Shown here: positions 1-64,000 of the stretch, piece after piece
How the letters are laid out: each line of letters starts with the position of its first letter
Position numbering within the stretch: position 1 is the first letter of the stretch
From: Thermoplasmata archaeon UBA61
GTDB lineage: Archaea > Thermoplasmatota > Thermoplasmata > Lutacidiplasmatales > UBA184
Reading direction: 5' to 3'
Length of the DNA stretch: 64,000 nucleotides
Assembly (NCBI GenBank): GCA_002503985.1
Contig: DASW01000007.1
Coordinates: forward strand, 108,435 to 172,434
Made by a program: the position numbers and the translations under genes
Notes under the pieces: generated by a model
The model's input: the letters and a program-made list of their open reading frames with translations, nothing else
Databases searched by the model: none
Told to the model about the DNA's origin: nothing

Positions 1-609
1 CGCTTCGGGGAGGAGGCACCGCCGTCGGTCACGTCCGAGAACGGCCAGCTGGTCGTGAAGGTCAAGGACCGATTGATGGCCGGCGAGGAGGTGGAGCTCC
101 GTCCGGACCTCGTCGTCCTCGTCACGGGCATGGTCCCTCGGGAGGATGGAGAGGTCGCACGTGTCCTCAAGATCCCGATCGGCAAGGACGGATTCTTCCA
201 TGAAATCCACGTCAAACTGCGCCCCGTGGAGACGGTCGTCGACGGGGTCTTCATCGCCGGCGCCGCCCAGGGACCGAAGAACCTCGCGGAGAGCGTCACG
301 AGCTCGATGGCCGCGGTCTCGAAGGCCGCCGCTCTCCTCTTGAAGGGATACGTCGACCTCGACCCGATGGTAGCGGAGGTCAACCCGGACCTCTGCGCGT
401 GGTGCGACGCGTGCACCCTCGCATGCCCCTACGGGGCCGTGGAGAAGGTCGACCACGGTGGCACCGCGGTGGCGCGGATCAACGGCATCCTCTGCAAGGG
501 GGAAGGTGCGTGCGTGCCGGTTTGCCCGAAGCAGGCGGTCTCGGTCAAGGGATACACGAACGACCAGGTGCGCTCGATGATCGACGCGCTTGTTCAGGAG
601 GTCGCATGA
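1..609 (+). CDS. hdrA: HdrA-like heterodisulfide reductase subunit A, C-terminal part (5'-truncated by window edge)
   Basis: The frame is open from nt 1 with no stop before the ORF-track start at 55, which is a GTG. The C-terminus carries two CxxCxxCxxxCP ferredoxin motifs (CAWCDACTLACP, CKGEGACVPVCP) after a FAD-domain tail VFIAGAAQGPK. It is followed by hdrC and hdrB. Confidence 0.8.
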   Translation, partial: RFGEEAPPSVTSENGQLVVKVKDRLMAGEEVELRPDLVVLVTGMVPREDGEVARVLKIPIGKDGFFHEIHVKLRPVETVVDGVFIAGAAQGPKNLAESVTSSMAAVSKAAALLLKGYVDLDPMVAEVNPDLCAWCDACTLACPYGAVEKVDHGGTAVARINGILCKGEGACVPVCPKQAVSVKGYTNDQVRSMIDALVQEVA

Positions 610-857
610 CGGGCACGTCCCGCCTCCGGGACCTCGGAGAGGTCCTGAGGGACGAGCTCGTCGAGCAGGACCGTATCGCGGAGGTGCTCCGCGCCGGCCC
701 GAAGACGCTGCCCGAGATCGCCGAAGCGCTCGGTCGCCCGCCCCATGAGGTCACGAAGTGGGTGATGGCGATGCGCCGGTACGGACGGGTCCGAGACCTG
801 CCCAAGTCCCGGACGGACGACTACTACCCGTACGAGCTCGTGGAGGAGCGCCGATGA
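606..857 (+). CDS. small winged-helix (HTH) protein embedded in hdrACB operon
   Basis: An 83-aa ORF. Its ATG at 606 overlaps the hdrA stop (ATGA). The sequence LPEIAEALGRPPHEVTKWVMAMRRYGRV looks like a wHTH. Confidence 0.55.
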   Translation: MTGTSRLRDLGEVLRDELVEQDRIAEVLRAGPKTLPEIAEALGRPPHEVTKWVMAMRRYGRVRDLPKSRTDDYYPYELVEERR

Positions 858-1162
858 GGGTGGACCCGCAGTTCCTGACCCGCGTCCGTCAGGGCGGGGA
901 GTTCGATGCGAGCGTCTGCATGAACTGCGGCGTGTGCACCGCCCTCTGTCCGCTGGGGGTCGAACTGCTCCCCCGGCGACTCTTCCGGTACGTTCTGCTC
1001 GGCAACCCCGACGCCGTCCGTGAGCAGACGGAGACGATCTTCTCCTGCCTCCTCTGCCACATGTGCGAGTCGAACTGCCCGGCCGGGGTCCACATCACCG
1101 AGAACGTGCGAACGCTGCGGACCCATCTCAATCGCGAGCAGTACCACCTCGCGGAGGCCTGA
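854..1162 (+). CDS. hdrC: HdrC-like heterodisulfide reductase subunit C (2x[4Fe-4S])
   Basis: Motifs CMNCGVCTALCP and CLLCHMCESNCP. The ATG at 854 overlaps the upstream stop (ATGA) and is preceded by GGAGG. Confidence 0.8.
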   Translation: MRVDPQFLTRVRQGGEFDASVCMNCGVCTALCPLGVELLPRRLFRYVLLGNPDAVREQTETIFSCLLCHMCESNCPAGVHITENVRTLRTHLNREQYHLAEA

Positions 1163-1175
1163 GGTCGGAGGGACC

Positions 1176-2147
1176 ATGTCGGTACCGATCGGAAGCACTC
1201 TCGGCATCCTCGGCGACAACCTCCGCAAGCGCGGGAGCGCCCTCCCCCTCTCGCGTCGTGTCGCGACCGCTTGGGCGAAGGGGCTCGACCTTCCACGGGG
1301 AGGCGAGACCGTGCTCTACACGGGCCAGATGTGGCAGATGGTCCCGGCGATCAACGCGATGAGCCGACAGCTCGGCAAGTACGAGGGGCGGGGAACGCGA
1401 CTCTTCGGGTTCGCCCGCTCGATGAACAAGGTCGTCAACCTGACCCCGTTCCTCGCCCGGACCACTCCGAGCGAGCGAACGGCGTACAACGAGCGCCTGC
1501 GGAACATCGTCCGCCTCCTTCGGGCCGCCGGCGTCGAGTTCGGCTACCTCTACGAGAAGGACCTCTATCCGGGGACGTTGGCGTACGACGAAGGCCTTAC
1601 TCAGGGGTTCGTCGCGCACGCCCGCCGCGTGGCGAGGACCCTTCGCGAGAGCGGGGCGAAGCGGTTGATCACCGTCGACCCCCACACGACCAACATCCTC
1701 CGCAGCGTCTACCCGAAGGTGGTAGACGGCTTCGACCTGAGCGTCCGTAGCTACCTCGAGGTCCTCGCGGATCGCACGCTCACGGCGACCGAACCGCTCC
1801 ACGAGTCGGTCACGATGCACGATTCCTGCGTCTACGCGCGGTACGAGGGGGTCGTCGAGCAGCCCCGTCTCCTCCTGGCCCGCGGCGGGGTCGACATCGT
1901 CGAGCCCGAGCTTTCGGGTTCGATGACGTTCTGCTGTGGAGGCCCGCTCGAGACGCTCTTCCCGGGAAAGTCGACGGAGATCGCTCGCAAGCGGGTCGAA
2001 CAACTCTCCGCGTGCCGCCCGAACCTCGTCACCGCCTGCCCGCTCTGCCTCGCGAACCTCCAGCGGGTCGCCCCGACGGGAGTGGAGGTCCGGGATATCT
2101 CGGACTATCTGGTCCGGGCGTACTGTCCGGTCGTGACCCCCGCTTAA
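1176..2147 (+). CDS. hdrB: HdrB-like heterodisulfide reductase subunit B (two CCG domains)
   Basis: Cysteine-rich CCG-type motifs (CCGG, CPLC). GGAGG RBS before the ATG at 1176. Typical ~320 aa length. Confidence 0.8.
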   Translation: MSVPIGSTLGILGDNLRKRGSALPLSRRVATAWAKGLDLPRGGETVLYTGQMWQMVPAINAMSRQLGKYEGRGTRLFGFARSMNKVVNLTPFLARTTPSERTAYNERLRNIVRLLRAAGVEFGYLYEKDLYPGTLAYDEGLTQGFVAHARRVARTLRESGAKRLITVDPHTTNILRSVYPKVVDGFDLSVRSYLEVLADRTLTATEPLHESVTMHDSCVYARYEGVVEQPRLLLARGGVDIVEPELSGSMTFCCGGPLETLFPGKSTEIARKRVEQLSACRPNLVTACPLCLANLQRVAPTGVEVRDISDYLVRAYCPVVTPA

Positions 2148-2233
2148 CGTGCTGCTCTAGGAAGAGCGCGTCGCATCGCGTAGCAGTTCCGCGGGGCACA
2201 GCCGACGTCACGGCCCGAGCTCGGGTCGATGTC

Positions 2234-3028
2234 TCAGCTTCGGGCTATCTTGGCGCGGTCGATCTCCGCCTTGATCCGGGACGCGGCCTCGTCGGGGGTC
2301 ACGGTGACCGTTTCGCGTCGCCGCCCGGCCTTCTTGACCTCGCGGAGCCCGGCCACCGCGGTCGGGGAGCCCTTGAGCCCCAGGTACTGCGGGTCGCCGC
2401 AGAGCTCCTTCTCGTTCCAAACCTGCACCTTCGCGCTCTGGGCGAACGCCCACCGGTCGTAGTCGAGGAAGCGGGGCTCGTTGGAGCCGACGACCACGGA
2501 GATGACCGCGGGGACCGAGAGCTCCACGGTCTCCTTTCCGTCCTCGAGCACCCGCGTCGCGTGGACGGTCCCGTGCTTTCCTGGGACGAGACGCTCCACG
2601 TAGGTTGCCTGGGACGCGTTGAGCCATTCGGCGATGCTGGGGGGGACCTGGCTGGTCCCTCCATCCGAAGACTCCTCGCCGCAGAGGACCAGGTCGACCT
2701 TCCCGATCTTCCGGATCCCGGCCGCGAGCGTGTAGGAAGTGGCCAACGTATCGGCTCCGCCGAACGCTCGGTCGCTCAGCAGGATCGCCTCGTCCGCGCC
2801 GACGGCGAGGGCCACGCGCAGGTACGGCTCGAACGGAGGAGGGCCCATCGAGAGCACGGTCACCTTCCCGCCGTGGGCGTCGCGGAAGGCGAGCGCGGTC
2901 TCGAGGGCGTTCATGTCGGAGGAGTTGATCACCGACCGGGCCCCGGCCCGGTCGAGCATCTTGGTCGCGAGGTCGACCTTGACCTCCTCGGGACGGGGAA
3001 CGACCTTCATGCAGACGACGATATGCAT
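2234..3028 (-). CDS. etfB: electron transfer flavoprotein beta subunit
   Basis: N-terminus MHIVVCMKVVP with EtfB/FixA-like sequence. Start at the ATGCAT palindrome, 3 nt after the etfA stop. Confidence 0.9.
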   Translation of the reverse strand: MHIVVCMKVVPRPEEVKVDLATKMLDRAGARSVINSSDMNALETALAFRDAHGGKVTVLSMGPPPFEPYLRVALAVGADEAILLSDRAFGGADTLATSYTLAAGIRKIGKVDLVLCGEESSDGGTSQVPPSIAEWLNASQATYVERLVPGKHGTVHATRVLEDGKETVELSVPAVISVVVGSNEPRFLDYDRWAFAQSAKVQVWNEKELCGDPQYLGLKGSPTAVAGLREVKKAGRRRETVTVTPDEAASRIKAEIDRAKIARS

Positions 3029-3030
3029 CG

Positions 3031-4011
3031 TCAGGCCCCCCCGAGCGACCGCAGCAGGGATTCGACGACGGGACCGAGGTCCCCCACGATCCCGAGGTCG
3101 GCGTGCTCGAAGATGGGAGCTTCGGGGTCCCGGTTCACCGCGACCACCGTCCCCGCTCCATCGATGCCGACCGTGAACTGCACCGCGCCGCTGACGCCGA
3201 GCACGAGGACCAGCTTCGGTCGGGTGATGACCCCGGTCTGGCCGATCATCCGGTCCCGGTCGACCCAACCCGCGTCCGTGGCCACGCGCGTCGCGCCGAC
3301 CTCGCCTCCGAGGCGACGCGCGAGCTCCTCGATCCGACCGAAGTTCCCGCCCGTTCCCCGTCCCCCGACGACGATGACGTCGGCCCGGGTGAGGTCGATG
3401 GAGGAGCCTTTCGGTTCGAAGGAGACCCGGCGCGAGCCCACGTCCTCCTCCGAGAGGTCGACCTTCACGGTCTTCACGTCCCCGGTGGGAGACCCCTCGG
3501 GAGGCGCGAGGAAGACCCCGGGCCGGACCGTGACCATCTGGGGTCGCTTCTCGGGGCAGGTGATCCCGGCCTCGATCCCGCCGCCGAACCCCGGCACCCA
3601 GCCGACGAGTTGACGGCCTCCGTCGAGCTCGAGCGATGTGACGTGCGCGGTGAGGCCCGTGCGAAGCCGCACGGCCAGCCGTCCGGCCAGGTCCTGGCCG
3701 TTCCGCGTCGCGCCGAGGAGGAGGGTCGAGGGGTGGGCCTTCTGGATGGCCGTGCCGAGCGCCTTCGCGTAGGCCTTGCCATCGTGGACGGCGAGGAGCG
3801 GGTGGACCAGTTCGAGAACGTGGTCGGGACCGTATCGTTGGAGCTCGGAGGCCGCTCCGCCGTCGTTCCCGACGGTCACGGCCGTCACCTCGACGGAGAG
3901 CTGGCGCGAGAGCTCCTTCGCCTTGCCGAGGATCTCGAGGCTCACGGGGGTGAATGACGACCCGCGCCGCTCGGCGTAGACCCAGAGGCCGCCGTCGTCC
4001 GTGGCCGTCAT
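3031..4011 (-). CDS. etfA: electron transfer flavoprotein alpha subunit
   Basis: EtfA-like sequence with a FAD-binding C-terminal domain (VLVLGVSGAVQF, GIVGD). Confidence 0.9.
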   Translation of the reverse strand: MTATDDGGLWVYAERRGSSFTPVSLEILGKAKELSRQLSVEVTAVTVGNDGGAASELQRYGPDHVLELVHPLLAVHDGKAYAKALGTAIQKAHPSTLLLGATRNGQDLAGRLAVRLRTGLTAHVTSLELDGGRQLVGWVPGFGGGIEAGITCPEKRPQMVTVRPGVFLAPPEGSPTGDVKTVKVDLSEEDVGSRRVSFEPKGSSIDLTRADVIVVGGRGTGGNFGRIEELARRLGGEVGATRVATDAGWVDRDRMIGQTGVITRPKLVLVLGVSGAVQFTVGIDGAGTVVAVNRDPEAPIFEHADLGIVGDLGPVVESLLRSLGGA

Positions 4012-4015
4012 GGCT

Positions 4016-5140
4016 TCAGGCCTTCACTCGCCCGGCGATGAGTTCGGCCACGTCCGTTACGGGGATCGCCTCGGACCCCCGCTCGGACTCGAAGACGCTG
4101 ATGCAGTACGGACACGCGGTGGCGAGGAGCTCCGCACCGGTTCCCGCGGCTTCCTGGACGCGACGGGTCCCCGGCCGCTCAGCCGGAGGGGTCTCCATCC
4201 ACATCCGTCCCCCGCCGCCTCCGCAGCAGAGCGCCTGGGCGCGGCTGTTCCCCATCTCGACCACCTTGAGTCCCGAGAGCTCGAGCAGCCGTCGGGGGGG
4301 CTCGTAGACGCCGTTGTGGCGGCCTAGGTAGCACGGGTCGTGGTAGGTGACGGTCCCCTTCTCGGACCCTTTGGTGAGCTTCCCGGAGTCGAGCAGCTGC
4401 TCGATGGCCTGCGTGTAGTGGACCACCTCCGGCCCTCCGTTCGCCGACTGGCCGGCCTTGAGCGCGTCGAAGGAGTGCGGCGAGATCGCGATCACCCGTT
4501 CGACCCCCCGCTTTCGGAAAGCCTCCGTGTTCCGCTGCTGGAGGTCCCGGAAAAGCCCGTCGTGTCCGACCGAGCGGGCCGCCTCCCCGCAGCAGACCTC
4601 CTCCGTGCCCATGACCTGGTATTCTACGCCGGCGAGGTTGAGGAGGGCGGCGACCGATCGGGCGATGCGTTGCGCCCGGGGGTCGTAGGAGGCCGCGCAG
4701 CCGACAAAGAGGAGCGTGGAGCCCTTCCCGGGAACCTTCACGTCCTGCATCCAAGAGGCGCGCTGCTTCGGCGGGAGATGGAAGGTGTTGCCGTCGGAGT
4801 ACATCCCCCACAGGAGCGTCGGTAGCCCTTTCGGCACGTTCCGGGTGCGCCACTCGCGCCCCCGGAGGGTCCGGACGAGACCTACAATGTCCACGCCGCG
4901 CGGGCAGGACGCGTTGCACTCCGCGCACGTCATGCACTTCCAGAGGAACGCGTCGGTTTCGCCGAACTGGGCCTCGCGGACCAGTTGGCGCACCCGCAGC
5001 GGGGTGTTCTCCGCCAGGGGGCACGCCGCGGTGCACGTGCCGCACTGGAAGCATAGGTTCGCGTTGGTCGTGGCCGCGAGGGCCTCCCAGGCCTCGTCGT
5101 CGAATCGGACCGGGGCGGGGTTCTCGGAGCGTTGGGCCAT
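4016..5140 (-). CDS. HdrD/GlcF/GlpC-like iron-sulfur oxidoreductase (2x[4Fe-4S] + two CCG domains); probable ETF-linked FeS oxidoreductase
   Basis: Motifs CFQCGTCTAACP and CMTCAECNASCP plus CCG motifs (VCCGEAA, LCCGGGGG). Start chosen at MAQRS (5140) because of the AAGGTGG RBS; the first ATG at 5167 would overlap the upstream gene. Confidence 0.8.
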   Translation of the reverse strand: MAQRSENPAPVRFDDEAWEALAATTNANLCFQCGTCTAACPLAENTPLRVRQLVREAQFGETDAFLWKCMTCAECNASCPRGVDIVGLVRTLRGREWRTRNVPKGLPTLLWGMYSDGNTFHLPPKQRASWMQDVKVPGKGSTLLFVGCAASYDPRAQRIARSVAALLNLAGVEYQVMGTEEVCCGEAARSVGHDGLFRDLQQRNTEAFRKRGVERVIAISPHSFDALKAGQSANGGPEVVHYTQAIEQLLDSGKLTKGSEKGTVTYHDPCYLGRHNGVYEPPRRLLELSGLKVVEMGNSRAQALCCGGGGGRMWMETPPAERPGTRRVQEAAGTGAELLATACPYCISVFESERGSEAIPVTDVAELIAGRVKA

Positions 5141-5150
5141 GGCGACCACC

Positions 5151-8100
5151 TTAGCTCGCCCCCGCAACCGGCGCCGCCGGCGGCGACGTGACGTTCTCCC
5201 GTGAGGCGTTGTAGCGGTCGAGGACCTTCGCCATCTCGCGAACCTTGCGGGCGAACTCCTTGCCCTCGGCGGCGGAGATCCACTCGAGCTGGAATCGCTC
5301 GGGGGTGATCCCCTTGCGCTCCAGCATTCGACTCCAGGTCTTGAATCGCTTCTCCGTCCAGGAGTTGGCGTTGATGTAGTGGCAGTCGCCCGGATGGCAG
5401 CCGGTCAGCAGGACCGCGCCGGCGCCCTTCTCGAACGCGTGCTTGACGAAATCCTCCGAGACGCGACCCGAGCACATCGTGCGCACGGTGCGCGCGACGG
5501 CCGGGTATTGGATCTTCTCGATGCCGGCCTGGTCCGCCCCGGCGTAGCTGCACCAGTTGCACGCGAAGACGATCACCTTGTGCTGGGGGTCGTCCTCGAG
5601 GGCGGCGTCGATCTGGGCCAGGACCTGGTCGTCGGTGAACCCGGGGTTCGTGATGGCGTCGCGGTAGCAGTCGGCGCCGCAGGTCCCGCACCCCATGCAC
5701 GCCGCTCCGACCACGCGGACCTTCTTCTTGCCGTCCACGACGATCGGTTCGATGGCCCCGTACGGGCAGACGGGCACGCAGCGACCGCAGCCATTGCACC
5801 GCTCGAAGTCAACGAGCGCGACCAGCGGTTCCTTTTCGATGATCTCGTGAGAGAGGAGCCCGCTCGCCTTCGCTGCCGTTGCCAGGCCCTGCGCGATCGC
5901 CTCGGTGACGTCCTTCGGTCCCTGGGCGCTGCCGCACAGGAAGATCCCCGCGCTGGCCGCCTCGACCGGTCCGAGCTTCGGGTGGCGTTCGAGGAGGAAC
6001 CCGGCCGAATCCCGCGAGACCTTGAGCATCTGGGAGAGCTCCGGCTCGGTCGGCTCGATCGCGCTCATCAGGACCAGTAGGTCGGTGGGCAGTTCCACGT
6101 CCCGTCCCAGGAGCTCGTCCCGGAAGACCACGCATCCGTCCCGGATTTGGAGCGCCTTCTCGGGGGTTGTGTCGGGGTACTGGAAGAACGCAACCCCGGC
6201 TGCCGCGGCCTCGCGGTAGAGGTCCTCGGCACCGCGCGCGTAGGCGCGCATGTCGCGATAGAGAACACGAACTTTCTTTCCCATCCGTCGGAGGCGAAGG
6301 GCCTGACCGACCATCGAGCCGCAGCAGTATCGGGAACACTCGAGTTTCCCGTTCCTCGAACCGACACAGCCCACGAACGTGACCCGCTCCCCGGGCACCT
6401 GGCCCTCGCGGATCATCTCGTGCAGCCGCTCGTTGGTGATGCTGAGCGGTGCCTTCGCGCTCGAGAGCGGGCCCTCGGTCGCCGCCTCAGTGGAGGTCTT
6501 GCCTCCCGTCGCAAGGATCACCGTTCCGACGTCGATGACCTCCCCGGTGGAGAGATGGGCTCGGAACTCGCCGACGTGGCCCTCGATTTGGGCGACCACG
6601 GAGGAGAGGTGCACCCGCGCTCCGGACGACTCCACCTCATGGACCATCGCCTCGAGCAGCGGGCCGGCCTCGACCCCGGACGGGTCGATGTACGACATGA
6701 AGCGCAACGCTCCGCCGAGGCGGTCGCTCTTCTCGACGAGATGGACCTCGTAGCCCATCCGGGCCAGGCTGGAGGCCGAGGACATCCCCGCGGGCCCGCC
6801 GCCGATCACGAGGGCCGCGCGCACGACCTTCTGCTCGAGAGGGATCAGCGGCTTGAGCCGAACGGCCTTCTCGACGCCCATCCGGACGAAATCTTCGGCC
6901 TTGGTCGTGGCCTGCTCCTTCTCGTTCTTGTGGACCCAGGAGTCGAGGTTCCGGACGTTGGCCATTTCGAGGAGATACGGATTCAGGCCCGCGCGTAGGC
7001 AGACCCGCTTGAACGTTCCCTCGTGGGTCTTGGGCGAGCAGGCGGCCACCACGAGGCGGTTGAGCTGGAGGTCGACGATCTTCTTCGCCATGTCCGCCTG
7101 GGTGTTCGCGGCGCAGGCGAACCGGACTTCCTCGGCGTGCACGACGTGTGGCAGCGACGCCGCGTACTGCGCCGTCCTCGGTACGTCCACGGTGCCGGCA
7201 ATGTTGCTCCCGCAGTCGCAGAGGAAGACCCCCACGCGGGCCTCGCCGTCGGTCGGGAGCGGCGCGCCGATCTCCGGCTTCGCCCAGGCACGCTCGTTCG
7301 CCCGTTCCATCGACCGCGCCGCCGCTGCCCCGCCTTCGACGACGCTGTCGGGGATGTCCTTCGGTCCGGCGGCGCTGCCGGCCACGAAGACGCCGGGAGG
7401 CGCGCCCTCCTCGGTCATGAAGCCGTCCGTCCCGGTCCTTAGGCCTAGGACCTGGGCTAGCTCGAACAGTCCTTTCGGGGGCTTCGCGCCCGTCGCGAGC
7501 ACGATGAGGTCGGCGCCGACCTCTTGAAAGTCACCGGTGACGGTGTCCGCGACGCGGACCTTGAGCTCCTCACCATCGAACCGGACGCGGGACGGCCGTC
7601 CGTGGACGAAGTGGACCCCCAGGTCCTTGGCGCGCTGGTAGAAGCCGTCGAATCCCTTGCCGTAGCTGCGGATGTCCATGTAGAGAATCGTCACGTCCTC
7701 GACGCCGTGGTCCCGCGCCTGGACGGCCTCCTTGATGGAGTACATGCAGCAGAATCGGGAACACTGCGGGATGTTCCGGACGTCCCGGGACCCCGCGCAC
7801 AGGACGAAGACCACGCGTTTGGCGTGCCGTCCGTCGGACGGGCAGATGATCTCCCCACCGCTCGGACCCGCCGAGGAGAGGAGCCGCTCGAGCTCCATCG
7901 AGGTGAGGATGTCCGGGTGCGTTCCGTACCCGTACTCGGGTAGGAGATGGGGGTCGAGGAGCTCGAACCCGGCCGATACGATGACCGACGAGACCTCACG
8001 CTTCAGCTCTACCCCGAGCGGGCGGTCGTAGCCGATCGCCTTCGGCCCACAGGCATCGTAGCACCGGGTGCACGGGAGGAGGATCGGATAATCGTTGACG

Positions 8101-8555
8101 CACTGCTCGACGTCCAAGAAGTACGGCCCGGGGACCGCCTGAGGGAACGGGGTGTAGATCGCCTTCCTCGAGGCCAACCCCTGGTCGAAGGCGTTGGGGA
8201 GCACGACCGGACAGGCCTGGACGCAAAGGTCGCAGCGGGTGCACGCGCTGCTGACGAGGTTCCCCTTCTGACGGATCGTGACCTCGTACCCTTCCCCCTT
8301 CTTCTCGAGGCCCACGACGTCCGCGTCGGTGATGATCTCGACGTTACCGTTCTCCGCGACCTCGCTCAGCTTCGGGGCCTCGATGCAGATGCTGCAGTCG
8401 AGCGTCGGGAAGTTCTTGTCGAGCCCCGCCATGACACCACCGAGAGAGTGGGTCTTTTCGACGAGCACCACTCGGCAGCCCGCTTCGGCCAGGTCGAGCG
8501 TCGCCTGGACGCCGGCGATGCCGCCGCCGATCACCATGACGGGAGCCGAGCTCAC
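5151..8555 (-). CDS. tandem HdrA-HdrA fusion with C-terminal MvhD-like domain (1134 aa)
   Basis: Two FAD-binding HdrA-like modules (VIGGGIAG..., VIGGGPAG...), each with Cys clusters. C-terminal MvhD/FlpD-like segment (VIVFACNWCSYAGAD...CHPGDCHY). GTG start overlapping the OFOR gamma stop (GTGA); an alternative ATG lies 18 nt downstream. Confidence 0.85.
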   Translation of the reverse strand: MSSAPVMVIGGGIAGVQATLDLAEAGCRVVLVEKTHSLGGVMAGLDKNFPTLDCSICIEAPKLSEVAENGNVEIITDADVVGLEKKGEGYEVTIRQKGNLVSSACTRCDLCVQACPVVLPNAFDQGLASRKAIYTPFPQAVPGPYFLDVEQCVNDYPILLPCTRCYDACGPKAIGYDRPLGVELKREVSSVIVSAGFELLDPHLLPEYGYGTHPDILTSMELERLLSSAGPSGGEIICPSDGRHAKRVVFVLCAGSRDVRNIPQCSRFCCMYSIKEAVQARDHGVEDVTILYMDIRSYGKGFDGFYQRAKDLGVHFVHGRPSRVRFDGEELKVRVADTVTGDFQEVGADLIVLATGAKPPKGLFELAQVLGLRTGTDGFMTEEGAPPGVFVAGSAAGPKDIPDSVVEGGAAAARSMERANERAWAKPEIGAPLPTDGEARVGVFLCDCGSNIAGTVDVPRTAQYAASLPHVVHAEEVRFACAANTQADMAKKIVDLQLNRLVVAACSPKTHEGTFKRVCLRAGLNPYLLEMANVRNLDSWVHKNEKEQATTKAEDFVRMGVEKAVRLKPLIPLEQKVVRAALVIGGGPAGMSSASSLARMGYEVHLVEKSDRLGGALRFMSYIDPSGVEAGPLLEAMVHEVESSGARVHLSSVVAQIEGHVGEFRAHLSTGEVIDVGTVILATGGKTSTEAATEGPLSSAKAPLSITNERLHEMIREGQVPGERVTFVGCVGSRNGKLECSRYCCGSMVGQALRLRRMGKKVRVLYRDMRAYARGAEDLYREAAAAGVAFFQYPDTTPEKALQIRDGCVVFRDELLGRDVELPTDLLVLMSAIEPTEPELSQMLKVSRDSAGFLLERHPKLGPVEAASAGIFLCGSAQGPKDVTEAIAQGLATAAKASGLLSHEIIEKEPLVALVDFERCNGCGRCVPVCPYGAIEPIVVDGKKKVRVVGAACMGCGTCGADCYRDAITNPGFTDDQVLAQIDAALEDDPQHKVIVFACNWCSYAGADQAGIEKIQYPAVARTVRTMCSGRVSEDFVKHAFEKGAGAVLLTGCHPGDCHYINANSWTEKRFKTWSRMLERKGITPERFQLEWISAAEGKEFARKVREMAKVLDRYNASRENVTSPPAAPVAGAS

Positions 8556-9073
8556 AGCCGCGCCCCCGCGTCGAAGGCCTTCATGTTCAGTTCCCGGGTC
8601 GACGCTTTGACCGTTTCCCGAAGCGCGGCCTCCATCGCCTCTCGCGGAACGATCTGGGAAGCATTCGTGAACGCGCCGAGCATCACCACGTTCGCGACGA
8701 TGCGCCGTCCCAGGCCATCCGCGGTCCGGGTGAACGGAAGTTGGTGCGCTTTCTGAGCGACGTCATCGTCCAGGTGGACCAGGTCCACGTCGCTGAGGAC
8801 GAGCGACGCCGCCCTCGCTTGGTCCATGTGCTTGGTCGCCGCCTCCTGCGAGAGCAGCACCAGGACGTCGGGGTGCGTGACCATCGGAGTATCGATCTCG
8901 GCGTCGCCCACGACCACGTCGGCCTCGCAGGAACCCCCGCGCGACTCGGGCCCGTAGCTCTGGGTCATCGTGGCGTGCATCGGGGTGTGGACCGACACCG
9001 CCCGACCGAGAATGAACGCGGAGAGGATTACTCCCTGACCGCCGAACCCGGCGAACCGGACCTCCTTCCTCAT
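8552..9073 (-). CDS. 2-oxoacid:ferredoxin oxidoreductase gamma subunit
   Basis: MRKEVRFAGFGGQGV... is a PorG/KorC-like fold. ATGA overlap with the beta subunit stop. Confidence 0.85.
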   Translation of the reverse strand: MRKEVRFAGFGGQGVILSAFILGRAVSVHTPMHATMTQSYGPESRGGSCEADVVVGDAEIDTPMVTHPDVLVLLSQEAATKHMDQARAASLVLSDVDLVHLDDDVAQKAHQLPFTRTADGLGRRIVANVVMLGAFTNASQIVPREAMEAALRETVKASTRELNMKAFDAGARL

Positions 9074-9936
9074 GATTTCGACCCCCTCGCCTTCGCGACC
9101 ACCCGCACGTACCGCTCGCGGAAGGTCTCCCGCTCTCGGTCGACGAACGTGCCGACGACTATCGGCTTTCCGAGCTCGATATCGGTCTTCGTGATCTCGG
9201 TGCTCTCGACGCGGGACTTCAGGACCTCGAGCGCCTGGTAGTATTCCATCTCCTCGACGCCGCTGCCGATCTTGTTGGTCTTTCCGAAGCTCACCGGGCA
9301 GGGAGTGAGGATCTCGACGAACCGAAACCCGTGGCGGTTGACGACGTCTGCGAAGGTGTTCCGAAGCCTCCGCACGTCCAGCGTGGTCCAGCGGGCGACG
9401 TAGGTCGCCCCGGTCGCCCATGCGAGGTTCGGGAGGTTGAAGGGAAACTCCGGGTTGCCGTACGGGGTGGTGGTCGAGAGGGCCCCCGCTGGGGTCGTCG
9501 GACCGCCCTGGCCGCCGGTCATGCCGTAGTTGAAGTTGTTGATGCAGACGACGAGGATGTCCATGTTCCGCCTCGCCGCGTGAATGAAATGGTTACCGCC
9601 GATGGCGAAGAGGTCCCCGTCGCCGGCGAACGCGACCACGTTCAAGCTGGGGTTACAGAGCTTCAATCCGGTGGCGAACGGTATCGTTCGGCCGTGGGTC
9701 GTGTGGTAGGCGTCGGTCTTGGCGTAGAAGACGATCCGAGAGGAGCAGCCGATCCCTCCCACGATCACCCGCTTCTCCTTCGGGACCCCCGCTTGCTCGA
9801 AGCCGTAGATGAGCGCCCCCACGGCCGTTCCGATGCCGCAGCCCGGGCACCAGATCGTGGGCAGGTCCGCGCTCCGGAGCAGATGGTCGTACGGGTGGAG
9901 CTCCGGGGGGAGCGCGACCTCGGCGTTCGCCGTCAT
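9070..9936 (-). CDS. 2-oxoacid:ferredoxin oxidoreductase beta subunit (TPP-binding)
   Basis: Motifs WCPGCG, GIGCS, GDGD. ATGA overlap with the alpha subunit stop. Confidence 0.9.
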   Translation of the reverse strand: MTANAEVALPPELHPYDHLLRSADLPTIWCPGCGIGTAVGALIYGFEQAGVPKEKRVIVGGIGCSSRIVFYAKTDAYHTTHGRTIPFATGLKLCNPSLNVVAFAGDGDLFAIGGNHFIHAARRNMDILVVCINNFNYGMTGGQGGPTTPAGALSTTTPYGNPEFPFNLPNLAWATGATYVARWTTLDVRRLRNTFADVVNRHGFRFVEILTPCPVSFGKTNKIGSGVEEMEYYQALEVLKSRVESTEITKTDIELGKPIVVGTFVDRERETFRERYVRVVAKARGSKS

Positions 9937-11138
9937 GGCTTCGCCCTCCGCGGGGACATGCACGCCTCCAAGATCGTCTCCGGCGAGATGACCTGTCCAC
10001 CGGGATTGCCGACGTGGACCACCTCGGCGTAGGGCCCGGCGATCCTTCGTACTTCGAGCACTACCTGGCCCAGGTTGATCTCCGCCACGACGATCTTCGT
10101 GACGTTCTTGAGCGAACGGAGCTGTTCCGCAGGGAAGGGCCAGACGGAGATCGGCCGGAACAGGCCGAGGGCGAGACCCTTCTCCCGGCCGAGGTCCACC
10201 GCTCGGCGGGCCGATCGCGCGGTGATCCCGTAGGCGACCACGAGGGTCGTCGCGTCCTCCGTCTTGTAGAGGCCGAGCCGTTCGTAGACGTCTCGGTTCT
10301 TCAGAATCTTGTCTCGCAGTCGGGGCACGAGAACCTTCTGGGCAGCGTACGTGGTGACGGGCCGCCCGTCCTCGTCGTGCGTGAGCCCGGTGAACAGGAC
10401 CGAGTATCCCTCCCCGGCGAGCGCCATGGGGGGCACCAGGTCCGGCCCGGGCCGGTAGGTATGGTACTCCTCCGGGGGGACAGTAGCTCTCGGTCGGGCG
10501 ACCAGCGGGATCTCTCCGGGAGGAGGGATGACGACCCGCTCGTGCATGTGACCCACGACCTCGTCCATCATCAGGAGGACCGGGGTCCTCAGCCGCTCCG
10601 CCACGTTGAACGCGTGAATGGTGAGGTTGAACGCCTCTTGGGGAGACTGGGGAGAGAGTGAGATCGATGTGAAGTCGCCGTGCGGGCCGAAACGGGCCTG
10701 CATCATGTCCTGCTGGCCCACGGTGGTGGGGAGACCGGTGCTCGGTCCGCCACGTTGGACGTCCACCACCACCGTGGGCACCTCCATCATGTAGGCCAGA
10801 CCGAGGTTCTCCATCATCAGGGAGAATCCCGGGCCGGAGGTCGCGGTCATGCTCTTGGCGCCCGTCACGCTCGCACCCAGGATCGCGATCATGGAGGCGA
10901 TCTCGTCCTCCATCTGGATGTACTGGCCCCCGACTTCCGGGAGCCGTTCCGCGAGCCGCTCCGCGATCTCGGTGGCGGGGGTGATAGGGTAGCCGGCGAA
11001 GAATCGGCAGCCGGCATAGAGCGCACCCTCGGCGCAGGCGTGGTCCCCGGAGAGGAACTGCGTGCCGGTACGGGGGCGGTCCCACACGGGGGAAAGGATC
11101 AGATTCGGGGGCTCGGTCACGCTCCGGGCTTCGCTCAT
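9933..11138 (-). CDS. 2-oxoacid:ferredoxin oxidoreductase alpha subunit
   Basis: KorA/PorA-like sequence. Start at MSEARS, overlapping the delta subunit stop (ATGA). Confidence 0.9.
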   Translation of the reverse strand: MSEARSVTEPPNLILSPVWDRPRTGTQFLSGDHACAEGALYAGCRFFAGYPITPATEIAERLAERLPEVGGQYIQMEDEIASMIAILGASVTGAKSMTATSGPGFSLMMENLGLAYMMEVPTVVVDVQRGGPSTGLPTTVGQQDMMQARFGPHGDFTSISLSPQSPQEAFNLTIHAFNVAERLRTPVLLMMDEVVGHMHERVVIPPPGEIPLVARPRATVPPEEYHTYRPGPDLVPPMALAGEGYSVLFTGLTHDEDGRPVTTYAAQKVLVPRLRDKILKNRDVYERLGLYKTEDATTLVVAYGITARSARRAVDLGREKGLALGLFRPISVWPFPAEQLRSLKNVTKIVVAEINLGQVVLEVRRIAGPYAEVVHVGNPGGQVISPETILEACMSPRRAKP

Positions 11139-11428
11139 GGTGAGTCCTCCACCACGTAGATCGCATAGTCCGGGCAAACGTGCTCACAGAACCGACAGGC
11201 GATGCAGTCGCCCTCCTTCCCGGTCTTCACGCGGGCGGGTCGGTACCCCCGGGGGGTGTAGTGGTCGGAGATCTCCAGCACCTCCTCCGGGCAGAACTGG
11301 ACACAGAAATTGCACTCCTTGCACCGGAGCTCGATGACGTGGACCGTCCCGTGGTGACGGGTGGGCTTATCGATAGGAGCGCGCGACCCATGCGATGTTT
11401 GGAGGCTATTCGCGATAGCCATGTTCAC
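11135..11428 (-). CDS. 2-oxoacid:ferredoxin oxidoreductase delta subunit (2x[4Fe-4S] ferredoxin)
   Basis: Motifs CKECNFCVQFCP and CIACRFCEHVCP. First gene of the minus-strand operon. Confidence 0.85.
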   Translation of the reverse strand: MNMAIANSLQTSHGSRAPIDKPTRHHGTVHVIELRCKECNFCVQFCPEEVLEISDHYTPRGYRPARVKTGKEGDCIACRFCEHVCPDYAIYVVEDSP

Positions 11429-11519
11429 GACTCAGCGCGGGTGCGGTCGGTACAACGGGGGGCCAAGGCCATCCCGGGCGTCGTTACCACGATAAGCACA
11501 GGTTGGTACGGAACGCATG

Positions 11520-11580
11520 AGCGCGTAGTCAAGCTATATTGACGCACGGGAACCGCTTAATCCTTCGGAATCAGGACCCG
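11520..11580. promoter_or_regulatory. AT-richer divergent intergenic segment (candidate promoters for the OFOR operon and the MFS gene)
   Basis: The sequences agctatattgac and cgcttaatcc sit in an otherwise ~65% GC context, between divergent starts at 11428 and 11643. Confidence 0.25.
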
Positions 11581-11642
11581 AGGGCAGTTCAAGGGCTCCG
11601 GAGCGCGGTACGTTCGAGTGAGTTCGTAGGGGAGAAATCGCC

Positions 11643-13268
11643 ATGATGGATGAAAGAGGAGGTCCCGAAGAGGACCAGCCGCCGCTGGCCAGCTCGACCT
11701 CTCCTACTCCCAAGACCGCCGAAACCTTCGACCGACACTACGCCAACCGCGTCATGCTACTCCTGGCCGGGGTCGTCCTCGTGGTCCTCTACATCGAGGG
11801 GATGCTCCTACCGTCCCTGAACACGATTCAGTTGGACTTCCACGTCGACGCCGCCCAGGTCACGTTGATCCTATCGGCCTACGCCGCCACGGGCGTAGCG
11901 CTCAGCCCGGTGGTCGGCAAGCTCGGGGACATCTACGGGAAGCGGAAGGTCATGATCGTGGTCATGTTCACCTACGCGGCGTCCGTCTCCGTCACCGGCT
12001 TCTCGCCCAACTTCGCTTTCATGGTAGGGGCGCGGACCATCCAGGGCGTCGGCCTGACGATCATGCCGCTCGGGATGTCGCTCATGCGGGAGGAGTTCCC
12101 CCGCGAGATGGTCCCCCGGGCCCAAGGACTCCTGAGCGCTATGTTCGGTATCGGCTTCGCGATCAGCCTTCCGCTCGGGTCGTGGGTCTCCCAGGATTAC
12201 GGGTGGCGAACGACCTACCACTCGGCGGTGCCGTTCGTGATCCTCATGGCTGTCTTGGTCTTCCTCCTGGTCAAGGAGTCCCCGTACCGCCGACCCGACA
12301 CGCGCGTCGACTATCTCGGGGCGGTATTTCTGGGCCTCAGCCTAGCGGGCATCGTGATCGCCCTTTCCCAGGGAGAGGCGTGGGGATGGACCTCGCTGAT
12401 GACCTTGGGCTTCGCCGTGTTCGGGGTGCTCATGGTCGTCCCGTTCGTGGTGGTCGAGAGGAGGTTGACCGTTCAGAAGCGCGAACCCATCGTCGACCAG
12501 CACCTGCTCCGAGAGAGGAACGTGGCGGTCACGAACATCGTCCTGACCGTCGCCGGTCTCGGGATGTACCTGGCGATGTTCAGTCTGATCTACCAGTTCG
12601 AGTACCCAATCGCCTCTGGGGGATACAATGCCTCGTGCACCTCGCTCCTGAACTGCAACTTTCAGATCCTCAACGCCGGTATCGATATCCTTCCGTTGGC
12701 CGTTGGGATGACCTGCTTCGCCCTGTTCACTAGCTTCGTGGTCTCCCGAGTAGGCATCAAGCCGCTCGCCCTCGCCGGTGGTCTCATCACGGCCCTAGGT
12801 TTCGTCTTGGAGGCCTACGCCCGTACGCTGGGGGTCGCTCTGGGCATCGAGGTGCTCGTCGGGGCCGGAATGGGCCTTCTCAACGCCTCGATCATCAACC
12901 TCCTGATCCTGACCGTGGACCCCAAGGACATGGGCCAGGCCACGGCGATGAACAACGTGTTCCGCAACGTGGGAGGCAGCGTGGGCGCTCCCGTCGCCGG
13001 TTCGTTCCTCTCCACGTACCTTCTGACCACGGGACCCTTCGCCGGGGTTTTCCCGGCTCACATGGCGTTCCAGTCCGTCTACTTCCTCGCCGCAGGGATC
13101 ACTGTGGCCGGGACCGTGACCGTCCTATTCGCTCAGGAAGTTCTCGGGGTCCGTCGGCACGCGAAGTTTGCCCATCACCCAATGCTACCGCGCAGGGCCT
13201 GGAGGGGCCGCGATGCGCCCGCACCGGCGGACCCGACCCCGGCGCCTCTGCTCAGTCGTGGGCCTTGA
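11643..13268 (+). CDS. MFS transporter (14-TMS, DHA2-like)
   Basis: Multiple hydrophobic helices. Motif near TM2-3: GKLGDIYGKRKV. Confidence 0.85.
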   Translation: MMDERGGPEEDQPPLASSTSPTPKTAETFDRHYANRVMLLLAGVVLVVLYIEGMLLPSLNTIQLDFHVDAAQVTLILSAYAATGVALSPVVGKLGDIYGKRKVMIVVMFTYAASVSVTGFSPNFAFMVGARTIQGVGLTIMPLGMSLMREEFPREMVPRAQGLLSAMFGIGFAISLPLGSWVSQDYGWRTTYHSAVPFVILMAVLVFLLVKESPYRRPDTRVDYLGAVFLGLSLAGIVIALSQGEAWGWTSLMTLGFAVFGVLMVVPFVVVERRLTVQKREPIVDQHLLRERNVAVTNIVLTVAGLGMYLAMFSLIYQFEYPIASGGYNASCTSLLNCNFQILNAGIDILPLAVGMTCFALFTSFVVSRVGIKPLALAGGLITALGFVLEAYARTLGVALGIEVLVGAGMGLLNASIINLLILTVDPKDMGQATAMNNVFRNVGGSVGAPVAGSFLSTYLLTTGPFAGVFPAHMAFQSVYFLAAGITVAGTVTVLFAQEVLGVRRHAKFAHHPMLPRRAWRGRDAPAPADPTPAPLLSRGP

Positions 13269-14163
13269 AGAACTCGACGAGCGTCCGCATGAAGGCCGCG
13301 CGCTCCTCCCAAAAGGGCACGTGGGAGCTCTCCTCGAAGACCATCTGACGCGCCCCGGGAATGTGGTCGCGGATCTGGCGCGCGACGTTGGGCGTGACCT
13401 CGTCGTATCGGCCGCCGGTGACCAAGGTGGGCACGTGGATTGTGGAGAGGCGGGGTGTGAGGTCGATGTCCTTGATCGTTCCCGTGATCGTGAACTCGTT
13501 CGGCCCGTTCATCCGCTCGTAGACGTCGGGGTTGGTCTCGGCGAGCGCGCGGGTAAGCTCCGGCGGGAACACCGGCAGTCGGCAGAGATGACGGTGATAG
13601 AACTCGTCCACGGCCTGGAGGTATTCCGGGTGATGGAACTCGCCGAGGCGGCCGTACTTCTCAATGACCGCGCGGGTCCCCTCGGGGAGCTCCCCGATCA
13701 ACCGCCACATCTCGGCAGTGGTGAACGGGACGTCAGCGAGGCCACCGATCGTCACGAGGGTCTTGAGGTGGTCTTGATGTTGGATCGCGTACGCGAGCGC
13801 GAGGAGCCCTCCGTAGCTCGAGCCCACGAGGTGGACCCGGCCGAGGTCGAGCGCTCGGCGCACTCCCTCGACCTCCTGGACGTTATGCTCGAGCGTGTAG
13901 ACCGAGGGGTCGGGGGACCGCTCGGACTTCCCGCATCCGACCTGGTCCATGAACACCACGCGATAACCGTGGTCCGTCAGGTCGGCGAGAGGGACGAGGT
14001 ACTCGTGGTGCGCCCCCGGCCCTCCGTGGAGGGCGAGCACCGTGCTCGTGTAGGAAGCGGGTTCGAACGTTCGATAGTAGACCCGAAAGCCTGCCGACGC
14101 CACGAAGCCCTCGTATTCGCGAACGGTCACGCCCCCGGGAAACGCCCTCGAAGAAAAGGTCAT
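13252..14163 (-). CDS. proline iminopeptidase-like alpha/beta hydrolase
   Basis: Motifs HGGPG and GSSYGG (nucleophile elbow). ~300 aa from the MTFSS start; the upstream extension in the ORF track is low-complexity. Confidence 0.8.
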   Translation of the reverse strand: MTFSSRAFPGGVTVREYEGFVASAGFRVYYRTFEPASYTSTVLALHGGPGAHHEYLVPLADLTDHGYRVVFMDQVGCGKSERSPDPSVYTLEHNVQEVEGVRRALDLGRVHLVGSSYGGLLALAYAIQHQDHLKTLVTIGGLADVPFTTAEMWRLIGELPEGTRAVIEKYGRLGEFHHPEYLQAVDEFYHRHLCRLPVFPPELTRALAETNPDVYERMNGPNEFTITGTIKDIDLTPRLSTIHVPTLVTGGRYDEVTPNVARQIRDHIPGARQMVFEESSHVPFWEERAAFMRTLVEFFKAHD

Positions 14164-14277
14164 GCCGAGGTGAGAGAAGACGCGAGCTTCGGCGTGTCCG
14201 GGAGGCCGGACGGCCTTCCCCCGGCGGGGCTGGCGCGCGAACAGTTCATCATCGAGGGGTCCTCTCGCTCCTCGTCC

Positions 14278-14760
14278 ATGAAGGCGATTCAGGACTACTA
14301 TCCGGACGAGCTGGCCCACTGCCTCGGTTGCGGACGGCTGAACGAGCACGGGCACCACCTGCGAACCTTCTGGGACGGCGAGACGAGCGAAACTCGGTTC
14401 ACCCCGCAGCCGTTCCATACGGCCCTCCCCGGGTTCGTGAACGGGGGGTTGCTCGCGTCCCTCATCGACTGTCACGCGACGGGAACGGCCGCGGCCGCCG
14501 CGTACCACGCCGAGGGACGGGAGATGGACACCTTGCCGGCCCATCGGTTCGTCACCGCCTCGCTCCGGGTCGACTACCTTCGACCGACGCCGCTGGGCCC
14601 GGAGCTTCTCCTACGCGGCCACGTCCGCTCGATCTCGGGACGAAAGGTCGTGGTCGAGGTCACCGTCTCCGTCGGAGGAGAGACCACCGTACGGGGCGAG
14701 GTCATCGCGGTCGAGATGCCCGATTCGATGCGGCCACGGCCGACGAGCACCTCCTCGTGA
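14278..14760 (+). CDS. PaaI/hotdog-fold thioesterase with N-terminal Cys cluster
   Basis: MKAIQDYYPDELAHCLGCGRLNEHGHH... followed by hotdog-like GFVNGGLLASLIDCHATG. The upstream part of the ORF-track entry is antisense to the peptidase gene. Confidence 0.75.
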   Translation: MKAIQDYYPDELAHCLGCGRLNEHGHHLRTFWDGETSETRFTPQPFHTALPGFVNGGLLASLIDCHATGTAAAAAYHAEGREMDTLPAHRFVTASLRVDYLRPTPLGPELLLRGHVRSISGRKVVVEVTVSVGGETTVRGEVIAVEMPDSMRPRPTSTSS

Positions 14761-14814
14761 CCGGGATGGGCCGGGATAGGCAGCGATGAAGTACGCGGGG
14801 ACGATACGCGTTCC

Positions 14815-15801
14815 ATGAAGCCCCGTCGGCTGGGCCGTGATGGGCCCCTCGTCTCGGCGATCGGTCTCGGGTGCATGGGCATGTCGCAGTCGTACGGGCG
14901 ACCCGACGAGGCGGAGGCGGTCGCAACCCTCCATCGGGCCCTCGACCTCGGTATCACCTTCCTCGACACCGCCGACGTCTACGGCCCGTTCACGAACGAG
15001 GAGCTCGTGGGACGCGCCATCCGAGAACGGCGGGACGAGGTCTTCCTGGCGACCAAGTGCGGGCTGCTGTCCGACACGAGCGGCGGTCCGATGGGCGTGG
15101 ACGGAAGCCCGGACCACATCCGCGCGGCGTGCCACGCGAGCTTGCGCCGTCTCGGCGTTCAAACCATCGACCTCTACTACCTGCACCGGGTCGACCCCCG
15201 CACTCCGATAGAGGAGAGCGTCCGGGCCATGGCGGGCCTGGTCGACGAGGGCAAGGTGCGCTATCTCGGGCTCTCCGAGGTCTCCCCACGGACGCTCCGG
15301 CGAGCCCACGCGGTCCACCCCATCACCGCGGTGCAGAGCGAGTACTCTCTGTGGACCCGAGAGCCCGAGGCCGGCGTGCTCCCCGCGTGCCGCGAGCTCG
15401 GCGTCGGCTTCGTGCCGTTCAGCCCGCTCGGCCGCGGCTTCTTTTCCGGTACGGTTCGCACCCTTGAGGGACTTCCGGCCAACGACTTCCGTCGTCGGCT
15501 CCCCCGCTTCCAAGAGGGGAACCTCGGCGAGAACCTGGGACTGGTCGACCGCCTCGGAACGATCGCCCGTGAGAAAGGCTGCACACCCGCCCAGCTCGCC
15601 CTCGCCTGGCTCCTCGCCCAAGGGGACGACATCGTGCCGATCCCGGGCACCAAGCGCCGGAAGTTCCTCGAAGAGAACGCGGCGGCCACAGAGGTCTCGC
15701 TTTCGGCATCGGACCTCGAGCGCATCGGAGCCGCCATCCCGAAAGGTTCGGTGGCTGGGGACCGCTATTCCCCCGAGAGCTTCGCGCTCATCGAACGGTA
15801 G
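14815..15801 (+). CDS. aldo/keto reductase
   Basis: Motifs [22 protein letters not shown] are AKR family signatures. Confidence 0.9.
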
Positions 15802-15869
15802 CGCCCGAAACGGGGCCGAGCAGGACCTCGAACCGCGGGTTCAAGTGGGAGGAGGGATGTTCCACCACG

Positions 15870-16745
15870 ATGGCCGCCCGCTTCTGTTCCCACTGCGGTA
15901 GCCCCCTCGTTGCGAACAGCAGCTTCTGTGCGTCGTGCGGAGCACCGGTCGGCGGCATTCCACCGCCACCGGCTCCGCCGGGAACTCCCCCTCCGCTGAC
16001 CTTCCCCGCCCCGCCGCCCTACGCCCCCTACCCCCCGTACGCGTCGGCCTATCCGGCCGCGGGCGGAGGCCCTCCGCCCTTTGGCGAAGCAGACCGGAAT
16101 GCGCTATCCCATGTGAGCCTCGCGGCCATTTTGGGGTTGGTCGGCGCCGTGCTCATCATCGTGGTGCCGCTGTTCACCCCCTTGTTCGCCTTCACGAGTG
16201 CCTCGACGGTCGGGTCCGGGACATCCGTCTCCCTGGACCTGTCGGGGCTCTTCCTACTGGCAACCACGGGCGCCATAACGCTGGTCTTCACCGTAATCGA
16301 GCTCTGGTTCTTCCGACAGGCGTTCGGAACGCTCGCCGTCGGGGATCGACGGTTCTCGACCCCCGCCACGTTGACCTTGCTCGCCCTCCTCGCCTTGATC
16401 ATCATCGTCGTGGCAGTGGTTGCCCTGGTCGCGGTCGTGTACCAGGCGATCCTTTGTGCGGGAGTGGGGAACACCATCACCTCGACCTGCCTCAACGTCG
16501 GGGCGGCCTTGGCGATGATTGCCGTGGTGGCCATCGCGGCGATTGTCCTACTGGTAGGATACATCGGTCTTTTGATCGGGATCTGGCGGCTCGGAACGCG
16601 TTACGGACAGGGGATGTTTCAGGCCGGCGCGATCCTTCTCATATTCCCTCTATTGGGAATCGTGGGGCTCATCCTGATCCTGGTCGCGGCGCGGTCCGTA
16701 CGCGGAAAGTTCGACAGCACTGCGTACCCGATGACGTTCGGTTGA
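15870..16745 (+). CDS. membrane protein with N-terminal zinc ribbon and Pro-rich linker (DUF973-like)
   Basis: CSHCGSPL...CASCGAPV, then a poly-Pro tract, then ~5 TM helices. Confidence 0.6.
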   Translation: MAARFCSHCGSPLVANSSFCASCGAPVGGIPPPPAPPGTPPPLTFPAPPPYAPYPPYASAYPAAGGGPPPFGEADRNALSHVSLAAILGLVGAVLIIVVPLFTPLFAFTSASTVGSGTSVSLDLSGLFLLATTGAITLVFTVIELWFFRQAFGTLAVGDRRFSTPATLTLLALLALIIIVVAVVALVAVVYQAILCAGVGNTITSTCLNVGAALAMIAVVAIAAIVLLVGYIGLLIGIWRLGTRYGQGMFQAGAILLIFPLLGIVGLILILVAARSVRGKFDSTAYPMTFG

Positions 16746-16873
16746 CGTTCTGCCCCCCTCGGGAGTACGCGAGCCGTGGTCCATCGAACGAAGTGGATAG
16801 CATTCTAGCTCGTTACGCGGCGGTGCGCTCGACCTAATGGGGCTCCCGGCACTTCGACGATCGGGGGAGATTC

Positions 16874-17839
16874 GTGAAGGCCGCCATCGTTCGGGAGTTC
16901 GGGCATCCTCCGTACTACGGGGACTTCGCCGAACCCACGCCGCTACCGGGCGAAACCGTGGTGTCCGTCACGGCGACGGCGGTAAGTCCTCTCGTTCGAG
17001 GACGCGCCTCCGGCGCGCACTACAGCGCGGACTCCACGCTGCCGCTCGTCCCCGGTGTGGACGGCGTAGGGCGGACCCCGGAAGGGCGACGGGTCTACTT
17101 CGGGTTCCCGAGGCCGCCCTTCGGGTCGATGGCCGAGCGGGTGGCGGTATCGGCAGACCGACTGATGCCGCTCCCGGACAGCCTGGGCGACGCGACCGCC
17201 GCCGCGGCGGCGAACCCGGGCATGTCGTGTTGGGTCCCGCTCACGATTCTCGCTCCGGTCCGCCCGGGAGAGTCGGTGCTTGTCAACGGCGCCACCGGCG
17301 CTGCGGGGCGGATGGCGGTCCAGGTCGCGAAGCACCTCGGCGCGCGGAAGGTGATCGCGACCGGGCGCGACGAGGCGAAGCTCCGAACGCTACCGGAGCT
17401 GGGCGCGGACGTCGTCCTCTCCCTGGGCCAGAGCGCCGAGTCGCTGCGCGAGGCGGTGCGGAAGGAGGCGCGCGAATGCGAGGTCGGCGTCGTGCTCGAT
17501 TACCTGTGGGGCCCGCCCGCGGAGACGATCCTCTCTGCGCTCGGGGGACCGGGCGCGCCCCGAGGAGCGGCCCGCATCCGGTACGTGCATATCGGGAGCC
17601 TGGCCGGTAACACGATCTCGCTCGCAGGGGCGCCGCTCCGGAGCTCGGGCGTCGAGATCCTCGGGAGCGGCCTCGGAAGCTCGACCGACAAAGACCTCGT
17701 GACCGGCATCGGTCAGTTCTTGGAGGCCTGCGCCAGCGCACGGTTCCGGATCGCGATCGACGTCCACCCCCTTTCAGAGGTAGAGCAGGTGTGGACCCGG
17801 ACCACCGGGGAGAAACGGCTCGTCTTCCGCGTCCCGTAG
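16874..17839 (+). CDS. MDR-family Zn-independent quinone oxidoreductase/alcohol dehydrogenase-like
   Basis: MKAAIVREFG... with a GxGxxG Rossmann motif (VNGATGAAG). Confidence 0.85.
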   Translation: MKAAIVREFGHPPYYGDFAEPTPLPGETVVSVTATAVSPLVRGRASGAHYSADSTLPLVPGVDGVGRTPEGRRVYFGFPRPPFGSMAERVAVSADRLMPLPDSLGDATAAAAANPGMSCWVPLTILAPVRPGESVLVNGATGAAGRMAVQVAKHLGARKVIATGRDEAKLRTLPELGADVVLSLGQSAESLREAVRKEARECEVGVVLDYLWGPPAETILSALGGPGAPRGAARIRYVHIGSLAGNTISLAGAPLRSSGVEILGSGLGSSTDKDLVTGIGQFLEACASARFRIAIDVHPLSEVEQVWTRTTGEKRLVFRVP

Positions 17840-17940
17840 GACCGCCCTCCGCCTTCGTAGGGCTCCCGGCCCGGGCCAATTCCAAATGTGCGCCTGCGAA
17901 ACGTGGCCTATCCAGCGGACGTGGAAGGGGAGCGGGCGGA

Positions 17941-18666
17941 CTACCTGGGACCGCGGGTCCCGGAGGCGACGTCCAGGTCGACCCGCTCCCGGAGACCGAT
18001 CCAGCGATCGACGTCCAGCGTCTTGTGGGCCATCCGCACCCAGTCCGGGAAGCGGGCGGTCCCCGGGCCCTTCTTGAGTCCCGAGAACAGCACGACCAGT
18101 TCTTCCTGGTTCAGGGAGGGGAGCGTCCAGCGCATCCACGTCTCGAACAGGGAGAGTGGGAGATTATCGTAGAACTCGGCCCTCATCGCGCGGAGCTGCT
18201 CGTCCGTGAACCGCTCCCACAAGAGCGGTACCAAGGTCGCCTCCTCGTTGTTCATGTGCGAGAGGTAGAACGCGCACAGGTCGTTCACTTCGAGGTCCAG
18301 ACGGTCCCCTACCTCGACGCGACGAGCGGATGAGGTGAGGGTCAAGATCTCGTCACACGTCTTTGCGACGCCGTAGATGCGACGGGCCGCCTCAGCGTGT
18401 TCCCGCATCATCAGGTCGATGGCGTCGGGGTCGTGGACCCGCAACCGGGAGAAGATGTCGTTCTCCTCGTGGCCGGAATGAGCGCGGAGGAGGCAGAGGA
18501 TGCAGTTCGAAAGGGACCCCTCGAGGTCCTTCTTCAGTTGGGAGACGAACTGGTTCGACTCGGCCACGTCGGCGAAGTCCGTGGTCTGCAGCCGGCTTCC
18601 AAGGTCGTAGAGCATCGTACGGATGCCCTTGTGGATGGGCCGGAAGAGATTCTCTCGATCGCTCAT
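17941..18666 (-). CDS. hemerythrin HHE cation-binding domain protein
   Basis: His/Glu-rich repeats (HSGHEEND, MREHAE, HMNNEE). Start at MSDREN (18666); the upstream extension is low-complexity. Confidence 0.6.
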   Translation of the reverse strand: MSDRENLFRPIHKGIRTMLYDLGSRLQTTDFADVAESNQFVSQLKKDLEGSLSNCILCLLRAHSGHEENDIFSRLRVHDPDAIDLMMREHAEAARRIYGVAKTCDEILTLTSSARRVEVGDRLDLEVNDLCAFYLSHMNNEEATLVPLLWERFTDEQLRAMRAEFYDNLPLSLFETWMRWTLPSLNQEELVVLFSGLKKGPGTARFPDWVRMAHKTLDVDRWIGLRERVDLDVASGTRGPR

Positions 18667-18857
18667 GTCGGACGCCAGTAAGCGGGCGTGCGGTCGGGGA
18701 TGGTATAAGACCTCGTCGTCCCAGGTAAAAAGTTCTCGACGACCGACGGAGACGAGGGCGGCTCGTGAGGGCACCCTACGGCGGCTGGCTCGGGTTCCAC
18801 CGCGTGACGGACCCGGCCCTGCCATCAGGGAAACCGAACCGGAGGGTGCCCGCTAGA

Positions 18858-21800
18858 TTACGGGTCTGGCTCGTCGTTGGGAGCCCGCGGCGCGCGGCGC
18901 CACCCCTTCCAGATCCGGTCCTTTCCGAGGGCCAGCACTGCTGGGGTAAGGTACGTCTGCACCACGAACGCCTGCAGGAGAACGGCGATCCCGATGCCGA
19001 GGCCGACCCCTGCCAACATCCCCAGAGGGCTCGTGAGGCCAAGGAGGAGGAAGGCGCCTCCGAGGATGACCGCCGCGGCCGCGATGACCCCTCCCGCATG
19101 GGTGACGGCCTGCTGGATGGCCTCGATGGAACCCCGCCCCCGGGCCCGTTCCTCCCGGACCCGAGTGAGGAGGAGGACGTTGTAGTCCATCCCCAGCCCC
19201 AGGACGAGGATGAGGATGATGAGCGGAAGGAGGAAGATGAGGGCCTCATGTTCGACGATCCCGACCACGAAGTACGTGGACGCCCACCCCCACAGGATCG
19301 ACAGGCCGATCGCGCCGAGGGCGAGCACGGGGACGAACGCCGACCCGAGGATGATCAGCAGGATGAGGAAGAGGCCGACCGCCGCCCCGATCAACATCCC
19401 TTCGTTCGCGTGGTTGACCATCGACTGGATGTCCTGGGTCGTGGGAGCGGCCCCGCCGAACAGTACCTGTCGGACCTCGGGGTGACCGGTCGCGAACGTG
19501 TTCGCCCGGCTGTGCAGGTCATCGAGCACCGAGATCGCCGTCGCGGAGTACCCGCTCGCGTTGGTACCTATGTTGAAGAGGACCGTCGTCCCGTCGGCCC
19601 CGACGTAGGAACCCAGGGCCTCGTGGAGCGCGACCTGCTCCGCCGGTAGGAGGGTCGTGAAGTTCAGCCAAGCGTCGAGCGGCGCGCCACCCCCACCCAC
19701 CAGCGTGACGACGGAGGCGACACCCGGAGTCGTGGCCATCGTCGCGGCAAGGTCCGCGACGTCCCGGAACTCCGTGGCGTTGGCTCCGCTCGAGGACATG
19801 AGAGGCGCGGAGAAGTTGACCAGGGCGTAGCTCGGGGAGAAGTAACTCGCCCCGAACTGGTCCGTGAGCTGGTTGAAACCGACCTGGGCGGGGTTGGAGG
19901 ACGGGAGCCCGATGTTCGTGATGTCGTAGGAGACCGGCACGTTGAGCGCCACGACCACGACGGGGACCGAGAGCAGGGCGATGACCGCGATCACCGTGAT
20001 CGGCCGGCGCGTCGCGGTCCGCCCGGCGCGGGCGATGAAGTCCCGGTGGGACTCGATGCTCTGCCGTCGGCGCTCGGCGTACCGCTGGAACCGTGCGCCG
20101 GAGTTGGGCCAGAACACTCGCGGCCCGACCAGCATGAGGATCGACGGTAGGACCGTGAGGTTGACCAGGAGCGCGACCAGGACCGTGATGAAGAGAGCCT
20201 CGCCGAGCTGACCGAGGAAACTGATCCCCGACAAGGTGAGCGCGACCGTCACGACCATGACGGTGAGCCCGCTCGTCGTGATGCTCTGGCCCGCCCATCG
20301 CACCGTGGTCTCCACGGCCTTCGCCGGCGAGACGCCCCGGACCAGCTCCTCCCGGTACCGAGCCAACAAGAAGACCGAATAGTCGGTGCCGATGGCCATC
20401 AAGAACACCAACATGATCGACTCGATCTCGGGGTTGAACGGGCTGACGAAGGTGCCCAGCACGAAGATCATGGCCAGACCGACCACCATCGCCACGCCGA
20501 TCAGACCGAAGGAGAGCAGAGGGGCGGCGGGCGCCCGGAAGTAGAGGAGCATGATGACGAGGAGCACGACGATCGTCAGGACCAGGAGGAGGCTGATCGC
20601 CGACGTCGCCAGGTAGTTCACGGCATCGTCGAGCGGGGCCGCTCCGGTCTCGTAGTTGGTGATCCCCTCGTACGTCGTCGAGGAAGCGAGGACCTGGGAA
20701 ACGTCGTTCTGGATTTGGGAGACGTCAGCGTACGTCACCACCGACCCGTTGCTGGTGTAGGTGTCCGACACATCGAACGAGACCACGACGAGGGTCGCGG
20801 TCCCGGAGGGGTTCACGAACGATGAGTATAGCGACGCGGGGATCGGTAGCGGGAACCGGTCAATCGGATTCTCTCCGACCTGGTCGCCGACCCACGCCGC
20901 CACGGCAGTGAGGGAGGGGGGTGTCCCGGACGGGAAGGCATTCCAGAGAGTGAGCAGCCACGAGGGGGAGAGGCCGACCTCGGCCCCGAGCAGGGCCGTG
21001 ACGACCGCGTGCTGCGGGACGGGAAGGGTCCAGTTACCGAGAGCGAGGCCCGAGAGAACCGCCTCGGCGGCGGAGCGGTTCGCGGGAGAGGGGAACAGCC
21101 GAGGGACGGCCGTCGGGAGGGTGCTCCACATTGCGTTGTTGGCGCACGTCGTGACGTTCTCGGCTCTGAGAGAGCCGTTCGCGACGCTCTGGTTGAAACC
21201 GACGGTCGATCCACCGCTTCCGTTGTAGAAGACCGTGAGGACTTGGGCTTCCAGCGACCCGGAGGCGTACTCCCCACGGGTCTGGTTGAAGGCCGGCCAG
21301 TCCGCCTGCGACAGCGGCACGTCTCCGGAGAGGTTCGAGGCGATGCTCTCCCAGTTCCGGACGTAGGCGGCTGCGGGACCCCAGATTGTGGCGGCGGTCT
21401 GGTTCACCACCACGGGGAGCGAGGACGTACCGTTCAGCGCCGGTCCCAAGAACGACCATCCGAGCTCCACCTGGCCGGTCAGGTAGGCCGAGTACGCCGA
21501 GTAGACCGAGAGGACCGAGCTCACGTTCTTCAGACGGGGGTCCTGGGTCAACGATTGGGTGACCGCGATCGTGGCGTTCTTGCCCGCAGGTCCGATGATG
21601 TTGGAGGACTCGAGAAGGACGATCGCGGAGGAAGGGGACGACGCGGCATGCGGGAACTCGGCATTGTACGCGTTCTGGGCCAGGACGCTCTCGTCCGAGC
21701 TCGGGAGCGGATTACTGAACGTGTTCGTGATGACCGACCCTACGTTCGCGGCGGGCAGGATGCAGACCGCGATGATCGCGGTCCACACGATGAGCGACCG

Positions 21801-21893
21801 CCACGGATGCCGGACGATGCTGCGTCCGAGCCAACCGAGAGGGGAATCCCTGGCCCTCCCGCCGTTACGGGAGGGCGGCTGAGTTTCGGCCAT
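18858..21893 (-). CDS. MMPL/RND-superfamily membrane exporter with large extracytoplasmic domain
   Basis: Two 6-TM bundles with MMPL-type motifs (TDYSVFLLARYREE, GMDYNVLLLTRVREE). Large N-x-S/T-rich loop. Confidence 0.85.
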   Translation of the reverse strand: MAETQPPSRNGGRARDSPLGWLGRSIVRHPWRSLIVWTAIIAVCILPAANVGSVITNTFSNPLPSSDESVLAQNAYNAEFPHAASSPSSAIVLLESSNIIGPAGKNATIAVTQSLTQDPRLKNVSSVLSVYSAYSAYLTGQVELGWSFLGPALNGTSSLPVVVNQTAATIWGPAAAYVRNWESIASNLSGDVPLSQADWPAFNQTRGEYASGSLEAQVLTVFYNGSGGSTVGFNQSVANGSLRAENVTTCANNAMWSTLPTAVPRLFPSPANRSAAEAVLSGLALGNWTLPVPQHAVVTALLGAEVGLSPSWLLTLWNAFPSGTPPSLTAVAAWVGDQVGENPIDRFPLPIPASLYSSFVNPSGTATLVVVSFDVSDTYTSNGSVVTYADVSQIQNDVSQVLASSTTYEGITNYETGAAPLDDAVNYLATSAISLLLVLTIVVLLVIMLLYFRAPAAPLLSFGLIGVAMVVGLAMIFVLGTFVSPFNPEIESIMLVFLMAIGTDYSVFLLARYREELVRGVSPAKAVETTVRWAGQSITTSGLTVMVVTVALTLSGISFLGQLGEALFITVLVALLVNLTVLPSILMLVGPRVFWPNSGARFQRYAERRRQSIESHRDFIARAGRTATRRPITVIAVIALLSVPVVVVALNVPVSYDITNIGLPSSNPAQVGFNQLTDQFGASYFSPSYALVNFSAPLMSSSGANATEFRDVADLAATMATTPGVASVVTLVGGGGAPLDAWLNFTTLLPAEQVALHEALGSYVGADGTTVLFNIGTNASGYSATAISVLDDLHSRANTFATGHPEVRQVLFGGAAPTTQDIQSMVNHANEGMLIGAAVGLFLILLIILGSAFVPVLALGAIGLSILWGWASTYFVVGIVEHEALIFLLPLIILILVLGLGMDYNVLLLTRVREERARGRGSIEAIQQAVTHAGGVIAAAAVILGGAFLLLGLTSPLGMLAGVGLGIGIAVLLQAFVVQTYLTPAVLALGKDRIWKGWRRAPRAPNDEPDP

Positions 21894-22033
21894 GGAACGC
21901 TCTATAGACGATTCCAGTCCTCCGAGACTCCCCGAAGAACGGAAGGTCCGGCCACAGGCTTAGAGGGTCACGTCAACCCCTGTTCACCGCGGGGGGGGTC
22001 GTGGGTTAATACCGCGCCGGGATTCGAGGGGCG

Positions 22034-22969
22034 GTGAACGCCGGCCCGCGGCCTTCCCGGCACTTTCGGCTCCAGGAGCTCGCGAGCGGCGTGCATGCGG
22101 CGGTGGCCGTCGACGGGGGATACGCCCTCTCGAACTCGGCGGTCGTCGACCTCGGGGGGGCGACCCTCGTCTTCGATACGGGGCTCACCCCTCGCTCGGG
22201 CGCGGACCTCGCGCGCGCTGCCCGACGGCTCACCGGCCGCCCGGCGGACTACCTCGTAAACAGCCACTGGCATCATGACCACATCCGGGGGAACCAGGTG
22301 TTCGCGAACCCTCGGGTCATCGCCACGACCGAGACATGGGAACTGATCCGGACCCGAGGAGCCGAGGATGTGGCTAGCGACCGCGCCGAGGCGAAGGTCC
22401 GCTGGGAGGAGTTCGCCGCGGGAAAGGTCCCCACCCCACCCCGCGACCGCGCCCTTCTCCGGGGCTGGCTCGGGGGGATCGTCGATTCGTTGCCCAAGCT
22501 ACGGCTGACGCTGCCGAACCTCACCTTCGATTCGGAGCTCGTCCTTCGGGGCACCCGACGCACGGCCCGGATCCTCACCTACGGCGGGGGTCACTCGCCG
22601 AGCGACACGTTCGTCTTTCTTCCGGACGACCGCATCGCCTTCCTCGGGGACCTCCTCTCGAACGGCTACCATCCTTGGCTCGGGGACGGCAACCCCGACA
22701 CGCTCGTGCAGATCCTCGACCGGATCTCCTCCCTCGGCCCGCGGACCCTGTTGCCGGGTCATGGCGCCCCGGGGGGCCCCCGCGTCCTCTCCGCGATGCG
22801 GGAGTATGTCACGTCCGCCCAGCGCCAGGTCGCCCGTCACCGTCGGGCGCACCGCCCTCGCAAGGAGCTCGCCGGCCTCGCGATCCCCGAAAAGTTCCGG
22901 AACTGGAAGTTCTCCTCGTTCTACCCCGATACGCTCCGGTTCCTGTACGGACGCGCCGCCCGGGGGTGA
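22034..22969 (+). CDS. MBL-fold metallo-hydrolase
   Basis: HWHHDH motif. GTG start in the ORF track. Confidence 0.85.
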   Translation: MNAGPRPSRHFRLQELASGVHAAVAVDGGYALSNSAVVDLGGATLVFDTGLTPRSGADLARAARRLTGRPADYLVNSHWHHDHIRGNQVFANPRVIATTETWELIRTRGAEDVASDRAEAKVRWEEFAAGKVPTPPRDRALLRGWLGGIVDSLPKLRLTLPNLTFDSELVLRGTRRTARILTYGGGHSPSDTFVFLPDDRIAFLGDLLSNGYHPWLGDGNPDTLVQILDRISSLGPRTLLPGHGAPGGPRVLSAMREYVTSAQRQVARHRRAHRPRKELAGLAIPEKFRNWKFSSFYPDTLRFLYGRAARG

Positions 22970-23001
22970 CCTGCGCCGGCGACGCGGGCCTCGACCGTGC
23001 G

Positions 23002-24639
23002 TCAGGCCGGTCGGACGCCTTCGAGGAGCGAGTCAAGGAGACCGATCGGGGGGCATCCGAGGCCGAGCAGGGTGTCGTGAAACGAGCGCAGGTTCCCCCC
23101 GAACGTCGGCTCCAGGAAGCGGGAGCGGGCGTTCAGGATCGCGAGCTTCCCGAGGGTGTAGCAGAAGTACTCGGGGTTGAACGTCCCGCGGATCGCTTCC
23201 CGCTCGGCCGGAAGCCGTTCGAGGTGCGCCTCCGTCTGGAAGAGCCGCGTCGCCGCCTCGAGGGTCATCCCGCTCGTGTGGAGGCCGATGGACACGAGGA
23301 GCCGAGTGTCCCGCAAGAGGGCGTCGTGGATCTGCGCAACCTCCGAGAGGACGTTCTCCCGGCCAAGACCCTTCTCGACCGCGAGCTGCTCCGAGTAGTG
23401 CGCCCATCCTTCAGTGAACGAGGACGAGAGGTAGACCTTCCGCGCGAGGCTGCCGGTCGACCGTCGGAAGTGCAGGAACTGAAGATAGTGCCCCGGGTAG
23501 ACCTCGTGGACCGTGGTGTTCCGAAGCATCGACCGGTTGAACGACCGGAGCCACTCCTCCTGCTGCTGGTCCGTCCATTTCAGGTCGACCGGGGTCACGT
23601 AGTAGATGCCCTCCGTCGAGGTCGCGTCGAACGGTCCGGGCGGGTTCATGCTGGCCGTGGAGAGCGCGCGCCCCCAGACCGGGGTCTCCTCGACCCGGCA
23701 CCGGGCTTCCTCGGGAATGGTGGCTAGGGCGTGGTCTTTGACGAACCGACGCGTCTCTTCCACGAACTCCTGGGCCATGGGAAGAACCTCGGCCGCCGTC
23801 GGGTGGTCGGTGTTGAGGCGAACGAACAGCTCGGGGACCGTCACGTTCTCCGCGTGTGCGATCTCCTCGAGGCGGTGCTGGTTGCGGGAGAGGTCGGCCG
23901 CCCCAGCCCGACGGATGTCCTCGAACGGGGCCTCGATCCCTTCCCGGACGAACAGGAGCTGCTGGTAGCGGGCCGGCCCGAGGGCGAAGTCCGGGATCGC
24001 CCGAGGGACCTGGTACTCTCGGAGCCACGCGAGGAACTCCGTGACGGCCGCTTCGGCGGGGACACGGACCGCGCGGACCTCCTCGGCGAGGTGGGCGCGA
24101 CCGGCGAACTCCTCGGCTTCGGCGAAGTGGGAGGGGAGGCCGCTTCCGATCGCGAGGGACAGCTCGAGGAACGGCTTCGGGAGGGGTCCGCGGAGGCGGT
24201 CGCGGCCCTCTCGCAATAGCCGCGGGACCTGCTCGAGCGTCCGAACGATCGGGCCGACGCGCTGCTCCACCGGAGCGTAGTCGCGGCTCAGGTAGGCCGT
24301 GAGCGAAACGGCGCCGAGGTAGTTCATCGGGTTCCGTTCGAGGTCGGAGACCATGCGAAGGTCGAAGAGCGGACTTTCGAGGAGCAGGCTGAGGAGGAAG
24401 CCGTCGGCCTTTCGATCGGGGGAGAGCGACCCTGGGGAGACGGCGGCGAGGCGCGCGAGCAGGTCGTCCGCGCCCCGTATCCATCGGTCGGTCCCCGAAG
24501 GGGAGAGGTCGGGAAGGCGGCCGTCGTACGCATGGAGTCCGAGCCCCACCGCGTAGGAAGGGTACAGGACGAACAGGTGGTCGACGACCTCTCGCTCGAT
24601 CGAGTCAAACTCGGGGACCGGCGAGGTCGGAAGGCTCAT
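23002..24639 (-). CDS. DUF885-family putative metallopeptidase
   Basis: HEVYPGHY (HExxPGH) motif. ~545 aa. Confidence 0.8.
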   Translation of the reverse strand: MSLPTSPVPEFDSIEREVVDHLFVLYPSYAVGLGLHAYDGRLPDLSPSGTDRWIRGADDLLARLAAVSPGSLSPDRKADGFLLSLLLESPLFDLRMVSDLERNPMNYLGAVSLTAYLSRDYAPVEQRVGPIVRTLEQVPRLLREGRDRLRGPLPKPFLELSLAIGSGLPSHFAEAEEFAGRAHLAEEVRAVRVPAEAAVTEFLAWLREYQVPRAIPDFALGPARYQQLLFVREGIEAPFEDIRRAGAADLSRNQHRLEEIAHAENVTVPELFVRLNTDHPTAAEVLPMAQEFVEETRRFVKDHALATIPEEARCRVEETPVWGRALSTASMNPPGPFDATSTEGIYYVTPVDLKWTDQQQEEWLRSFNRSMLRNTTVHEVYPGHYLQFLHFRRSTGSLARKVYLSSSFTEGWAHYSEQLAVEKGLGRENVLSEVAQIHDALLRDTRLLVSIGLHTSGMTLEAATRLFQTEAHLERLPAEREAIRGTFNPEYFCYTLGKLAILNARSRFLEPTFGGNLRSFHDTLLGLGCPPIGLLDSLLEGVRPA

Positions 24640-24703
24640 GGTTCGGGGAACTGGTGGGGCTCAAAAGCTCGCGGTCGAAGCGGCCCGTGCCGCGGTCGGT
24701 CCC

Positions 24704-25027
24704 TCACTCAGCCCAGGTCATCCGGCAGCTCGGGCAGGTCTTGCCCTCGAGCAGTGTTCCGCAGACGAAGCACTTGGATAGCCCATCGGGCGGAGGGGAC
24801 GGCGGCGGAGTCGGCTCGGATACCGGGCGGTCGGGCAGCGGGGGCGGAATCTGCGGCGGCGCGGGCGCGGCAGGAACGACGGGAGCCGGAACGGGGGCCT
24901 CGGCGGGGGGAGCGGGAACGGCGGGGGTCCGCTCCTCGGTGGGAGAAGGGGAAGGTTCGGTCGAGGCCGGCGTCTCGGTTCCCGGCTCGTCCTCCTTGTC
25001 CCGACGGAAGCGTCGGAAGAGGGACAT
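24704..25027 (-). CDS. small Pro-rich protein with C-terminal zinc ribbon
   Basis: CFVCGTLLEGKTCPSC at the C-terminus. Pro/Ala-rich linker. Confidence 0.45.
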   Translation of the reverse strand: MSLFRRFRRDKEDEPGTETPASTEPSPSPTEERTPAVPAPPAEAPVPAPVVPAAPAPPQIPPPLPDRPVSEPTPPPSPPPDGLSKCFVCGTLLEGKTCPSCRMTWAE

Positions 25028-25111
25028 CGGTGGACGGGAGCCAGATTCCCCTCTTTACTCCGGCGTCGAAGGGTCCGCACACGTTTTTCGGCCGGGCGGC
25101 TCTCCTCTACC

Positions 25112-25585
25112 ATGACCTCGACCCCTTCCGAACGGCTTCGCGAGCTCGGACTCGTGCTTCCCCCGCCTCCGCGGCCCGCGGGCACCTACTCCCCGGTCGT
25201 CCTCGACGAGGAGCGGGCCTGGGTCTCAGGGCAAATCGTGACCGAGGCGGGAAGTGTCGTGCACCCCGGGCTCGTGGACCGGGACGTGCCCATAGAGGTC
25301 GCTCGAGACCTCGCTCGCCGCGCCGCGCTTCAGGCGTTGAGCGCGCTGGCGGCCGAGCTGGGGTCGATCGACCATGTTCGACGTTTCCTTCGGGTCACGG
25401 TCTATGTGGCCTCATCACCGGGGTTCGCTCGGCAGCATGAGGTGGCGAACGGGGCGACCGACCTCCTGGTCCAGGTGTTCGGCGAGGCCGGGCGGCCGGC
25501 GCGCGCGGCGGTCGGCGTCGCCGGCCTCCCGCTCAACGCGCCGGTCGAAGTCGAGTTCCTGGTCGGGACGGTACCGCTCCGGTGA
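25112..25585 (+). CDS. RidA/YjgF-family protein
   Basis: Sequence matches the RidA/YjgF family; ~157 aa. Confidence 0.85.
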   Translation: MTSTPSERLRELGLVLPPPPRPAGTYSPVVLDEERAWVSGQIVTEAGSVVHPGLVDRDVPIEVARDLARRAALQALSALAAELGSIDHVRRFLRVTVYVASSPGFARQHEVANGATDLLVQVFGEAGRPARAAVGVAGLPLNAPVEVEFLVGTVPLR

Positions 25586-26241
25586 AGCCCGCCCCCTGGG
25601 AGAGGGTCTACCGGGAGGGACGAGACCTCTACACGGTCAATCGAAACCCCGGAACGAAAGTCTACGGGGAGGCGCTCTCGACGGTCGATGGGGTCGAGTA
25701 TCGGGCCTGGGACCCGTTCCGCTCGAAGCTCGCGGCCTTTCTGCTGAAGGGGGCTCCCGCGGACGTCCTCGGCCGGCCCCCCCGGACCGTCCTCTACCTC
25801 GGAGCGGCCCACGGAACGACCGTGAGCCATCTCTCCGACCTCTGGCCCGAGGCCACCCTCTTTGCGATCGAGAAGAGCCCGACCTCGTTCGCCCGGCTCC
25901 TCGCGCTCGCTCGGCAGCGACCCGGGCTCGTCCCGATCCTGGCCGACGCCCAACTGCCCGAGCGCTACCAGGCGGACGTCGGGGCGGTCGAGCTGCTCTA
26001 TCAGGACATCGCTCAGCGGAACCAGGCCGGGATCTTTGTCGAGAACGCCAGAGCCTGCCTCTCTCCCCGCGGTCGCGGGATCCTGATGCTCAAGGTCCGG
26101 TCGGTCACCCAGCAACGCCCGACGGCGACCGTCGTTCGGGAGGCGCGGTCCGCGCTATCGGCGGCCCGTCTCGCCGTCGCCTACGAGACGGCCCTCACCC
26201 CGTTCTCGCGCGAGCACGCCGCCCTGGCGGTAGTAGCCTAG
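25582..26241 (+). CDS. flpA: fibrillarin-like 2'-O-methyltransferase
   Basis: LYLGAAHGTTVSHLSD matches the fibrillarin SAM motif. GTG start overlapping the RidA stop (GTGA). Confidence 0.7.
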   Translation: MKPAPWERVYREGRDLYTVNRNPGTKVYGEALSTVDGVEYRAWDPFRSKLAAFLLKGAPADVLGRPPRTVLYLGAAHGTTVSHLSDLWPEATLFAIEKSPTSFARLLALARQRPGLVPILADAQLPERYQADVGAVELLYQDIAQRNQAGIFVENARACLSPRGRGILMLKVRSVTQQRPTATVVREARSALSAARLAVAYETALTPFSREHAALAVVA

Positions 26242-26320
26242 CGACGACGCACCTTTCACCCACCGCCGGGGGCTGGCGCGCGAAATAGCAGGCCCCCCAT
26301 CCTCGACCCCGGGTGGTCGC

Positions 26321-28573
26321 GTGACGGAGGTCCGCACCGAAGGGGCGTCCCGCCTCCTTCCAATCGCGGTGGACTCGATCCTCCTCGTGGGACTGCTCGT
26401 CACGACCCTCGGGCATTCGGGAGCCCCCGTATCCTCGGAACTCCTCGCGAACACCCTCTCCCATCCCTCCAACGACGCTTCGGCGGTCGACCTCGCCATC
26501 GACCCGCCATCCTACGAGATGCGCACCGGCTCCAACCTCACCGTCCAGGCCGTCTGGTCGGCCGGAACTCCTCTCTGCCGCGTAACGGCCCTTTGGTACC
26601 GCTGGTCGGTTGACAACGGGAGCGCGACGGGGTTCCTGAACGCCAGCATCGGACCGTCCGCGACGTTCACCGCGGAATCGTTCGGTTCGGGAACGGTGCC
26701 CGTGTCCGTCCGGTCGGGAGCCGTGCTCGACTGCAGCGGGAACGAGACGGTTGTCGGACGGTCGAACCGAACGAGCATCTCGATCGTCGTTCCCCTCTCG
26801 TTGTCGGGGGTCGATGTCGGACCGAACCCCATGGCACCCGGGAACACGGCCGTCCTCGAAGGTACGGTCACCGGAGGTGAACTTCCGTACACCGTGGAGG
26901 TTACCTGGGGCGACGGCGCCCATTCTACGGTCGCCGTTCCTGCATCGGGCCCCTTCTCGGTCGGCCACCCGTTCTCGGCAGGGGAATTTGTCCCCTTCGT
27001 GGTCGCGAACGACGTCGGTGGCAGTTTCGTCAACGTCTCGGTCGCGGAGGCCCTCTCCGTTGGGACCGGCCTCGAGGTGGCCATTACCCCGGCCAGCTAC
27101 GTGGCGGTGGTTGGGGTCCCGGCCGAGTTCACCGGGGTTGCCGAGAGCAAACCGGCCGGGGCGGTGACGCTGTTCGATTGCTCGAACGCTACTGTCGGTC
27201 CGGACCCCACTTCCCCGGCGTCTCCCAACGCGACCCCGTTCTCCTGCACGTTCATCGCACCGGGGACCCAGGAGGTCCTCTTCGGCGCGTACCCTCCCCA
27301 ACCCGGAGGGACATCGGCGAGCATCGTCCTCTACGAGAACGTCGTGACCGCGCCACAACTATCGGCGACGCCCGTCGAATCGGTGGGGGAGGAGGGCAGC
27401 ACCGCGCTCGTCCAGGTCCACCTCTCCGGTGGTGCCCTACCGATCTCACTAACGTGGAATCTTTCGGGAAACCGGTCGGGGGGCGCCGAGACCGTCGGTT
27501 CTGACGGAAGTGGGGTCCTGAGGGTCCCGCTCGGGGTCGCGGGGGAGTACACGCTCGGGGTCCGGGCGAGCGACGCCCTGGGAGACATGGGAACGAGCGT
27601 GACGGCGACCGTCTGGGTCGACCCCCCGCTCGATGCCAACGTGACCGGCGCCCGTTCTCTCGTTTCCTACGGCGCGGTCGCAGAGGTCGCCGGCGAGGTG
27701 CTCTCTGGCTGTCCGCCGTTCTCCTGGTGGGTCGTCCCTGACCTCGCACCCGCGAACGGGTCGCCCGGGAACGGGACCCTCCCGGACGTCGGAGCGTTCT
27801 CCTGGAACGGGTCGTACGACCAAGAAGGGAACCTTTCGCTTACCGCGGGAGTAGCCGATGGGTGCGGGGCTACCTGGCGGACGGGGCTCGAGGTCCCGCT
27901 CATCCCTATCCTGTCGGCCGAGGTCGCCGTCGCCTCGGGGCCGACCTCGCCCAACGAAACGCTCGCGGTCAACCTGTCGGTTCAGGGCGGACAGTCGCCG
28001 TTCCAACTGTACGTGAACGCGAGCGACAACGAATCCTGGAACCGAACGCTGCCGTCGGACGGGACGTACCGTTGGCTGTTTCCCGCACACGCGAACGGCT
28101 CACTGGAGGTACTGGTTTCGGTGACAGACCGTCTGGGCAAAGACCTCGAGACCCACCTTACGGTCGCCCTGATTGCCCCAGCGGAGCCGACCGTTCCTCC
28201 GCCTCCCCCTTCGACGCTGCCCGGACCATTCGGTAATTCGACCACCACGGCCCCGATGGACCCGACCTGGCTGCTGCTGGCTCTCATTCCGGCGGGTGGC
28301 ATCGCGACGGTCGTGTTCCTACGGGGGCGTCGAGCTCGAAAGACACGCGGCGAAACTCCCGGACCAGACCCCGTAGAGACACTCAAGCGCATTATCGAGC
28401 CGGCCGAAGGCGCGGAGCGATTCACTGTCGAGCTATTGGCAGAGGAAGCGGGGATTCCGCTCGCCGTCGTTCGCTCGACCATCGACCGACTGGTCTCCGA
28501 GGGCGCGATCCGCTCGGAGAGCGGAGCCGACGGGGAGGAGGTGCTTTCGTGGTCATCCGAAGCTGGTCGGTAA
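26321..28573 (+). CDS. large secreted PKD/Ig-like repeat protein with C-terminal TM helix and cytoplasmic wHTH-like tail
   Basis: N-terminal hydrophobic segment. Repeated ~90-aa beta-rich modules with N-x-S/T sequons. TM helix WLLLALIPAGGIATVVFL, then RGRRARK and an HTH-like tail. Confidence 0.7.
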   Translation: MTEVRTEGASRLLPIAVDSILLVGLLVTTLGHSGAPVSSELLANTLSHPSNDASAVDLAIDPPSYEMRTGSNLTVQAVWSAGTPLCRVTALWYRWSVDNGSATGFLNASIGPSATFTAESFGSGTVPVSVRSGAVLDCSGNETVVGRSNRTSISIVVPLSLSGVDVGPNPMAPGNTAVLEGTVTGGELPYTVEVTWGDGAHSTVAVPASGPFSVGHPFSAGEFVPFVVANDVGGSFVNVSVAEALSVGTGLEVAITPASYVAVVGVPAEFTGVAESKPAGAVTLFDCSNATVGPDPTSPASPNATPFSCTFIAPGTQEVLFGAYPPQPGGTSASIVLYENVVTAPQLSATPVESVGEEGSTALVQVHLSGGALPISLTWNLSGNRSGGAETVGSDGSGVLRVPLGVAGEYTLGVRASDALGDMGTSVTATVWVDPPLDANVTGARSLVSYGAVAEVAGEVLSGCPPFSWWVVPDLAPANGSPGNGTLPDVGAFSWNGSYDQEGNLSLTAGVADGCGATWRTGLEVPLIPILSAEVAVASGPTSPNETLAVNLSVQGGQSPFQLYVNASDNESWNRTLPSDGTYRWLFPAHANGSLEVLVSVTDRLGKDLETHLTVALIAPAEPTVPPPPPSTLPGPFGNSTTTAPMDPTWLLLALIPAGGIATVVFLRGRRARKTRGETPGPDPVETLKRIIEPAEGAERFTVELLAEEAGIPLAVVRSTIDRLVSEGAIRSESGADGEEVLSWSSEAGR

Positions 28574-28956
28574 CTCATCTAGGAACGGGCGCCTCCCGAA
28601 GGACTCGGACGATTGCATTCCTTCTCATCGCCCTGGCGACCGTACCCGTACCGGCAGGCCATTCCTCCCCACCTCCCGTACTCGGTCTCCGGACCTTCGG
28701 AACAGCCCCTTCGACCCCCGTGAGCAACTTCTCAGCTTCGATCAATCGTCTGGTCGACTTGGTGGCTCTCGCGGGGAGCGGGATCCTATCGCTCGTCTGG
28801 GCTCGCGTCGCATTAAGCTGGTTCTCCAATGACATTACCAAGAAGATCCAAGCGAAGGACCGCGCCCGGGACGCCTTGATTGGAACCTTGTTGTTCATGG
28901 CGGCGGTCACCGGACTCCTCTACGGGCTCGCCCACTGGGTTCTCACGGGCAGTTAG
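28549..28956 (+). CDS. small membrane protein (signal peptide + 2 TM; pilin/VirB2-like architecture)
   Basis: RRTRTIAFLLIALATVPVPAG looks like a signal sequence; a second TM lies near the C-terminus. Overlaps the upstream gene's end. Confidence 0.5.
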   Translation: MVIRSWSVTHLGTGASRRTRTIAFLLIALATVPVPAGHSSPPPVLGLRTFGTAPSTPVSNFSASINRLVDLVALAGSGILSLVWARVALSWFSNDITKKIQAKDRARDALIGTLLFMAAVTGLLYGLAHWVLTGS

Positions 28957-28966
28957 GAGGGACAGG

Positions 28967-30100
28967 GTGCCGATCCCCTCCGTGGACCTGGGCGACCTTG
29001 TCCGGACCCTTCTGTTCCTGCTCTTCGCCGGACTCACGGCCATCATCACGGCGGTCATCGGGCCGACGTACGACAACCTCCTCGTTCCCGAGCTCCAGCC
29101 CAGTGCCCTCTTCCCTCCCCTCCTGGGCTCGGGAAGTGGCGGCGTGAACTACCTATCCACGGGGGCGCGGTTCTCAGGGTACGTCCTCACAAACGTGGTC
29201 GACCCGGCGGTCACGCTGGTCGCGCTCGGCGTCGCTGTTCTCTACCTGTCCCGGTCGGTCGTCTCGCGGTGGGCAGACGCACTGGATGGGCTCCTCCCCC
29301 GGCTCATCATCGGCGTCGTCGGAGCGAACTTCACGGTGCCGATCGCCGGCGCAATCATCGGCGTTGCGGGAGGTCTCTACCCCATCATCTCCGGCTGGGA
29401 TGGTGGTGCCTGGCAGCACTGGGTGAACTTGGCCGGTTGGGGACAGGTCCCGTTCTCCTGGGACAATGGAGCGCTCGCATTCGTGCTTTCCCTGGTCGAG
29501 TTCGCCGCAGTCTTCGTCCTGGTCCTCGCGGTTGGGATACGGGATGCCGTTCTGGCCGTCCTGCTCGTGCTGTTACCGATATTCACGCTATTGTGGCCCC
29601 TTCACCCCCTCTCCCCCCTCGCCCGAAGAGGGTGGCTGCTGTTTGGCGAGCTCGCGTTCCTACCTTGCGTTCTCGTCGTTCCTCTCGAACTCGCTGTCGG
29701 GAGCCCGAATCCCGTCATGCTGGTTGCCTATCTCGCCGTGGCCGTTGCCTCCCCGTTCTTTCTCTCGCTGGCCGGCACCTCCCTCGTTTCCTTCGGATTC
29801 GGTGGTGCATCGGGGGTTGTCCAATCGAACGCGCAGCGCGGTCTCCAGGTCGCACCGTCTGCCGCTGCCTCCTCGTTCGCGCCGGCGGCCAACGGAATAC
29901 GAACCAGCAGTCCCGCGGGGGGAGCGTTCGCCGGAGTTACCCGAGTCGCCGGATCGGCGGCAGCTCCGGCGGCGGCCCCGCTCGTGGTCGGTGAGCTGAT
30001 CGGTCACGGCGCGTGGCAACTGTTGCGACACGTCGGACCATCCCACGGAAAGAACGGCCCCTCGGCCCAGCCGCCGATGCTCAAGGGAGGGGCGAAATGA
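28967..30100 (+). CDS. polytopic membrane protein (VirB6/TrbL-like architecture)
   Basis: GTG at 28967 preceded by AGGAGGG. At least 7 predicted TM helices. Ala/Ser-rich C-terminal tail. Confidence 0.6.
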   Translation: MPIPSVDLGDLVRTLLFLLFAGLTAIITAVIGPTYDNLLVPELQPSALFPPLLGSGSGGVNYLSTGARFSGYVLTNVVDPAVTLVALGVAVLYLSRSVVSRWADALDGLLPRLIIGVVGANFTVPIAGAIIGVAGGLYPIISGWDGGAWQHWVNLAGWGQVPFSWDNGALAFVLSLVEFAAVFVLVLAVGIRDAVLAVLLVLLPIFTLLWPLHPLSPLARRGWLLFGELAFLPCVLVVPLELAVGSPNPVMLVAYLAVAVASPFFLSLAGTSLVSFGFGGASGVVQSNAQRGLQVAPSAAASSFAPAANGIRTSSPAGGAFAGVTRVAGSAAAPAAAPLVVGELIGHGAWQLLRHVGPSHGKNGPSAQPPMLKGGAK

Positions 30101-30101
30101 G

Positions 30102-30884
30102 ATGGGCGAGCGCGAGGGCGGTCCCCTCATCATCGGGCTTCCCGAACGATTGGACCGCCGAATGCGACTCGGTCCGTTCCCGTCTTCGCGCGACGCGCTC
30201 AAGTTCCTCACGTACGCCGCGACGGGGGCGTTGTTGTCCCCCTTCGCGAGCCCCCTCGTATGGCTCCCGGTGGTGCTGGCGGGGTTTGTCATCTCGGCCT
30301 GGCGCCCGGACGGCCGTGCCTTTGACGAAAGGATGCTCACGTTCGTCACTTGGAAGGTGCGTACGGCGGGCCCGAGGAGTGCCGTGAAAAGCGCCGGGTC
30401 CCGGCCCCTCGTCCGCCAGGGGCTACTCCAGCTCGAGTCCCATCGCTACGTGGCCGTCGTTCGCACGGGCGGCATGCCCATGGCGTACCTGCCACCCGAC
30501 GAGCTCGCCCGGCGCTTTGAACTCTATCGTGAACTCCTACGCTCGACGGACACCAGCTTCTCGTTCCTCGTCACAACAACTCCGATTCGCTCCCAAGCCG
30601 TTCGACCGGGAATCCCCTCGGGAGGCGGTCAGCAGGCCCAGGCGCGCTCGGGGTACTCCGAACTCGTGACCCTGCTTTGCCGGCGCCGGTTCCTCCGGCG
30701 AGTGTACTTCGTCCTCGGCACATTCGAGGTCGACACGGATGCCATCGGGCGTCTGGAGGGGAGGGTCGCAAACCTCGTCGAGCGACTCGGCTCCCTCGGG
30801 CTCCGACCGGTTCGGCTTCGAGACCGATCCCTGGCCGAGGCTGCACACCGGTTCGGCTGGCCCACGGAGGGGCTAGGGGCATGA
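30102..30884 (+). CDS. hypothetical protein with N-terminal TM hairpin (possible split VirB3/VirB4 N-domain)
   Basis: ATG 1 nt after the upstream stop. TM helices LKFLTYAATGALL...VVLAGFVISAW, then a soluble domain. Confidence 0.5.
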   Translation: MGEREGGPLIIGLPERLDRRMRLGPFPSSRDALKFLTYAATGALLSPFASPLVWLPVVLAGFVISAWRPDGRAFDERMLTFVTWKVRTAGPRSAVKSAGSRPLVRQGLLQLESHRYVAVVRTGGMPMAYLPPDELARRFELYRELLRSTDTSFSFLVTTTPIRSQAVRPGIPSGGGQQAQARSGYSELVTLLCRRRFLRRVYFVLGTFEVDTDAIGRLEGRVANLVERLGSLGLRPVRLRDRSLAEAAHRFGWPTEGLGA

Positions 30885-31255
30885 CCGGCGGAACAGGTGC
30901 CGGCCCCGTATTCGAATTCGAAGCGTTCGGCGCCGCCGTTGGATTGGCCGTCGTCTGCGGGGGGTTGTCGATAGTGTTCCCGCTCCTCATCGCGCCGACG
31001 GCCACGCTCGCCGCTCTCGCGTTGGCGGGATGGGTCTCGCGGGCCCGACGACGGGGTTCGCTCACCCGAAAGGGTCCGGGCACTGGGCCGGCGATCGCGC
31101 TCAGCGTTCTGGGGGCCGCTGCGATCTTGTTCCTCATTGCTCCCCCATCCCTCGCCGCCTTTCGTGGCCTCCTCCTTGCGGGGGGTCTCGTCCCGCTCTT
31201 CGCGACCGAGCGAACTTCGTCTCCGCTTCGCTCCCCGGTGTTCTCCCGTTCATGA
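30881..31255 (+). CDS. small membrane protein (3 TM)
   Basis: ATGA overlap at both ends. Hydrophobic throughout. Confidence 0.5.
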   Translation: MTGGTGAGPVFEFEAFGAAVGLAVVCGGLSIVFPLLIAPTATLAALALAGWVSRARRRGSLTRKGPGTGPAIALSVLGAAAILFLIAPPSLAAFRGLLLAGGLVPLFATERTSSPLRSPVFSRS

Positions 31256-32946
31256 CCCGATCCCTCCCTTCGAACGCGCCCGCCGAAGCGCCGACCTTTT
31301 GGCGGGTCGGCCGAAGCTACCGCGCACCGCTCCTGATTCGAAGTTTCCCCCCGGAAGTTCCCTTCGGGTTCCTTAGCCGCATTCTTCCGACCAATGAGAC
31401 GCTCGAGCTCTCGGTAGAGGCCCACCAGATCCCGTCTTCGAACGCGCTCGAGCTCCTGCATGGGGCGAGGGCCGTCGCCGAGGCGGAGCTCGCCACCGGT
31501 GGCAACGGAGGGCAGACGGCCGAGCTCGAGGTCGAACGTGCGAGTGCCGAGGAGCTGGGCCGCGCGGTCGCTCGGCGGACTCAGGAGCTCTGGAAGGTCG
31601 GAATACGCTTCGTGGTCCTAGCTCCGACCCGGCCGCACGTCGAGGCGAGGAGGATGCGCCTATCCGAGCGGCTCTCCGCCATCGGGTTTCGGTCACGTGT
31701 TCCTCGGTACGAGGTCCGCGAGGCGCTCCTCCCGCCGGACCTGTCCGCGTCCGAGCCACGGCCCTCGGGTTACTGGCACACCTTGCCGACCGATGGGCTC
31801 GCCTCGCTCTTCCCGTTCGGAGACGAGACGCTCTTGGAGCCGGGAGGGGTCCTCCTGGGTCTCGCGCTTTCCGACGCGAGCCCGGTATTCGTTGACCGGT
31901 GGTCCCACGCGAGCTACTCCTGGGGTATCTTTGGTACGACGGGGTCGGGCAAGTCGTTCGCGGCGGCGCTGACTCTGCTGAGGACTCGGTGGCTACGACC
32001 CGACACGTCCATCGCCATATTGGATCCTCTAGGGGAGTACTCGACCTTGGTCAAGGCTCTCGGAGGCTCGGTCATCCGTGTCGCGGACGGGGTTGGGGGG
32101 AGACTGAACCCGCTCGACCCGGTGACTACCCGGGGCGACCGACGGGAGAAGGCCGCCCGGGTCGGAACGATGCTTCGGGCCCTCTTCCCGAGCCTTCGAG
32201 ACGAGGAGGCGGCCGAGCTGGACGCGGCCGTGACCCAACTCTACGAGCGAGGACCAGACGTGCCGACCTTGCGAGACCTTCGGGACCGAGTGGTCGAGCG
32301 GGGCGGAGCGGGAACCCGCCTCGCGACCCTGCTTGAGGTGTTCCGGTCGGGTTCGCTGCGGGCGTTGGATGGACCGACGACCGCTCGCCCAACCGAAATG
32401 GTCGTATCGGTCGACTTCCAAGGAGTGCCCGATGACCAACTGCCGTTCCACCTCACGTACGTCCTCGATTGGGCGTACGGGCGGATGGCCGGGCTCACGG
32501 GCGGCAAGCTGCTCCTCATCGACGAGGCGCACCTTCTCGCGCGCCACGCGATGACCGAAGAGTTCCTGGACCGGGTCGTGCGTCACGTGCGACACTTCGA
32601 GGCAGGGCTACTGGTCCTTTCTCAAAGTCCGGAAGATTTTCTCGTCCGTCCGGCCGGAAGGTCTCTCCTCAGGAACTTGTACGCGACCGCGTTCCTACGC
32701 CTCCCGGAGGTGTCGGCCGAAGCGCGGACGTTCTTTGAACTCACGGACGCGGAGGGCGATTGGCTGCCGCGGGCGCGTCTCCCGAAGGAGACCGGGTACT
32801 CCGAATCGCTCTGGAGAGTGGGGGAATTACACCTGCCGCTCGCGATCGTAGCGTCGACCCCCGAGTACGAGTTCCTCGAAGCCAGCCTGGGTCGACCCAG
32901 GACGACTCCGGACGCCCCCGATGCCGCTCCAAAGGGAGGTTTATAG
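31252..32946 (+). CDS. VirB4/TrbE/CagE-like secretion/conjugation ATPase
   Basis: Walker A GIFGTTGSGKS and Walker B KLLLIDEAHLL. ~564 aa. Start overlaps the upstream stop (ATGA). Confidence 0.8.
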   Translation: MTRSLPSNAPAEAPTFWRVGRSYRAPLLIRSFPPEVPFGFLSRILPTNETLELSVEAHQIPSSNALELLHGARAVAEAELATGGNGGQTAELEVERASAEELGRAVARRTQELWKVGIRFVVLAPTRPHVEARRMRLSERLSAIGFRSRVPRYEVREALLPPDLSASEPRPSGYWHTLPTDGLASLFPFGDETLLEPGGVLLGLALSDASPVFVDRWSHASYSWGIFGTTGSGKSFAAALTLLRTRWLRPDTSIAILDPLGEYSTLVKALGGSVIRVADGVGGRLNPLDPVTTRGDRREKAARVGTMLRALFPSLRDEEAAELDAAVTQLYERGPDVPTLRDLRDRVVERGGAGTRLATLLEVFRSGSLRALDGPTTARPTEMVVSVDFQGVPDDQLPFHLTYVLDWAYGRMAGLTGGKLLLIDEAHLLARHAMTEEFLDRVVRHVRHFEAGLLVLSQSPEDFLVRPAGRSLLRNLYATAFLRLPEVSAEARTFFELTDAEGDWLPRARLPKETGYSESLWRVGELHLPLAIVASTPEYEFLEASLGRPRTTPDAPDAAPKGGL

Positions 32947-33379
32947 GGGCCCGCGCGCCGAACGAGGAACGTGGGCGCGGACGCGACGGTCGAAGGCCCG
33001 CCGCGCCGCCGGACGAGCTGGAGCCTGAAGACCATCGTCGAGGACGTTGCGGGTCGACCTATTGGGGAGCTCCAAGACCCCGGGCGACCGGTGCACCCGT
33101 ACCTGAAGGGAAAGGTCGTGGAGGTTCCTTCGGAACTGTCCACCTCCTCGAGGCCCCCCAGCGAATGGTACGACCCGGTCGACCGACTCTATCCCCCCTT
33201 GGTCGGCCCGACCGGGCGAGAGTTCCACGGACCGGACCACGAGAACCATGCCGACACGATTGACCGACACCGACCCCTCCCCGGTCACCTCCCGGGGCCT
33301 ACGCATCGCCCGGAGCGGCTCTACCTGCACTACCTATTGCTCCACATGGACCGGCTGAGCGCCTCGGCGCTCCAGTACC

Positions 33380-34258
33380 TCAAGCTCGCCGTGGACGAGG
33401 AGATCGCACACCGCGCCCAACCCGCGCCTTCATCCCCTTCGGGCCCCGCGCCCGAGCGGAAAGCGTGAACCCGCGCGCCAGCGCACTCGCCTCGAGGGCA
33501 CCGTAGGCGCCTCGGTCCCATTCCACGCCGATCGCGTCACGACCCCAGCGGCTCGCCGCCCAGAGCGTGGTGCCGGTCCCGGCGAACGGGTCGAGCACCG
33601 TGTCGCCCTCGACCGAGAACATCCGCACCAGCCGTTCGGCGAGCTCGGGCGGGAACGCGGCGCTCCTCCCCCGGGGCGAATCCTGGCGAGCGCCCCGGAT
33701 ATCGGTCCAGACCTGGCTGAACCAGCGGTCTCGCTCTTCGCGCGAGAACCGGCTGGCGAGCCGAGCGGCGTCGTGGGTCGGGAAACGCCGGAGCTTTCCC
33801 TTGCGGAAGAGGAGAACGTACTCGCAGTCGAGGGTCACGTAGGCGTTCGGTGGCAAGAACCCCGAGCCGAGGAACGCGTTGGGGCGGTTGGTAGGCTTCT
33901 TCCAGAGGATGTACGGGAGCGGAACCAAGCCGAGGCGAGTCGCCGACACGAACGTCTCGGCCGGGTTCGGCCAGAGGCGAAACTCCCCGTCCGCCGAGCG
34001 GAGCGCATCGCCGATGTTGACCGCGAGGATGCCGCCGGGGACGAGAACGCGTTGGCATTCGGCCCAGGCGTCGGCGAGCACCCGGAGCATCCCTGGGTAG
34101 TCGGTCGCTCCCAGGGCACGGAACAGTCCGTCCCACTGGGGGATCATGGGGTACGGAGGCGACGTGACGACCAGATGGACCGTTCCGCTCGCGATGCCGT
34201 TCAGCTTGCGCGCGTCGCCATGGATGAGCCGAACGGACCCCAGGGGTGGGCGCCGCAC
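33380..34258 (-). CDS. DNA methyltransferase (N6-adenine/N4-cytosine, beta-class; SPPY then DPFAGTGTT)
   Basis: Motif IV TSPPY and motif I VLDPFAGTGTT. Start is uncertain: GTG at 34258 is used here; the first ATG at 34489 would overlap the next gene by 180 nt. Confidence 0.7.
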   Translation of the reverse strand: MRRPPLGSVRLIHGDARKLNGIASGTVHLVVTSPPYPMIPQWDGLFRALGATDYPGMLRVLADAWAECQRVLVPGGILAVNIGDALRSADGEFRLWPNPAETFVSATRLGLVPLPYILWKKPTNRPNAFLGSGFLPPNAYVTLDCEYVLLFRKGKLRRFPTHDAARLASRFSREERDRWFSQVWTDIRGARQDSPRGRSAAFPPELAERLVRMFSVEGDTVLDPFAGTGTTLWAASRWGRDAIGVEWDRGAYGALEASALARGFTLSARARGPKGMKARVGRGVRSPRPRRA

Positions 34259-34309
34259 GCCGGGCCGAAGCCCTGGCACGGTTAATATCGCCCGCCCTCT
34301 CGGTAGGAC

Positions 34310-35614
34310 ATGCGGCTCGACCGACCGGTCCTCCAGGTCGCGCTCGACTTCGAGAACCTCTCCCGCGCCCTGCTCGCGGCACGCGAGGCGGTCGAAGGGG
34401 GAGCGGACTGGGTGGAGGCCGGGACCCCGCTCATCAAGAGCGAGGGGTTGGACGCGGTCCGCGAACTGAAGAAGGCATTCCCGGACCACCTGATCGTAGC
34501 CGACCTGAAGGTGATGGATACCGGGGCCTTCGAGGTCGAGATCGCTGCCAAGGCGGGGGCCGACATCGTCACGGTCCTAGGCGCCGCGGACGACGACACC
34601 ATCGCGGACGCGGTCCGGGGTGGAGAACTTTACGGAGCCGAGGTGATGGTCGACCTGCTCGGCGTCGCGGACCCGGTGGCTCGTACGAAGCGGGTCGCCG
34701 AGCTCGGCGCGGCGGCCGTCTGCTGGCACGTGGGGATCGACATGCAGATGACGGGGAAGACCCCGTTCGCCGTGCTCGCAGAGCTCGCGAAGGCATCCCC
34801 GATCCCGGTTGCGGTCGCCGGCGGTCTCACGAGCGAGAGCGTCGTGGAGGCGGTCCGCGCCGGCGCTCAGATCCTCATCGTCGGAGGAGCGATCACGAAG
34901 AGCCCCAAGATCGTCGAGGCGACCCAACGCATCGACGAGGCGATCCGGACCCAGAAGGCGGTCGCGAGTGAGCATTTCCGTCGCTACCGCAGCGAGGACC
35001 TCCGGGAGGCCTTTCTGAAAGTGTCCAGCCCGAACGTGACGGACGCGATGATGCGACAGGGGGCGATGCACGGCCTCCTCCCGCACCTCAAGGGCCCATC
35101 GGTTCGCGTGGTCGGGACCGCCGTGACCGTCGTTACCCGCGACGGGGACTGGGCGAAGCCGGTCGAAGCGATCGACCGAGCCGGGCCCGGTGACGTCATC
35201 GTGGTCGACGCCGGAGGCGGGACGACCGCGGTCTGGGGGGAGCTGGCCAGCTGGTCAGCGCACGGCCGTCACGTCGCAGGTGTCGTCGTCGACGGGGCCA
35301 TCCGGGACCTTGACACGATTCTCGAGATGGGATTCCCCGCGTTCAGCCGGTCGGTGAGCCCTAATGCTGGGGAGCCGAAGGGTCACGGCGAGATCGGGGT
35401 CGAGGTGACGGTCGGCGGCCAGCGGGTCCGCCCCGGCGACTGGATCGTGGGAGATGTGAGCGGGGTCGTGGTCGTCCCGCGCGAGCGGGCGCAGGAGATC
35501 GCGAACCGGGCCCTGGACGTGCTCGAGCATGAGAACCGTGTCCGGGAGGAAATCCAGCGCGGCTCCACCCTAGGCGCGGTGCAGAAGCTCGAGCGCTGGG
35601 AACGGGTCGGGTAG
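34310..35614 (+). CDS. fusion of HPS/OMP-decarboxylase-like (3-hexulose-6-phosphate synthase family) and RraA-like domains
   Basis: The N-terminal half is a HumpS-like TIM barrel (VALDFENL...VEAGTPLIK). The C-terminal half is an RraA/MenG-like fold. Confidence 0.75.
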   Translation: MRLDRPVLQVALDFENLSRALLAAREAVEGGADWVEAGTPLIKSEGLDAVRELKKAFPDHLIVADLKVMDTGAFEVEIAAKAGADIVTVLGAADDDTIADAVRGGELYGAEVMVDLLGVADPVARTKRVAELGAAAVCWHVGIDMQMTGKTPFAVLAELAKASPIPVAVAGGLTSESVVEAVRAGAQILIVGGAITKSPKIVEATQRIDEAIRTQKAVASEHFRRYRSEDLREAFLKVSSPNVTDAMMRQGAMHGLLPHLKGPSVRVVGTAVTVVTRDGDWAKPVEAIDRAGPGDVIVVDAGGGTTAVWGELASWSAHGRHVAGVVVDGAIRDLDTILEMGFPAFSRSVSPNAGEPKGHGEIGVEVTVGGQRVRPGDWIVGDVSGVVVVPRERAQEIANRALDVLEHENRVREEIQRGSTLGAVQKLERWERVG

Positions 35615-35646
35615 CGCGTCCCTGAGTTGCTCCAAGGTGGCGCGAC

Positions 35647-36444
35647 TTACACCGTGCTCAGCGCCTTGAGCAGCTCGGACTGCATCCATAACGAGTCCGT
35701 CTGCGATCGAATCCGTGCCTGCTGGTGTCGGTTGGGCCCTGTCCAGCTCAACGTCCAGGGCAGGGGGTACTCGACGTCCCACAGCACAAGACCCTCCGGG
35801 TCTACTGTCGGCAAGGTGAGGCGGACATCGCCCTTGAGCGCGGCTTCGAGCCGCGCGAGCGTCAAGCGGCCGGCATCGTATTCCCGCAATGCCCCGATGA
35901 TCTTGCGGACCATCCCCCAGACGAATGAGGGGGCGCGGACTTCCACGATGAGTCCTCCCTCCGTTGGGGCCACCGTGACAGATTCCACCAACCGCAGGAT
36001 GGGTACTCCCGCTGGGAGACCTCGCCCGAACGACCGGACGTCAATCGCTCCGGAGAAGAGGCGCGCCGCGCGTTCCCATCGATCAGGGTGGTGCCCTCCG
36101 ATCGGTTCGAAGTAGCGATAAGTCCGCCGCACGGCTCCTCGCACTCGGAACTCCTCGGGGACCGGGGTTGCGGCCGAACAAATCAGTTCCGTGGATATTC
36201 CGTTTAGAGAACGCAGCAGAACCCGGCTCGGAAGCTCGGTCGACACCACAAAGGCGTTCGCCCGCGCGCTAACCCCCCGATCGGTCCGGCTCGCCACGGC
36301 GACCCTCGCTGCCTCCGCAGAAGGAGTCACTCCAAGACGGACAAGTCCACGGAGAAGCTCACTCTCTACCGTACGGAGACCCGGTTGGCGGGCCCATCCG
36401 GCAAACTCGCGGCCATCGTATCCGAACCGAACGAGCCACCGCAT
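35647..36444 (-). CDS. truA: tRNA pseudouridine(38-40) synthase
   Basis: RTDRGVSA catalytic motif. Confidence 0.85.
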   Translation of the reverse strand: MRWLVRFGYDGREFAGWARQPGLRTVESELLRGLVRLGVTPSAEAARVAVASRTDRGVSARANAFVVSTELPSRVLLRSLNGISTELICSAATPVPEEFRVRGAVRRTYRYFEPIGGHHPDRWERAARLFSGAIDVRSFGRGLPAGVPILRLVESVTVAPTEGGLIVEVRAPSFVWGMVRKIIGALREYDAGRLTLARLEAALKGDVRLTLPTVDPEGLVLWDVEYPLPWTLSWTGPNRHQQARIRSQTDSLWMQSELLKALSTV

Positions 36445-36494
36445 GCGTAATCCCTTCCGCGGAGCACCACTGACGACCAGTCGGGCCGCAACGA

Positions 36495-36580
36495 AGAAAG
36501 TTGCTTGACAACCCGTGTCAAATAGACGCCTATTGTAATCTATATACTCTACGGCAGATTAGTATAAATCCCCTGTAAAG
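36495..36580. promoter_or_regulatory. divergent truA / pst promoter region with TATA-like boxes and a perfect inverted repeat
   Basis: TTGACAacccgTGTCAA at 36501-36517. TATATACTC at 36531 and TATAAATC at 36553, the only AT-rich stretch in the area. Confidence 0.4.
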
Positions 36581-36689
36581 TTCGTTCCTCCGATGTCGAC
36601 CCGGACGGCTAGCCGCGTTGTGGACGGGCTTTCCCTCTAAGGTCGACGGAACCGACACAGTCCGTGAACAGAAGAACGGCAGGAGAAAA

Positions 36690-37922
36690 ATGAGTAGCAG
36701 CCAAGCAGGAACGAGTGCGCCACCGACAAGTGAGGCCGGAACTCCGGCAATCCAACGGCAAAAACGAGGCCGTGGCCCGATGATCGCGGTGGTTGCAGTG
36801 ATCGTCGTCGTCATCCTCGTGCTGGTCGTCGGGTGGTCGGCGGGATGGTTCAACAGTAGCAGCAGCAGCTCCAAAGGAACGTCGGGATGCACGCTCCCTA
36901 GTGTGGTCCAACTCAAGGGCGAAGGGTCGACTCTGGTCGCTCCCTTGATGGACCAGTGGGCGACATCCTACTGGAACGGAGCAGCCGTCACGTATGACTC
37001 CGCAGGGAGTTCGGCGGGTATCCAAGCTATCACGGCGAAGACCGTGGATTTCGGAGCCAGCGATGCTCCTCTCACCTACGCTCAACGTGTGGCCGCGCCG
37101 GGGATTCTAACGATTCCCGAGTCGGCCGGCGGTGTCGTCCCGATCTACAACTTGCCCGGCGTATCCGCGGACCTGAACTTCAACGGGAGCGTCCTCGCCC
37201 AGATGTTTGACGGCGGGATAACGAACTGGAACAACTCGGCTCTCCAGACCCTGAACCCCCACGTCGTCCTACCGGTCCAGACCATCTTCCCCGTCCACCG
37301 GACGGGCGGAAGCGGAACCACGTTCATCTTTACGAGCTTCATGAGCGTGGAGAACGCCGCGTGGGCCCATACCTACGGTAAGAACACAGCCTGGCCCACC
37401 AACATCACGATCGGAGGCGGAGCCTCGGGGAACGGCGGCGAAGCGTCCACGGTTCAAACTACGCCGTATTCGATCGGTTACGTCGACCTGAACTACGCGC
37501 TGAACGCGGGGTCCGGGGTCGGTGTCGGGAACGTCCAGAACCCCAAGGGGGACTTCATCCATGCGACGGTGGCCAACACCGAGTCCGCGCTTGTCGACTC
37601 GAGCGTCGTGCTTCCCGCGGGAACGGGTGACTGGTACAACGTCTCGTTGCTCAACGCACCGGGCGCGAACGACTACCCGATCACGTCCCTTACGTACGTG
37701 CTAGTCTACCAGAACCTGAACGCGTTCAGCAGCTACACGCTGACGAACGCGGAGAATGTGGTCGACTTCTTGCACTGGATCGTGGCGGTCGGACAGAATG
37801 ACTCGGCGCTGCTCTACTACGTCCCCTTGACCTCGGCCATCGTGAGCGCTGACATCGCGTCCATCAACTCGATTACCTTTGGCACGCAGACCATCCCAGT
37901 CTGCGTCCCGAGCTCGAGCTAG
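36690..37922 (+). CDS. pstS: phosphate ABC transporter substrate-binding protein
   Basis: AGGAGAAAA RBS. N-terminal TM/lipobox-like anchor with a Ser-rich linker. PstS-like fold. Confidence 0.85.
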   Translation: MSSSQAGTSAPPTSEAGTPAIQRQKRGRGPMIAVVAVIVVVILVLVVGWSAGWFNSSSSSSKGTSGCTLPSVVQLKGEGSTLVAPLMDQWATSYWNGAAVTYDSAGSSAGIQAITAKTVDFGASDAPLTYAQRVAAPGILTIPESAGGVVPIYNLPGVSADLNFNGSVLAQMFDGGITNWNNSALQTLNPHVVLPVQTIFPVHRTGGSGTTFIFTSFMSVENAAWAHTYGKNTAWPTNITIGGGASGNGGEASTVQTTPYSIGYVDLNYALNAGSGVGVGNVQNPKGDFIHATVANTESALVDSSVVLPAGTGDWYNVSLLNAPGANDYPITSLTYVLVYQNLNAFSSYTLTNAENVVDFLHWIVAVGQNDSALLYYVPLTSAIVSADIASINSITFGTQTIPVCVPSSS

Positions 37923-37957
37923 TCGAGAGGCCGGGCGGACCCACCGAGGTTCTCCGG

Positions 37958-38962
37958 ATGGAGCCGCCAACCCTTTCCAATTCTTCTTCTTCCTCGACAC
38001 CGGTTATTCCCCGCAGGGCACCCCGGCGGTCTCGACCGACGTCCCGGTGGCCCGACCGGGTGTTCTTTGGCATCGTCACCGCCGTAGGGGTCTCGGTCAT
38101 TGGTCTCGCGGCGGCGATCGTCGGGATCCTCGCCTACGGCTCCCGCTATTCGATCCAGGTCTTCGGCTTCTCGTTCCTCTGGGGGACGGTCTGGAGCCCC
38201 ACTACCAACGTCTTTGGGGTGGTGCCGGTCGTCGTCGGAACGCTACTCACGAGCGCCATCGCCCTCCTCATCGCTATCCCGCTCGCCCTAGGCTCGGCGA
38301 TCTTCCTCACGACCCACGCGCCGCGATGGCTCCGCGGTCCGGCGGGTACCGCGGTCGAGCTCCTCGCGGCAGTTCCCTCCGTGATCTATGGGCTCTGGGG
38401 AATCTATGTGGTCCATCCCTACATGGCGTCGACCATCGAACCCGGATTGAAGCAGTACCTCGGGTTCACCGGCCTCTTTGACGGCACGCCGATCGGGCTC
38501 GACGTGCTCACCGCGAGCGTGATCCTCGCGATCATGGTCATCCCTACCATCTGCGCCATTAGCCGGGACACGCTGGCCGCGGTCCCCCAGGCCCAGAAGG
38601 AGGCCGCCCTCAGTCTGGGCGCTACCGACTGGGAGACAACCCGCGTTGCCATGATCCCCTACGCCCGATCTGGGATCATCGGCGGCATTATTCTCGGACT
38701 CGGACGAGCGCTGGGCGAAACGATGGCCGTGACCATGGTGATCGGCAACGCTGACCGGATCCCGACTTCCCTCTTGTCGCAGGGTCAGACGATTGCGAGC
38801 CTCATCGCGAACGAGCTGCTCAGTAACAGCGGACCTCTCCAGGAGTCCGCCATCCTCGAGGCCGGTCTCATCCTACTGGTCATCGCTCTCTCGGTGAACA
38901 TCATCGCCCGGCTCCTGGTGTGGCGCGTGCTCAAGGGTGGGGGAGGGGGAATCGTCGAATGA
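37958..38962 (+). CDS. pstC: phosphate ABC transporter permease
   Basis: 6 TM. EAA-like loop region. Confidence 0.9.
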   Translation: MEPPTLSNSSSSSTPVIPRRAPRRSRPTSRWPDRVFFGIVTAVGVSVIGLAAAIVGILAYGSRYSIQVFGFSFLWGTVWSPTTNVFGVVPVVVGTLLTSAIALLIAIPLALGSAIFLTTHAPRWLRGPAGTAVELLAAVPSVIYGLWGIYVVHPYMASTIEPGLKQYLGFTGLFDGTPIGLDVLTASVILAIMVIPTICAISRDTLAAVPQAQKEAALSLGATDWETTRVAMIPYARSGIIGGIILGLGRALGETMAVTMVIGNADRIPTSLLSQGQTIASLIANELLSNSGPLQESAILEAGLILLVIALSVNIIARLLVWRVLKGGGGGIVE

Positions 38963-39840
38963 GGAAATTCGACCGCTACGCTCGCCGCAAGCTCTTGAGC
39001 CAGATCATTGCCGTGCTCACTGGGCTCTGCGTCCTAGCCGTCCTCTACCCACTCGTGAGCATCGTGTACGAGTCGTTCCTTCAAGGAGGGGCCGTTCTCT
39101 TCCAGGCCCAGTTCCTCACGTCGGAGGCACCCAACGCCTGTTCGGCAATCTCGTGCAAGACCGTCGGAATCGGACCCGCCGTTCAGGGGACGCTGATTGT
39201 CGTCGGCCTCGCCGCGGCCATCTCGGTCCCGGTGGGCATCCTCGCCGCCATCTTCGCGTCCGAGTACCGCGCTCGGGGCCTCGGGCGGGCGGTCAGCTTT
39301 ATCGCGGACGTCCTCACCGGAGTACCCTCCATCATCATGGGGGCGTTCATCTACGGTTACTTCGTCATCTACTACCCGCAAATCGCCCTCAGCTTCTACA
39401 CGGGCGCACTCGCTCTTTCCGCCATCATGATCCCGATCGTCGTGCGGACGACCGAGGAGGCCCTACGAGTGGTCCCCAACTCCATCCGGGAAGCCGCACT
39501 GGCCCTCGGCATCTCGAAGTGGAAGGCCACGCTTCGAATTGTCCTGGTCGCCTCGTTGCCGGGCGTCGCCACAGGGGTCCTGCTCGCGGTCATGCGAGCC
39601 GCGGGCGAAGCGGCCCCGCTTCTCTTTACCCTGGGCTACTCCACGCTCTGGTTCCAGGGCTTCAACCACCCGGGGGCGAACCTACCGATCCTGATCTACA
39701 CCTTCGCTCTGAGCCCGTACTCGAACCAGGTTAAGGTCGCCTGGGGCGCCACGCTTTTCCTCCTCATCCTCATCCTTGTCGTGAATGTGATTTCGCGACT
39801 GGCGATCCATCGGATGCGGGTCCGGATGGGAGGAATCTAG
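38959..39840 (+). CDS. pstA: phosphate ABC transporter permease
   Basis: ATGA overlap with pstC. 6 TM. Confidence 0.9.
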   Translation: MRKFDRYARRKLLSQIIAVLTGLCVLAVLYPLVSIVYESFLQGGAVLFQAQFLTSEAPNACSAISCKTVGIGPAVQGTLIVVGLAAAISVPVGILAAIFASEYRARGLGRAVSFIADVLTGVPSIIMGAFIYGYFVIYYPQIALSFYTGALALSAIMIPIVVRTTEEALRVVPNSIREAALALGISKWKATLRIVLVASLPGVATGVLLAVMRAAGEAAPLLFTLGYSTLWFQGFNHPGANLPILIYTFALSPYSNQVKVAWGATLFLLILILVVNVISRLAIHRMRVRMGGI

Positions 39841-39846
39841 AGTACC

Positions 39847-40602
39847 ATGAACCCAACCAAGCTCAAGGTCGACCACCTCACTGCCTACTACAGCGAGAAA
39901 GCCGCGATCACCGATGTCTCCATCGAGTTCCCCGAACGAGCCGTCAGCGCCATCATCGGACCGTCTGGCTGCGGAAAGTCGACGTTGATCCGCTGCCTCA
40001 ACCGTATGCACGAGACCGTCGTCCGGACCCGGGTGGAAGGGCAGGTCCTGCTCGACTCGGAGGATATCTACCAGCTTGACCCCGTGCGGGTGCGCCGACG
40101 GATCGGGATGGTCTTTCAGAAGCCAAATCCGTTCGTCACGATGTCCATCTACAACAACGTGAGCGCCGCGCTTCGATTCAACGGACGACCTTCGAGGGAG
40201 GAGACCGACCGGCAGGTGGTGCGCAGCCTCCAGCAGGCGGCCCTCTGGGACGAGGTCAAGGAACGGATCGACGCGCCCGCGGTCTCCCTCTCCGGCGGCC
40301 AGCAGCAGCGGCTCTGCATCGCGCGGGCACTTGCGGCGGAACCCGAGGTCCTTCTCATGGACGAGCCGTGCTCGGCCCTGGACCCAATCGCCACCGCGAA
40401 GATCGAGGAACTGATCAAGCAGTTGAAGACGGAGTACACGCTCGTGATCGTCACGCACAACATGCAGCAGGCGGCCCGCGTCGCCGATTACACCGCGTTC
40501 ATGTACCTCGGAAAGCTCATCGAGTTCGGACCGACCGAGGAGTTGTTCGAACGGCCGAAGGATTCTCTCACGGAAGCGTACATCACAGGAAGGTTCGGAT
40601 GA
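39847..40602 (+). CDS. pstB: phosphate ABC transporter ATP-binding protein
   Basis: Walker [10 protein letters not shown], signature LSGGQQQR, Walker B LLMDEP. Confidence 0.95.
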
Positions 40603-41360
40603 ACAAAGATCCCCTCGCCGACACAGGACGACCCCGCGGTTACGACCTCGAGATCCGTCAGCTGAAGGCTCGCGCGGTGGCGATGGGAGAATGGGCGTTC
40701 GCGATGGTCCGGGACGGATGGCGAGCGTTCTGCGGGGGGGACCTCGTGGCCGCGCAGGCCGTTCTCGACCGAGGTACCGAGCTCGACCGGCTCGATGAGG
40801 ACATCGAGCATGCAGCCATCGCCTTCCTCGTCCTTCGCCAGCCCACGGCCGGCGACCTGCGGACCGCCGCCGGTTTGCTGAAGATCACCACGCATCTTGA
40901 CCGGATCGGTCGGCTCGGGTTCGACATGGCCCGAATCACCACCGAGGGCGCTCCCAGTGAACCCGCGGACCTCCGAGAGGTTCTCGAACGGATGGACTCC
41001 GTGGTCGAATCGATGGTCAGCCAATGCCTCGAGGCCTTGGGACACGACCGAGCGGACCTCGCTCGCGACCTGTTCCGCAGGGACGATGAGGTCGACCAGC
41101 TCCATCGCGATGCCAACCGGATTATCCTACGGGAGCTGAACGCGAAAACCAGCAATACGACCCGGGTCGCGGACGACCTACTCGTGGCGCGTCATTTCGA
41201 GCGAATCGCCGACAATGCCTGCAAGGTTGGGGAGAAGACGGTCTATGCACTCAGGGGTCAACGACGGTCGGAGTACCTGCCCCGCCACCGCTACATACCC
41301 TACACCCTCGAGGGACCGACGTCGACACCGAGAACGACAGATGATTCGCCTCCCGTCTGA
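40599..41360 (+). CDS. phoU: phosphate uptake regulator
   Basis: ATGA overlap with pstB. Two PhoU repeats. Confidence 0.85.
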
Positions 41361-41489
41361 CGGCGACTTTGCCTTCGATTAACGAGGCCGTCTGTTTCGA
41401 ACTTCCCTGATTCGTGGTCTCGGGTACACCTTGACCATCGTTCACCCGGCGGTGAACGTACATATTCTCCTTGCAACAGACATCGGACT

Positions 41490-41864
41490 GTGCCCTACAA
41501 GGATCCTGCTAAGCGACGTGCGTACAACCTGGCCTATCGGCGAGAGTACTATCGGAGTCACAAGGTCGAATACCTCGCCAAGAACCGGGTTCGGAAGAGG
41601 GCGGCCCGACAATTCCTCTCAGGTGTGAAGCGACGCAATCCTTGCGCCCGATGCGGAGAATCCGACTTGCGATGCCTCGACTTTCATCATCGAGGTGGTC
41701 ATGAGAAACTCGCAGGGTTGTCTATCATGGCAACGGACGGGGCTGCGATTGCCTCCCTGGAAAGGGAACTGCGCAAATGTATCGTCCTTTGCAAGAACTG
41801 CCACGCGAAGGAACACTTCAAAGGGACCGGCGATTCAGGGAAACGGCCGGGGACGCTCCCGTAG
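41490..41864 (+). CDS. free-standing HNH endonuclease
   Basis: Motifs CARCG...DFHH...CKNCH. GTG start. The 3' end overlaps the tRNA 5' end by ~10 nt. Confidence 0.75.
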   Translation: MPYKDPAKRRAYNLAYRREYYRSHKVEYLAKNRVRKRAARQFLSGVKRRNPCARCGESDLRCLDFHHRGGHEKLAGLSIMATDGAAIASLERELRKCIVLCKNCHAKEHFKGTGDSGKRPGTLP

Positions 41865-41954
41865 TCTAGTCCGGTCAAGGATAGAGGGCCTTCGAGGCGC
41901 CCCATGGGGCGTCGAGGAAACCCTCCAACGCGGGTTCGAATCCCGCCGGGAGCA
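41855..41954 (+). tRNA. intron-containing tRNA, probably tRNA-Glu(UUC); ~25-nt intron at about 41895-41919
   Basis: 7-bp acceptor stem GCTCCCG/CGGGAGC. D-loop AGTCCGGTCAA. T-arm GCGGG-TTCGAAT-CCCGC. Discriminator A. Anticodon stem GAGGG/CCCTC is interrupted by a 25-nt insert that folds as a relaxed bulge-helix-bulge. The spliced loop would be CCTTCGA. Confidence 0.6.
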
Positions 41955-41997
41955 TCCCAAACATGGTTTAATACCGCCGTACTGACATGCCGAAACC

Positions 41998-43302
41998 GTG
42001 CCTCGGTCTCCGATGGGCGGTATCGAGATCCGCGAGTTCCTTTCCCTTCCGAGCCTCAGGGCTTGGTATGAGAACGTAGCTCGAGGGTCACGGATCACGG
42101 CCGACGTCTACTCTCGTTCCCTACGCCTATTCTGTCACCTGACAGAGAAGGACCCATCCTCGCTGCTTCGACTTGCGGAGCCACAGCTCCATTCAATCCT
42201 GCTCGAGTTCGTGACCGCCGAGGAGAAACGGAAGCAGGCGGGCAGCTCGACGGCGACCCACCTCAAGGCGGTGAAGTCGTGGCTCGCGTTCAACGGTATC
42301 CGCATCACCCGACCCGTCAAGGTCCGTCGCGTGCAGGAGACGCCGACACTCGCGGAAGAGCGTACCCCCACCCAAGACGAGCTGCGCCGAGTGTTGCTCG
42401 CAGCGACCGCTCGAAACCGAGTATCCTGCGCGATGATGGCCTTCTCGGGCGTTCGTCCAGAAGTCCTCGGGAGTTACCTCGGCGATGACGGTCTCCGCGT
42501 CAAGGACCTCCCGGAGTTGCGGATCCGCGGCTCCGAGGTGCGTTTTGAGCGAACCCCGGCGACGGTGGTGGTCCGCTCCACTCTCTCCAAAGCCGGACAC
42601 CGATACTTCACGTTCCTGGGGGAAGAGGGGTGCGGGTACGTCGCCGAGTACCTCCGCTCGAGAGTCAAGGAGGGAGAGACCCTCGGTCCCGAGTCCGACA
42701 TCGTTCACGCTGAGGCCGGCCACAGCACCCTGCGTGGAGGAAACACGTTCATCCGGACAACCAACGTCGGGGATGGAATCCGTCTCGCCCTACGGAAGGG
42801 GGGTTTCCCGTGGCGTCCGTACGTGCTTCGTGCCTACTTCGATACCCAGTTGCTGCTTGCCGAGTCGAAGGGCAAGGTCGCCCACGACTACCGAGTGTTC
42901 TGGATGGGGCACAAGGGATCGATGGAGGCCCGGTACACGACCAACAAAGGACGCCTCCCGCAGAATCTCGTCGACGACATGCGCGATGCATACTGTCGGT
43001 GCGAACCGTTCCTGTCGACAGTCCCCTCACGAAACGAGCAAGATGCCCAAGCAAAGATGGCGAAGACCATGTTGATGGGCCTTGGCTACACGGAGGCAGA
43101 GCTCGCCGCGATTGACTTCGAGAATCTGGACGTCACGTTATTCCAAGACCTCGTCACGAAGAAGATGGTCTCCTCAGGTGCGGGTGCAAAGCAGCAGCTC
43201 GTAGACGCGGGCGATCTTCCCCGCTACCTCGAACAGGGCTGGACTGTCGTCACCGCGGTCAATGGACACCAAGTCGTGCTGAATCCACCGGCGTCACGAT
43301 AA
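41998..43302 (+). CDS. tyrosine recombinase/integrase (phage integrase family)
   Basis: C-terminal catalytic region with R...HxxR (HDYR)...Y. 434 aa. Lies immediately 3' of the tRNA. Confidence 0.85.
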   Translation: MPRSPMGGIEIREFLSLPSLRAWYENVARGSRITADVYSRSLRLFCHLTEKDPSSLLRLAEPQLHSILLEFVTAEEKRKQAGSSTATHLKAVKSWLAFNGIRITRPVKVRRVQETPTLAEERTPTQDELRRVLLAATARNRVSCAMMAFSGVRPEVLGSYLGDDGLRVKDLPELRIRGSEVRFERTPATVVVRSTLSKAGHRYFTFLGEEGCGYVAEYLRSRVKEGETLGPESDIVHAEAGHSTLRGGNTFIRTTNVGDGIRLALRKGGFPWRPYVLRAYFDTQLLLAESKGKVAHDYRVFWMGHKGSMEARYTTNKGRLPQNLVDDMRDAYCRCEPFLSTVPSRNEQDAQAKMAKTMLMGLGYTEAELAAIDFENLDVTLFQDLVTKKMVSSGAGAKQQLVDAGDLPRYLEQGWTVVTAVNGHQVVLNPPASR

Positions 43303-43648
43303 GCCGGAACCATCCGACCACCTTCGCCGCATACTCCTGACGGGGGATCTCGTCGGGTTCGCCAAGGACCAGGATCCGCAGAGGGTGGGAAGGGTCGAGA
43401 CTCTGGGCCATCGCCTTCATCTCGCGCAGGGAGACCAAGAGGTCCGCACCCCCGAAGCGCACGAGGGATGACGACCGGGAGGCAGTAGTGAGGGCTCCCG
43501 CCCTGGAAATCGGTGTTCCGCGGGCCATCCCGGTCGCCACCGAAGTCGTCGAGCGAGTCCTGCCATAAGAATCGAGTTTCCCCGATGAAGCGTGGAAGCT
43601 GCTCGGCGTCGAATCTCCGTTCAGATTCCGCCGGGTGAAGTAGCCCAA
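43259..43648 (-). CDS. hypothetical protein (weak)
   Basis: ORF only. Overlaps the integrase 3' end. Confidence 0.2.
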   Translation of the reverse strand: MGYFTRRNLNGDSTPSSFHASSGKLDSYGRTRSTTSVATGMARGTPISRAGALTTASRSSSLVRFGGADLLVSLREMKAMAQSLDPSHPLRILVLGEPDEIPRQEYAAKVVGWFRLIVTPVDSARLGVH

Positions 43649-43675
43649 TAACCCCGAATCGGCGCTCGCCTATGC

Positions 43676-46600
43676 ATGGACAGCGGACCCGTCCATCGCG
43701 AACTGTTGCTGCCGACGCCGACCAAGGACCCGCCCGAAATCCCGCCGCTCGTCTGGGCCTCGTCGACCCCGTTCTGGCTGGAGATCCACCGAGAGACGAC
43801 CGGACGAGTGCGATACTCGCTCGGTTCCAGCTCCGTATCGGACCTCGAGGCGATGCTCGCCTGCCTCGAGAGCACGCGCCCCCGCTTGACGGGAGGCGCG
43901 CCGATCGAATGCTTCGCCGCGACGCTCGTTCCGGAAGGGGTCTATGCTCGGGCCGTACCCGTCCAGAAGCACCACCACCTGCCCATCCAGGTCCAACCCA
44001 AGGTGGACAGCGCGAGCTTCCTTCTGCGGACCCTCGGTTCGCGGACGCTGCGCGACCACGACGTACTCCTGCAGCTCCTATTTCGAAGGGTCCGAGGCTG
44101 GGAATCGAGTTTCTTCTCGCCCCTCTACGATACGGTCGCCCAGCGCCAGGCCCACCAGCTGAGGGGCCAGATGGAGGTTCGCCAGGGCGAAGCCGCCTAT
44201 CACGTCGAGCTGAGGACGAACATCAAGGGACCACAGCCGGAGGAGGCGCTGACCGCGCTCGGTGCCTGGCTGGGGCAGTGGACGACCACTGGGGGAGTGC
44301 CCTGGAGGCGGTGGAAGGTCATCCGCCCCAGGGCGGAGTGGGGATTCCACGCGGCTCTGGCCAGCCACGACCTCCGCCGATACTCGAGCAGGAAGGCCCG
44401 TCGGAACGTTTCCGGCACGGAGCTCGCGCATCTGCTCAGCATACCTTGGGCCACTCACCACCCGGAATGCTCCTACGCCGGGGCGCCTCGTAGCCAGCCG
44501 GCGCCAGAACTCGTCGTGCGTCCGTCCTCTTCCCCCAGCTCCCCCGCCGACGCGCGGCTCATGGTTGGGGTCAGCGGCTCTCGCCGGGTCACACTTCCGC
44601 GGGAATGGAACCACGTTGCCATACTTGGCAGGACCCAGTCGGGTAAGTCGACTCTCGCCCTCAATCTCGTCCTCCAGACGCTGAGAAAACACCCCAACTC
44701 CACCGTCGTCGTGATCGAGCCCACCGGGACGCTGGTCGAGGGGATCGTGTCGCGACTTCCCCGCGAAATCGCCTTGGAGACCGTAGAGATCGACCCCGCC
44801 CACGCCACCTTCCAGCAGGGTGACGCGACCATGGTCTCGGTCCCCCTCTCGTTGCTCCTGCCGCCGGAGCGGGCGGACGAATTGCCTTCGGTCCGCGATC
44901 GCTGGTCGGAGGCGCTCGCGGGCGACCTCCTCGCCGCGATCCGGAGCGCCTGGGGGGAGGAGAGCATCGGGGGCCGGGCCGAATTCGTCCTGCGCGCACT
45001 GGTGCAGGGCCTCGCACTCACGCCCGGCTCGAACCTGGTCGACGCCTACCACATCCTCACTTCGAAAACCGCGCTCCAGCGGTTTGTCAAGTCCGCGCCG
45101 CCCGGGCCGCTGAGAGACTTCCTCGAACACCACCTCCCTCGCCTCGACTACACGTTCACGATGTCGTCCCTCGACAAGGTCGGTAAGGTTGCAACCAATT
45201 CCCTCCTCCGGATCGCGCTCTGCCAGCGGAACCACGCGGTCTCGTTCGACCGGCTGCTCGGGCATCGCCTGCTCCTCCTGAACCTCTCCAAGGCCGCCCT
45301 GGGAGCGGACGGGGCGAACTTCCTGGGGGCGATCTACCTAACCCAGCTCTGGGCCGCCGTTCAGCGGAGCGGACGGCCGGATCGGCCGGTCTACCTGGTC
45401 CTCGACGAGGTCCACAACTACGCCGTCCCGGCGCTCGCCGACATGCTGAGCGAGGGGGCGAAGTTCGGGCTCCACGTCGTGGCCATCACCCAGTACCTCC
45501 ACCGGGTGCCGCTGAGGGTCCGGGCGGCCCTCCTGGGGAACGTCGACGCTTGGTTGCTCTTCTCCCTCGGGACGGAGGACATGGACGACGCGTGGAAGAT
45601 CGTCAACGGGGAGACCCACGGGTGGCTACCTCAGGACCTCGTGGACGGGCTCCGGCCTTACGAAGTCGCGATGGCGGTGTCAGGAGACCTTCTGAAGCTG
45701 GGAACGCGCCCCAGCCCTCCTCCAGACGCGCAGGCGAACGACCTGAGGGACGTCGTGACGACGAGCTCTCGAAGGTATGCCCAGCCCGAGGACTCGGAGG
45801 CGTCGCCCTGGCTTGTGGGTCAGGAAATGGTTGAAGTCATACTCAGGGGGCTATCGATTCAGCCCAAGACACGCGAGGAGCTAGCCGCCGAGACTGCGCT
45901 GGCAGCAAATCGACTGGACGGAGCGCTCAGCGTCTCCATCACCTCTGGAGATATTGAACAAGAGCCGACTCACGGGAAGTTCCGCCTGACTTCCCGCGGA
46001 GACTTCCACCTCCGGGCGCTCGAGTCGCGGAGGAACGAGGGGTCGGACCACTCTGACCTGCTAGCGGACGGCGTAGCCCCTCTTCAGGGTCTCCGGCCAC
46101 GGGTCACGGCGCAGGGTGGAGTGCTCCCTCAGCCGGACGGCGTATTCGAATGGAACGGGCAGACCTACAATCTGGAGGTGGAGACGAGCAACTTGGTCAA
46201 GCACCCGGAACAGGTAGTCCGCAATCTTCGGAAGGCTCTGGCGATGGAACGACCGTGCCTCTTTGTAGTTCCGGACCGGGAAAGCGCCGGACAGCTCTTC
46301 CAAATCCTGGCCCGAGCCGCCCCCGAGGTTGCGCTTTGGAGGGAGTTCGGGCTGATGTGGAAGGAAGGGCCGGGAAAGTTCCTTCCCTACATCTCGGGCT
46401 CCGGGCAGCCATGGAGCTTCTTGATCGATGGAAGGGGGTCCGCGGGGGGTGTGGTTCCACCGAGCACAATCTTTCCCCAGGCCATCAGTTCGGCGGATTC
46501 GGACCTTTCCCGAGTGCACCTTCGTGTCAAACAACTCTTGGCCGAAGGCAAGTCAGAGGCGACCTTGCAAGACTTCGCCGATCTCTTCGGTCCTGGCCAG

Positions 46601-46819
46601 GGCGGTGTCCTCGAACGGCAGCGCCTTGGGATGGCCCTCATCGCCCTTGGTGTGAAGAGCCGAAGGGTCCGCACGGCGGACGGCCAGGAGCGCGTCTACG
46701 ACATCGGTCAACTGGCAGATTCGGTTGGCAGCTCACAAGACGGGGCTACGAGGCCCGCGGACCACAGTCGCAACGAAGGCGACAACGGGAACGATTCCGG
46801 GGTCGGACCGAACAACTGA
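43676..46819 (+). CDS. large HerA/FtsK-superfamily (DUF87-type) ATPase, candidate conjugative coupling/DNA-translocating ATPase
   Basis: Walker A GRTQSGKST and Walker B YLVLDEVHNY. 1047 aa with long N- and C-terminal extensions. Confidence 0.75.
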   Translation: MDSGPVHRELLLPTPTKDPPEIPPLVWASSTPFWLEIHRETTGRVRYSLGSSSVSDLEAMLACLESTRPRLTGGAPIECFAATLVPEGVYARAVPVQKHHHLPIQVQPKVDSASFLLRTLGSRTLRDHDVLLQLLFRRVRGWESSFFSPLYDTVAQRQAHQLRGQMEVRQGEAAYHVELRTNIKGPQPEEALTALGAWLGQWTTTGGVPWRRWKVIRPRAEWGFHAALASHDLRRYSSRKARRNVSGTELAHLLSIPWATHHPECSYAGAPRSQPAPELVVRPSSSPSSPADARLMVGVSGSRRVTLPREWNHVAILGRTQSGKSTLALNLVLQTLRKHPNSTVVVIEPTGTLVEGIVSRLPREIALETVEIDPAHATFQQGDATMVSVPLSLLLPPERADELPSVRDRWSEALAGDLLAAIRSAWGEESIGGRAEFVLRALVQGLALTPGSNLVDAYHILTSKTALQRFVKSAPPGPLRDFLEHHLPRLDYTFTMSSLDKVGKVATNSLLRIALCQRNHAVSFDRLLGHRLLLLNLSKAALGADGANFLGAIYLTQLWAAVQRSGRPDRPVYLVLDEVHNYAVPALADMLSEGAKFGLHVVAITQYLHRVPLRVRAALLGNVDAWLLFSLGTEDMDDAWKIVNGETHGWLPQDLVDGLRPYEVAMAVSGDLLKLGTRPSPPPDAQANDLRDVVTTSSRRYAQPEDSEASPWLVGQEMVEVILRGLSIQPKTREELAAETALAANRLDGALSVSITSGDIEQEPTHGKFRLTSRGDFHLRALESRRNEGSDHSDLLADGVAPLQGLRPRVTAQGGVLPQPDGVFEWNGQTYNLEVETSNLVKHPEQVVRNLRKALAMERPCLFVVPDRESAGQLFQILARAAPEVALWREFGLMWKEGPGKFLPYISGSGQPWSFLIDGRGSAGGVVPPSTIFPQAISSADSDLSRVHLRVKQLLAEGKSEATLQDFADLFGPGQGGVLERQRLGMALIALGVKSRRVRTADGQERVYDIGQLADSVGSSQDGATRPADHSRNEGDNGNDSGVGPNN

Positions 46820-47072
46820 GCGCCCGGTACGCGCCGACCTTGTGCCGACGGTGCCGACGTGCCAGTGTATGAGGAAAGAGGGTACGTTCTATCGGCACAG
46901 CAGGGTCGACACAATCATCGGCACTGAATTCGGTCAGTGGTCTCGAATGGCTCAGGACTCGCCGACGGTTGTCGTCATGCGAGCGAATCGCCCGTGATCA
47001 CCTGCCTCCGCCACGCGGGAGGGGCCCACGAACGAAGTGAGTGGGAGGGACCCGCGCCAAGCCGCCGGCTCG

Positions 47073-47336
47073 TTAGGGGAAAAACGCTCGCATATCCTTT
47101 CGCGAGACCTCAAGGATCCTCGCACCTGTCACGGCCAGAACAATCCCGACCGCCAGGATCGCGAAGAACGCTCCCACGTTGAACCCGGACGCATCGGGAA
47201 GGCATCCCGGGTCCGCGACGCACGCGTTGAAAACCGCGAGGGCTTCCACGCCCGCCGCGATGAAGATCAGACCGACCGCGAGAGTGACCTCTCCCGCGCC
47301 ACGGAACGCGAAGGCGGCTCGAACGTTCCCCGCCAT
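47073..47336 (-). CDS. small membrane protein (2 TM)
   Basis: Hydrophobic segments. Lies directly downstream of the DUF932-like gene. Confidence 0.35.
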   Translation of the reverse strand: MAGNVRAAFAFRGAGEVTLAVGLIFIAAGVEALAVFNACVADPGCLPDASGFNVGAFFAILAVGIVLAVTGARILEVSRKDMRAFFP

Positions 47337-47342
47337 TGTCCC

Positions 47343-48218
47343 TCACGCGGGGGCGGTTGCCGCATCCGAAATGAGCAACGCGCTCGCTGCGGCCCGTTCG
47401 AACCCCCGGGACCGCTCCGGGCTCACGCGCGGGCCAACCTCATGCGTAAGGATCTCGGTCGCAACCTGGTAGGCCGACCAGCGGGTGAGGAGCGCGTTGT
47501 GCGAGGCAGCTGCCTCCGCCCGCGCACCAATCGTGGTTGCGTAGACGCGGGGGAGCCCCGCCGCGATGAGCAAGGGTGTCACGTCCTCCGCGAGGACCTC
47601 ATCGCCCATCGCGTCCGCGTAGACCTGCAGCGCGTCCCGGAAGCGGCCCAGGATCGTGTGAATGGCCTTCTGGAGCATCGCCATCAGGTCCGTCTCCGAG
47701 GAGAGGTGGACCTCACGAAGCTCCACTAGGGAGTGCATTCCCGCATAGAGCTGGTTCGCGCAGGCGATCCGCACCCCCGTTCCCTCGGCCCGGACCGCCC
47801 AACTCCCGTCCAGGCTGTTCATCACTCGGACGCCGGGATAGACGGACTCCCCCGGCGCGAGCTCGTACCGGGTCCCGACCACGAGTCGGACCTCCATCCG
47901 ACGTCCTCCCGCGAAGAGGCGGATCTGCTCGCGGGGGAACACGGGGGCGTTCGCGTCCAGGACGGGGCGTTCCAGGGCCTCCCCGATGGCATGGACAGCT
48001 TCCGCGACCTCGCGGTGCTGCACGAGCTGGTAGCGGTCGCTCACGATCGACACGACCTGGGAGGTGTCCTTACGGCGGACGCCCCGGTAGGCCTCGAGGG
48101 GCTCCCCCTGGGGTCCATGTACGGGGACCAGGTCATAGAGGGGAACCTGGTCGGGAGTGACCACGGTCTCGTACGGTCGGCGCAGGTTCTGGCTTTCGGT
48201 CGGGTTCGAGGCTATCAT
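47343..48218 (-). CDS. DUF932-like phage/plasmid-associated protein
   Basis: Motif VMNSLDGSWA resembles the DUF932 signature NSxDGSxA. Confidence 0.55.
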   Translation of the reverse strand: MIASNPTESQNLRRPYETVVTPDQVPLYDLVPVHGPQGEPLEAYRGVRRKDTSQVVSIVSDRYQLVQHREVAEAVHAIGEALERPVLDANAPVFPREQIRLFAGGRRMEVRLVVGTRYELAPGESVYPGVRVMNSLDGSWAVRAEGTGVRIACANQLYAGMHSLVELREVHLSSETDLMAMLQKAIHTILGRFRDALQVYADAMGDEVLAEDVTPLLIAAGLPRVYATTIGARAEAAASHNALLTRWSAYQVATEILTHEVGPRVSPERSRGFERAAASALLISDAATAPA

Positions 48219-48420
48219 CGTTGTCCTCGGTCACGAGGGACAACGAGGGAGCCTCGCCAGAGGACTAGGTCCCTCGAGACGCGAGGGCACGGCTCGCGAG
48301 GTCAGCAATCTGCGGCACCCGCCTCAGGGTTCAGGGCGTGCTCCGCGTCCTCTATAGAAACAACGGGAACTCCGGACCGGAGCTGTCCTTCCGTGACCCC
48401 AAAGCACGCATAGAACTACG

Positions 48421-48510
48421 CCGCCTTGCGCCCGTCGCGCGCGAGCGTCTCGACCCGGCCCGGGGAGTCGCGACCGCCGCCCGCGCCACCTTCACGCGGG
48501 CGCGGTTAGG
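48421..48510. repeat. ~80-nt GC-rich intergenic repeat, copy 1
   Basis: gcgcccgtcgcgcgcgagcgtctcg...ggcccggggg...gcgacc.ccgcccgc...ccttcacg. Shared with 51421-51500 and partly with 49786-49860. Confidence 0.5.
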
Positions 48511-49375
48511 GACACGGTGAGTACGAGAATACCAAACCCGCGCCTGTGCTCGACGTCTGGGCGAGATCGTCGTATTGCCAGACGCCCCCGTTGGCAGGAA
48601 ACGTGTAGTTGTACCAGGCGTACGTCCCGTTGGCATAGTTCGCGCTGTTCGCTCCGCTGGGGTCGAGCGGAACCGAAATTGAATGGCCCTGCCACTCGAA
48701 AGGAGACGTCACGGGCCACCCTTGACTGAAATCTCGAACCACTTGGCCTTGGGTAGAGCCACAGGTATCGACCGTGCCTGTGGCCGCATGGAAATTCAGG
48801 TCGAACTGCGCCCCCACACCGCACGATAAGTAGGATGTGTTCTGGACCTGTTCGCAGAGTTGGCTGCCGTTCAATCCATTCAAGAGTCCAGTGTCCGAGA
48901 CAAGGTGAGAATACATCGGCCAAGACGTGGTCCCGCCATGACGCAACCCCTGCGCCGGACTTGCGGAGAAGTAAGCGACCATCGAGCTCAAGCAAGGAGT
49001 CTGAGCGCCGGGTCCTGACACGGACGCATTCGTCAGCGAGTAAACGGTCCAATTCTCGAATCCGACAATAAACGCCGTGACATTGCCGTCAGTCACAGGG
49101 GTATAGTTCAGCGAGACACTCAGGTTTCCCCCAGGTATCTTGCCCCAGATCACCACCTTGCCCGACACCAATCCGTGGTAAGGCGCGGCCGCAATAGCGC
49201 TCGGTACCCAGACTGTAACGTTGCCGAGACGTTGGTCGACCTGGCACTCCGTGTGCGAAAAGAATCCCCACCCTGGATGTCCTGTTATCGCTACGGCGAG
49301 AACAAGAATCACTCCGACTACAACCCCGAGCACCGCGGAAGGTACCGAGGCGCGCATCGTGGGGAAACGTAGCAC
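48506..49375 (-). CDS. secreted N-glycosylation-sequon-rich protein
   Basis: N-terminal signal/TM VLGVVVGVILVLAVAI. At least 10 N-x-S/T sequons. Cys pairs. Confidence 0.6.
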   Translation of the reverse strand: MLRFPTMRASVPSAVLGVVVGVILVLAVAITGHPGWGFFSHTECQVDQRLGNVTVWVPSAIAAAPYHGLVSGKVVIWGKIPGGNLSVSLNYTPVTDGNVTAFIVGFENWTVYSLTNASVSGPGAQTPCLSSMVAYFSASPAQGLRHGGTTSWPMYSHLVSDTGLLNGLNGSQLCEQVQNTSYLSCGVGAQFDLNFHAATGTVDTCGSTQGQVVRDFSQGWPVTSPFEWQGHSISVPLDPSGANSANYANGTYAWYNYTFPANGGVWQYDDLAQTSSTGAGLVFSYSPCP

Positions 49376-49408
49376 AGGAGCCTGTATAATCGTGCCATCC
49401 AGGAAGGC

Positions 49409-49627
49409 TCACGCGGTCTGGCTCTCTCCTGACTCGTGGTCTGAGTCTTCCGGACCAGAAGCAGGAACACCCTGGCGGAACTGGGTCTCGGTGATGCCAA
49501 AGCTCGCGTAGAATCGCGCCGCCTTCACCCAGTCCCGCCGGAGGACCTCCTCCGCTCCGGGCGTGCCCGAAATCGCCGCCCGGGCCGCCTTGACGCGCCC
49601 GCGCAGGTCGCGCAGCCTCCCCTTCAC
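49409..49627 (-). CDS. conserved small protein, paralog of the C-terminal domain of 58383..59288 (start unresolved)
   Basis: Motif RLRDLRGRVKAARA...ARFYA.FGITE.Q is shared with 58383..59288. Homology continues upstream to ~49790, but an in-frame stop at 49792-49794 and the absence of an in-frame ATG leave the real start unclear. Confidence 0.4.
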   Translation of the reverse strand: MKGRLRDLRGRVKAARAAISGTPGAEEVLRRDWVKAARFYASFGITETQFRQGVPASGPEDSDHESGESQTA

Positions 49628-49785
49628 GGCACGTTCGTCGGCTTCGCGAGAGTCGTCGGGGAGGCCGCTCGTGGTCTCCGAGACGCTGAACTGCCGGGCC
49701 GAAGTCGCAATCTCCTCCGCGTCCTCGTCTTCGTCCGGGCCGCCGAACGCGACCCGCGACTCGAACCGCGTTCGCGTCCGGGTCG

Positions 49786-49860
49786 CGCCGCATCACGCCC
49801 GTCGCTCGCGAGCGTCTCGGCCCGCGCGGGGGGGACCCGCGAGCGAAGCGAGGGGGGAGG
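49786..49860. repeat. ~80-nt intergenic repeat, partial copy
   Basis: cgcccgtcgctcgcgagcgtctcggcccgcgcggggggg matches the 5' half of the repeat consensus. Confidence 0.4.
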
Positions 49861-49889
49861 ACCCGCGCCGTCCGCGTGCCAGCGCGAAT

Positions 49890-51374
49890 CTAATGAGCCT
49901 GGCCGGACGCGCCGTCGGGCGGGGGCGTGGTTGGCGAAGGCTTCGCCCGACGCTTGCTCCGCGTCAGGACGACCACCACCACGGCTGCGGCCACGAGCAG
50001 CGCAACGAGTCCCCCGACGATGTAGTACCCCGTCACCCCGGGGAATCCGAAGAGCCCCCGGGATGATCCGCCACCGCACGCGGAGGTTGAAAAGGTCACG
50101 TTCAGCTTGGTCGGGCCGCCCGCAACGGTCACGTTCCCTGAGGAAGGGCACGCGGTGTGGTTCGTTTGGTTGCTGACGGTGAAAGGAAACGTCCCGTTCG
50201 TCTCCGGGAACGTGATCGAAGTGTTGGTGGACGAGAGAGTCGTTCCTCCCACGGTCGCCGACCAGTTCGTCCCGGTAGGGAGGCCGGACTCGTGCACGGT
50301 CAGCCGGAAAATCTGAGGTAGGATGGTGATGTTGTTCGTGTCCAAATCGGCGACATAGACGTTGTGATTGGCCGGGTCATACGCGCTTCCGAAAGGTTCT
50401 TGTTGGACGGCTTGGGTCAAGACAATTCGGTTGGTATCAGGGTCGATGACTGTCACGTTGGACGCGGGCTGACCTCCGATATGGTACCTGTCGGTTACAT
50501 AGACGTAGCCATTGTACGGATCGTAGAGGGCGGACCCACATCCAGTGGCGATTGGGATTGTGGCAACTACCTCGTTGGTGGTTCCGTTCACTACACTGAC
50601 GACATTCGAAATGCCGGGCTGGTTCCCGTTCGTGCAAGCGTAAACGTCACCGTTCGAACCGGCGTACGCCACACCAGGGCCACCGCCTGATGGGTAAGCC
50701 TGCCCAACGACCCGATTGATTGTAGTGTTGATTACCGTCATGTTAGAGGGTATGGCATTTCCCTCGTTGGAAACGAACACCTTTCCGTTCGCCGGGTCGT
50801 AAGCGGCCCCATTCGGACCGGCTCCCACCGGAACGACTGCCACGACCGCGTTCCCATGGATCACGGTCACGTTGTCGCTGGTGAGGTCGGTCACGTAGAT
50901 GTCGCCGTTCGCGGGGTCAAAGACCTGTACGTGGGGGGCGCAACCGGTTGGGCACCCGTAAGCAAGGAGAGGGATGGTCCATTGGACCTGATTGGTCGAT
51001 GAGTTGATGGCGTAGACTCTGTAGACAGTCTCAGCGACGTAGACCATTCCGGTCGAGGAGTCTACCGCAAGCGTCCCGATTCCGAATGGCATCGGAATCC
51101 ACGCCACGACATGGTTCGTGGAGGTGTTGACCACGCTGATATTGCTCGAGCCGAAATTGGTTACGTAGAGAAGCCCGTTGACCGGATTGTACGCGACGCC
51201 GATTGGGCCGGCTCCGACCGGGAATGTGACATTCGCCGGCACTGCAGAAGCGAGTGCCGACTGGGAATGAGTTGGGCCACTACGGAACTGGCTGACATTC
51301 GCGACGGAGGGTACCAGGACCGCAACGACAACAACGATCGCGAGCACGGTGAGGAGGCGGCGTGGCGGCTCCAC
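49890..51374 (-). CDS. YVTN-family beta-propeller repeat surface protein with C-terminal TM anchor
   Basis: Repeated Y-V-T/A-N/D motifs (LLYVTNFGS, MVYVAE, DIYVTD, KVFVSN, YVYVTD, NVYVAD). C-terminal TM followed by RSKRRAK. Confidence 0.75.
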   Translation of the reverse strand: MEPPRRLLTVLAIVVVVAVLVPSVANVSQFRSGPTHSQSALASAVPANVTFPVGAGPIGVAYNPVNGLLYVTNFGSSNISVVNTSTNHVVAWIPMPFGIGTLAVDSSTGMVYVAETVYRVYAINSSTNQVQWTIPLLAYGCPTGCAPHVQVFDPANGDIYVTDLTSDNVTVIHGNAVVAVVPVGAGPNGAAYDPANGKVFVSNEGNAIPSNMTVINTTINRVVGQAYPSGGGPGVAYAGSNGDVYACTNGNQPGISNVVSVVNGTTNEVVATIPIATGCGSALYDPYNGYVYVTDRYHIGGQPASNVTVIDPDTNRIVLTQAVQQEPFGSAYDPANHNVYVADLDTNNITILPQIFRLTVHESGLPTGTNWSATVGGTTLSSTNTSITFPETNGTFPFTVSNQTNHTACPSSGNVTVAGGPTKLNVTFSTSACGGGSSRGLFGFPGVTGYYIVGGLVALLVAAAVVVVVLTRSKRRAKPSPTTPPPDGASGQAH

Positions 51375-51420
51375 GATTCTCTGAGGGCGTCACGCCGTAT
51401 ACACTTGGCCGTGAATCGTG

Positions 51421-51500
51421 GCGTGCGGCCGCCGTGCGCCCGTCGCGCGCGAGCGTCTCGGCTGGGCCCGGGGGGGTTTCGCGACCACCGCCCGCACTGC
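51421..51500. repeat. ~80-nt GC-rich intergenic repeat, copy 2
   Basis: Near-identical to 48421-48510 over ~75 nt. Confidence 0.5.
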
Positions 51501-51502
51501 CT

Positions 51503-52072
51503 TCACGAGGGTGGCTTGCCTCGAATCCGGAGTATAGTCCGTGGCCCACGACCGGATTGAGAGATGGTATGGACCTCCAATCCCGCGCCACGGGCGGATC
51601 CAAGAACCGCGTGAAATGCCTCCTGCGTGAGAGGGTTGTCCAGCGGATAGAGGGTTCGGATTTCGTGTTGCGCGAAGGGGTATGGCTGGCCGTTGGGCAA
51701 GGTGGGAGGCGAGAGCCACAGCGTGAGCTTTGCCTCGGGGTCGTTCCAGCGATAATCCTTGCTCCGACCTTTGGCATAAGCGAGACGAATCCCCGTAGCA
51801 GAAACCTCTAGCCGCACGGCGCCTGGCGAGAACATGAATATGGCTAGGGTGCACAGAAATCCGACCCCTACCAGGATGAGCGACGCCATTCCGATCGAGT
51901 AGAGGTTCGAGAAGAAGCCCGGTGTCGTCGCGATTACGCCAACTGCGATCGCGAGTAGAAGCACGAACCCTGCCGTGAAGATAATTTGGACGGTTCGAGA
52001 CCCCCCACGGTAGTCGTGTAGGGAAGCGACTGAAAGGTCGAAGACTGCGGAGGCGGCTGCTGATTCAGTCAT
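51503..52072 (-). CDS. membrane protein (3-4 TM) coupled to the giant surface protein gene
   Basis: Start overlaps the stop of 52069..58386 (ATGA). Confidence 0.5.
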   Translation of the reverse strand: MTESAAASAVFDLSVASLHDYRGGSRTVQIIFTAGFVLLLAIAVGVIATTPGFFSNLYSIGMASLILVGVGFLCTLAIFMFSPGAVRLEVSATGIRLAYAKGRSKDYRWNDPEAKLTLWLSPPTLPNGQPYPFAQHEIRTLYPLDNPLTQEAFHAVLGSARGAGLEVHTISQSGRGPRTILRIRGKPPS

Positions 52073-55000
52073 GATCCCTCGTGGAACTCGCCAAGCCCGA
52101 TTCCCAAGGATGTAAAGTCGAGGCCTGCGGTTAAGGCGTTAAGGACGAGAAGCGGGCCCGATCTGTCCGCGGGGTAAATCGCGAAGTCGATGAGATCCAG
52201 CGTTACACTCGTCCCGCTTACCCCCAGGGATGTCTCTTGCACTAGGCGATTTCCGGAGGCGCCCGCAATCCCGAGAGCGATACTTACTAGGGCGAGACCG
52301 AAAGCGACGGACGGCAGAATGAGTCCATCGCCCTGAAAGTATGCAGCTGCCAACAATCCGAGACCAATTTGAGTACTCAGCAGTGTCGCGGTCCAATCCG
52401 CCACACCCGCAAGTGCGTTCCAGTTTGTCGTCCAATTGCCGTCATTCTTTGCCGGAGGGCTTGTCGAGTTGGCCACACCCTCAGTAGCGTGAATGGCCAC
52501 GGCATTGATGAAAGTAACTTTCGAAAGCCCCGAGGTGTTGGGGGACGTAGACGATTCAATTGCTTGCAGAACCGCAGAGACGATGAGGCCGACGACGATT
52601 CCGACCAGGAGTCCCGCACCGAGGCTCAGCCCCATCAGTATCCCGATGACAACTTCAGCTACAACCGCTATCGCGATTCCGGTCAGGAACAGGGGACCGA
52701 GCAGCGCGTTCCAAAACGATGCGGCGTGAGCCTCGGAAACTGCCTTCCCAGCCACGGTGTCGCTCACCGCGCCCGAGAGACCCACCGATACGGACGAGCC
52801 GTAAGCCGAAATCGCGGCTTGGAGTGGAGCGAAGGCCGTTGCCAGGATGGCCTTCACGAACGAGATGATGTAGTTGAGGAGAGCTTGGAGGACCGTCCAC
52901 ATTGCAGTCCCGATGGCTCGCAACGCGGTCACGGTCTGGCTCACGAGAGCAGTGATTCCGAGCTTACTCGCGAGCGCGGCAGCTGCGTCGGCGAGGTAAG
53001 CTGCGGCGGCTGCGATCCCATTCCAGCCCACTGAGAAGAGCTTGGCAACGACGGTGACGACACCAGAGACGGCATTCCAAACGTAAGAGGCGGCCACGTC
53101 CCACCAAGGCTTGGAGGGAGGGGGAGGCTGCGAGGTCGATACAGGGGTGCCATAGGCACCGTCGTTTCGGTAGGTGGCGTTGGCGAGGGTAGTAACGACG
53201 TTGGAAGAGAGGCCGAGGGCGGGCAATCCTGCAGTCTCGTTGATGAGGTTCCCTGTAAGGTTGCCCGACTGGTTGAGAAGGAGACCGCCAAGGAGGTCGT
53301 TGAGTTCTGCGGCACTGGTCGTGAGGTTCGAGTTGTAGCCGGCGCTGGAGACATTGATCCAGAAGACGGCCTGGACCTGTCGGGACTGGTATCCGTTCTC
53401 GAGAGAGGGATTGGAGGCAACGCCCCCGAAGGCGCTCGGGTCGATGCCGGAGTAGATCTGGGTCGTGTTAGAGAAGACGTGGATGAACCCGGCCGAGGAC
53501 GGTCGATTTGTCGAGGTGTTGAGGACACGAGGCAACCAGTTGTAGGGGTTGAAAGTGAGGCTGGAGTCCTGATGCTGGGAGGGGACCTTCGCCGATGCGG
53601 TCGCATTGATCAGGGTCTGACCCAGAGGGCTGGCGAGGAACATGGCCCGGGGAATGAGCAGATTGTTAAGTCCCGGAAGAAGTGTGACAGTATACTTCCA
53701 GTTCGACTGAGGTCCGAAGACGCCACTGATCGCAATCTTGCTTGCGTTGGTTCCCGGGGGCGCCGTATCGTTGAGCACGAGCAGGTCGAAGTCCTGCTCG
53801 GCGGTGTAGCGGGAAAGCCCGGTGGGCAAGGGGGAGAGGGTCGAGTTGTTCGGCGGGGCGAGAATCCAGGTCGGGGCCTTCGAGTAGACGGGCAGGACTT
53901 GGTAGGTGAAGGAGATGCTAGGGGTTGCCCCGGCGCTGGGATACGAGACACTCTGTAGCTGGCCGTTCGCCAGGTCCACCTTGTAGTGCGGCGTGCTGGC
54001 GATGGCATAGACGGTGTTAGGCGAATTGCTCGTGGACTCGTTTTGGACAAGCGAGAGGTTGAGGTAGGCGAACTGTTCGGTGTTGGTGACAGGGAAGGTG
54101 ACGACAAACGACTTCGGAGAGGTGGAGCTTGGGAAGTTGGCTGTGCCACCGGAGCCGGCGGAGACCTGCACCGAGTATCCGCCGTAGTCCGTTCTAGCGG
54201 CTGAGTAATACGTAGCGGAAGAGTTCGCCGCGACGAACGCCGACACGCCATTTCCTGCGGCGTTGGCTGTATCCTTCCAGCCGGTAAGTGTCACCTGGAG
54301 GTCGGTTCCGCCTAGGGGGTTCACCTGTGCGCCGTCCGGAGCGCCATCGTTGGAAGTCGAAACCGCGAGGGGGTTCGCCCCCCAAGAGAGCTTTCCCCAC
54401 ACTGTCAGGGTCGGAGTCCCGTTCCATTGGCCCTCAACGGCTCGTAGAAAGTCAACCCCGCTGATTTCACTCTCCAGCTGGGTCCAGACGCCCCACAACA
54501 TCTGGAACGCCTGTCCCGACCAGAGCACTTCGGCCGCCCACGGAGATCCGTCACCGCTGTAGATCCCGTTCTTCGGATTCGGTGTGAGATTGGCGATGTT
54601 GGTCGCCAGGGGATACCCCTTCTCGTGGAGTCCTGGAGCGTACAAAACGTTCGAGCTGAACGGCCGGTATGTCGTGCTCTCATTCCATAGATTGTAAACA
54701 TCCCACCCAGAATTCAGCAACGACCAGCTCACCGCGAAGGTCAGGTTCCAGGTATCAAGCATCTGGCTTTCGGCGGTGTCCAACGTGTTCGGATCGAGTC
54801 CAAGCTCCTTTTCCACGAAGTCACTGACAAGCCCGTTCGTCGAGAACTTGGCTGGGTTTGCGGTAACGACGGCTTCGGAAGGAGCTATGCAGCTGGATGG
54901 CGGGCAGGTGTTCACCGGTCGGCCACCTGGCACCTGAGTATACGGCAACGGGATCGTCCAACCGGCCTCCTTCTCGACGTCGGTGAGCCCGTCGCCTGAG

Positions 55001-58000
55001 CTGTCCCGCTCGTATACGAACGTGGCAGAACCGGTGGCATTGACCGCACGGCTCAAGGCCGTGTAGTTGAGGTAGACCGAGACGGAGTAGGTATCGTTCA
55101 AAGTGGGCAGAGTCACGTTGAACCCGAAATTGGTGGCCGACCCGACCGGTCTGATGATCTCCGACGACGACGCGATGGGCACAACGAATTGGGACCCGTT
55201 CCGGATATCCTTGAACCCAAGACAGCCAGACGAAAGAGAGGGCGTCTCGCCGACGAACCAAGATGGAAGCGACCATTGGATCTCCGCTCCTCCACCGACA
55301 TGACCTACCGAGTCGTAGGGCAGGTCCTGTTCCCACACGGGGAAGACGGGAGGGGTGACGATGGAATCCGGAGCGTTCGCGTGGACCGAATCGACGACGC
55401 AACCGCTACCGTAGGAGATGCCGTAGGTGACTGAGTAAGTCGTCCAGGGTTCGAGGTCGTCGAGCTCCACGCTGTAAAGGCGAGTGCCTCCGGAGACCAG
55501 CTTGCCCGGGATCGAGGAAACCGATTCAGTGATTCCCCCCCATGTCGACTCCGAGAGTGTAACGAAGCCCGTGCCGCTGGTGTTGGCGTACCAACTGAAC
55601 AGAGCACTTGTGGCCGTGTCGTTCGAGGTCGAGTTTCCCCAGATAACGAAACCCGGCGGCGAGAGCGTGAAGCCGCACGAAGAGGTTGCAGTCTGAGCGG
55701 GCGCGGTCATTCCGGGGTCGTAAGCGATCACCGGAGAGGAGCCGGTCGGCACCCCCGTCCCGGCACGGCTGGTCGCAGTGATTGACGCGGAGTAGATGTT
55801 CCCAGATGTTCCGGCAGGGTTGACCGGTAGGTTCTGTGAGAGCTGGTACGAGGTACCCGGGGAGACAGTGGCGTACTTCCCGGTTGTCTGGTTGTACAGC
55901 GTACCGCTCCCGGTTGCAGGCATGGTGGTGCCCCAGGAGTAAGAGATGGTGGCGGTCTTGGAGCCGGAGCCGAACGAGGCTTGAACGACCGCTCCGCCGT
56001 TCGTGATCGAGAGGGTCGTCGTGACGCTCCCGGACCCGGAGGAAGGAACGCTTAGGGATTCCGTGCTCGGACCGTCGGTCACCGGACTGACCGGGCCCCA
56101 ATCCACCACACACGGTCCCGCATAGGCCCACATATATTCGGAGTACGATGCGGTGAACTTCGCCGTCCAGGTGTAGGTCTGGTAAGGTGTGAGGTTGGTG
56201 ACCCAGACCGGCGAGGGATACGACGTGGTGCCTGAGAAGACATGGGCAGTTCCGCCATTGATTGAGACGGACACCGAAGTGCTGGTGAGATTGGTCCACC
56301 ACTTGTAGTAGACCTCGTTCCATGCTCCATTACATATCACTCTGTAGTTGGCGTTGGCCAGGCCGGAGAACTTCGACGGGATCGAAGCGCTGGTTCCCAG
56401 TTGGAACGAAGTGGGACCGTAGAGACTCGGAGTCACGGTCACGGACTCGAGCTGGCCCGAGTAACTGAGCTGATTCGACGCGGACGAGGGCAACGAGCTT
56501 ACAGTCTGCACGGTGGCCGATTGATTGGCGAGGGGAGTCACACCGACCGGCACGCCTTCCGATTCGAGCAGCCAGTCAGCATAGACGGCGAGGTAAGTGT
56601 TGGGAGCAAAGGGACCGACTGTCGGAGCGATTGGTGAGGTTTGGTTGTTCGGCTTTAGACTAGAGGCACAGACGGTACCGGACTTCAGGACGCTCAGGGC
56701 GACGTGCGTGACGTTGGCGTAGAGACGGAGAGCTGTCCAGTTCTGCAGGTTACAGAGATTCGAAGCCTGGGCCGTGTAGCTAGAAGCCGTGGCAATCGCC
56801 GAGGCTACACTCGTGTTGAAGTTTGACTGGGTTGTGGAAGTGGAGGGGTTGAAGTTGGCAGGGGCCAGGGGGTCGGTAACGGCCAGATTGATTAGCGACA
56901 GAGATTCATTGACCGAAGGGAAATCCCCGGTGAACGAGATTGCATTACTCGTGGCCGGGTTTGGAGAAGGCCAGGCAAGCATCGGTCGTTGGAATCCATC
57001 GACCGCGATTGCCGGCGCCCCGGAGGGAGTGTTGGTGGGGATTCCCGTCCCGGCAAGAGCGGACGGTTCGGACAACGGCATCCCATCGGGGAAGTAGATC
57101 GCCTCATCGATACCTCCGGAGCCATAGTATGGGTCGATCCAAGTCGCGTAGACTAGACCGGCGGGCGACACGCTGAGACTCAGGTTCTGAACCGCCCCGT
57201 ACACCGGACCTGACGCGTACGGACCATTCCATGACTGACCGCCATTGCTGGATGCCTCGGTCATGACCTGCGCCTGGCCGGAGGCAGTCTGGGTCGTGTA
57301 AGCAAGGAAGAGCCCGCTGCCGATCGAGGTCAGGGCGACCTGACCGGGGGTCGAGGCTGCCGGAGCCAGGCGCGTCGCTCCAATCGAGGAAAGGCGAGGA
57401 TCGGGAGTCAGTACGCCGAAGGTCGCCACGGCCGTTGGAGCAGTGTAGGACGCGCCGCCGTTGGTACTGGTGGCCAGTTGAATCTGGTCCGACCCAAGGA
57501 CGCTGAAGATCGTTGCCTGGAGATACGTGGACCCGTAGGGAACAGTCGTGGACCCGGTTTGAAGGATTCCAGTCGCTCCCGAACCTGATGGGGTGAGGGT
57601 GACCTGACCGACCGAGGAGCCGGTCAAGGTGCGGCTGGTCACCGAAACGCTGGTGATCCCGAGCGTAGCCACCGAAACCTCGGAGGGAGTGGCCGCGACC
57701 GAATTGACAACCCCCGAAATCGAGGTCCCGAGCGACCTCCAAGTTTGCCCGAGGTTGGCCGATTGGTAGAGATAGGTCGTTCCTCCACCCGAGGCCGCGA
57801 CGACCAGCGTGTTTCCGACGGCGACCAGTGCATCGGAGGAGATGGGAGCGCTGAAGGAAGCTACTCGGGTCGGACTGTTCCATAGGAGAGGCACCGTCGA
57901 GCAGTTGGTCGAACAGGTCCGCTTCTGAATCTGGACAGCAATCGAAGCGCTGTAAGATCCGGTCTCAAACCAGAGGGCCCCGGCGTTCCCACTCCTGGAA

Positions 58001-64000: not shown

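Follow-up and report, generated by a model that had tools for sequence, protein, structure and literature searches.

An eight-gene operon joining a 2-oxoacid oxidoreductase, a fused HdrA-type protein and EtfAB, probably encoding a relative of the class II benzoyl-CoA reductase core

A tightly packed eight-gene operon

We analysed a window of 64,000 nucleotides from contig DASW01000007.1 of Thermoplasmata archaeon UBA61 and describe here the genes at its left end (Table 1). Gene content, order and strands in positions 1–11428 were as described in a first-pass annotation: a minus-strand series, korD-korA-korB-korG followed by genes for a 1134-aa HdrA-type protein, an HdrD-like protein, EtfA and EtfB, faces hdr genes on the plus strand. 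The four coupled junctions listed there were also found, namely ATGA overlaps at delta/alpha (korD stop, korA start), alpha/beta and beta/gamma and a GTGA overlap between gamma and the large protein, the last holding only with the GTG start; some gene callers take an ATG 18 nt downstream, which gives 1128 aa. The 10-nt gap before the HdrD-like gene was likewise correct, whereas that between hdrD and etfA is 4 nt (AGCC) rather than the 3 nt given; etfA and etfB are 2 nt apart. These data support a single, tightly packed operon. Rfam families and inverted repeats were searched for in the 214-nt divergent region upstream of korD, and none were found.

Table 1. Features at the left end of the window (positions as in the window; OFOR, 2-oxoacid:ferredoxin oxidoreductase)
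Feature	Positions	Strand	Description
3′ end of separate hdr operon	1..2147	+	Outside the module; hdrA C-terminus 1-609, 83-aa wHTH 606-857, hdrC-like 854-1162, hdrB-like 1176-2147
etfB	2234..3028	-	264 aa; PF01012
etfA	3031..4011	-	326 aa; PF01012 + PF00766
HdrD/BamD/EtfD-like soluble Fe-S protein	4016..5140	-	374 aa; two cubane [4Fe-4S] motifs + two CCG domains
Large HdrA-type protein	5151..8555	-	1134 aa; fused HdrA pseudo-heterodimer + MvhD, BamE+BamF-like
Fused MvhD/FlpD domain, aa 994-1112	5220..5576	-	PF02662, E 1.9e-44; predicted [2Fe-2S] + one extra Cys
C-terminal 2x[4Fe-4S] ferredoxin domain, aa 913-968	5652..5819	-	Pfam Fer4_21 / Fer4_7; aligns to HdrA 503-652
Module 2, aa 578-905	5841..6824	-	Second, diverged TrxR-like FAD domain
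HdrA N-terminal-type domain, aa 438-570	6846..7244	-	Aligns to HdrA 3-168; C446, C448, C481, C506
Module 1, aa 1-430	7266..8555	-	Aligns to HdrA 146-520; TrxR-like FAD domain with LDKNFPTLDCSIC motif (C54/C57)
korG, OFOR gamma	8552..9073	-	173 aa; NF006323, 189.5 bits; PF01558; stop overlaps large-protein GTG
korB, OFOR beta, TPP-binding	9070..9936	-	288 aa; PF02775 (precomputed Pfam); ATGA overlap at each end
korA, OFOR alpha	9933..11138	-	401 aa; NF006412, 521.7 bits (cutoff 411)
korD, OFOR delta	11135..11428	-	97 aa from GTG start, 95 aa from ATG; 2x[4Fe-4S] ferredoxin-like
Divergent intergenic region, korD/MFS transporter gene	11429..11642	.	214 nt; promoter presumed

All four OFOR subunits were confirmed, alpha above its family cutoff. 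The nearest solved chains of KorA are the Pyrococcus furiosus 2-keto acid:ferredoxin oxidoreductase alpha (1yd7_A, E 1.5e-104) and 2-oxoglutarate synthase alpha (8ys5_A). The best NCBIfam matches of KorD (OorD and OGOR delta) and of KorB (2-oxoglutarate ferredoxin oxidoreductase beta, 231.5 bits) each lie under their cutoffs. KorD resembles an ordinary delta subunit, which counts against an OFOR–Hdr complex.

Genes and synteny were observed directly. The eight-gene order is complete in 67/67 related loci with enough upstream flank and in 61/61 with enough downstream flank, more than chance would give, and kor genes are thus linked to the HdrA fusion at every informative locus, a co-occurrence that the first-pass annotation had proposed checking. 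These loci span two domains (Thermoplasmata, Bathyarchaeota, Chloroflexota, Elusimicrobiota, Rokubacteria and others), and the architecture of about 1130 aa is shared by at least 120 protein clusters and at least 524 species representatives. We conclude that the operon is real and that hundreds of species of archaea and bacteria retain it intact. No further gene is conserved around it, any flanking family being common to at most 10 of 80 loci. In Anaerolineales loci it lies beside citrate-synthase-like, SucCD-like and pyruvate-kinase-like genes, which fits oxidative use of 2-oxoglutarate.

Such strict co-conservation of the large protein with the OFOR, HdrD-like and EtfAB genes argues for a single functional unit. 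Alternatively, the products may form co-expressed but separate complexes, the OFOR reducing free ferredoxin that enters the large protein at its inserted ferredoxin domain; large protein, HdrD-like protein and EtfAB would then perform ferredoxin/ETF/NAD(P) bifurcation, functionally like FixABCX/EtfABCX. KorDABG has indeed the standard four-subunit make-up without additional domains, and the inserted ferredoxin domain of methanogen HdrA serves free ferredoxin. However, a ferredoxin gene is absent from all clusters, and 100% linkage over two domains, with korG overlapping the large gene and the kor genes still attached in Elusimicrobiota despite their inverted order, is unusually strict for a metabolic link alone. 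We regard separate complexes as rather unlikely.

The facing plus-strand genes had been joined to the operon in one 'convergent supercluster'. They are instead the tail of a separate TusA/DsrE/HdrL-type operon, whose nine genes begin about 6.6 kb beyond the left edge of the window. Seen whole at a related locus (L082), this operon comprises dsrE-like, HTH, tusA, mvhD, a 910-aa HdrA carrying an NfnB/GltD-like insert, a 577-aa hdrA, wHTH, hdrC and hdrB. It adjoins the module only in this species, lies 4.5 kb away in L012 and is not within 7 kb of it in L001 or L005. A separate operon with non-conserved adjacency rules out the supercluster as one unit.

Composition of the HdrA-type protein

The large protein has the length and the C-terminal MvhD/FlpD domain first ascribed to it, but not the 'two complete HdrA modules'. 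In phmmer alignments with HdrA (5ODC), residues 6–382 matched HdrA 146–520, residues 438–603 matched HdrA 3–168 and residues 839–988 matched HdrA 503–652, with no alignment for residues 604–838. Module 1 accordingly has neither the N-terminal nor the C-terminal ferredoxin domain, and missing from module 2 are the inserted ferredoxin domain, the FPTxDCSxC motif and the Lys. On these alignments the protein is a pseudo-heterodimer of complementary, incomplete HdrA halves, predicted to bind two FAD, seven [4Fe-4S] and one [2Fe-2S]. An AF2 model (pLDDT 74.8, pTM 0.77) had HdrA 5odc_A as its best fold match, with a TM score of 0.75 normalised to the target.

The domain plan and ligand conservation were observed directly, 35 cofactor Cys each being kept in at least 75 of 76 relatives (32 of them in all 76). 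Module 1 contains an inserted 2x[4Fe-4S] ferredoxin domain (C105–C169), a [4Fe-4S] site (C253, C265, C269, C270) and Lys275, the Lys that marks a bifurcating flavin; its FAD is predicted to be the bifurcating one, and the C54/C57 pair, the cluster Cys and Lys275 are all kept in 76/76. The four Cys of the N-terminal-type domain are equally invariant (76/76), and this domain complements the Cys197-type residue of module 1, in keeping with the description in PMC9012536.

Module 2 shares 33% identity with module 1 across 181 aa (E 2e-24), so the internal duplication is real. The first-pass annotation had asked whether the second module might lack FAD-binding residues; its GGGPAG, GG and KD motifs are present, FAD dinucleotide motifs being kept in both modules, as are its [4Fe-4S] Cys (730, 740, 744, 745). 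It has no inserted ferredoxin domain, Cys pair or Lys, with G750/Q751 instead, and Q751 is present in 74/76 relatives. All eight Cys of the C-terminal ferredoxin domain are kept in 76/76, and the five Cys of the MvhD domain, which gave E values of 5e-35 to 2e-19 against solved MvhD chains, in at least 75/76. In its sequence, the large protein shows all the hallmarks of a bifurcating flavoprotein of the HdrA type.

The HdrD-like protein and EtfAB

The HdrD-like protein, EtfA and EtfB were confirmed as such, but the role of 'terminal reductase' given to the CCG protein was not borne out. Its best solved relative is Mycobacterium smegmatis EtfD (9ojn_A, E 2e-53), and a scan found no transmembrane segment, indicating a soluble protein. 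The first CCG motif is reduced to SPHS, with SPHC in most relatives; the first Cys of its CxxC is lost in 70/72 relatives and both Cys are lost in the window's clade. Because EtfD is the nearest solved relative and the Cys-to-Ser change is of the BamD type, it more probably relays electrons to ETF or from it. A role as (hetero)disulfide or persulfide reductase, like that of HdrABC, with ETF as an additional donor or acceptor, would accord with the HdrB catalytic clusters borne by CCG domains, with the best NCBIfam match (thiol:fumarate reductase TfrB, 126.9 bits, under cutoff) and with the TusA/DsrE-linked Hdr operon next door in this genome. We give that role very little credence: besides the lost Cys, similar CCG changes occur in EtfD and BamD, described as non-catalytic relays, no thiol-carrier gene is conserved with the module, and the sulfur-carrier operon beside it here is not a conserved neighbour. 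The distal CCG site in the window's clade retains only three Cys and a His, a point against the explanation that we favour below.

EtfA is nearest to bifurcating-type ETF alpha chains (7koe_B, 5ol2_A and 6fah_A, 219–224 bits, versus at most 116.6 bits for non-bifurcating ETFs), and EtfB to CarD (6fah_B, E 1.6e-54). EtfA lacks the Arg needed for ETF-type bifurcation, with Val there in 68/70 relatives, and in EtfB the beta-FAD motif DGDTAQVGP is replaced by DG(A/G)T(G/S/A)QVP, the SPT motif being retained. An NADH site cannot therefore be assumed from the ETF, which counts against the explanation that we favour.

Wiring, direction and likeness to known systems

The explanation we favour, at about an even chance, is that the eight genes encode one soluble cytoplasmic HdrA-type bifurcating or confurcating complex, built like the BamDEF–ETF core and run catabolically; its physical association, OFOR branch, third substrate and direction we infer. 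Of the first proposal of a bifurcation/confurcation complex, the sequence hallmarks and co-conservation thus stand and the CCG terminal reductase does not; its 'Fd(red) from 2-oxoacid oxidation' presupposes both a direction and free ferredoxin. Branching would occur at the module 1 FAD, beside Lys275 and C54/C57. The low-potential branch would pass the N-domain cluster and the inserted ferredoxin domain, reach KorD and continue to the TPP site of an OFOR of KGOR type; we place the OFOR on this branch because, on thermodynamic grounds, an OFOR at the input with ETF as acceptor would waste half of its low-potential electrons. The high-potential branch would lead from the module 1 [4Fe-4S] to the HdrD-like protein, whose CCG clusters may pass electrons to or from the EtfAB FAD. 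A third, mid-potential port would be made up of the C-terminal ferredoxin domain together with the fused MvhD domain, and module 2 would hold a second, non-bifurcating FAD, probably structural.

Neither the operon nor its conserved flanks yielded a subunit for the oxidation or reduction of NAD(P)H, F420 or H2. This leaves the third port without a partner there and again counts against the favoured explanation. A linear 2-oxoacid:ETF oxidoreductase, in which the HdrA-like and HdrD-like proteins wire the OFOR to ETF and the quinone pool, would need no such third-substrate module, and a ferredoxin-to-ETF 'short-circuit' reduction is known in vitro for class II benzoyl-CoA reductase. We nevertheless consider it highly improbable: it throws away about 500 mV, and the (near-)invariance of Lys275, C54/C57, the MvhD [2Fe-2S] ligands and the C-terminal ferredoxin clusters would be hard to explain.

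In the catabolic, confurcating direction of the favoured explanation, 2-oxoacid oxidation (about −500 mV) would pull the unfavourable re-oxidation of reduced ETF (about 0 mV), supplied by acyl-CoA dehydrogenases, and electron pairs would reduce a mid-potential acceptor, for which NAD(P)+ is the likeliest candidate. At standard potentials the mean is about −250 mV, (−500 + ~0)/2, so that NAD+ reduction (−320 mV) is slightly uphill and bifurcation is favoured on paper. Run in that reverse direction, the module 1 FAD would bifurcate electrons from NAD(P)H or a different mid-potential donor, sending one uphill to the OFOR for reductive carboxylation (acyl-CoA + CO2 to 2-oxoacid) and the other downhill through the HdrD-like protein and ETF to the quinone pool. 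This would amount to a 'Fix-like' powering of a 2-oxoacid synthase without free low-potential ferredoxin, and is consistent with 2-oxoglutarate synthase among the nearest solved KorA relatives and with a self-contained module that has moved between phyla. Anaerolineae, Thermoplasmata, Bathyarchaeota and Elusimicrobiota are known mostly as heterotrophs, however, rTCA or other carbon-fixation genes are not conserved around the module, and the missing NAD(P)H-binding subunit weighs here too; we think the reverse direction unlikely.

Tandem HdrA fusion, first thought unusual, has been published for BamE, ANME HdrA3/4 and Moorella HdrA, although we found no published description of this eight-gene complex in the literature. 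The features reported for BamE/BamF are a fused HdrA dimer, clusters E1–E7, a bifurcating FAD with Lys280, a Cys59–Cys62 pair, and a non-bifurcating FAD with Gln768. Set against these published residue numbers rather than sequences, the large protein follows the plan of BamE plus BamF, with the same Cys-to-Lys spacing of 221 residues. Within BamDEF, electrons reach the low-potential module by way of the inserted ferredoxin domain, and BamD, which docks ETF and has a reported Cys-to-Ser change in one CCG motif, feeds ETF high-potential electrons; ETF binding was demonstrated by cryo-ET and assay. The HdrD-like protein shares this change with BamD and also resembles the ETF-oxidising mycobacterial EtfD. 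We conclude that the operon probably encodes an electron-bifurcating enzyme related to the class II benzoyl-CoA reductase core.

Gene order and conservation of the module

Because the region has a G+C content of 63–71%, spurious ORFs are abundant in it; we set the real genes by translation and family searches. These place korDABG, encoding a 2-oxoacid:ferredoxin oxidoreductase (OFOR), the gene for a large HdrA-type protein, a gene for an HdrD-like protein, etfA and etfB in one minus-strand operon, referred to here as the module. In transcription order, its junctions are three ATGA overlaps, one GTGA overlap and gaps of 10, 4 and 2 nt. The first-pass annotation had the overlaps and the 10-nt gap right, but its '3-nt' gap measures 4 nt. 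The GTGA overlap exists only with a GTG start, and some public gene calls begin at an ATG 18 nt downstream, giving 1128 aa. None of the eight products contains a transmembrane-like segment. No Rfam family matched window positions 1–13000, and a search of the operon and its leader for RNA elements and terminators yielded just a 9-nt palindrome in the convergent gap. Identical proteins are also encoded on NCBI contig JBEJZZ010000001.1 (GCA_050018495.1; 752,644 bp), and the nearest species representatives to the window carry the name 'Thermoplasmata archaeon'.

Genes and other features, in window coordinates
Feature	Position	Strand	Remark
korD	11428–11135	minus	first in transcription order
korA	11138–9933	minus	second in transcription order
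korB	9936–9070	minus	third in transcription order
korG	9073–8552	minus	fourth in transcription order
HdrA-type large protein, 1134 aa	8555–5151	minus	fifth in transcription order
HdrD-like protein	5140–4016	minus	sixth in transcription order
etfA	4011–3031	minus	seventh in transcription order
etfB	3028–2234	minus	last in transcription order
Separate operon, 3' end	1–2147	plus	continued; seen whole in related locus L082 (3359–10972)
HdrB-like gene	1176–2147	plus	in the separate operon
Pfam-less ORF, 750 aa	26321–28573	plus	
HerA-like ATPase	31030–32946		
OMP-decarboxylase/HUMPS-family plus RraA-like/aldolase ORF	34310–35614	plus	
Pfam-less ORF, 1047 aa	43676–46819	plus	
DUF932 protein	47343–48218		
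Pfam-less ORF, 2121 aa	52069–58434	minus	
IS110-family transposase gene	60183–61277	minus	DEDD_Tnp_IS110 + Transposase_20
IS110-family transposase gene	61471–62559	minus	DEDD_Tnp_IS110 + Transposase_20

We scanned one genome per species, found 524 relatives, took the best 80 of these 524 loci and tested synteny by tblastn with the window proteins. The eight genes keep their order and strand across related loci. All four kor genes were present in the 67 of 67 loci with at least 3 kb of upstream sequence, and hdrD, etfA and etfB in the 61 of 61 with at least 3.3 kb downstream; the kor–hdrA adjacency that the first-pass annotation had singled out for comparison across genomes recurs in every informative locus and in both domains. 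Archaeal carriers comprise Thermoplasmata, Bathyarchaeota and other archaeal metagenome-assembled genomes (MAGs), and bacterial carriers comprise Chloroflexota (Anaerolineae, Dehalococcoidia and Thermoflexus), Armatimonadota, Elusimicrobiota, Planctomycetota, Rokubacteria/Methylomirabilia, Zixibacteria and Acidobacteriota. Only in Elusimicrobiota is the kor order inverted (G-B-A-D; L043:1339–4387 and L040:4–177), with korD immediately before the large HdrA-type gene. A rough neighbour-joining tree gave two archaeal groups and one bacterial group, with phyla partly mixed. Strict conservation of the module extends to at least 524 species representatives, which belong to archaeal and bacterial lineages of soil, peat, groundwater and sediment.

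We clustered all ORFs within 10 kb on either side of the 80 loci. No conserved ninth gene was found there, whether for an NAD(P)H, F420 or H2 module, a ferredoxin, an acyl-CoA dehydrogenase or ETF-QO. The commonest flanking family, citrate-synthase-like, occurred at 10 of the 80 loci, and SucCD-like and pyruvate-kinase-like genes were found in Anaerolineales. At six Anaerolineales loci (L036, L041, L055, L058, L067 and L073), genes for a citrate-synthase-like protein, a 513-aa SucC-like protein with a SucD-like protein, and a pyruvate-kinase-like protein adjoin the module; these could be tricarboxylic acid (TCA) cycle enzymes or of the citryl-CoA synthetase/lyase type. We conclude that the module is self-contained and has been transferred as a unit.

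The plus-strand hdr genes that face the module had been grouped with it as a 'convergent supercluster', which proved to be a local accident of gene order. We rejected them as part of the module: they form the 3' end of a dsrE-HTH-tusA-mvhD-hdrL-hdrA-wHTH-hdrC-hdrB operon whose adjacency to the module is not conserved. It abuts the module in this species only and lies 4.5 kb away in L012; in L001 and L005, no copy lies within 7 kb. In L082 the operon runs DsrE-like, HTH (an ArsR/MarR-type regulator), TusA, MvhD, 910-aa HdrA, 577-aa HdrA, 83-aa wHTH, HdrC-like and HdrB-like. In the 910-aa HdrA, of the 'HdrL' type, an NfnB/GltD-like NAD(P)H module replaces the ferredoxin insert. Overall, the gene set suggests an Hdr system tied to NAD(P)H and to a sulfur carrier, with its two HdrAs paired as a heterodimer. 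Its HdrB-like protein has one Pfam CCG match, to the second domain only, and the first CCG motif lacks Cys in translation; at most one non-cubane cluster is therefore expected.

The rest of the window (11.6–64 kb) held no related redox genes; it encodes a transporter, hydrolases, an ABC transporter, IS110 elements, the two transposase genes of which are adjacent, and proteins of unknown function. Three very long ORFs without Pfam matches share a stretch, possibly a mobile or defence-related island, with a HerA-like ATPase and a DUF932 protein. In another ORF, an OMP-decarboxylase/HUMPS-family domain is joined to an RraA-like/aldolase domain.

The large HdrA-type protein

We compared the large protein with solved structures by phmmer and found that it matches HdrA of the methanogen complex (5ODC) in three non-collinear pieces. 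Residues 6–382 correspond to HdrA 146–520, the thioredoxin reductase (TrxR)-like FAD domain with its inserted ferredoxin domain; residues 438–603 to HdrA 3–168, the N-terminal cluster domain and the beginning of an FAD domain; and residues 839–988 to HdrA 503–652. An MvhD/FlpD domain follows at residues 994–1112. Residues 604–838 do not align to HdrA but are 33% identical to module 1 of the protein (residues 1–430) over 181 aa (E = 2e-24), and therefore form a diverged second TrxR-like domain within module 2 (residues 578–905). The accessory set of HdrA, namely the N-terminal cluster domain with the Cys197-type ligand, the inserted 2x[4Fe-4S] domain and the C-terminal 2x[4Fe-4S] domain, is present once and is split across both modules, so that neither by itself is a complete HdrA. 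The alignment to 5ODC replaces the two complete HdrAs of the first-pass annotation with two complementary halves.

Residue conservation was counted over 76 relatives from the related loci. Thirty-five Cys are kept in at least 75 of them (32 in all 76), which would suffice for a C54/C57 pair, seven predicted [4Fe-4S] clusters and a [2Fe-2S] cluster that leaves one Cys over. K275, within the motif CCMYSIK, aligns to HdrA K409, the Lys near FAD N5 (CCMYxxK, 5ODC numbering), and is invariant (76/76). Such a Lys occurs in module 1 only; the corresponding position of module 2 (G750/Q751) is Gly, Ser or Gln across relatives, followed by Gln751 in 74 of 76. Loss of FAD-binding residues had been named as the sign of a degenerate second module. 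Instead, the dinucleotide and GxxxGPKD-type motifs are retained both in module 1 (G10/G12/G15 and K399/D400) and in module 2 (G585/G587/G590 and K881/D882), in at least 75 of 76 relatives. Module 2 is specialized, not degenerate. By sequence criteria the large protein fits an HdrA-type bifurcating flavoprotein, bifurcation itself being a prediction. An AlphaFold2 model, resting on an 18-sequence alignment, had a pLDDT of 74.8 and a pTM of 0.77 with low-confidence cluster-binding loops, and its top fold matches were HdrA chains (TM 0.75, normalized to target). Public names for the protein are generic ('heterodisulfide reductase subunit A2', 'hydrogenase iron-sulfur subunit' and 'FAD-dependent oxidoreductase') and would be corrected by these results.

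We surveyed fused HdrAs in a library of 50%-identity representatives, in which the family of the window protein forms one cluster. A few other MvhD-fused families of ~1100–1180 aa are 37–41% identical to it, and dozens of families of ~950–1070 aa are collinear with its residues 5–986. With so many fused families in the library, HdrA fusion as such is common, and the tandem fusion is not the rarity it had been taken for. The diversity of fused HdrAs far exceeds the few described cases. Among representatives P0121–P0269, those of ~950–1070 aa without MvhD carry the Lys in the second TrxR module too in 44 of 75 cases; another set of relatives, of ~1290–1530 aa, has N-terminal extensions of several hundred residues.

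Partner proteins and proposed working

In the HdrD-like protein, a pair of cubane [4Fe-4S] motifs precedes two CCG domains (PF02754 twice, E = 2.7e-30, plus Fer4 families). All eight cubane Cys are present in 72 of 72 relatives, and each of the five Cys of CCG2 in at least 71. In the CxxC motif of CCG1, however, the first Cys is replaced by Ser in 70 of the 72. The motif reads SPHC in 61 and SPHS (residues 220–223) in the window's Thermoplasmata clade (8 sequences), where the distal Fe–S site therefore has only three Cys and the invariant His222. CCG1 is still more degenerate in three Chloroflexota loci (L049, L055 and L059). The closest solved relative is Mycobacterium smegmatis EtfD (9ojn_A, E = 2e-53). 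We found no hydrophobic segment in the HdrD-like protein (highest 19-residue Kyte–Doolittle mean, 1.15) and no hdrE-like gene within 10 kb of the module in related loci; the protein is soluble and lacks the membrane anchor and heme b of EtfD/EMO and HdrDE. It resembles the electron relays BamD and EtfD more than the catalytic HdrB. The reduced CCG1, as in BamD and EtfD, and the close relation to EtfD leave the proposed 'CCG terminal reductase' unsupported.

The OFOR is of the KOR/OOR type, with alpha (POR_N/PFOR_II), beta (TPP_enzyme_C), gamma (POR) and delta (2x[4Fe-4S]) subunits. Alpha, whose nearest solved chains are 1yd7_A and 8ys5_A, exceeds its curated NCBIfam cutoff; the best matches of beta, gamma and delta are KOR/OOR families, below equivalog cutoffs. 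These family-level matches and the TCA-type neighbours in Anaerolineales hint at 2-oxoglutarate as the substrate.

In comparisons with bifurcating ETFs, EtfB scored 142.6–188.3 bits and EtfA 179.8–224.2 bits; with non-bifurcating ETFs, their scores did not exceed 57.8 and 116.6 bits, respectively. Judged by these scores, both are clearly closest to bifurcating-type ETFs (Bcd, Car, Ldh and Fix), not to housekeeping ETF. In bifurcating ETFs, an EtfA Arg (R205 in LctC) hydrogen-bonds N5 of the bifurcating beta-FAD and is essential in LctC and CarE. In the module EtfA, TRPxFGGN has become (E/W)V(T/S/P)GFGGG, with Val at the Arg position in 68 of 70 relatives. The EtfB beta-FAD motif DGDTAQVGP reads DG(A/G)T(G/S/A)QVP(P), with about six of nine positions kept; its second Asp is A, G or S and its Gly is Pro in 70/70, and the SPT anchor is kept in 58–70 of 70. 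Since the key Arg is gone and DGDTAQVGP is altered, we did not file this ETF as bifurcating or assume an NADH site. In L044 (16710–18410), a Thermoplasmatota MAG, a second etfB–etfA pair lies just downstream; the position taken by Val in the module EtfA is still a Lys (MKPAFGG) in this second EtfA.

By homology to HdrABC and to BamDEF of benzoyl-CoA reductase, the module-1 FAD would be a three-way junction, in keeping with the bifurcation-type complex of the first-pass annotation. On the high-potential arm, electrons would pass from the module-1 [4Fe-4S] cluster to the HdrD-like protein and on to ETF. This predicted arm is the best supported, resting on gene adjacency, on the resemblance to EtfD and BamD and on the BamD–ETF complex already published. 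The low-potential arm would reach the OFOR through the inserted ferredoxin domain and KorD. We place the OFOR there as its most plausible position because the inserted ferredoxin domain of BamDEF serves the low-potential catalytic module, and because, with the OFOR at the input and ETF accepting its electrons, half of those –500 mV electrons would go to waste. A third port, without an encoded partner, would comprise the C-terminal ferredoxin domain and MvhD. Its candidate partners are NAD(P)H or F420H2 acting directly on the HdrA-type protein, NADH at EtfB, or a hydrogenase or dehydrogenase encoded elsewhere. The direct reaction has reportedly been proposed for HdrA2B2C2 and the Moorella complex; entry of NADH through ETF is weakened by the missing EtfA Arg. 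Some Chloroflexi carry a group 3c hydrogenase beside a different hdrA2B2C2-hdrD-etf cluster.

Two directions can be considered. In confurcation, a 2-oxoacid and reduced ETF would together yield a mid-potential product; in bifurcation, a mid-potential donor would drive 2-oxoacid synthesis and ETF reduction. We favour confurcation because the carrier lineages are mostly heterotrophs and because of the TCA-type neighbours in Anaerolineales. Our confidence in this preference is low, since on standard potentials the bifurcating direction is the favoured one. A bolder proposal, to which we give rather a small chance, is a new bifurcating class in which a TPP-dependent OFOR is wired protein-to-protein to the low-potential HdrA flavin arm without free ferredoxin and NAD(P)H or F420H2 acts directly on the HdrA-type protein. 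If so, NAD(P)H could drive reductive carboxylation while ETF and quinone take the partner electron, which would give non-autotrophs a 'Fix-like' device for fixing CO2; alternatively, 2-oxoacid oxidation could raise beta-oxidation electrons from ETF to NAD(P)H. The module bears on how fermenting or syntrophic degraders of amino acids and fatty acids dispose of ETF electrons, and on how OFORs obtain or shed very low-potential electrons without energy loss.

Comparison with known systems

To our knowledge, the partners of HdrA-type bifurcation so far are hydrogenase, formate dehydrogenase, F420H2, MetFV and, recently, benzoyl-CoA reductase; an OFOR and ETF on an HdrA core would add a partner from central metabolism. 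A full-text literature search found no description of a kor–hdrA–hdrD–etfAB cluster. One study of Zixibacteria noted a large cluster containing Mvh/Hdr, POR and KOR genes but did not recognize a complex.

One of the known systems nearest to the module is the BamDEF–ETF core of Geobacter metallireducens BamBCDEFGHI. In this class II benzoyl-CoA reductase, BamE is described as a 'fused HdrA dimer' whose domains are permuted and which has clusters E1–E7; its bifurcating FAD lies in the N-terminal TrxR domain beside Lys280 and the Cys59–Cys62 pair, a second, non-bifurcating FAD lies beside Gln768, and BamF is an MvhD-type [2Fe-2S] adaptor (bioRxiv 10.64898/2026.04.10.717634). HdrD-like BamD has a blocked heterodisulfide site, and a Cys-to-Ser change makes its distal non-cubane cluster [3Fe-4S]; cryo-ET and an assay show that ETF binds BamD and takes the high-potential electron (bioRxiv 10.64898/2026.04.10.717634). 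The module shares the fused HdrA dimer, the Lys and Cys-x2-Cys of the N-terminal TrxR domain, the Gln at the second FAD, seven [4Fe-4S] clusters, an MvhD-type [2Fe-2S] cluster, a soluble HdrD-like partner whose CCG site carries a Cys-to-Ser change, and ETF as the latter's partner. Set against published residue numbers, not by alignment, C54/C57, K275 and Q751 correspond to C59/C62, K280 and Q768 of BamE, with a Cys-to-Lys spacing of 221 in both; exact BamE numbering had no match among the 50%-identity representatives. The module differs in that MvhD is fused to the large protein, has Cys instead of Sec and lacks the extra BamF domains, that a four-subunit OFOR takes the place of tungsten BamBC and NADH/ferredoxin-confurcating BamGHI, and that its ETF is encoded within the operon and is of bifurcating-ETF lineage. 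No BamBC or BamGHI genes were found in the operon or within 10 kb at the 80 loci, and the module is therefore not a benzoyl-CoA reductase. The 2026 BamDEF–ETF structure is a direct template for it.

With methanogen MvhAGD–HdrABC (5ODC), the module shares the HdrA domain set (E = 1e-170), the Lys near FAD N5, the MvhD adaptor, and HdrC-like cubane and HdrB-like CCG clusters. It has a single polypeptide with each accessory domain once instead of the HdrA homodimer, HdrB and HdrC fused as the HdrD-like protein, and no hydrogenase; because its CCG site is reduced, it is probably not a heterodisulfide reductase. In HdrA2B2C2 of Methanosarcina acetivorans, MvhD is likewise fused to the HdrA C terminus. 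That system reportedly has no dedicated dehydrogenase subunit and uses F420H2. The top NCBIfam match of the large protein is HdrA2 (NF040770), in three non-collinear stretches; we rejected membership since 1036.9 bits is below the cutoff of 1100 and the match is not collinear. Unlike HdrA2, the window protein contains an additional TrxR module, and its partners are the HdrD-like protein, ETF and OFOR rather than HdrB2C2.

HdrA3/4 of anaerobic methanotrophic archaea (ANME) and Moorella MetFV–HdrABC–MvhD carry two HdrA units per chain with complementary loss of the N-domain or Cys197-type ligand, an arrangement interpreted as an internal heterodimer (PMC9012536). The unit order is reversed in the module: HdrA3/4 has the N-domain in its N-terminal and Cys197 in its C-terminal unit, but in the window protein the Cys belongs to module 1 and the N-domain to module 2. 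Neither system has the same gene partners as the module. EtfD/EMO (M. smegmatis, PDB 9OJN) has the same two cubane motifs, two CCG domains, reduced first CCG and ETF partner. EtfD is a membrane enzyme that takes ETF electrons to menaquinone, with five transmembrane helices, heme b and a long disordered tail (PMC13083937), whereas the window protein is soluble and linked to an HdrA-type protein. The overall logic of coupled low-, mid- and high-potential partners is also that of Bcd–EtfAB, CarCDE, Ldh–EtfAB and FixABCX/EtfABCX, but the branching flavin is predicted to lie in the HdrA-type protein, not in ETF. The parts of the module all come from known families; their combination, an OFOR hard-linked to a BamDEF–ETF-like core, is new.

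Follow-up and report, generated by a model that had tools for sequence, protein, structure and literature searches.

A type IV secretion-derived operon fixed in the chromosomes of Lutacidiplasmatales archaea and its probable role in DNA transfer

A chromosomal operon of the order Lutacidiplasmatales/UBA184 (Thermoplasmata) probably encodes a DNA-transfer machine that derives from a type IV secretion system (T4SS) and belongs, by function, with the crenarchaeal systems Ced and Ted. The operon was analysed in a stretch of 64,000 nucleotides (the window) and in related genomes, where its gene structure, the homology of g2, g3, g4 and g6 to T4SS parts, its vertical inheritance and the selection acting on it were observed directly. 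Since it occupies the same chromosomal spot across the order, these uncultured soil archaea as a whole probably own a built-in cell-to-cell route for DNA transfer. New here are g7, the occurrence of the VirB4 split on a haloarchaeal plasmid as well, and a VirD4-like ATPase on a neighbouring element that lacks pore genes.

ORF calling in the window showed that the six overlapping or near-abutting reading frames at 26321-32946 are real, with the junctions given by the first-pass annotation, and independent gene calls on two related contigs returned matching sizes (754/135/377/260/124/564 amino acid residues in L001 and 764/134/376/260/125/554 in L004). A 25-nt overlap joins g1 and g2, the GTG of g3 at 28967 has AGGAGGG upstream of it, a single nucleotide separates the stop of g3 from the start of g4, and both g4 and g5 run into the next gene with an ATGA overlap. 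The starts of g2, g3, g4 and g5 have GGAGG-like motifs in front of them. When the upstream regions of 15 genomes were aligned, an A/T-rich box, GAAATAG, was conserved about 37 nt before g1 begins; it may be an archaeal TATA element serving the operon. All seven genes are under purifying selection (dN/dS about 0.08-0.35, for g5 up to 0.47, against seven relatives) and are therefore genuine genes and not chance ORFs in a GC-rich genome. The seventh, g7, is conserved after the ATPase gene and was missing from the first list. Of the proposed membrane topology, the signal peptide and two TM segments of g2, the polytopic g3 and the approximately three TM segments of g5 were recovered, and the hairpin region of g4 has one strong hydrophobic segment.

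Table 1. Features of the operon and of the neighbouring element in the window
Feature	Position	Strand	Basis or remark
Intergenic leader, candidate TATA element	26242..26320	+	upstream-region alignment
g1, surface protein, 750 aa	26321..28573	+	Ig-like Pfam matches, TM segments, distant homologues
g2, VirB2-type (T4SS) prepilin, 135 aa	28549..28956	+	profile homology, AlphaFold hairpin
g3, VirB6/TrbL-like polytopic membrane protein, 377 aa	28967..30100	+	starts at GTG
g4, detached N-terminal piece of VirB3(PrgI)-VirB4 fusion, 260 aa	30102..30884	+	hhalign, HMM
g5, small polytopic membrane protein, 124 aa	30881..31255	+	ATG start; conserved position
g6, VirB4-family ATPase, 564 aa	31252..32946	+	ATG start; NCBIfam, PDB match, Walker motifs
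g7, conserved soluble protein, 165 aa	32971..33468	+	conserved after g6
VirD4/TraG-like coupling-ATPase candidate, 1047 aa	43676..46819	+	on tRNA-integrated element, outside operon

The pilin-like character proposed for g2 was borne out by homology. A signal peptide and a variable linker occupy residues 1-56, and the mature two-helix part that follows (residues 57-135, nt 28717-28953) is conserved in the alignment; its Asn60, in an NF(S/T) sequon, is invariant, and its loop KKIQAKDRARD is basic. Sub-threshold matches to the Pfam family T4SS_pilin were obtained with 21 of the 52 g2 orthologues, and the score of the window's own g2 is below the curated cut-off. The g2 HMM matched a 177-residue protein of L076 (E=2e-23, hhalign 98.6%), which clears the T4SS_pilin gathering score. 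AlphaFold predicted a helical hairpin at residues 57-96 and 102-133 with a pLDDT of 82-88; the fold search with the pilin was non-discriminating. The structure model of g3 is moderate (pLDDT 59) and has a VirB6 fold, with a disordered Ala/Gly/Pro-rich C-terminal tail, and g3 is the candidate for both the channel and the pilus-assembly platform. The g2 and g3 profiles found no sequence match to solved structures in the PDB, which includes the pilin structures of Ced and Ted. The likeness to these systems claimed at first pass held for architecture and logic only.

The view of g4 as a detached VirB4 N-domain was confirmed. In g4, a membrane hairpin (approximately residues 30-66, nt 30189-30299) precedes the N-domain's first half; the second half lies in g6, together with the P-loop motor. 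When the g4 family was compared with the N-termini of 50 unsplit relatives, which bear the Pfam PrgI and TraC/CagE N-domain and the P-loop, hhalign gave a probability of 98.7% (E=3e-16, 184 columns), with controls at or below 0.2%. An HMM of the unsplit N-termini matched only g4 among all ORFs of the window (E=1.4e-21), and the g4 HMM matched the unsplit 856-residue protein of L077 (E=1e-10). On the haloarchaeal Haloprofundus plasmid pMHR1-2, the VirB4 N-piece is also a separate gene just before VirB4; judged from the sequences, the split is not unique to this module.

The motor g6 has a Walker A motif, GTTGSGKS (residues 228-235, nt 31933-31956), and a Walker B motif, LLLIDE (residues 420-425, nt 32509-32526), and G231, G233, K234, D424, E425, R447 and Q458 are invariant in relatives down to 22% identity. 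Its placement in the VirB4 family was upheld by NCBIfam, with E=1e-40 for the VirB4-like CD1110 model against 1e-10 for CedD and 3e-3 for HerA, by the PDB match to the VirB4 C-terminal domain 4AG5 (E=7e-14) and by the plasmid relatives, 750 of 750 being conjugative-type VirB4 genes of less than 30% identity; no plasmid or phage relative above 30% identity was found. In both NCBIfam and Pfam, g6 scores under the curated cut-offs set for the specific VirB4 models. Its sole above-threshold Pfam match is the generic DUF87/HerA central domain and some relatives carry the JGI annotation 'HerA-like', which would fit a HerA/FtsK-type ATPase with unrelated membrane proteins, acting for example in DNA repair, cell division or defence, and not a T4SS. 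This explanation is extremely improbable, as it is contradicted by the VirB4-specific scores, by the match of the N-domain pieces to TraC/CagE-type VirB4 N-domains and PrgI, and by the partners, a VirB6-fold protein and a T4SS pilin.

In about 65 species-level genomes, the operon was found with all seven frames intact and at a single locus, flanked by fibrillarin and a DNA methylase/HPS gene. Among 67 species-representative loci, the flanking genes were the same wherever the flanks were long enough (DUF885, RidA and fibrillarin at one end, methylase and HPS at the other), and the ATPase identity of 51-91% tracked the divergence of the neighbouring core genes. Contigs bearing the operon reach 1.8-2.2 Mb. 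Distant Thermoplasmata, from 30% to 75% GC, have the five-gene core too, in chromosomal surroundings of other kinds; in L073 and L074, it is embedded in housekeeping genes, with an ATPase identity of 38% and, at 30% GC, 28%, respectively. The gene order pilin, VirB6, VirB3/VirB4 is also that of the unsplit Thermoplasmata system L077 and of pMHR1-2.

That the operon is the decaying, now functionless remains of an integrated conjugative element or plasmid might be suspected from the GC3 of the operon genes (0.71-0.79, somewhat below the 0.87 of the neighbouring core genes), from the split of VirB4 and from the integrated element and IS110 copies within 30 kb. This reading is very improbable and is contradicted by the intact, selected frames. 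The split itself is conserved with selection on both halves, a close plasmid relative is lacking, and neither an integrase nor an att site borders the operon on the L001 and L004 contigs. Taken together, the single locus in about 65 species, the purifying selection, the native composition (tetranucleotide correlation of 0.97 with the core) and the core that recurs in distant Thermoplasmata show that the operon is a fixed chromosomal T4SS derivative and not an ICE remnant, in line with the chromosomal, possibly domesticated apparatus of the first-pass annotation.

That annotation had also placed a tRNA/integrase boundary about 9 kb away. A tRNA was found with Rfam at 41855-41954 (missed by ARAGORN), 8.9 kb beyond g6; HPS, truA and pstSCAB-phoU occupy the interval. 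Family profile searches of the operon genes found no relaxase, VirD4, VirB11, VirB8 or cell-wall hydrolase encoded in the operon. The claim that relaxase and VirD4 are missing from it stood; nonetheless, the window contains a VirD4-like gene outside the operon, on the tRNA-integrated element. Its product matched Pfam TrwB_AAD_bind with 24.4 bits (cut-off 20.5), and TraG-D_C and the NCBIfam TraD/VirD4-like models weakly. Over its full length, it is 30% identical (E=3e-130) to a 1139-residue protein of L077 that is encoded straight after the unsplit VirB4 and clears the TraG-D_C and TrwB thresholds. The element family has an integrase and a coupling protein (T4CP), lacks pore genes of its own and co-occurs with the operon; a second set of g2-g6 homologues was found neither in the window nor on about 37 related elements. 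The integrase of the window's element is 98% identical to that of another species, against 71% for the adjacent PhoU. The element may use the operon's apparatus in trans. Its right end was not found within the window, so it might carry pore genes of its own beyond it. As hints at a DNA substrate, we counted the Ced/Ted precedent, an MGMT-EndoV fusion and Ogg directly downstream of the module in L074, a T4CP-like gene convergent to g7 in the Lutacidiplasma clade, and the pore-less T4CP elements.

The operon is headed by g1, which has an N-terminal signal/anchor helix, an ectodomain of Ig/PKD-like repeats with 22 N-X-S/T sequons, a C-terminal TM segment (residues 649-667, nt 28265-28321, by hydrophobicity) and a winged-helix-like cytoplasmic tail of about 70 residues (nt 28358-28555) with a Pfam match to an Rrf2-like wHTH at residues 696-743. 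It had been described as a PKD-repeat surface protein. The surface protein was confirmed, but the window's own g1 gave weak Ig-like Pfam matches only (Big_13, Ig_3), and PKD matches were clear only in the 1792-residue homologue of L073. Homologues of 1000-1800 residues lead the same module at distant loci (HMM E=1e-47 to 1e-149), and all keep the TM segment and the wHTH tail. With a dN/dS of about 0.3, g1 evolves quickest of the seven genes. A predicted glycoprotein, it would probably mediate cell-cell or S-layer contact and couple this contact to the cytoplasmic side via its tail.

The small gene g5 sits between the two VirB4 pieces. An ORF of 105-145 residues was present at its position in 64 loci, and also at distant loci (145 residues in L073, 93 in L074 and 138 in L076), with a dN/dS of 0.18-0.47; no homologue was detectable in any library or profile tried. 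In g7, three conserved motifs are linked by variable Pro-rich linkers, the dN/dS is 0.14-0.27, and no family match was found in Pfam or NCBIfam. It follows g6 at nearly all loci, with insertions between the two in L015 and L022, and also trails the ATPase in other chromosomal contexts (L067 and L073, HMM E=2e-38 and 2e-19). The gene g7 probably belongs to the module, likely as an accessory or regulatory partner, and both g5 and g7 would be lineage-specific accessory subunits.

How the machine would assemble, form a pilus and move DNA, and in which direction, is proposed here from the way known T4SS components act. The prepilin g2 would be inserted in the membrane by the Sec pathway, lose its signal peptide and variable linker, and probably be N-glycosylated at Asn60. 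The g4 and g6 pieces would rejoin as a membrane-docked hexameric ATPase that draws pilin subunits out of the membrane and assembles them into a polymer on the g3 platform, which would double as translocation channel. Since relaxase, VirD4, VirB11, VirB8 and hydrolase are absent from the operon, a DNA substrate is suggested by analogy: Ced and Ted are the only characterised archaeal chromosomal VirB2/VirB4/VirB6 sets, and both exchange DNA (PMC9905601). The substrate would most likely be DNA that cells hand to others of their own or a related species. It might come from the chromosome, as with Ced and Ted, or from integrated elements that contribute no more than an integrase and a VirD4-like coupling ATPase and otherwise rely on this apparatus.

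The same T4SS-derived machine could instead serve as an adhesive or contact pilus, or in secretion or uptake of proteins or other molecules. This is a real alternative, though clearly the less probable one. Its precedent is the mostly relaxase-less Patescibacteria T4SS, a conserved chromosomal MPF-FATA-derived system tied to lifestyle and not to conjugation, which is proposed to serve epibiotic growth (PMC12102498). The missing relaxase and coupling protein and the large adhesin-like g1 would fit such a use. However, Ced and Ted, the closest archaeal analogues, move DNA without relaxase or T4CP (PMC9905601), the related unsplit Thermoplasmata systems encode a T4CP right after VirB4, T4CP-only integrated elements co-occur with the operon, and no effector or toxin-immunity genes were found beside it in any locus examined.

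A DNA-transfer machine of this kind would resemble Ted of the Thermoproteales (TedC pilin, VirB6-like TedA, VirB4-like TedB) and Ced of the Sulfolobales/Desulfurococcales (CedA1, CedA, CedB, CedD) (PMC9905601, PMC11868833). Like these, the operon is a chromosomal, vertically inherited minimal T4SS with VirB2-like pilin, VirB6-like and VirB4-like proteins but without relaxase or VirD4. The g2 pilin has a predicted cleavable signal peptide, like TedC, and the VirB4 N-domain is spread over two polypeptides as in CedB and CedD (PMC9905601, PMC11868833). However, CedB and CedD are two paralogous ATPases, whereas here a single ATPase is divided between a membrane-anchored N-piece and a motor, whose genes are separated by that of a small membrane protein, and g6 scores as VirB4, not as CedD. 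Unlike Ced and Ted, the operon belongs to the phylum Thermoplasmatota, has all its genes in a single tight operon and adds g1 with its cytoplasmic wHTH tail, g5 and g7. DNA import has been demonstrated for Ced, whereas for the operon DNA transfer is predicted from the genes.

The best sequence matches of g6 are in the MPF-FATA modules of Firmicutes plasmids/ICEs and haloarchaeal megaplasmids (CD1110/TrsE/PrgJ VirB4s, PrgH/VirB6-like), which have the same PrgI-type VirB3 hairpin, either as a fusion with VirB4 or next to it, and the same order pilin-size gene, VirB6-like, VirB3/VirB4. They lie on mobile elements with T4CP, relaxase (in bacteria), VirB8-like and hydrolase genes, whereas the operon, at 29% identity or less, is a fixed chromosomal locus without those partners. 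By description, it also resembles the Patescibacteria (CPR) T4SS, which is MPF-FATA-derived, near-universal and chromosomal in a large uncultured lineage and has Pfam T4SS_pilin (PF18895) pilins (PMC12102498); the latter differs in its bacterial host, epibiotic lifestyle, unsplit VirB4 and other accessory genes. The Cuniculiplasma genome paper described a VirB4 (arCOG04034) flanked by membrane, multipass and Thermoplasmatales-specific membrane proteins, with a TraG/VirD4 ATPase elsewhere, and named this cluster of Cuniculiplasma and other Thermoplasmatales (arCOG04034, arCOG05340, arCOG05369) in one sentence, without analysis, as 'type IV secretion components' (PMC5155288). By that description, the cluster very likely represents a module of this kind.

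Six co-directional reading frames, g1 to g6, were returned by ORF calling over 26321-32946 exactly as the first-pass annotation had placed them, with all of their junctions: g1 runs 25 nt into g2, g3 and g4 are 1 nt apart, and ATGA overlaps join g4 to g5 and g5 to g6. A conserved seventh gene, g7, follows. Independent gene calls on two related contigs gave g1 to g6 products of 754, 135, 377, 260, 124 and 564 aa (1.8-Mb contig) and of 764, 134, 376, 260, 125 and 554 aa (220-kb contig). The G+C content of the window is about 67% and, since long spurious ORFs are common in a GC-rich genome, selection on g1 to g7 was checked. Against seven relatives, dN/dS was 0.08-0.47, with all values but one in the range 0.08-0.35. 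The gap between the fibrillarin gene and g1 is very GC-rich apart from a short A/T-rich box (GAAATAG) that lies about 37 nt before the g1 start codon. This box is kept across 15 genomes and may be the TATA box of the operon.

Features of the operon, its borders and the tRNA-integrated element
Feature	Coordinates	Strand	Remarks
fibrillarin-g1 gap	26242-26320		79 nt
g1	26321-28573	+	ORF call
g2	28549-28956	+	ORF call
g3	28967-30100	+	ORF call; GTG start preceded by AGGAGGG
g4	30102-30884	+	ORF call
g5	30881-31255	+	ORF call
g6	31252-32946	+	ORF call
g7	32971-33468	+	165 aa; starts 25 nt past g6
N6/N4 DNA methyltransferase	33380-34279	-	longest ORF to 34489; overlaps the g7 3' end by 89 nt
integrated element	41855-59288		starts right after the tRNA
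tRNA	41855-41954		100 nt, intron-length; found by Rfam, missed by ARAGORN
integrase, tyrosine-recombinase-like	41998-43302
VirD4-like ATPase	43676-46819		1047 aa
87-aa ORF			after the ATPase, within the element
DUF932 gene	47343-48218	-
NHL-repeat protein			within the element
2121-aa ORF	52069-58434	-	cargo; 60% GC stretch; no family match
301-aa ORF	58383-59288	-	conserved
two tandem IS110-family transposase genes	60183-62559	-	364 and 362 aa; directly past the element

Homologues of g6 were found by the hundreds at 67-92% identity, all in metagenome bins named 'Thermoplasmata archaeon'. A scan with one genome per species yielded 67 loci from soils and peat, which include UBA184 and Candidatus Lutacidiplasma silvani/Lutacidiplasmatales. 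When the operon genes and their neighbours were tabulated by tblastn, a single order was seen in essentially every adequately flanked locus: DUF885 (minus strand), RidA and fibrillarin, then g1 to g7, then the N6/N4 methylase (minus strand) and HPS-RraA, often followed by truA and pst. The identity of g6 dropped from 91% to 51% across the loci, in parallel with the neighbouring core genes. The tetranucleotide correlation between the operon and the window core was 0.97, as against about 0.91 for the foreign-looking stretch at 50-59 kb, and GC3 of the operon was slightly below that of the neighbouring genes. No relative above 30% identity was present in plasmid (PLSDB) and phage records. Because synteny, identity that tracks the core genes, native tetranucleotides and the lack of a close plasmid or phage relative agree, the operon is an old chromosomal locus that is vertically inherited and under purifying selection. 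The first-pass annotation had preferred a chromosomal, possibly domesticated module to an ordinary ICE, which is borne out by the shared locus, the selection and the native composition. An ICE was rejected, as integrase, att sites, relaxase and a VirD4-like coupling ATPase (T4CP) are absent from the operon flanks and the locus does not vary within the order. Likewise, a remnant of an ICE or of a recent plasmid was ruled out by conservation and selection.

The methyltransferase gene converges on g7 and adjoins the operon in almost every Lutacidiplasmatales locus, at 60-88% identity. It is an orphan, for which no restriction-enzyme partner was seen. Its conservation beside g7 made it a candidate member of the module. 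We count it as a neighbour only, since the other neighbours show just as much synteny and distant loci that carry the module lack the gene.

The core of the module consists of a pilin-size gene, a VirB6-like gene, the VirB4 N-terminal piece, a small TM gene and a short ATPase, and in other lineages of Thermoplasmata it is found again, surrounded by housekeeping genes. The objection that the operon might not be conserved outside a recent plasmid falls with the presence of its core in these distant chromosomal loci. In L073 (38% ATPase identity, 67% GC) a PKD protein of 1792 aa is followed by products of 139, 382, 225, 145 and 568 aa and a g7 homologue, and in L074 (28% ATPase identity, 30% GC) the genes encode 115, 352, 251, 93 and 547 aa. 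A same-strand fusion of an MGMT DNA-binding domain and endonuclease V begins 24 nt after the L074 ATPase, with an Ogg/HhH glycosylase about 2 kb beyond, a single instance of repair genes beside the module (L074 10668-13247). A relative with an unsplit VirB4, L077, encodes proteins of 185 aa, 424 aa (TrbL_3), 856 aa (VirB3-VirB4) and 1139 aa; the last is a T4CP-like ATPase that passes the Pfam thresholds of TraG-D_C and TrwB_AAD_bind.

The assignment of g6 to the VirB4 family held. Its Walker A motif is GTTGSGKS and its Walker B motif LLLIDE, and it matched the VirB4 C-terminal domain 4AG5 in the PDB (E=7e-14). Among the NCBIfam models it matched CD1110 VirB4-like (1e-40), mycoplasma ICE VirB4 (1e-26), TIGR00929 (5e-14) and TraC (3e-13), whereas CedD (1e-10) and HerA (3e-3) scored much lower, and the HerA reading was rejected. 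Close relatives of g6 bear the NCBI name 'VirB4 family type IV secretion system protein'. Since all VirB4 model scores are under the curated cut-offs (139.8 bits versus 325 for CD1110, 51.4 versus 643 for TIGR00929), g6 is best classified as a divergent member of the VirB4 superfamily, outside every curated subfamily.

The nearest unsplit relatives found in an exhaustive search have 770-1050 aa. Their residues from about 300 to 850 align with g6, of which residues 16-200 match the CD1110 profile from about position 203 onward. The extra N-termini carry the Pfam signatures of PrgI, which corresponds to VirB3 in Gram-positive systems, and of a TraC/CagE-type VirB4 N-domain. The first-pass annotation had taken g4 for a detached VirB4 N-domain. 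Pairwise BLASTP between g4 and the unsplit VirB4 relatives gave no significant match (best E=0.35), and the relationship was visible only by profile methods. A profile of 54 g4 orthologues matched a profile of 50 such N-termini over 184 columns with a probability of 98.7% (E=3e-16), whereas the control profiles of g2, g3, g5 and g7 reached at most 0.2%. When an HMM of the N-termini was run on all ORFs of the window, g4 was the sole match (E=1.4e-21), and the g4 HMM matched the unsplit 856-aa protein directly (E=1e-10). The matching part of the unsplit relatives is their first ~300 residues. These profile and HMM matches, together with the alignment ranges, confirm the annotation and assign to g4 the membrane hairpin and first half of the N-domain, and to g6 its second half and the motor. 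A VirB4-type N-domain with the VirB3/PrgI hairpin is thus present in the module, divided between g4 and g6. On the Haloprofundus plasmid pMHR1-2, a 349-aa gene directly before VirB4 matched the same N-terminal profile at 98.8%, and the split is not unique to the Thermoplasmata module. Particular to the latter is the small membrane-protein gene g5 between the two VirB4 pieces.

For g3, which had been described as a VirB6-like polytopic protein, the profile found no PDB chain at E<=10, and a direct run of the orthologues against Pfam gave no match. Precomputed Pfam matches to TrbL_3 exist for about 10 orthologues, with E<=1e-5 for P0358, and the g3 HMM matched the TrbL_3 protein encoded ahead of the unsplit VirB4 of L077 (E=2.8e-12). 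The AlphaFold model from 60 sequences (pLDDT 59, with residues 1-270 at 60-77) was all-helical with a disordered tail. A polytopic protein with the VirB6 helical fold, encoded beside VirB4, and the TrbL_3 matches among its orthologues and in L077 uphold the VirB6/TrbL description.

The pilin candidate g2 was likewise found to be as described, with a signal peptide and two TM segments. Its first ~56 residues, the signal peptide and a linker, vary freely, and the last 79 are nearly invariant. The conserved part has two hydrophobic helices with the basic loop KKxQAKDRARD between them, and ahead of the helices stands an invariant Asn within an NF(S/T) glycosylation sequon. AlphaFold modelled this part as a helical hairpin (pLDDT 82-88). 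The Pfam T4SS_pilin model (PF18895) gave sub-threshold matches in 21 of 52 orthologues (best 8e-5, the window protein 0.14). The g2 HMM matched a 177-aa protein of the related cluster L076 (E=2e-23, hhalign 98.6%) that itself lies above the gathering score of T4SS_pilin (31.3 versus 26.6 bits). Topology, conservation and this HMM link place g2 with the VirB2/T4SS pilins, the window protein being sub-threshold. Among PDB chains, the g2 profile had no match at E<=10. The reported similarity between pilins and the VirB6 N-terminus was not seen for g2 and g3 (hhalign 2%). L076 encodes four paralogues with the T4SS-pilin domain (1836-5588; 177, 339, 326 and 406 aa), the domain being C-terminal in the 406-aa protein; these may be major and minor pilins or fusions of pilins.

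The surface protein g1 has an N-terminal signal/anchor helix, weak Ig-like matches and 22 N-X-S/T sequons, and ends in a TM anchor and a cytoplasmic tail of ~70 residues with a weak winged-helix (Rrf2) match. Homologues of 1000-1800 aa lead the module in distant loci, all with the TM and the tail. Its earlier description as a PKD-repeat surface protein stands for the surface location; PKD repeats were clear in one distant homologue, and the window protein has the weak Ig-like matches only. Neither g5 nor g7 matched anything in Pfam, NCBIfam or the profile comparisons. The position and size of g5 are constant in 64 loci, and it evolves fast. In g7, three short conserved motifs are separated by Pro-rich linkers, and the alignment looks largely disordered. 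Since g7 is found behind the ATPase in two distant loci as well, where the surrounding genes differ, it probably belongs to the module.

The first-pass annotation had reported no VirD4. This is correct for the operon, but the window encodes a VirD4-like ATPase outside it, in the tRNA-integrated element. The 1047-aa protein is above the threshold for TrwB_AAD_bind, with weak TraD/VirD4-like matches, and its alignment with the T4CP-like partner of the L077 VirB4 spans the full length at 30% identity (E=3e-130). No second set of pore genes was found in the window. A metagenome scan revealed about 37 related elements at 45-90% identity with the backbone integrase, T4CP, small ORF, (DUF932) and 301-aa ORF, and flanks of up to 9 kb around them contained no homologues of g2, g3, g4 or g6. 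In another species (L001), the integrase copy at the corresponding tRNA shares 98% identity with that of the window, whereas the PhoU next to it shares only 71%, which points to a recent transfer between species. No attR was located, neither as a repeated tRNA 3' end nor through the chromosomal flank on the right. Genomes of the Lutacidiplasma clade (~75% GC) have a T4CP-like ORF of 975 aa directly after g7 and convergent to it, in the position of the methylase and HPS genes; it lies at ~10.2-13.1 kb of the locus coordinates in L054, L056 and L060. All this is consistent with elements that would supply a coupling ATPase and borrow the chromosomal pore.

The C-terminal third of the window T4CP-like protein has a region that is conserved in its L077 and L056 relatives and includes a winged-helix-like segment. 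As read from the alignment, the motifs of this region, PDGVFE...NxEVExS...NLRKA...CLFVV, resemble a PD-(D/E)xK nuclease, and the region could be a DNA-processing domain in place of a relaxase. To our knowledge, a relaxase has never been found in archaeal conjugation.

In type IV secretion systems (T4SS), VirB4 extracts VirB2 and polymerises it on the VirB6 platform. By analogy, g4 and g6 would form a membrane-docked VirB4 motor, g3 would provide the platform and the channel and g2 a conjugative-type pilus, g1 would make or sense cell-surface contact, and DNA would be the cargo. This working, the most likely one, is drawn from established T4SS biology and from the crenarchaeal DNA-exchange systems Ced and Ted (PMC9905601, PMC11868833). 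The analysis shows the gene identities and the evolutionary behaviour, whereas assembly, cargo and direction are inferred. Intercellular import or exchange of DNA, which in Ced/Ted is induced by DNA damage, is a candidate function. The strongest competing reading is that the T4SS-derived machine serves a purpose other than DNA transfer, for which a precedent has been proposed in Patescibacteria (PMC12102498). Within the DNA-transfer reading, we regard it as rather unlikely that the module is a 'public' mating pore, class-wide in Thermoplasmata, that swaps chromosomal DNA and is used in trans by a widespread family of small integrative elements with only an integrase and a large VirD4-like ATPase, the nuclease-like C-terminal domain possibly substituting for a relaxase. 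If true, no domesticated conjugation system would have been known outside Crenarchaeota before this one, and the elements would be the first mobile elements dependent on a host-core T4SS.

In reviews and primary papers, the archaeal T4SS-type systems listed are only those of Sulfolobus plasmids, pT33-3, Ced and Ted (PMC12857230, PMC9905601, PMC12102498). Ced and Ted, from hyperthermophilic hosts, are the sole described chromosomal ('domesticated') conjugation machines of archaea, and their discoverers knew of no such domestication in other organisms (PMC9905601). The Cuniculiplasma genome paper gives one sentence to a VirB4 cluster (PMC5155288), and the Lutacidiplasmatales paper mentions neither secretion, pili nor VirB genes. 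With this operon, the same domestication logic is seen in mesophilic Thermoplasmatota of soil and peat; it is fixed at a single locus throughout an order, and its five-gene core can be recognised in distant low-GC relatives. It offers a candidate mechanism by which a large and abundant group of uncultured archaea may exchange genes, and a natural VirB4 cut into membrane-anchor and motor pieces is useful for the workings of the VirB3/VirB4 N-domain. A further suggestion, open to testing, is that mobile elements with a coupling ATPase only are linked to a pore encoded by the host, and the T4CP-like protein of the element might offer a way into the 'missing relaxase' problem of archaea.

The earlier label 'Ced/Ted-like' is appropriate for the architecture, a chromosomal, vertically inherited set of VirB2-, VirB6- and VirB4-like genes without relaxase or T4CP, but not for the orthology of the components. 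The g2 and g3 profiles retrieved no chain from the PDB, which presumably includes the CedA1 and TedC pilins, and g6 scored 40.8 bits against the CedD model with its cut-off of 600. The module introduces no new principle, and its interest is for archaeal gene transfer. In conclusion, it would resemble Ced/Ted in its working with a pilin and a channel that are not orthologous by the PDB-chain profile search, and in sequence it is nearest to the MPF-FATA systems.

Follow-up and report, generated by a model that had tools for sequence, protein, structure and literature searches.

The 64,000-nucleotide stretch of DNA analysed here (the window) carries a six-gene operon whose first gene encodes an array of Ig-like domains joined through a C-terminal transmembrane (TM) helix to a winged helix (the Ig-wH protein) and whose last gene encodes a VirB4-family ATPase (Table 1). 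A preliminary description, made from the sequence of this stretch, had set the Ig-wH gene at the head of a VirB4 operon, and the gene order bears this out; the sequence contains the ORF at the coordinates given and every peptide that was quoted, among them the TM peptide WLLLALIPAGGIATVVFL (residues 650-667, nt 28268-28321). The start that it gave for the tail feature, 28290, lies inside the TM helix and is not the start of the tail, which after the stop-transfer covers residues 679-750, with the stop codon at 28571-28573. Its single TM helix holds for the C-terminal end but not for the protein overall, which has a hydrophobic helix at the N-terminus as well.

Table 1. Features of the Ig-wH gene, its upstream region and the operon genes that follow it
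Feature	Position	Strand	Description and basis
Conserved putative promoter region, fibrillarin to Ig-wH gene	26250..26288	+	Alignment of 16 loci
Ig-array/TM/winged-helix protein gene	26321..28573	+	750 aa, GTG start; ORF listing
N-terminal hydrophobic helix, residues 9-30	26345..26410	+	Hydropathy; AF2 helix 9-30
All-beta extracellular ectodomain, residues 56-617	26486..28171	+	AF2 pLDDT mostly 80-95
Disordered Pro-rich stalk/linker, residues 618-648	28172..28264	+	AF2 pLDDT <50
C-terminal TM helix, residues 649-667	28265..28321	+	Kyte-Doolittle 2.1 over 19 residues; AF2 helix 649-675
Basic juxtamembrane stop-transfer RGRRARKTRGE, residues 668-678	28322..28354	+	Charge across retrieved set
Predicted cytoplasmic winged-helix domain, residues 683-744	28367..28552	+	AF2, Foldseek, Pfam
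p135	28549..28956	+	Signal peptide and two-helix hydrophobic hairpin, basic loop KKIQAKDRARD; alignment, hydropathy
p377	28967..30100	+	Polytopic membrane protein, at least 6 TM; hydropathy, alignment
p260	30102..30884	+	N-terminal motif RLGPFPSxRDALKF, hydrophobic segment, basic soluble domain; alignment, charge
p124	30881..31255	+	Small two-TM membrane protein, basic loop; hydropathy
VirB4-family ATPase, 564 aa	31252..32946	+	NCBIfam, Pfam, PDB matches

The surface protein and its operon

We found 48 full-length homologues of the Ig-wH protein (identity 43-100%), among which the N-terminus MTEVR... is kept, and all members of the family are annotated 'hypothetical protein' and belong to no Pfam family. 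Residues D18 and L21 of the N-terminal helix are invariant in close homologues, and the helix probably serves as an uncleaved signal anchor, the less likely alternative being a signal peptide. The AF2 model of the ectodomain holds about six Ig-like domains, and its Foldseek matches are tandem Ig-like arrays (titin, RPTP-sigma, contactin and an archaeal S-layer protein); together with the 22 N-glycosylation sequons of the window protein, which also has 6 invariant Cys here, this array supports the initial view of a surface-exposed repeat protein. The naming of the repeats as PKD fared less well, the fold being Ig-like: Pfam PKD (PF00801) had no match in the window protein, Big_13 and Ig_3 fell below threshold, and a precomputed PF00801 match in some homologues is marked 'faint'. 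The name applies loosely to one repeat with a PKD-like GGxxPY...WGDG motif (GGELPYTVEVTWGDG, in repeat 2). This ectodomain is the fastest-evolving protein in the cluster, with identities of 36-75% vs. 70-91% for VirB4 at the same loci, and the Pro-rich linker that follows it is variable in length and poorly conserved in the homologue alignment.

The start of p135 overlaps the final 25 nt of the Ig-wH gene. The mature part of p135 is almost invariant, and we regard the protein as a candidate VirB2/TrbC-like pilin; p377, from its position and topology, is a candidate VirB6/CedA-like channel subunit. The soluble domain of p260 (about 190 aa, net +13) makes this protein a candidate partner of the acidic winged-helix domain, and p124 is kept in every locus retaining the operon. 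Profile searches with p135, p377 and p260 gave no match in Pfam, NCBIfam or PDB sequences. The idea that p260 is VirB3 plus a paralogue of the VirB4 N-terminal domain was rejected (hhalign probability 1.5%, BLASTP E 0.096).

The ATPase matches the NCBIfam models conju_CD1110 (1.5e-40) and VirB4_CagE (7e-14), both below the equivalog cut-offs, as well as Pfam DUF87 above threshold and the VirB4 structure 4ag5 in PDB (7e-14), and it goes under the name of VirB4-family protein in some NCBI records; its homologues among the matches listed are all close relatives, with identity of 67% or more. Assignment to the Ced system was discarded, since the CedD model matched at 1.5e-10, well short of its cut-off and much less strongly than the VirB4 models did, and similarity to Ced membrane proteins was not detected in the operon. 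A search of PHROGs returned generic ATPase matches and nothing relevant. Neither a coupling protein (VirD4/TraG) nor a relaxase is in the operon, and no relaxase was recognised. A VirD4/TraG-like ORF lies 11 kb off, at 43676-46819, apparently on a separate integrated element.

Upstream of the Ig-wH gene, the conserved region reads CACCTTTCAC ... CCGCCGGGGGCTGGCG (an imperfect inverted repeat) ... GAAATAG, the last element being TATA-like and placed some 35 nt ahead of the GTG codon; the region is a putative promoter. The TATA-like box and the upstream block recur in the distant loci L017/L018. The sequence of the inverted repeat is not conserved in L017-L019, and it is degraded in three loci lacking the operon.

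The gene order is the same at each locus examined, running from fibrillarin through the Ig-wH gene and genes for about 130, 378, 250 and 120 aa to VirB4, and it holds down to ectodomain identities of 24-27%; no member of the Ig-wH family was found outside this order in these loci. The site, between fibrillarin and an orphan methylase/OMP decarboxylase, was constant in 20 of 20 loci and down to 54-68% fibrillarin identity. An origin of the operon as a mobile element was rejected on the grounds of its fixed location and the lack of a nearby integrase and of flanking direct repeats. As judged from these genomes, the operon appears to be a chromosomal, vertically inherited six-gene module.

Three lineages, in different clades of a marker tree, lack the VirB4 genes (L015, L021/L022 and L002). 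The five downstream genes and the tail are gone together in L015 and in L021/L022, and the latter deletion was seen in 4 contigs whose assemblies come from more than one sample. In L002, where the contig stops soon after the locus and the operon could thus still lie in another part of the genome, the five genes are gone and the tail is kept at 46% identity, with a dN of 0.45 vs. 0.49 for the ectodomain; in contrast, operon-keeping genomes of equal ectodomain divergence show tail identities of 72-87% and dN of 0.08-0.17. The ectodomain is also less conserved in operon-less genomes (40-45% identity in L002 and L015), suggesting decay of the whole gene. Its survival there may reflect an additional role that is independent of the apparatus. 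The case for relaxation comes from a single deletion lineage that keeps the tail, L002, and where the tail went together with its neighbours, the loss could simply follow from their lying side by side. As a cause of recurrent deletion, direct repeats on either side of the deleted 28.2-33.1 kb segment were not convincing, and the shared right-hand end near 32919-32924 is probably just the start of the conserved sequence upstream of p165.

Fold, location and conservation of the tail

AF2 modelling of the tail (22-sequence alignment) gave a pLDDT of 89.7 and an H1-b1-H2-H3-b2-b3 topology (H7-15, b21-22, H23-32, H37-50, b53-57 and b63-67 in tail-model numbering), corresponding to H1 at residues 684-692, b1 at 698-699, H2 at 700-709, H3 at 714-727 and the wing strands b2 at 730-734 and b3 at 740-744. 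The full-length AF2 model repeats this fold at residues 684-744, so the winged helix suggested earlier was reproduced in two runs. The top 50 Foldseek PDB matches of the tail are winged-helix proteins or winged-helix-type domains, including Fur/Zur, BlaI, MarR, histone H5, ORC2 WH and Cdc53 WHB, with TMq of 0.6-0.75, probability about 1 and an E of only 7e-3 owing to the small size of the domain. With the tail alone, Pfam returned 12 sub-threshold matches (E 5e-5 to 0.16), all wHTH-type or winged-helix-containing, with Rrf2 as the best (5e-5), GntR, HTH_24, MarR_2, TrmB and IclR next and RPA_C among the weak ones; in addition, the tail profile retrieved tandem HTH_24/MarR_2/TrmB proteins in an exhaustive search (E 1e-9 to 1e-4). 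Both structure and sequence place the tail in the winged helix-turn-helix fold at the superfamily level, and it is predicted with high confidence to fold as a canonical winged helix. The narrower label of MarR/TrmB-like did not hold. The scores lie below the curated cut-offs of the families considered (bits vs. cut-off: Rrf2 23.9/30, MarR_2 15.5/27, TrmB 13.9/25.6, GntR 15.9/27), and with only about 65 aa between the TM helix and the C-terminus there is no flanking dimerisation helix or effector domain. A six-frame HMM search found no paralogue of the tail elsewhere in the window.

To place the tail relative to the membrane, topology indicators were scored over 156 sequences of at least 480 aa retrieved with the protein or tail profile, a set which includes a handful of unrelated tandem-wHTH proteins and in which 142 show the C-terminal TM helix at KD>1.6. 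The median charge was +4.5 in the 14 residues after the TM helix vs. -1 in the 15 residues before it, and there were about 18 NxS/T sequons and about 6 Cys per ectodomain vs. none of either in the tail. These counts place the tail in the cytoplasm, and they agree with the arrangement proposed at the outset, namely a C-terminal TM helix, a positive stop-transfer and a cytoplasmic tail; we therefore regard the tail as cytoplasmic by prediction.

Homologues do conserve the tail, as had been put forward for checking, and no other part of the protein is kept as well: measured against the window protein, the tail averages 77% identity, the ectodomain 55% and the TM helix 31%. In pairwise comparisons of the window gene with 12 operon-carrying loci, dN/dS of the tail was 0.05-0.09 in 9 of the 12, 0.24 and 0.34 in two (L003 and L016) and not computable in one, as compared with 0.26-0.39 for the ectodomain (for the distant L016, 0.61); the tail is saturated at synonymous sites, so that the protein, and not the DNA, is what is constrained. 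Over 180 aligned tails W744 is invariant, and G697, R700, A707, G711 and G738 are 97-98% conserved. The tail is acidic across the family (median pI 4.3, net -8, with 98% of members net negative), with an acidic H2 (LAEEAG; E704/E708/E709 90-93% conserved) and an acidic wing tip bearing the invariant GADGEE (D737-G-E-E740). Winged helix-turn-helix proteins contact DNA through H3 and the wing base, and here R718, T720, R723 and R731 in these elements are 74-91% conserved; in distant members H3 reads, for instance, PAAAAEAVDRW, which is devoid of polar base-contacting residues. The housekeeping proteins of this genome are not generally acidic.

An exhaustive profile search over 1.84 billion representatives found the tail domain in 159 clusters, of which about 150 (at 50% identity) have the present architecture, with the ORF running uninterrupted through to the tail, and about eight are unrelated tandem-wHTH proteins. 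Fragments aside, nearly all clusters are proteins of 500-770 aa that end in the domain, preceded by a TM helix.

A proposed docking role and its rivals

We favor the view, at a probability of roughly 0.5, that the acidic winged helix is a protein-docking module of the apparatus as opposed to a DNA-binding domain. The Ig-wH protein would be a surface component of a chromosomal VirB4-type (T4SS / Ced-Ted-like) apparatus in soil Thermoplasmata, with six fast-evolving Ig-like domains that a Pro-rich stalk would present to the outside, probably for contact, adhesion or spanning of the envelope, and with the C-terminal TM helix carrying the acidic winged helix into the cytoplasm as a protein-protein docking module. 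Docking there would anchor the array to a membrane/ATPase platform formed by the products of the five genes that follow, most plausibly through contact with p260 (its basic cytoplasmic domain) or with VirB4. We infer, and do not observe, the docking, the identity of the partner and the substrate transported. In this respect the Ig-wH protein would resemble bitopic VirB8/VirB3, which in bacteria link the VirB4 ring to the VirB6 channel and are reported to have no recognisable archaeal homologues (PMC11868833), so that an unrelated protein could fill the linker role. Docking fits better than a receptor acting on DNA because of the invariant synteny, the loss or relaxation of the tail along with the operon and the overlap with the next gene.

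The preliminary description had called the tail DNA-binding-like; the fold is borne out, whereas the emphasis on DNA binding is doubtful. A winged helix that binds nucleic acid, be it the DNA substrate at the cytoplasmic mouth of the machine or, as a membrane-tethered transcription regulator, a target through which surface contact would control operon expression (by ToxR-like logic, or Notch-like via intramembrane proteolysis), would be in keeping with wHTH transcription factors as the best sequence and structure matches, with the tandem TrmB/MarR/HTH_24 proteins picked up outside the family, with the four conserved residues on H3 and the wing base, with the basic juxtamembrane stretch adjoining the domain and with the inverted repeat lying just upstream of the TATA-like box and degraded in the three operon-less loci; moreover, archaeal VirB4 systems (Ced, Ted and conjugative plasmids) move DNA (PMC9905601, PMC11868833). 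However, a domain this acidic (pI about 4.3, net charge about -8), with negative charge at the wing tip and three conserved H2 glutamates at the side that faces the phosphate backbone in DNA-binding wHTHs, does not have the electrostatics of a DNA-binding wHTH. The H3 of distant members is short of polar base-contacting residues, a dimerisation element is missing, every Pfam score is under its family cut-off, and GC-rich inverted repeats are common at 68% GC, with the repeat sequence itself not kept in L017-L019. We consider the two versions, taken jointly, unlikely. A transmembrane coupler, in which the Ig domains sense a cell, extracellular DNA or substrate and the winged helix gates VirB4 or engages DNA, we hold to be rather unlikely.

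A general S-layer-associated or adhesion protein, whose tail binds a cytoskeletal, division or signaling partner and whose synteny with VirB4 entails no direct coupling, would explain why an intact ORF persists without VirB4 genes (in L002, and without the tail in L015 and L021), and would suit an ectodomain that resembles S-layer and adhesion Ig arrays, a conserved promoter region of its own and the precedent of many systems in which winged helices mediate contacts between proteins (Cdc53 WHB and ORC2 WH are among the structural matches). Yet the tail is lost or relaxed in 3 of 3 lineages lacking VirB4 genes, no family member occurs outside the gene order in the loci examined, the gene overlaps p135, and the greater divergence of the ectodomain in operon-less genomes suggests decay of the whole gene; we surmise that such a protein is distinctly improbable. 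That the C-terminal segment has no specific function, being a stop-transfer appendage, a mis-predicted fold or an annotation artefact, might be read from Foldseek and Pfam E-values that are individually weak, but this is effectively refuted, as far as conservation can tell, by the low dN/dS of the tail with saturated dS, by W744 and the five nearly invariant residues, by the confident and consistent fold from two independent AF2 runs and by an ORF that is continuous in about 150 clusters, leaving it a very slim chance.

The docking reading, if correct, would bear on a class of machines that is poorly understood, since hardly any parts of archaeal T4SS-like systems are recognised beyond VirB4-, VirB6- and VirB2-like proteins and the VirB3/VirB8 linkers are reported missing (PMC11868833, PMC12857230). 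The locus defines a conserved VirB4 module of six genes among Thermoplasmata of soil and peat, which are abundant and uncultured, and adds a new type of subunit, a type-I surface Ig array with a predicted folded cytoplasmic winged helix, which is a concrete candidate for joining the outside and the inside of a VirB4 machine. The lineages without VirB4 genes constitute a natural experiment that supports coupling, and the tail would be one more probable winged-helix fold recruited beyond DNA binding. If the Ig-wH protein were instead a transmembrane coupler, the operon would encode a contact-triggered chromosomal machine for DNA exchange or secretion in non-extremophile Thermoplasmata, with a subunit type without counterpart in bacterial T4SSs or Ced/Ted, and the machine could serve integrated elements that bear a T4CP, such as one 9 kb downstream.

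Comparison with known systems

The domain architecture is new and belongs to an archaeal T4SS-like system that has not been described before, with a function that we can only propose. A full-text search of the main Ced/Ted papers found no mention of an Ig-array/wH protein, of wHTH or of 'winged', and the 2014 'dark matter' paper does not describe the architecture; a chromosomal VirB4 cluster with multipass membrane proteins is already known from Thermoplasmatales genomes (PMC5155288). The present operon resembles Ced/Ted and archaeal conjugative plasmids as a chromosomal, apparently vertical VirB4-family operon with hairpin and polytopic membrane proteins and no relaxase (PMC9905601, PMC11868833). 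However, CedB/CedD belong to the HerA clade, whereas the operon ATPase scores best with the VirB4 CD1110 family, and no homology of p135/p377 to CedA1/TedC and CedA came to light.

ToxR, CadC and TcpP also place a winged helix on the cytoplasmic face of a single TM helix, with an extracytoplasmic domain beyond it. Their wHTH is N-terminal, basic, of the OmpR type and DNA-binding, with a C-terminal periplasmic sensor; the Ig-wH tail has the opposite orientation, being C-terminal, acidic and below the threshold of every wHTH family. Cullin/Cdc53 WHB, ORC2 WH and the C-terminal domain of RPA32 share the fold and set a precedent for its use without DNA binding, but these are soluble, untethered eukaryotic or archaeal replication/ubiquitin proteins with no specific sequence relationship to the tail.

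PrgB of pCF10 is likewise a large repeat surface protein that accompanies a VirB4-type machine and is thought to act in cell-cell contact (PMC12857230). Adhesins of the PrgB type in monoderm conjugation are, like the Ig array, exposed and fast-evolving; unlike the Ig-wH protein, which is anchored in the membrane and has a folded cytoplasmic domain, they are sortase-anchored to peptidoglycan (LPxTG) and have none. Bacterial VirB8 and VirB3, although unrelated to the Ig-wH protein in sequence or fold, are membrane-spanning subunits from VirB4 operons with cytoplasmic and extracytoplasmic parts; like them, the Ig-wH protein would link the ATPase platform to the part of the machine that spans the envelope. 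In VirB8 the periplasmic domain is NTF2-like, the orientation is N-in type II and the cytoplasmic tail is short and unstructured, in contrast to the Ig-wH protein with its 560-aa extracellular Ig array, type I orientation at the C-terminal TM helix and predicted folded winged helix in the cytoplasm.

Layout of the Ig-wH protein and fold of its tail

The first gene of the VirB4 operon, in a window of 65-70% GC, encodes the Ig-wH protein, which the preliminary description had portrayed as a PKD surface protein with a C-terminal TM helix and a MarR/TrmB-like tail; all peptides quoted there were recovered in place. Hydropathy revealed exactly two hydrophobic segments (residues 9-30 and 649-667), and a full-length AlphaFold2 (AF2) model from a 23-sequence alignment (mean pLDDT 79) yielded the segments listed in the table. 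Because Foldseek matches the all-beta region (the ectodomain) to tandem Ig-like arrays (titin I-band, RPTP-sigma, contactin, archaeal S-layer protein), the label of a surface Ig-repeat protein is right, but the PKD label holds only in a loose sense: one repeat carries a GGxxPY...WGDG motif, and homologues give no more than a "faint" Pfam PKD signal. The second Ig-like domain gave a sub-threshold match (5.7e-10) to NCBIfam PamR, the RbmA-like protein from the pilus system of Patescibacteria, which is probably generic FnIII/Ig similarity. Midway along the N-terminal hydrophobic helix lies D18, an Asp that is invariant among close relatives though not among distant ones; this argues that the helix may escape signal-peptide cleavage and persist as a second membrane anchor of the mature protein.

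Features of the Ig-wH protein, the VirB4 module and the neighbouring element (res, residues of the Ig-wH protein)
Feature	Position	Strand	Remarks
Archaeal fibrillarin	25582-26241		immediately upstream of Ig-wH gene
Promoter-like block	26250-26288		upstream of Ig-wH gene
Ig-wH gene	26321-28573	+	750 aa, GTG start
N-terminal helix	res 9-30		AF2
D18	26372-26374
Disordered segment	res 31-55		AF2
All-beta region	res 56-617		AF2, pLDDT mostly 80-95
Second Ig-like domain	res 171-236 (26831-27028)
Disordered Pro-rich linker	res 618-648		AF2
Long helix	res 649-675		AF2
Hydrophobic stretch	res 650-667		WLLLALIPAGGIATVVFL
RGRRARKTRGE	res 668-678
Compact alpha/beta domain	res 684-744		AF2
72-residue tail	ends at 28571-28573		TAA stop
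p135	28549-28956		25-nt overlap with Ig-wH gene
p377	28967-30100
p260	30102-30884
p124	30881-31255
VirB4-family ATPase	31252-32946		564 aa; NCBIfam conju_CD1110 1.5e-40, PDB 4ag5 7e-14, Pfam DUF87
p165	32971-33468		conserved, 165 aa, no family match
Orphan N6/N4 DNA methyltransferase	33380-34489	-	convergent with and overlapping p165
Apparent integrated mobile element	41855-62559		at tRNA gene
tRNA	41855-41954		100 nt; Rfam match, missed by ARAGORN
Integrase-like ORF	41998-43302
VirD4/TraG/FtsK-like ATPase	43676-46819		1047 aa
DUF932 protein	47343-48218	-
NHL-repeat protein	49890-51374	-
2121-aa ORF	52069-58434	-	no Pfam match; lower-GC stretch (0.60), strong GC skew
Two IS110-family transposases	60183-61277, 61471-62559	-

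Across the 156 sequences retrieved with a length of at least 480 aa, a handful of them unrelated tandem-wHTH proteins, median charge was +4.5 over the 14 residues following the TM helix vs. -1 over the 15 preceding it, and the tail had neither NxS/T sequons nor Cys, of which the ectodomain contained about 18 and about 6, respectively. These counts point to the cytoplasmic side of the membrane and do not indicate a tail outside the cell. Scanned alone, the tail gave 12 Pfam matches, all to wHTH-type families over the same residues (Rrf2 at 5e-5, GntR, HTH_24, MarR_2, TrmB, IclR and others), none reaching the curated cut-off. AF2 with a 22-sequence tail alignment modeled it in the canonical H1-b1-H2-H3-b2-b3 order (pLDDT 89.7), and the top Foldseek PDB matches were all winged-helix (Fur/Zur/Mur, BlaI, MarR, histone H5, ORC2 WH, Cdc53 WHB), with TMq of 0.6-0.75 and an E of only about 1e-2, as expected for a domain of just 65 residues; the likeness to wHTH folds proposed at the outset is thus found by both methods.

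Conservation, distribution and genomic setting

Full-length homologues number 48, each about 750 aa long and 43-100% identical, and are named solely "hypothetical protein" from "Thermoplasmata archaeon" MAGs. The tail is the best-conserved segment, with a mean identity to the window protein of 77% vs. 55% for the ectodomain, 39% for the linker and 31% for the TM helix. In Nei-Gojobori comparisons of the window with 12 operon-carrying loci, tail dN/dS was 0.05-0.09 in nine, 0.24 and 0.34 in two (L003 and L016) and not computable in one, vs. 0.26-0.39 for the ectodomain (0.61 for the distant L016); since tail dS is saturated as elsewhere, constraint acts on the tail protein and not on overlapping DNA signals. 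An exhaustive search of 1.84 billion representatives with the tail profile returned 159 clusters below an E of 1e-3, almost every one made up of 500-770 aa proteins with the wH domain at the extreme C-terminus, and distant and shorter members inspected by eye kept the plan (signal/anchor, Ig repeats, Pro linker, TM, RRRR, wH) with fewer Ig repeats. The few matches beyond the family were tandem HTH_24/MarR_2/TrmB domain proteins, which is independent support, at the sequence level, for assignment to the winged-helix superfamily. No tail paralogue was found elsewhere within the window.

A scan of GTDB species genomes gave 14 loci, all in Thermoplasmata MAGs (UBA184 among them), which together with four more distant metagenomic loci share the order DUF885(-), RidA, fibrillarin, Ig-wH, p135, p377, p260, p124, VirB4, p165, methylase(-), OMP decarboxylase, down to a fibrillarin identity of 54-68% and an ectodomain identity of 24-27%. 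Given this constant order and the absence of an integrase or flanking repeats near the operon, the module is a vertically inherited chromosomal one rather than a recently mobile element. An apparent mobile element, integrated at a probably intron-containing tRNA, does lie nearby, and the proximity of its coupling-protein-like gene to a chromosomal VirB4 module lacking one is suggestive.

Mature p135 is built of two hydrophobic helices joined by a basic loop, and its 75 residues are almost invariant where fibrillarins share just 54-68% identity, among them the loop (SWFSNDxxKKxQAKDRARDAL) and, within the first helix, an invariant Arg (R86). Such conservation is extreme for so small a secreted or membrane hairpin; it would be expected if the protein polymerised as a pilin, and p135 has the look of a VirB2-type pilin. 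In p260, an invariant N-terminal motif, RLGPFPSxRDALKFxxYA, precedes a hydrophobic segment and is reminiscent of how VirB3/PrgI-like proteins begin in monoderm T4SSs; p260 gave no match to models. Since sequence and profile searches matched no module protein to a known pilin, VirB6, VirB3 or VirB8, these labels stay tentative. The conserved promoter-like block, in the same position in homologous loci L001-L021, comprises CACCTTTCAC and GAAATAG with an imperfect inverted repeat (CGCCGG...CTGGCG) between them, and may be an operator; the arms of the repeat are kept in the distant L016 with an altered spacer and are degraded in the three loci lacking the operon.

Probable dependence of the tail on the module, and its possible role

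Genes p135 through VirB4 are absent from three loci, L002, L015 and L021/L022 (the latter, protein P0039, on four contigs from more than one sample), which fall into different clades of a crude marker tree, implying at least two independent losses. In L015 and L021/L022 the sequence beyond the TM helix is replaced and the Ig-protein ORF reads on through the p165 region in the wrong frame; the tail was thus lost along with the five genes. L002 lost the five genes and kept a tail, which at 46% identity is the most divergent of the close set, its dN (0.45) being the same as that of the ectodomain (0.49), vs. a tail identity of 72-87% and dN of 0.08-0.17 in operon-keeping genomes of equal ectodomain divergence. 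Among loci with the operon, L014 has 46% ectodomain and 85% tail identity, and L016, far more distant with a fibrillarin identity of 68%, has a tail 63% identical. These losses, few in number and including one on a short contig (L002), are the best available evidence that constraint on the tail depends on the VirB4 module. The affected regions lie at 2939-5670 (L002), 9534-12222 (L015) and 6001-8700 (L021/L022), and in all three lineages homology resumes within 5 nt of one window position (32919-32924), with no flanking repeats to explain the shared end. p165 and the methyltransferase stay in place at these loci and are therefore probably outside the apparatus.

The tail is markedly acidic (median pI 4.3, net charge -8; 98% of 180 aligned tails net negative), with E704, E708 and E709 of H2 conserved at 90-93% and a wing tip of D737-G738-E739-E740; this acidity is not shared by the window's other cytoplasmic proteins (fibrillarin +8, methylase +16), and within the module the p260 soluble domain carries +13, the p124 loop +6 and the p377 C-tail +6. 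These electrostatics, together with tail conservation, synteny and the natural deletions, favor protein docking, to which we assign a probability of roughly 0.5: the acidic tail would tie the Ig surface array to the membrane/ATPase platform. DNA binding by the tail, for substrate handling or regulation, could draw on R718, T720, R723 and R731, which occupy wHTH DNA-contact positions and are 74-91% conserved, and on the inverted repeat before the TATA-like box of the operon, degraded where the operon is missing; against the acidic character of the domain we consider this unlikely. That the tail binds a partner independent of the apparatus appears more improbable still.

The winged-helix fold, its tethering to a membrane as a general concept and archaeal VirB4 operons are already known, and in Thermoplasmatales a chromosomal cluster that combines VirB4 and multipass membrane proteins was noted before (PMC5155288), with no mention of an Ig-wH component in the part of that account consulted. 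We found no published description of an Ig array, type-I TM helix and acidic cytoplasmic wH domain combined, nor a Pfam, NCBIfam or PHROG family for it, annotations being solely "hypothetical protein"; among everything examined, the architecture is confined to uncultured Thermoplasmata and restricted to the first gene of the conserved six-gene VirB4 module. We infer the function of the protein from these features. VirB8 and VirB3 have been reported to be unrecognisable in archaea (PMC11868833). In functional terms, the docking tail would be comparable to these two bacterial proteins, which serve VirB4 and VirB6.

Follow-up and report, generated by a model that had tools for sequence, protein, structure and literature searches.

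Two ATPase genes and the DNA between them

The stretch of DNA analysed here, referred to as the window, is 64,000 nt long and comes from the genome of an uncultured peat archaeon, Thermoplasmata archaeon UBA61 (GCA_002503985.1, contig DASW01000007.1, positions 108,435–172,434 of the forward strand). It contains two ATPase genes of the same orientation, with 11 kb between them. The first encodes a VirB4-like ATPase (31252..32946, plus strand) and the second a P-loop ATPase of 1047 amino acids (43676..46819, plus strand), here called ATPase2. Both had been described in an earlier note on this DNA, and both are present as claimed, the former with its identity backed by VirB4 profile matches and the latter with the motifs GRTQSGKST and YLVLDEVHNY.

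The note had also placed pstSCAB-phoU, truA and an intron-bearing tRNA between the two ATPases, which is correct; a methylase gene lies there as well. Reading downstream from the VirB4-like gene and its last cluster neighbour, the intervening DNA carries an N6/N4 methylase (33380–34258, minus strand), an OMP-decarboxylase/RraA fusion (34310–35614), truA (35647–36444, minus strand), pstS, pstC, pstA, pstB and phoU (about 36780–41360), an HNH-like ORF (41490–41864) and the tRNA, which marks the left edge of an island containing ATPase2.

A fixed chromosomal operon with a VirB4 split over two genes

The VirB4-like ATPase is encoded near the end of a cluster of plus-strand genes. The first, g750 (26321..28573), encodes a surface protein with Ig/PKD-like repeats and weak matches to Big_13/Ig_3 and Rrf2, for which an N-terminal signal or transmembrane segment, a C-terminal transmembrane segment (residues 648–669) and a short, winged-helix-like cytoplasmic tail are predicted. 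It is variable, being syntenic but only 24–73% identical between genomes, and was not detected in L065, L071, L077 and L087. The next gene, g135 (28549..28956), encodes a variable leader followed by a near-invariant 75-residue unit of helix, basic loop and helix. This architecture and weak T4SS_pilin matches make it a tentative candidate for a VirB2/TrbC-type pilin. The following gene, g377 (28967..30100), encodes a polytopic membrane protein with at least six predicted hydrophobic segments, and an alignment of 55 orthologues matched the TrbL_3-bearing proteins of L172 and L173 in hhalign (probability 93%, E = 3e-7, 190 columns), a TrbL/VirB6-like profile.

The ATPase itself is 564 residues long. 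More than 100 homologues were found among the matches listed and nearly all have this length, so the start was placed at 31252 rather than at the beginning of a longer ORF at 31030. The residues of its Walker A (GTTGSGKS, G228–K234) and Walker B (LLLIDEAH, D424 and E425) motifs are invariant in 17 orthologues. The strongest profile match was to the VirB4-like NCBIfam model conju_CD1110 (E = 1.5e-40, 139 bits), with further matches to VirB4_plasma (2.3e-26), VirB4_CagE (7e-14), TraC (4e-13) and, in the PDB, 4ag5, a structure of the VirB4 C-terminal domain (E = 8.9e-14). All of the VirB4 model scores are below the equivalog cut-offs, and by sequence the protein is a member of the VirB4 superfamily, not of the matched subfamilies. 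The model for CedD, whose cut-off is 600 bits, scored only 40, far below the conjugative VirB4 models.

The CD1110 profile aligns with the 564-residue protein from profile position 203 onward only, leaving the middle and C-terminal domains of a VirB4. The N-terminal domain is encoded separately by g260 (30102..30884), a protein with one transmembrane segment and a soluble domain; an alignment of 68 orthologues matched residues 1–320 of full-length VirB4 proteins (hhalign probability 96%, E = 2.6e-9, 242 columns). VirB4 is here split over two genes. Between them lies g124 (30881..31255), a small membrane protein with 2–4 predicted hydrophobic segments that is possibly VirB3-like; it is also a gene call in public assemblies and was detected by tblastn in close relatives only. 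The cluster ends with g165 (32971..33468), a conserved soluble protein that is syntenic in essentially all 80 loci compared and had no family match in profile searches. No coupling protein, relaxase or integrase gene was found in the chromosomal operon.

To place the operon in its genomic context we compared 80 species-level Thermoplasmata genomes, all of them metagenome-assembled and UBA184 among them. In all 80 the order is DUF885, YjgF, fibrillarin, the operon, methylase, OMPdc/RraA, truA and pst, and this context is identical whether or not the island is present. Across the same genomes the identity of the VirB4-like ATPase falls from 91% to 52%, roughly tracking that of fibrillarin, which falls from 94% to 57%. 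The VirB4 operon is a fixed chromosomal locus in this clade.

The island beside tRNA-Glu and its coupling-protein-like ATPase

The tRNA at the left edge of the island (41855..41954, plus strand, 100 nt) was detected by Rfam with a score of 49.5 bits. Its intron-less orthologues are identified by ARAGORN as tRNA-Glu(UUC), and the failure of ARAGORN to find this copy is consistent with an intron. The next gene encodes a tyrosine-recombinase-like integrase of 434 residues (41998..43302, plus strand) with weak Phage_int_SAM_1 and XerC/XerD matches and the motifs LRAYF...MGH...RY. It begins 44–90 nt after tRNA-Glu in the window and in L016, L017, L079 and L084, follows this tRNA in just 4 of the roughly 20 species whose flanking sequence was long enough, and adjoins ATPase2 in 20–23 other loci. 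The boundary between chromosome and island that the earlier note had drawn here holds, with the integrase directly after the tRNA and an island that some related species have and others lack. A structured element of 85–95 nt, specific to the islands and conserved across them, follows at 43463..43545 on the minus strand; it had no match in Rfam and is probably a non-coding RNA, or else a DNA site.

ATPase2 had been labelled a DUF87/HerA-type protein in the note, a label that does not stand, the DUF87 score being 19.1 bits against a Pfam cut-off of 23.2. The only Pfam family whose threshold it passes is the coupling-protein family TrwB_AAD_bind (24.4 against 20.5 bits), and its best Foldseek match is TrwB (E = 6.5e-12) at a sequence identity of about 15%. 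Among 56 remote relatives, 54 match TrwB_AAD_bind, 44 TraG-D_C and 22 T4SS-DNA_transf. By sequence and fold the core of ATPase2 is a coupling-protein ATPase of the TrwB/VirD4 type, and the note's statement that these are the two ATPase classes of conjugative systems is upheld. Its sequence profiles point to TrwB, TraG and TraD. A NurA-associated HerA, one of the non-conjugative clades that the note had considered, was rejected: the only HerA-named NCBIfam match was to an anti-phage HerA (16.8 bits, cut-off 800), and no NurA, Mre11 or Rad50 was found among the neighbours of ATPase2.

The domain structure of ATPase2 comprises an alpha/beta domain (residues 1–290), a TrwB-like ATPase domain with a helical insert (about 300–690) and two winged helices (about 713–780 and 943–1010). 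Between the winged helices, residues of about 790–905 appear to form a PD-(D/E)xK-like nuclease module with conserved D821, E834, E836 and K853. Like TrwB of R388 and other VirD4-type coupling proteins, ATPase2 has a nucleotide-binding domain that is RecA-like and contains an all-alpha insert. Unlike them it has no N-terminal transmembrane helices, with no hydrophobic segment exceeding the threshold anywhere in its 1047 residues. In their place is a 290-residue N-terminal domain, soluble in the AF2 model, and about 350 residues of additional C-terminal domains. The Walker motifs are intact and about 170 residues are invariant in 37 aligned family members that are down to 43% identical.

Downstream of ATPase2 lies o87 (47073..47336, minus strand), a small, convergent gene for a protein with two transmembrane segments that is found in 34–38 loci, usually 12–950 nt past ATPase2. 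Another small conserved protein, o72 (49409..49627, minus strand), belongs to a family found in 26–35 loci and has a paralogous segment (repeats D1/D3) inside o301 (58383–59288, minus strand). The recurring core of the islands is integrase, ATPase2, o87 and o72, together with the 85-nt element. The minus strand also carries cargo, comprising a DUF932 protein of a plasmid/phage-type family (47343..48218; Pfam 1.4e-12, TIGR03299; in 7–9 islands), an NHL-repeat protein (49890–51374; such proteins are in 18–22 islands), a membrane protein of 189 residues (51503–52072) and a protein of 2121 residues without a family match (52069–58434), together with two IS110-family transposase genes (60183–61277 and 61471–62559). 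A 54-nt intergenic repeat, specific to the islands and conserved across them, occurs three times within 48419..51480 on the plus strand (48419–48472, 49786–49839 and 51427–51480), each copy 50–200 nt upstream of a minus-strand gene.

The island's right end could not be located within the window and may lie beyond it, and no direct att repeats or copies of the tRNA end or flank were found in the window or in L005 and L006. With no att repeat and an undefined right end, recent mobility is read from presence and absence among relatives only. None of 76 ATPase2 loci has VirB4, g135, g377 or g260 within 10 kb, and no relaxase family was matched by those island proteins that were scanned with Pfam. 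Channel genes are lacking from this accessory island. No close homologues were found in viral contigs.

It is conceivable that the island is a decaying conjugative remnant in which ATPase2 no longer transfers DNA, with the operon serving adhesion or protein secretion and no interaction between the two. The lack of att repeats, the IS110 copies, an integrase that is missing or truncated in the L005 relative, and the adhesin-like appearance of g750 and the island cargo would all suit this, as would the distance of the chromosomal VirB4 from element-type VirB4s described below. However, ATPase2 is full length with the constraint described above, and conservation across islands extends to its small neighbours, to the 85-nt element and to the intergenic repeat, which is unlike decay. 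We consider a remnant unlikely.

A conjugation-type pair probably divided between two genetic entities

Homologues in which the two ATPase genes are contiguous, a comparison suggested in the earlier note, were found in L172, L173/L174, L177 and L178. Of 5 more distant relatives that were examined, these 4 have a gene of the ATPase2 family immediately after a full-length VirB4, in the order pilin, TrbL_3, VirB4, ATPase2-like. The window proteins match these homologues in phmmer (VirB4 against L172, 3e-70; ATPase2 against L173, 4e-227). Because of this contiguity, in company with a pilin and TrbL/VirB6, we regard the VirB4 and ATPase2 families as a true conjugation pair. The two window proteins are not equally close to them. 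ATPase2 is 47% identical to the coupling ATPase of L173, while the chromosomal VirB4 shares only 29–35% identity with the VirB4s found alongside ATPase2 relatives, and the chromosomal VirB4s form a clade separate from the element-borne ones. From this we infer that the evolutionary partner of ATPase2 was the VirB4 of a conjugative element and not that of the host operon.

These data bear on the note's proposal of one ancestral element split by rearrangement, in which a recent event would have placed core genes between the VirB4 module and the coupling ATPase. The contiguity of both families in other archaeal elements and their proximity on one strand in the window are in keeping with a split. 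The proposal is contradicted by the presence of the operon in the same core context in 80 species, most of them with no integrase at the tRNA site, by the absence of VirB4 from the vicinity of all 76 ATPase2 loci, by the low identity between the chromosomal and element-borne clades, and by a second copy of ATPase2 on the same contig, 116 kb away. An insertion boundary, marked by the tRNA and integrase, also separates the two genes. We therefore regard a split as highly improbable.

The second ATPase2 copy lies beside a type I restriction-modification system, and in one relative (L175/L176) the ATPase2 homologue lies among SNF2/PLD, HATPase_c_3 and methylase genes. Such neighbours, together with the nuclease-like module and a match to PADLOC mad8 at 7e-16, could indicate a defence ATPase without a role in DNA transfer, a nuclease-bearing effector of the DndH/MADS/HerA type encoded in a defence island linked to a tRNA. 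The mad8 match is generic, however, since the VirB4 protein matches mad8 about equally well (1e-13), and of the three island proteins submitted to PADLOC (integrase, ATPase2 and DUF932) the integrase and DUF932 protein had no defence-family match. No dnd or mads partner genes (dndFG, mad1–7) were found among the window and island proteins scanned with Pfam. The coupling-protein profiles, the consistent linkage of ATPase2 to an integrase and the pilin, TrbL and VirB4 neighbours in 4 of the 5 distant relatives also argue against defence, and we give it little credence.

The reading we favour, at a probability of roughly 70%, is that the window holds two separate genetic entities, each with half of an archaeal conjugation-type system. 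The first would be the chromosomal operon, inherited vertically across a soil and peat clade of Thermoplasmata, a domesticated conjugation apparatus that may build a pilus or channel through which cells exchange DNA, in the manner of Ced and Ted. The second would be the island, a mobilizable derivative of a conjugative element that could excise by means of its own tyrosine recombinase. ATPase2 would bind, and perhaps cut, island DNA and feed it in trans to a VirB4-type channel, with which it would make physical contact and which the host operon or, equally well, a co-resident conjugative element could provide. The note's second option, in which the island-borne coupling ATPase would serve the chromosomal VirB4 machine in trans, is consistent with all of these findings. 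The distance of 11 kb between the ATPases would then be incidental, the tRNA-Glu integration site happening to be situated some 9 kb beyond the fixed operon. Points against the favoured reading are the missing att repeat and right end of the island, the lack of a transmembrane anchor in ATPase2, the weakness of the pilin assignment and the low identity of the chromosomal VirB4 to the VirB4s of ATPase2 relatives. A more specific version, in which ATPase2 is a combined DNA-processing and coupling protein that would recognise the 85-nt element and pump the DNA of the island through the host VirB4 pilus machine, is speculative and on balance unlikely. If true, it would mean that a host-owned conjugation apparatus is exploited by minimal islands with only an integrase and a coupling ATPase, and it would offer a possible answer to the failure so far to find a relaxase in archaeal conjugation.

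To our knowledge archaeal conjugation is poorly understood, with only VirB4/VirD4 pairs recognised and no relaxase known, and the host-owned derivatives described so far, Ced and Ted, are all crenarchaeal. Here a reduced conjugation-type operon, its VirB4 divided over two genes, is a core locus of an abundant Thermoplasmata clade from soil and peat. The matching family of coupling ATPases, which is unusual in being soluble and built of several domains, a nuclease-like module among them, appears to move separately on small integrase islands. These provide testable candidates for a system of DNA exchange in euryarchaea, for archaeal mobilizable islands and for the DNA-processing step still missing from archaeal conjugation.

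Small integrase islands at tRNA genes that keep DNA-processing and coupling functions, lack channel genes and depend on a helper are familiar in bacteria as integrative mobilizable elements. The island resembles these in having an integrase beside a tRNA target, a variable presence among relatives and no channel genes. It differs in that no relaxase or oriT was identified in it, in that the candidate helper could be the host operon, and in having a soluble coupling ATPase fused to winged-helix and nuclease-like domains. Archaeal conjugative plasmids and ICEs, such as Sulfolobus pNOB8/pING, Thermococcus pT33-3 and the thaumarchaeal elements, encode a VirB4 and VirD4/TraG-type pair and no recognisable relaxase (PMC12857230, PMC6563490). 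The relatives L172–L178 share this layout, with the ATPase2-family gene right after VirB4, whereas the pair in the window is divided between a fixed operon and a channel-less island.

The DNA-import systems Ced (Sulfolobales) and Ted (Thermoproteales) have a chromosomal VirB2-like pilin, VirB6-like protein and VirB4-like ATPase, with CedB and CedD together covering the VirB4 N-terminal domain (PMC9905601, PMC11868833). The operon resembles them as a chromosomal, host-owned and reduced apparatus without relaxase, coupling protein or integrase, the pilin here being tentative, and in distributing VirB4 function over more than one polypeptide, here g260 and the 564-residue protein. It differs in its phylum, Thermoplasmatota, and in its linkage to a surface protein of Ig-like type and a conserved methylase. 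Its ATPase is also nearer to the monoderm-type conjugative VirB4 models such as CD1110 than to CedD, and there is no orthology to CedB, CedD or TedB. A clade-wide, relaxase-less chromosomal VirB4 type IV secretion system with VirB2-like pilins, derived from monoderm conjugation and serving a host function, has been described in Patescibacteria (PMC12102498). That system is likewise clade-wide but belongs to bacteria, where it is associated with an epibiotic lifestyle, and no island-borne coupling ATPase was described for it (PMC12102498).

For Cuniculiplasma (Thermoplasmatales), Golyshina et al. (2016) reported a VirB4 cluster of arCOG05340, arCOG04034, arCOG05369 and a membrane protein, with a TraG/TraD/VirD4 ATPase (arCOG04816) at a separate locus of the same genome (PMC5155288). 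This is the same split layout as in the window, the likeness being one of layout. The report is an annotation note without analysis of synteny, mobility, a split VirB4 or coupling-ATPase domains (PMC5155288). The NHL-repeat protein of the island cargo is matched by a giant PKD protein adjoining the L172 conjugation module (E = 9.6e-13).

The VirB4 gene and its chromosomal cluster

The earlier note had placed a VirB4-like ATPase at 31252-32946, and this plus-strand gene is confirmed as encoding a protein of 564 amino acids; the start at 31252 was accepted because nearly all of the more than 100 homologues among the matches listed have this length. Its Walker motifs are invariant and it matches the CD1110 family (1.5e-40), Mycoplasma-type VirB4 (2.3e-26) and VirB4_CagE (7e-14) models, together with the solved VirB4 C-terminal domain 4ag5 (8.9e-14). 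The G+C content of the window is 60-70%. Proteins of the window were also found on the 752-kb contig JBEJZZ010000001.1 of the Thermoplasmata MAG GCA_050018495.1, and repeatedly in many peat and soil metagenomes; JGI 3300035490 and 3300025460 are two of the peat metagenomes in which the contig occurs.

Public gene calls and our own analysis show that VirB4 belongs to a seven-gene cluster at 26321-33468. The other members encode an Ig-like surface protein (g750), a 135-residue protein in which a variable leader is followed by an almost invariant helix, basic loop and helix (g135), a polytopic membrane protein (g377), a 260-residue protein with one transmembrane segment (g260), a small membrane protein (g124) and a conserved protein of 165 residues (g165). 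Sub-threshold matches to the Pfam family T4SS_pilin suggest that g135 is pilin-like. Profile-profile comparison of the cluster proteins with those of related conjugation modules gave two clear results: g377 is TrbL/VirB6-like (Prob 93%, E 3e-7), and g260 corresponds to the N-terminal domain of VirB4 (Prob 96%, E 2.6e-9), and therefore VirB4 is split in this cluster. The C-terminus of g750 (28300-28573) has a topology that is unusual for an adhesin, with a transmembrane helix leading into a cytoplasmic winged-helix-like tail of approximately 80 residues that weakly matches Rrf2. At locus L092 (7247-8803), from one distant species, a single open reading frame spans the pilin-like and the TrbL-like gene, which may reflect either a genuine gene fusion or an error of assembly.

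A scan with one genome per species gave 80 loci, all from Thermoplasmata MAGs and including UBA184. VirB4 identity across these loci is 52-91% and its divergence roughly parallels that of fibrillarin, while the order DUF885, YjgF, fibrillarin, cluster, methylase, OMPdc/RraA, truA, pst is kept in essentially all of them. The cluster comes without an integrase, coupling ATPase or relaxase, the signature of a domesticated apparatus comparable to the crenarchaeal Ced and Ted systems (PMC9905601, PMC11868833). The 564-residue ATPase itself resembles conjugative VirB4 models more closely than the CedD model. The methylase, an N6/N4 DNA methylase encoded at 33380-34258 on the minus strand, converges on g165, whose 3' end it overlaps. 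It adjoins the cluster in essentially all loci long enough to cover its position, and no restriction partner was found for it in the window, where PADLOC was applied to the methylase, the ATPases and a few neighbours. Its constant synteny suggests an orphan methylase of the core genome that is linked with the apparatus.

A coupling-protein-like ATPase and the VirB4 genes beside its relatives

The second ATPase, at 43676-46819 on the plus strand, was likewise confirmed with its Walker motifs as a protein of 1047 amino acids (here ATPase2). The HerA label that it had been given does not hold, as the only Pfam match above threshold is TrwB_AAD_bind and the protein is instead coupling-protein-like, with weak NCBIfam matches to TraD and VirD4-like models. 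A profile search with the ATPase core against 1.84 billion representative proteins gave 9779 relatives; among 56 distant relatives scanned, TrwB_AAD_bind was found in 54, TraG-D_C in 44 and T4SS-DNA_transf in 22. The best Foldseek match of the AlphaFold model (pLDDT 82.6) is TrwB, with an E value of 6.5e-12. Unlike canonical coupling proteins, which have a transmembrane segment, ATPase2 is predicted to contain none, and its N-terminus is a soluble domain. Towards the C-terminus a winged helix (about residues 713-780, with weak MarR-type matches) is followed by an alpha-beta-beta-alpha-beta module with invariant D821, E834, E836, Q846, N850 and K853, and then by a second winged helix. That the module is PD-(D/E)xK-like we infer from its motifs and topology, since searches of the PDB and Pfam with the C-terminal region returned weak winged-helix matches and no nuclease family.

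We then looked for homologues of the two ATPases that are contiguous. Of five more distant full-length proteins from the ATPase2 family, four have a full-length VirB4 of 858-892 residues encoded immediately upstream, at loci L172 (a Nitrososphaerota MAG), L173/L174, L177 and L178. These operons share the order T4SS_pilin, small open reading frames, TrbL_3, VirB4, (a small OB-fold-like or unassigned protein) and the ATPase2-like gene, and a divergent giant PKD/Kelch surface protein is encoded nearby. The fifth member (L175/L176) lies among SNF2/PLD, HATPase and methylase genes. The window VirB4 matches that of L172 at 3e-70, and ATPase2 matches its L173 counterpart at 4e-227 with 47% identity over 736 residues. 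This contiguity, together with the strong homology, identifies the two families as a genuine conjugation pair, so the earlier view of them as the paired ATPase classes of conjugation stands. In an identity matrix the chromosomal VirB4s form their own group, with 52-66% mutual identity and 29-35% identity to element-borne VirB4s. The coupling ATPase of L173 is 43-47% identical to the island ATPase2s, which equals the identity of the most divergent island copies among themselves. These comparisons show that the histories of the chromosomal VirB4 and of ATPase2 differ.

The island beside tRNA-Glu

The genes between the two ATPases are the methylase, an OMP-decarboxylase/RraA fusion, truA, pstSCAB-phoU (phoU at 40599-41360, plus strand) and a 100-nt intron-bearing tRNA, which is of tRNA-Glu type in relatives. 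A tyrosine-recombinase-like gene begins 44 nt 3' of the tRNA; among related species with enough sequence past the tRNA, an integrase follows it in only four. The tRNA-Glu(UUC) gene of the window (41855-41954) has an intron of approximately 26 nt and some close relatives have an intronless, ARAGORN-detectable copy (L005:6377-6455, L016:20184-20262, L089:14428-14502), which makes the intron polymorphic in this clade. A 124-residue open reading frame (41490-41864, plus strand) with a zinc ribbon and an HNH-like motif (CxxC...DFHH...CxxCH) extends with its 3' end 10 nt into the tRNA gene and had no tblastn match in loci L001-L178.

Across 76 metagenomic loci the recurrent neighbours of ATPase2 are the integrase, the two-TM protein o87 (47073-47336, minus strand) and a small protein of the o72 type (49409-49627, minus strand); the cargo varies, NHL-repeat proteins and DUF932 being examples. 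VirB4, g135, g377 and g260 were not found within 10 kb of ATPase2 in any of the 76. Contig JBEJZZ010000001.1 carries a second ATPase2 paralogue, 68% identical, at positions 226-3378 (L011), approximately 116 kb upstream of the window ATPase2; o72-like and small open reading frames and a type I restriction-modification system lie near it, with no integrase in the stretch seen. A provirus was considered and rejected, as viral contigs contain no close ATPase2 homologues and the island no capsid or terminase families.

For att repeats, direct repeats of the tRNA 3' end and its flank were sought in the window and relatives by k-mers, mismatch search and local alignment, and only a chance 12-mer was found. 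The empty-site flanks of relatives have no match in the window except for a diverged copy of the 54-nt intergenic repeat described below, and a look-up of the last gene of the window, by which the sequence might have been extended, gave no hit. The right-hand boundary of the island falls close to the end of the window or outside it, and two IS110 copies are located in this region. These are tandem transposase genes on the minus strand, at 60183-61277 and 61471-62559, flanked by short repeats (59232-59328, 59947-60001 and 62582-62624).

The earlier proposal of a single element split by rearrangement is contradicted, and the most economical account combines a domesticated host operon, a mobilizable island and an incidental spacing. 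The VirB4 cluster would be a host-owned, domesticated channel and pilus operon, and the island would derive from a conjugative element of which the integrase, the coupling ATPase and a certain amount of adhesin-like cargo remain, the channel genes having been lost. The 11 kb between them would be incidental, fixed by the tRNA-Glu integration site. Candidate docking partners of the island ATPase are either the host operon or the channel of a co-resident conjugative element. A similar split has been listed without analysis for Cuniculiplasma, whose VirB4 cluster and TraG/VirD4 ATPase occupy separate loci (PMC5155288); the order-level paper on Lutacidiplasmatales/UBA184 is silent on both secretion and conjugation.

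Conserved non-coding elements of the islands

Upstream of ATPase2 lies an 85-95-nt element with sharp borders (43463-43545, minus strand), copies of which occur in approximately 40 ATPase2 loci (for example L110:9783-9873, and L121:1601-1694 and 3410-3509), with a second, partial copy in some. Identity between copies of the element stays at 70-92% even for ATPases that share only 43-60%, and the lengths of its indels are not divisible by three. The closing stem of 14 bp is 94% paired, compared with 40-59% in slid controls, with some compensatory changes and an invariant G.U wobble on the minus strand, and the inner hairpins have GNRA and UUCG/UACG-type loops. The plus-strand consensus fold is poor, and a search of Rfam matched neither tRNA nor any other family. 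Its candidate roles are those of a non-coding RNA, of a site similar to oriT or of a site for recombination. The putative open reading frame o89 (43259-43528) is probably not a gene, because its conserved N-terminus is the translated element and the same stretch is fused to unrelated frames in other loci.

An intergenic repeat of 54 nt (core CCCGTCGCKCGCGAGCGTCTCG) is present in three same-strand copies, at 48419-48472, 49786-49839 and 51427-51480, and every copy precedes an island gene of the minus strand by 50-200 nt. Elsewhere the exact core was found only in other ATPase2 islands, and a diverged copy lies just 3' of tRNA-Glu in L014, a relative with no integrase there. The repeat might serve these genes as a common operator or promoter, or else mark the junction of a cassette. 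Both elements are absent from the chromosomal VirB4 loci and the complete conjugation modules, and they are candidates for cis-acting sites of the island.

Some islands encode a second family of tyrosine recombinase, of approximately 355 residues (L101:8155-9228, L122:8808-9884, L127:4900-5979, minus strand). Its reading frames begin within the 85-nt element, an arrangement that recalls archaeal integrases with the attachment site inside the int gene.
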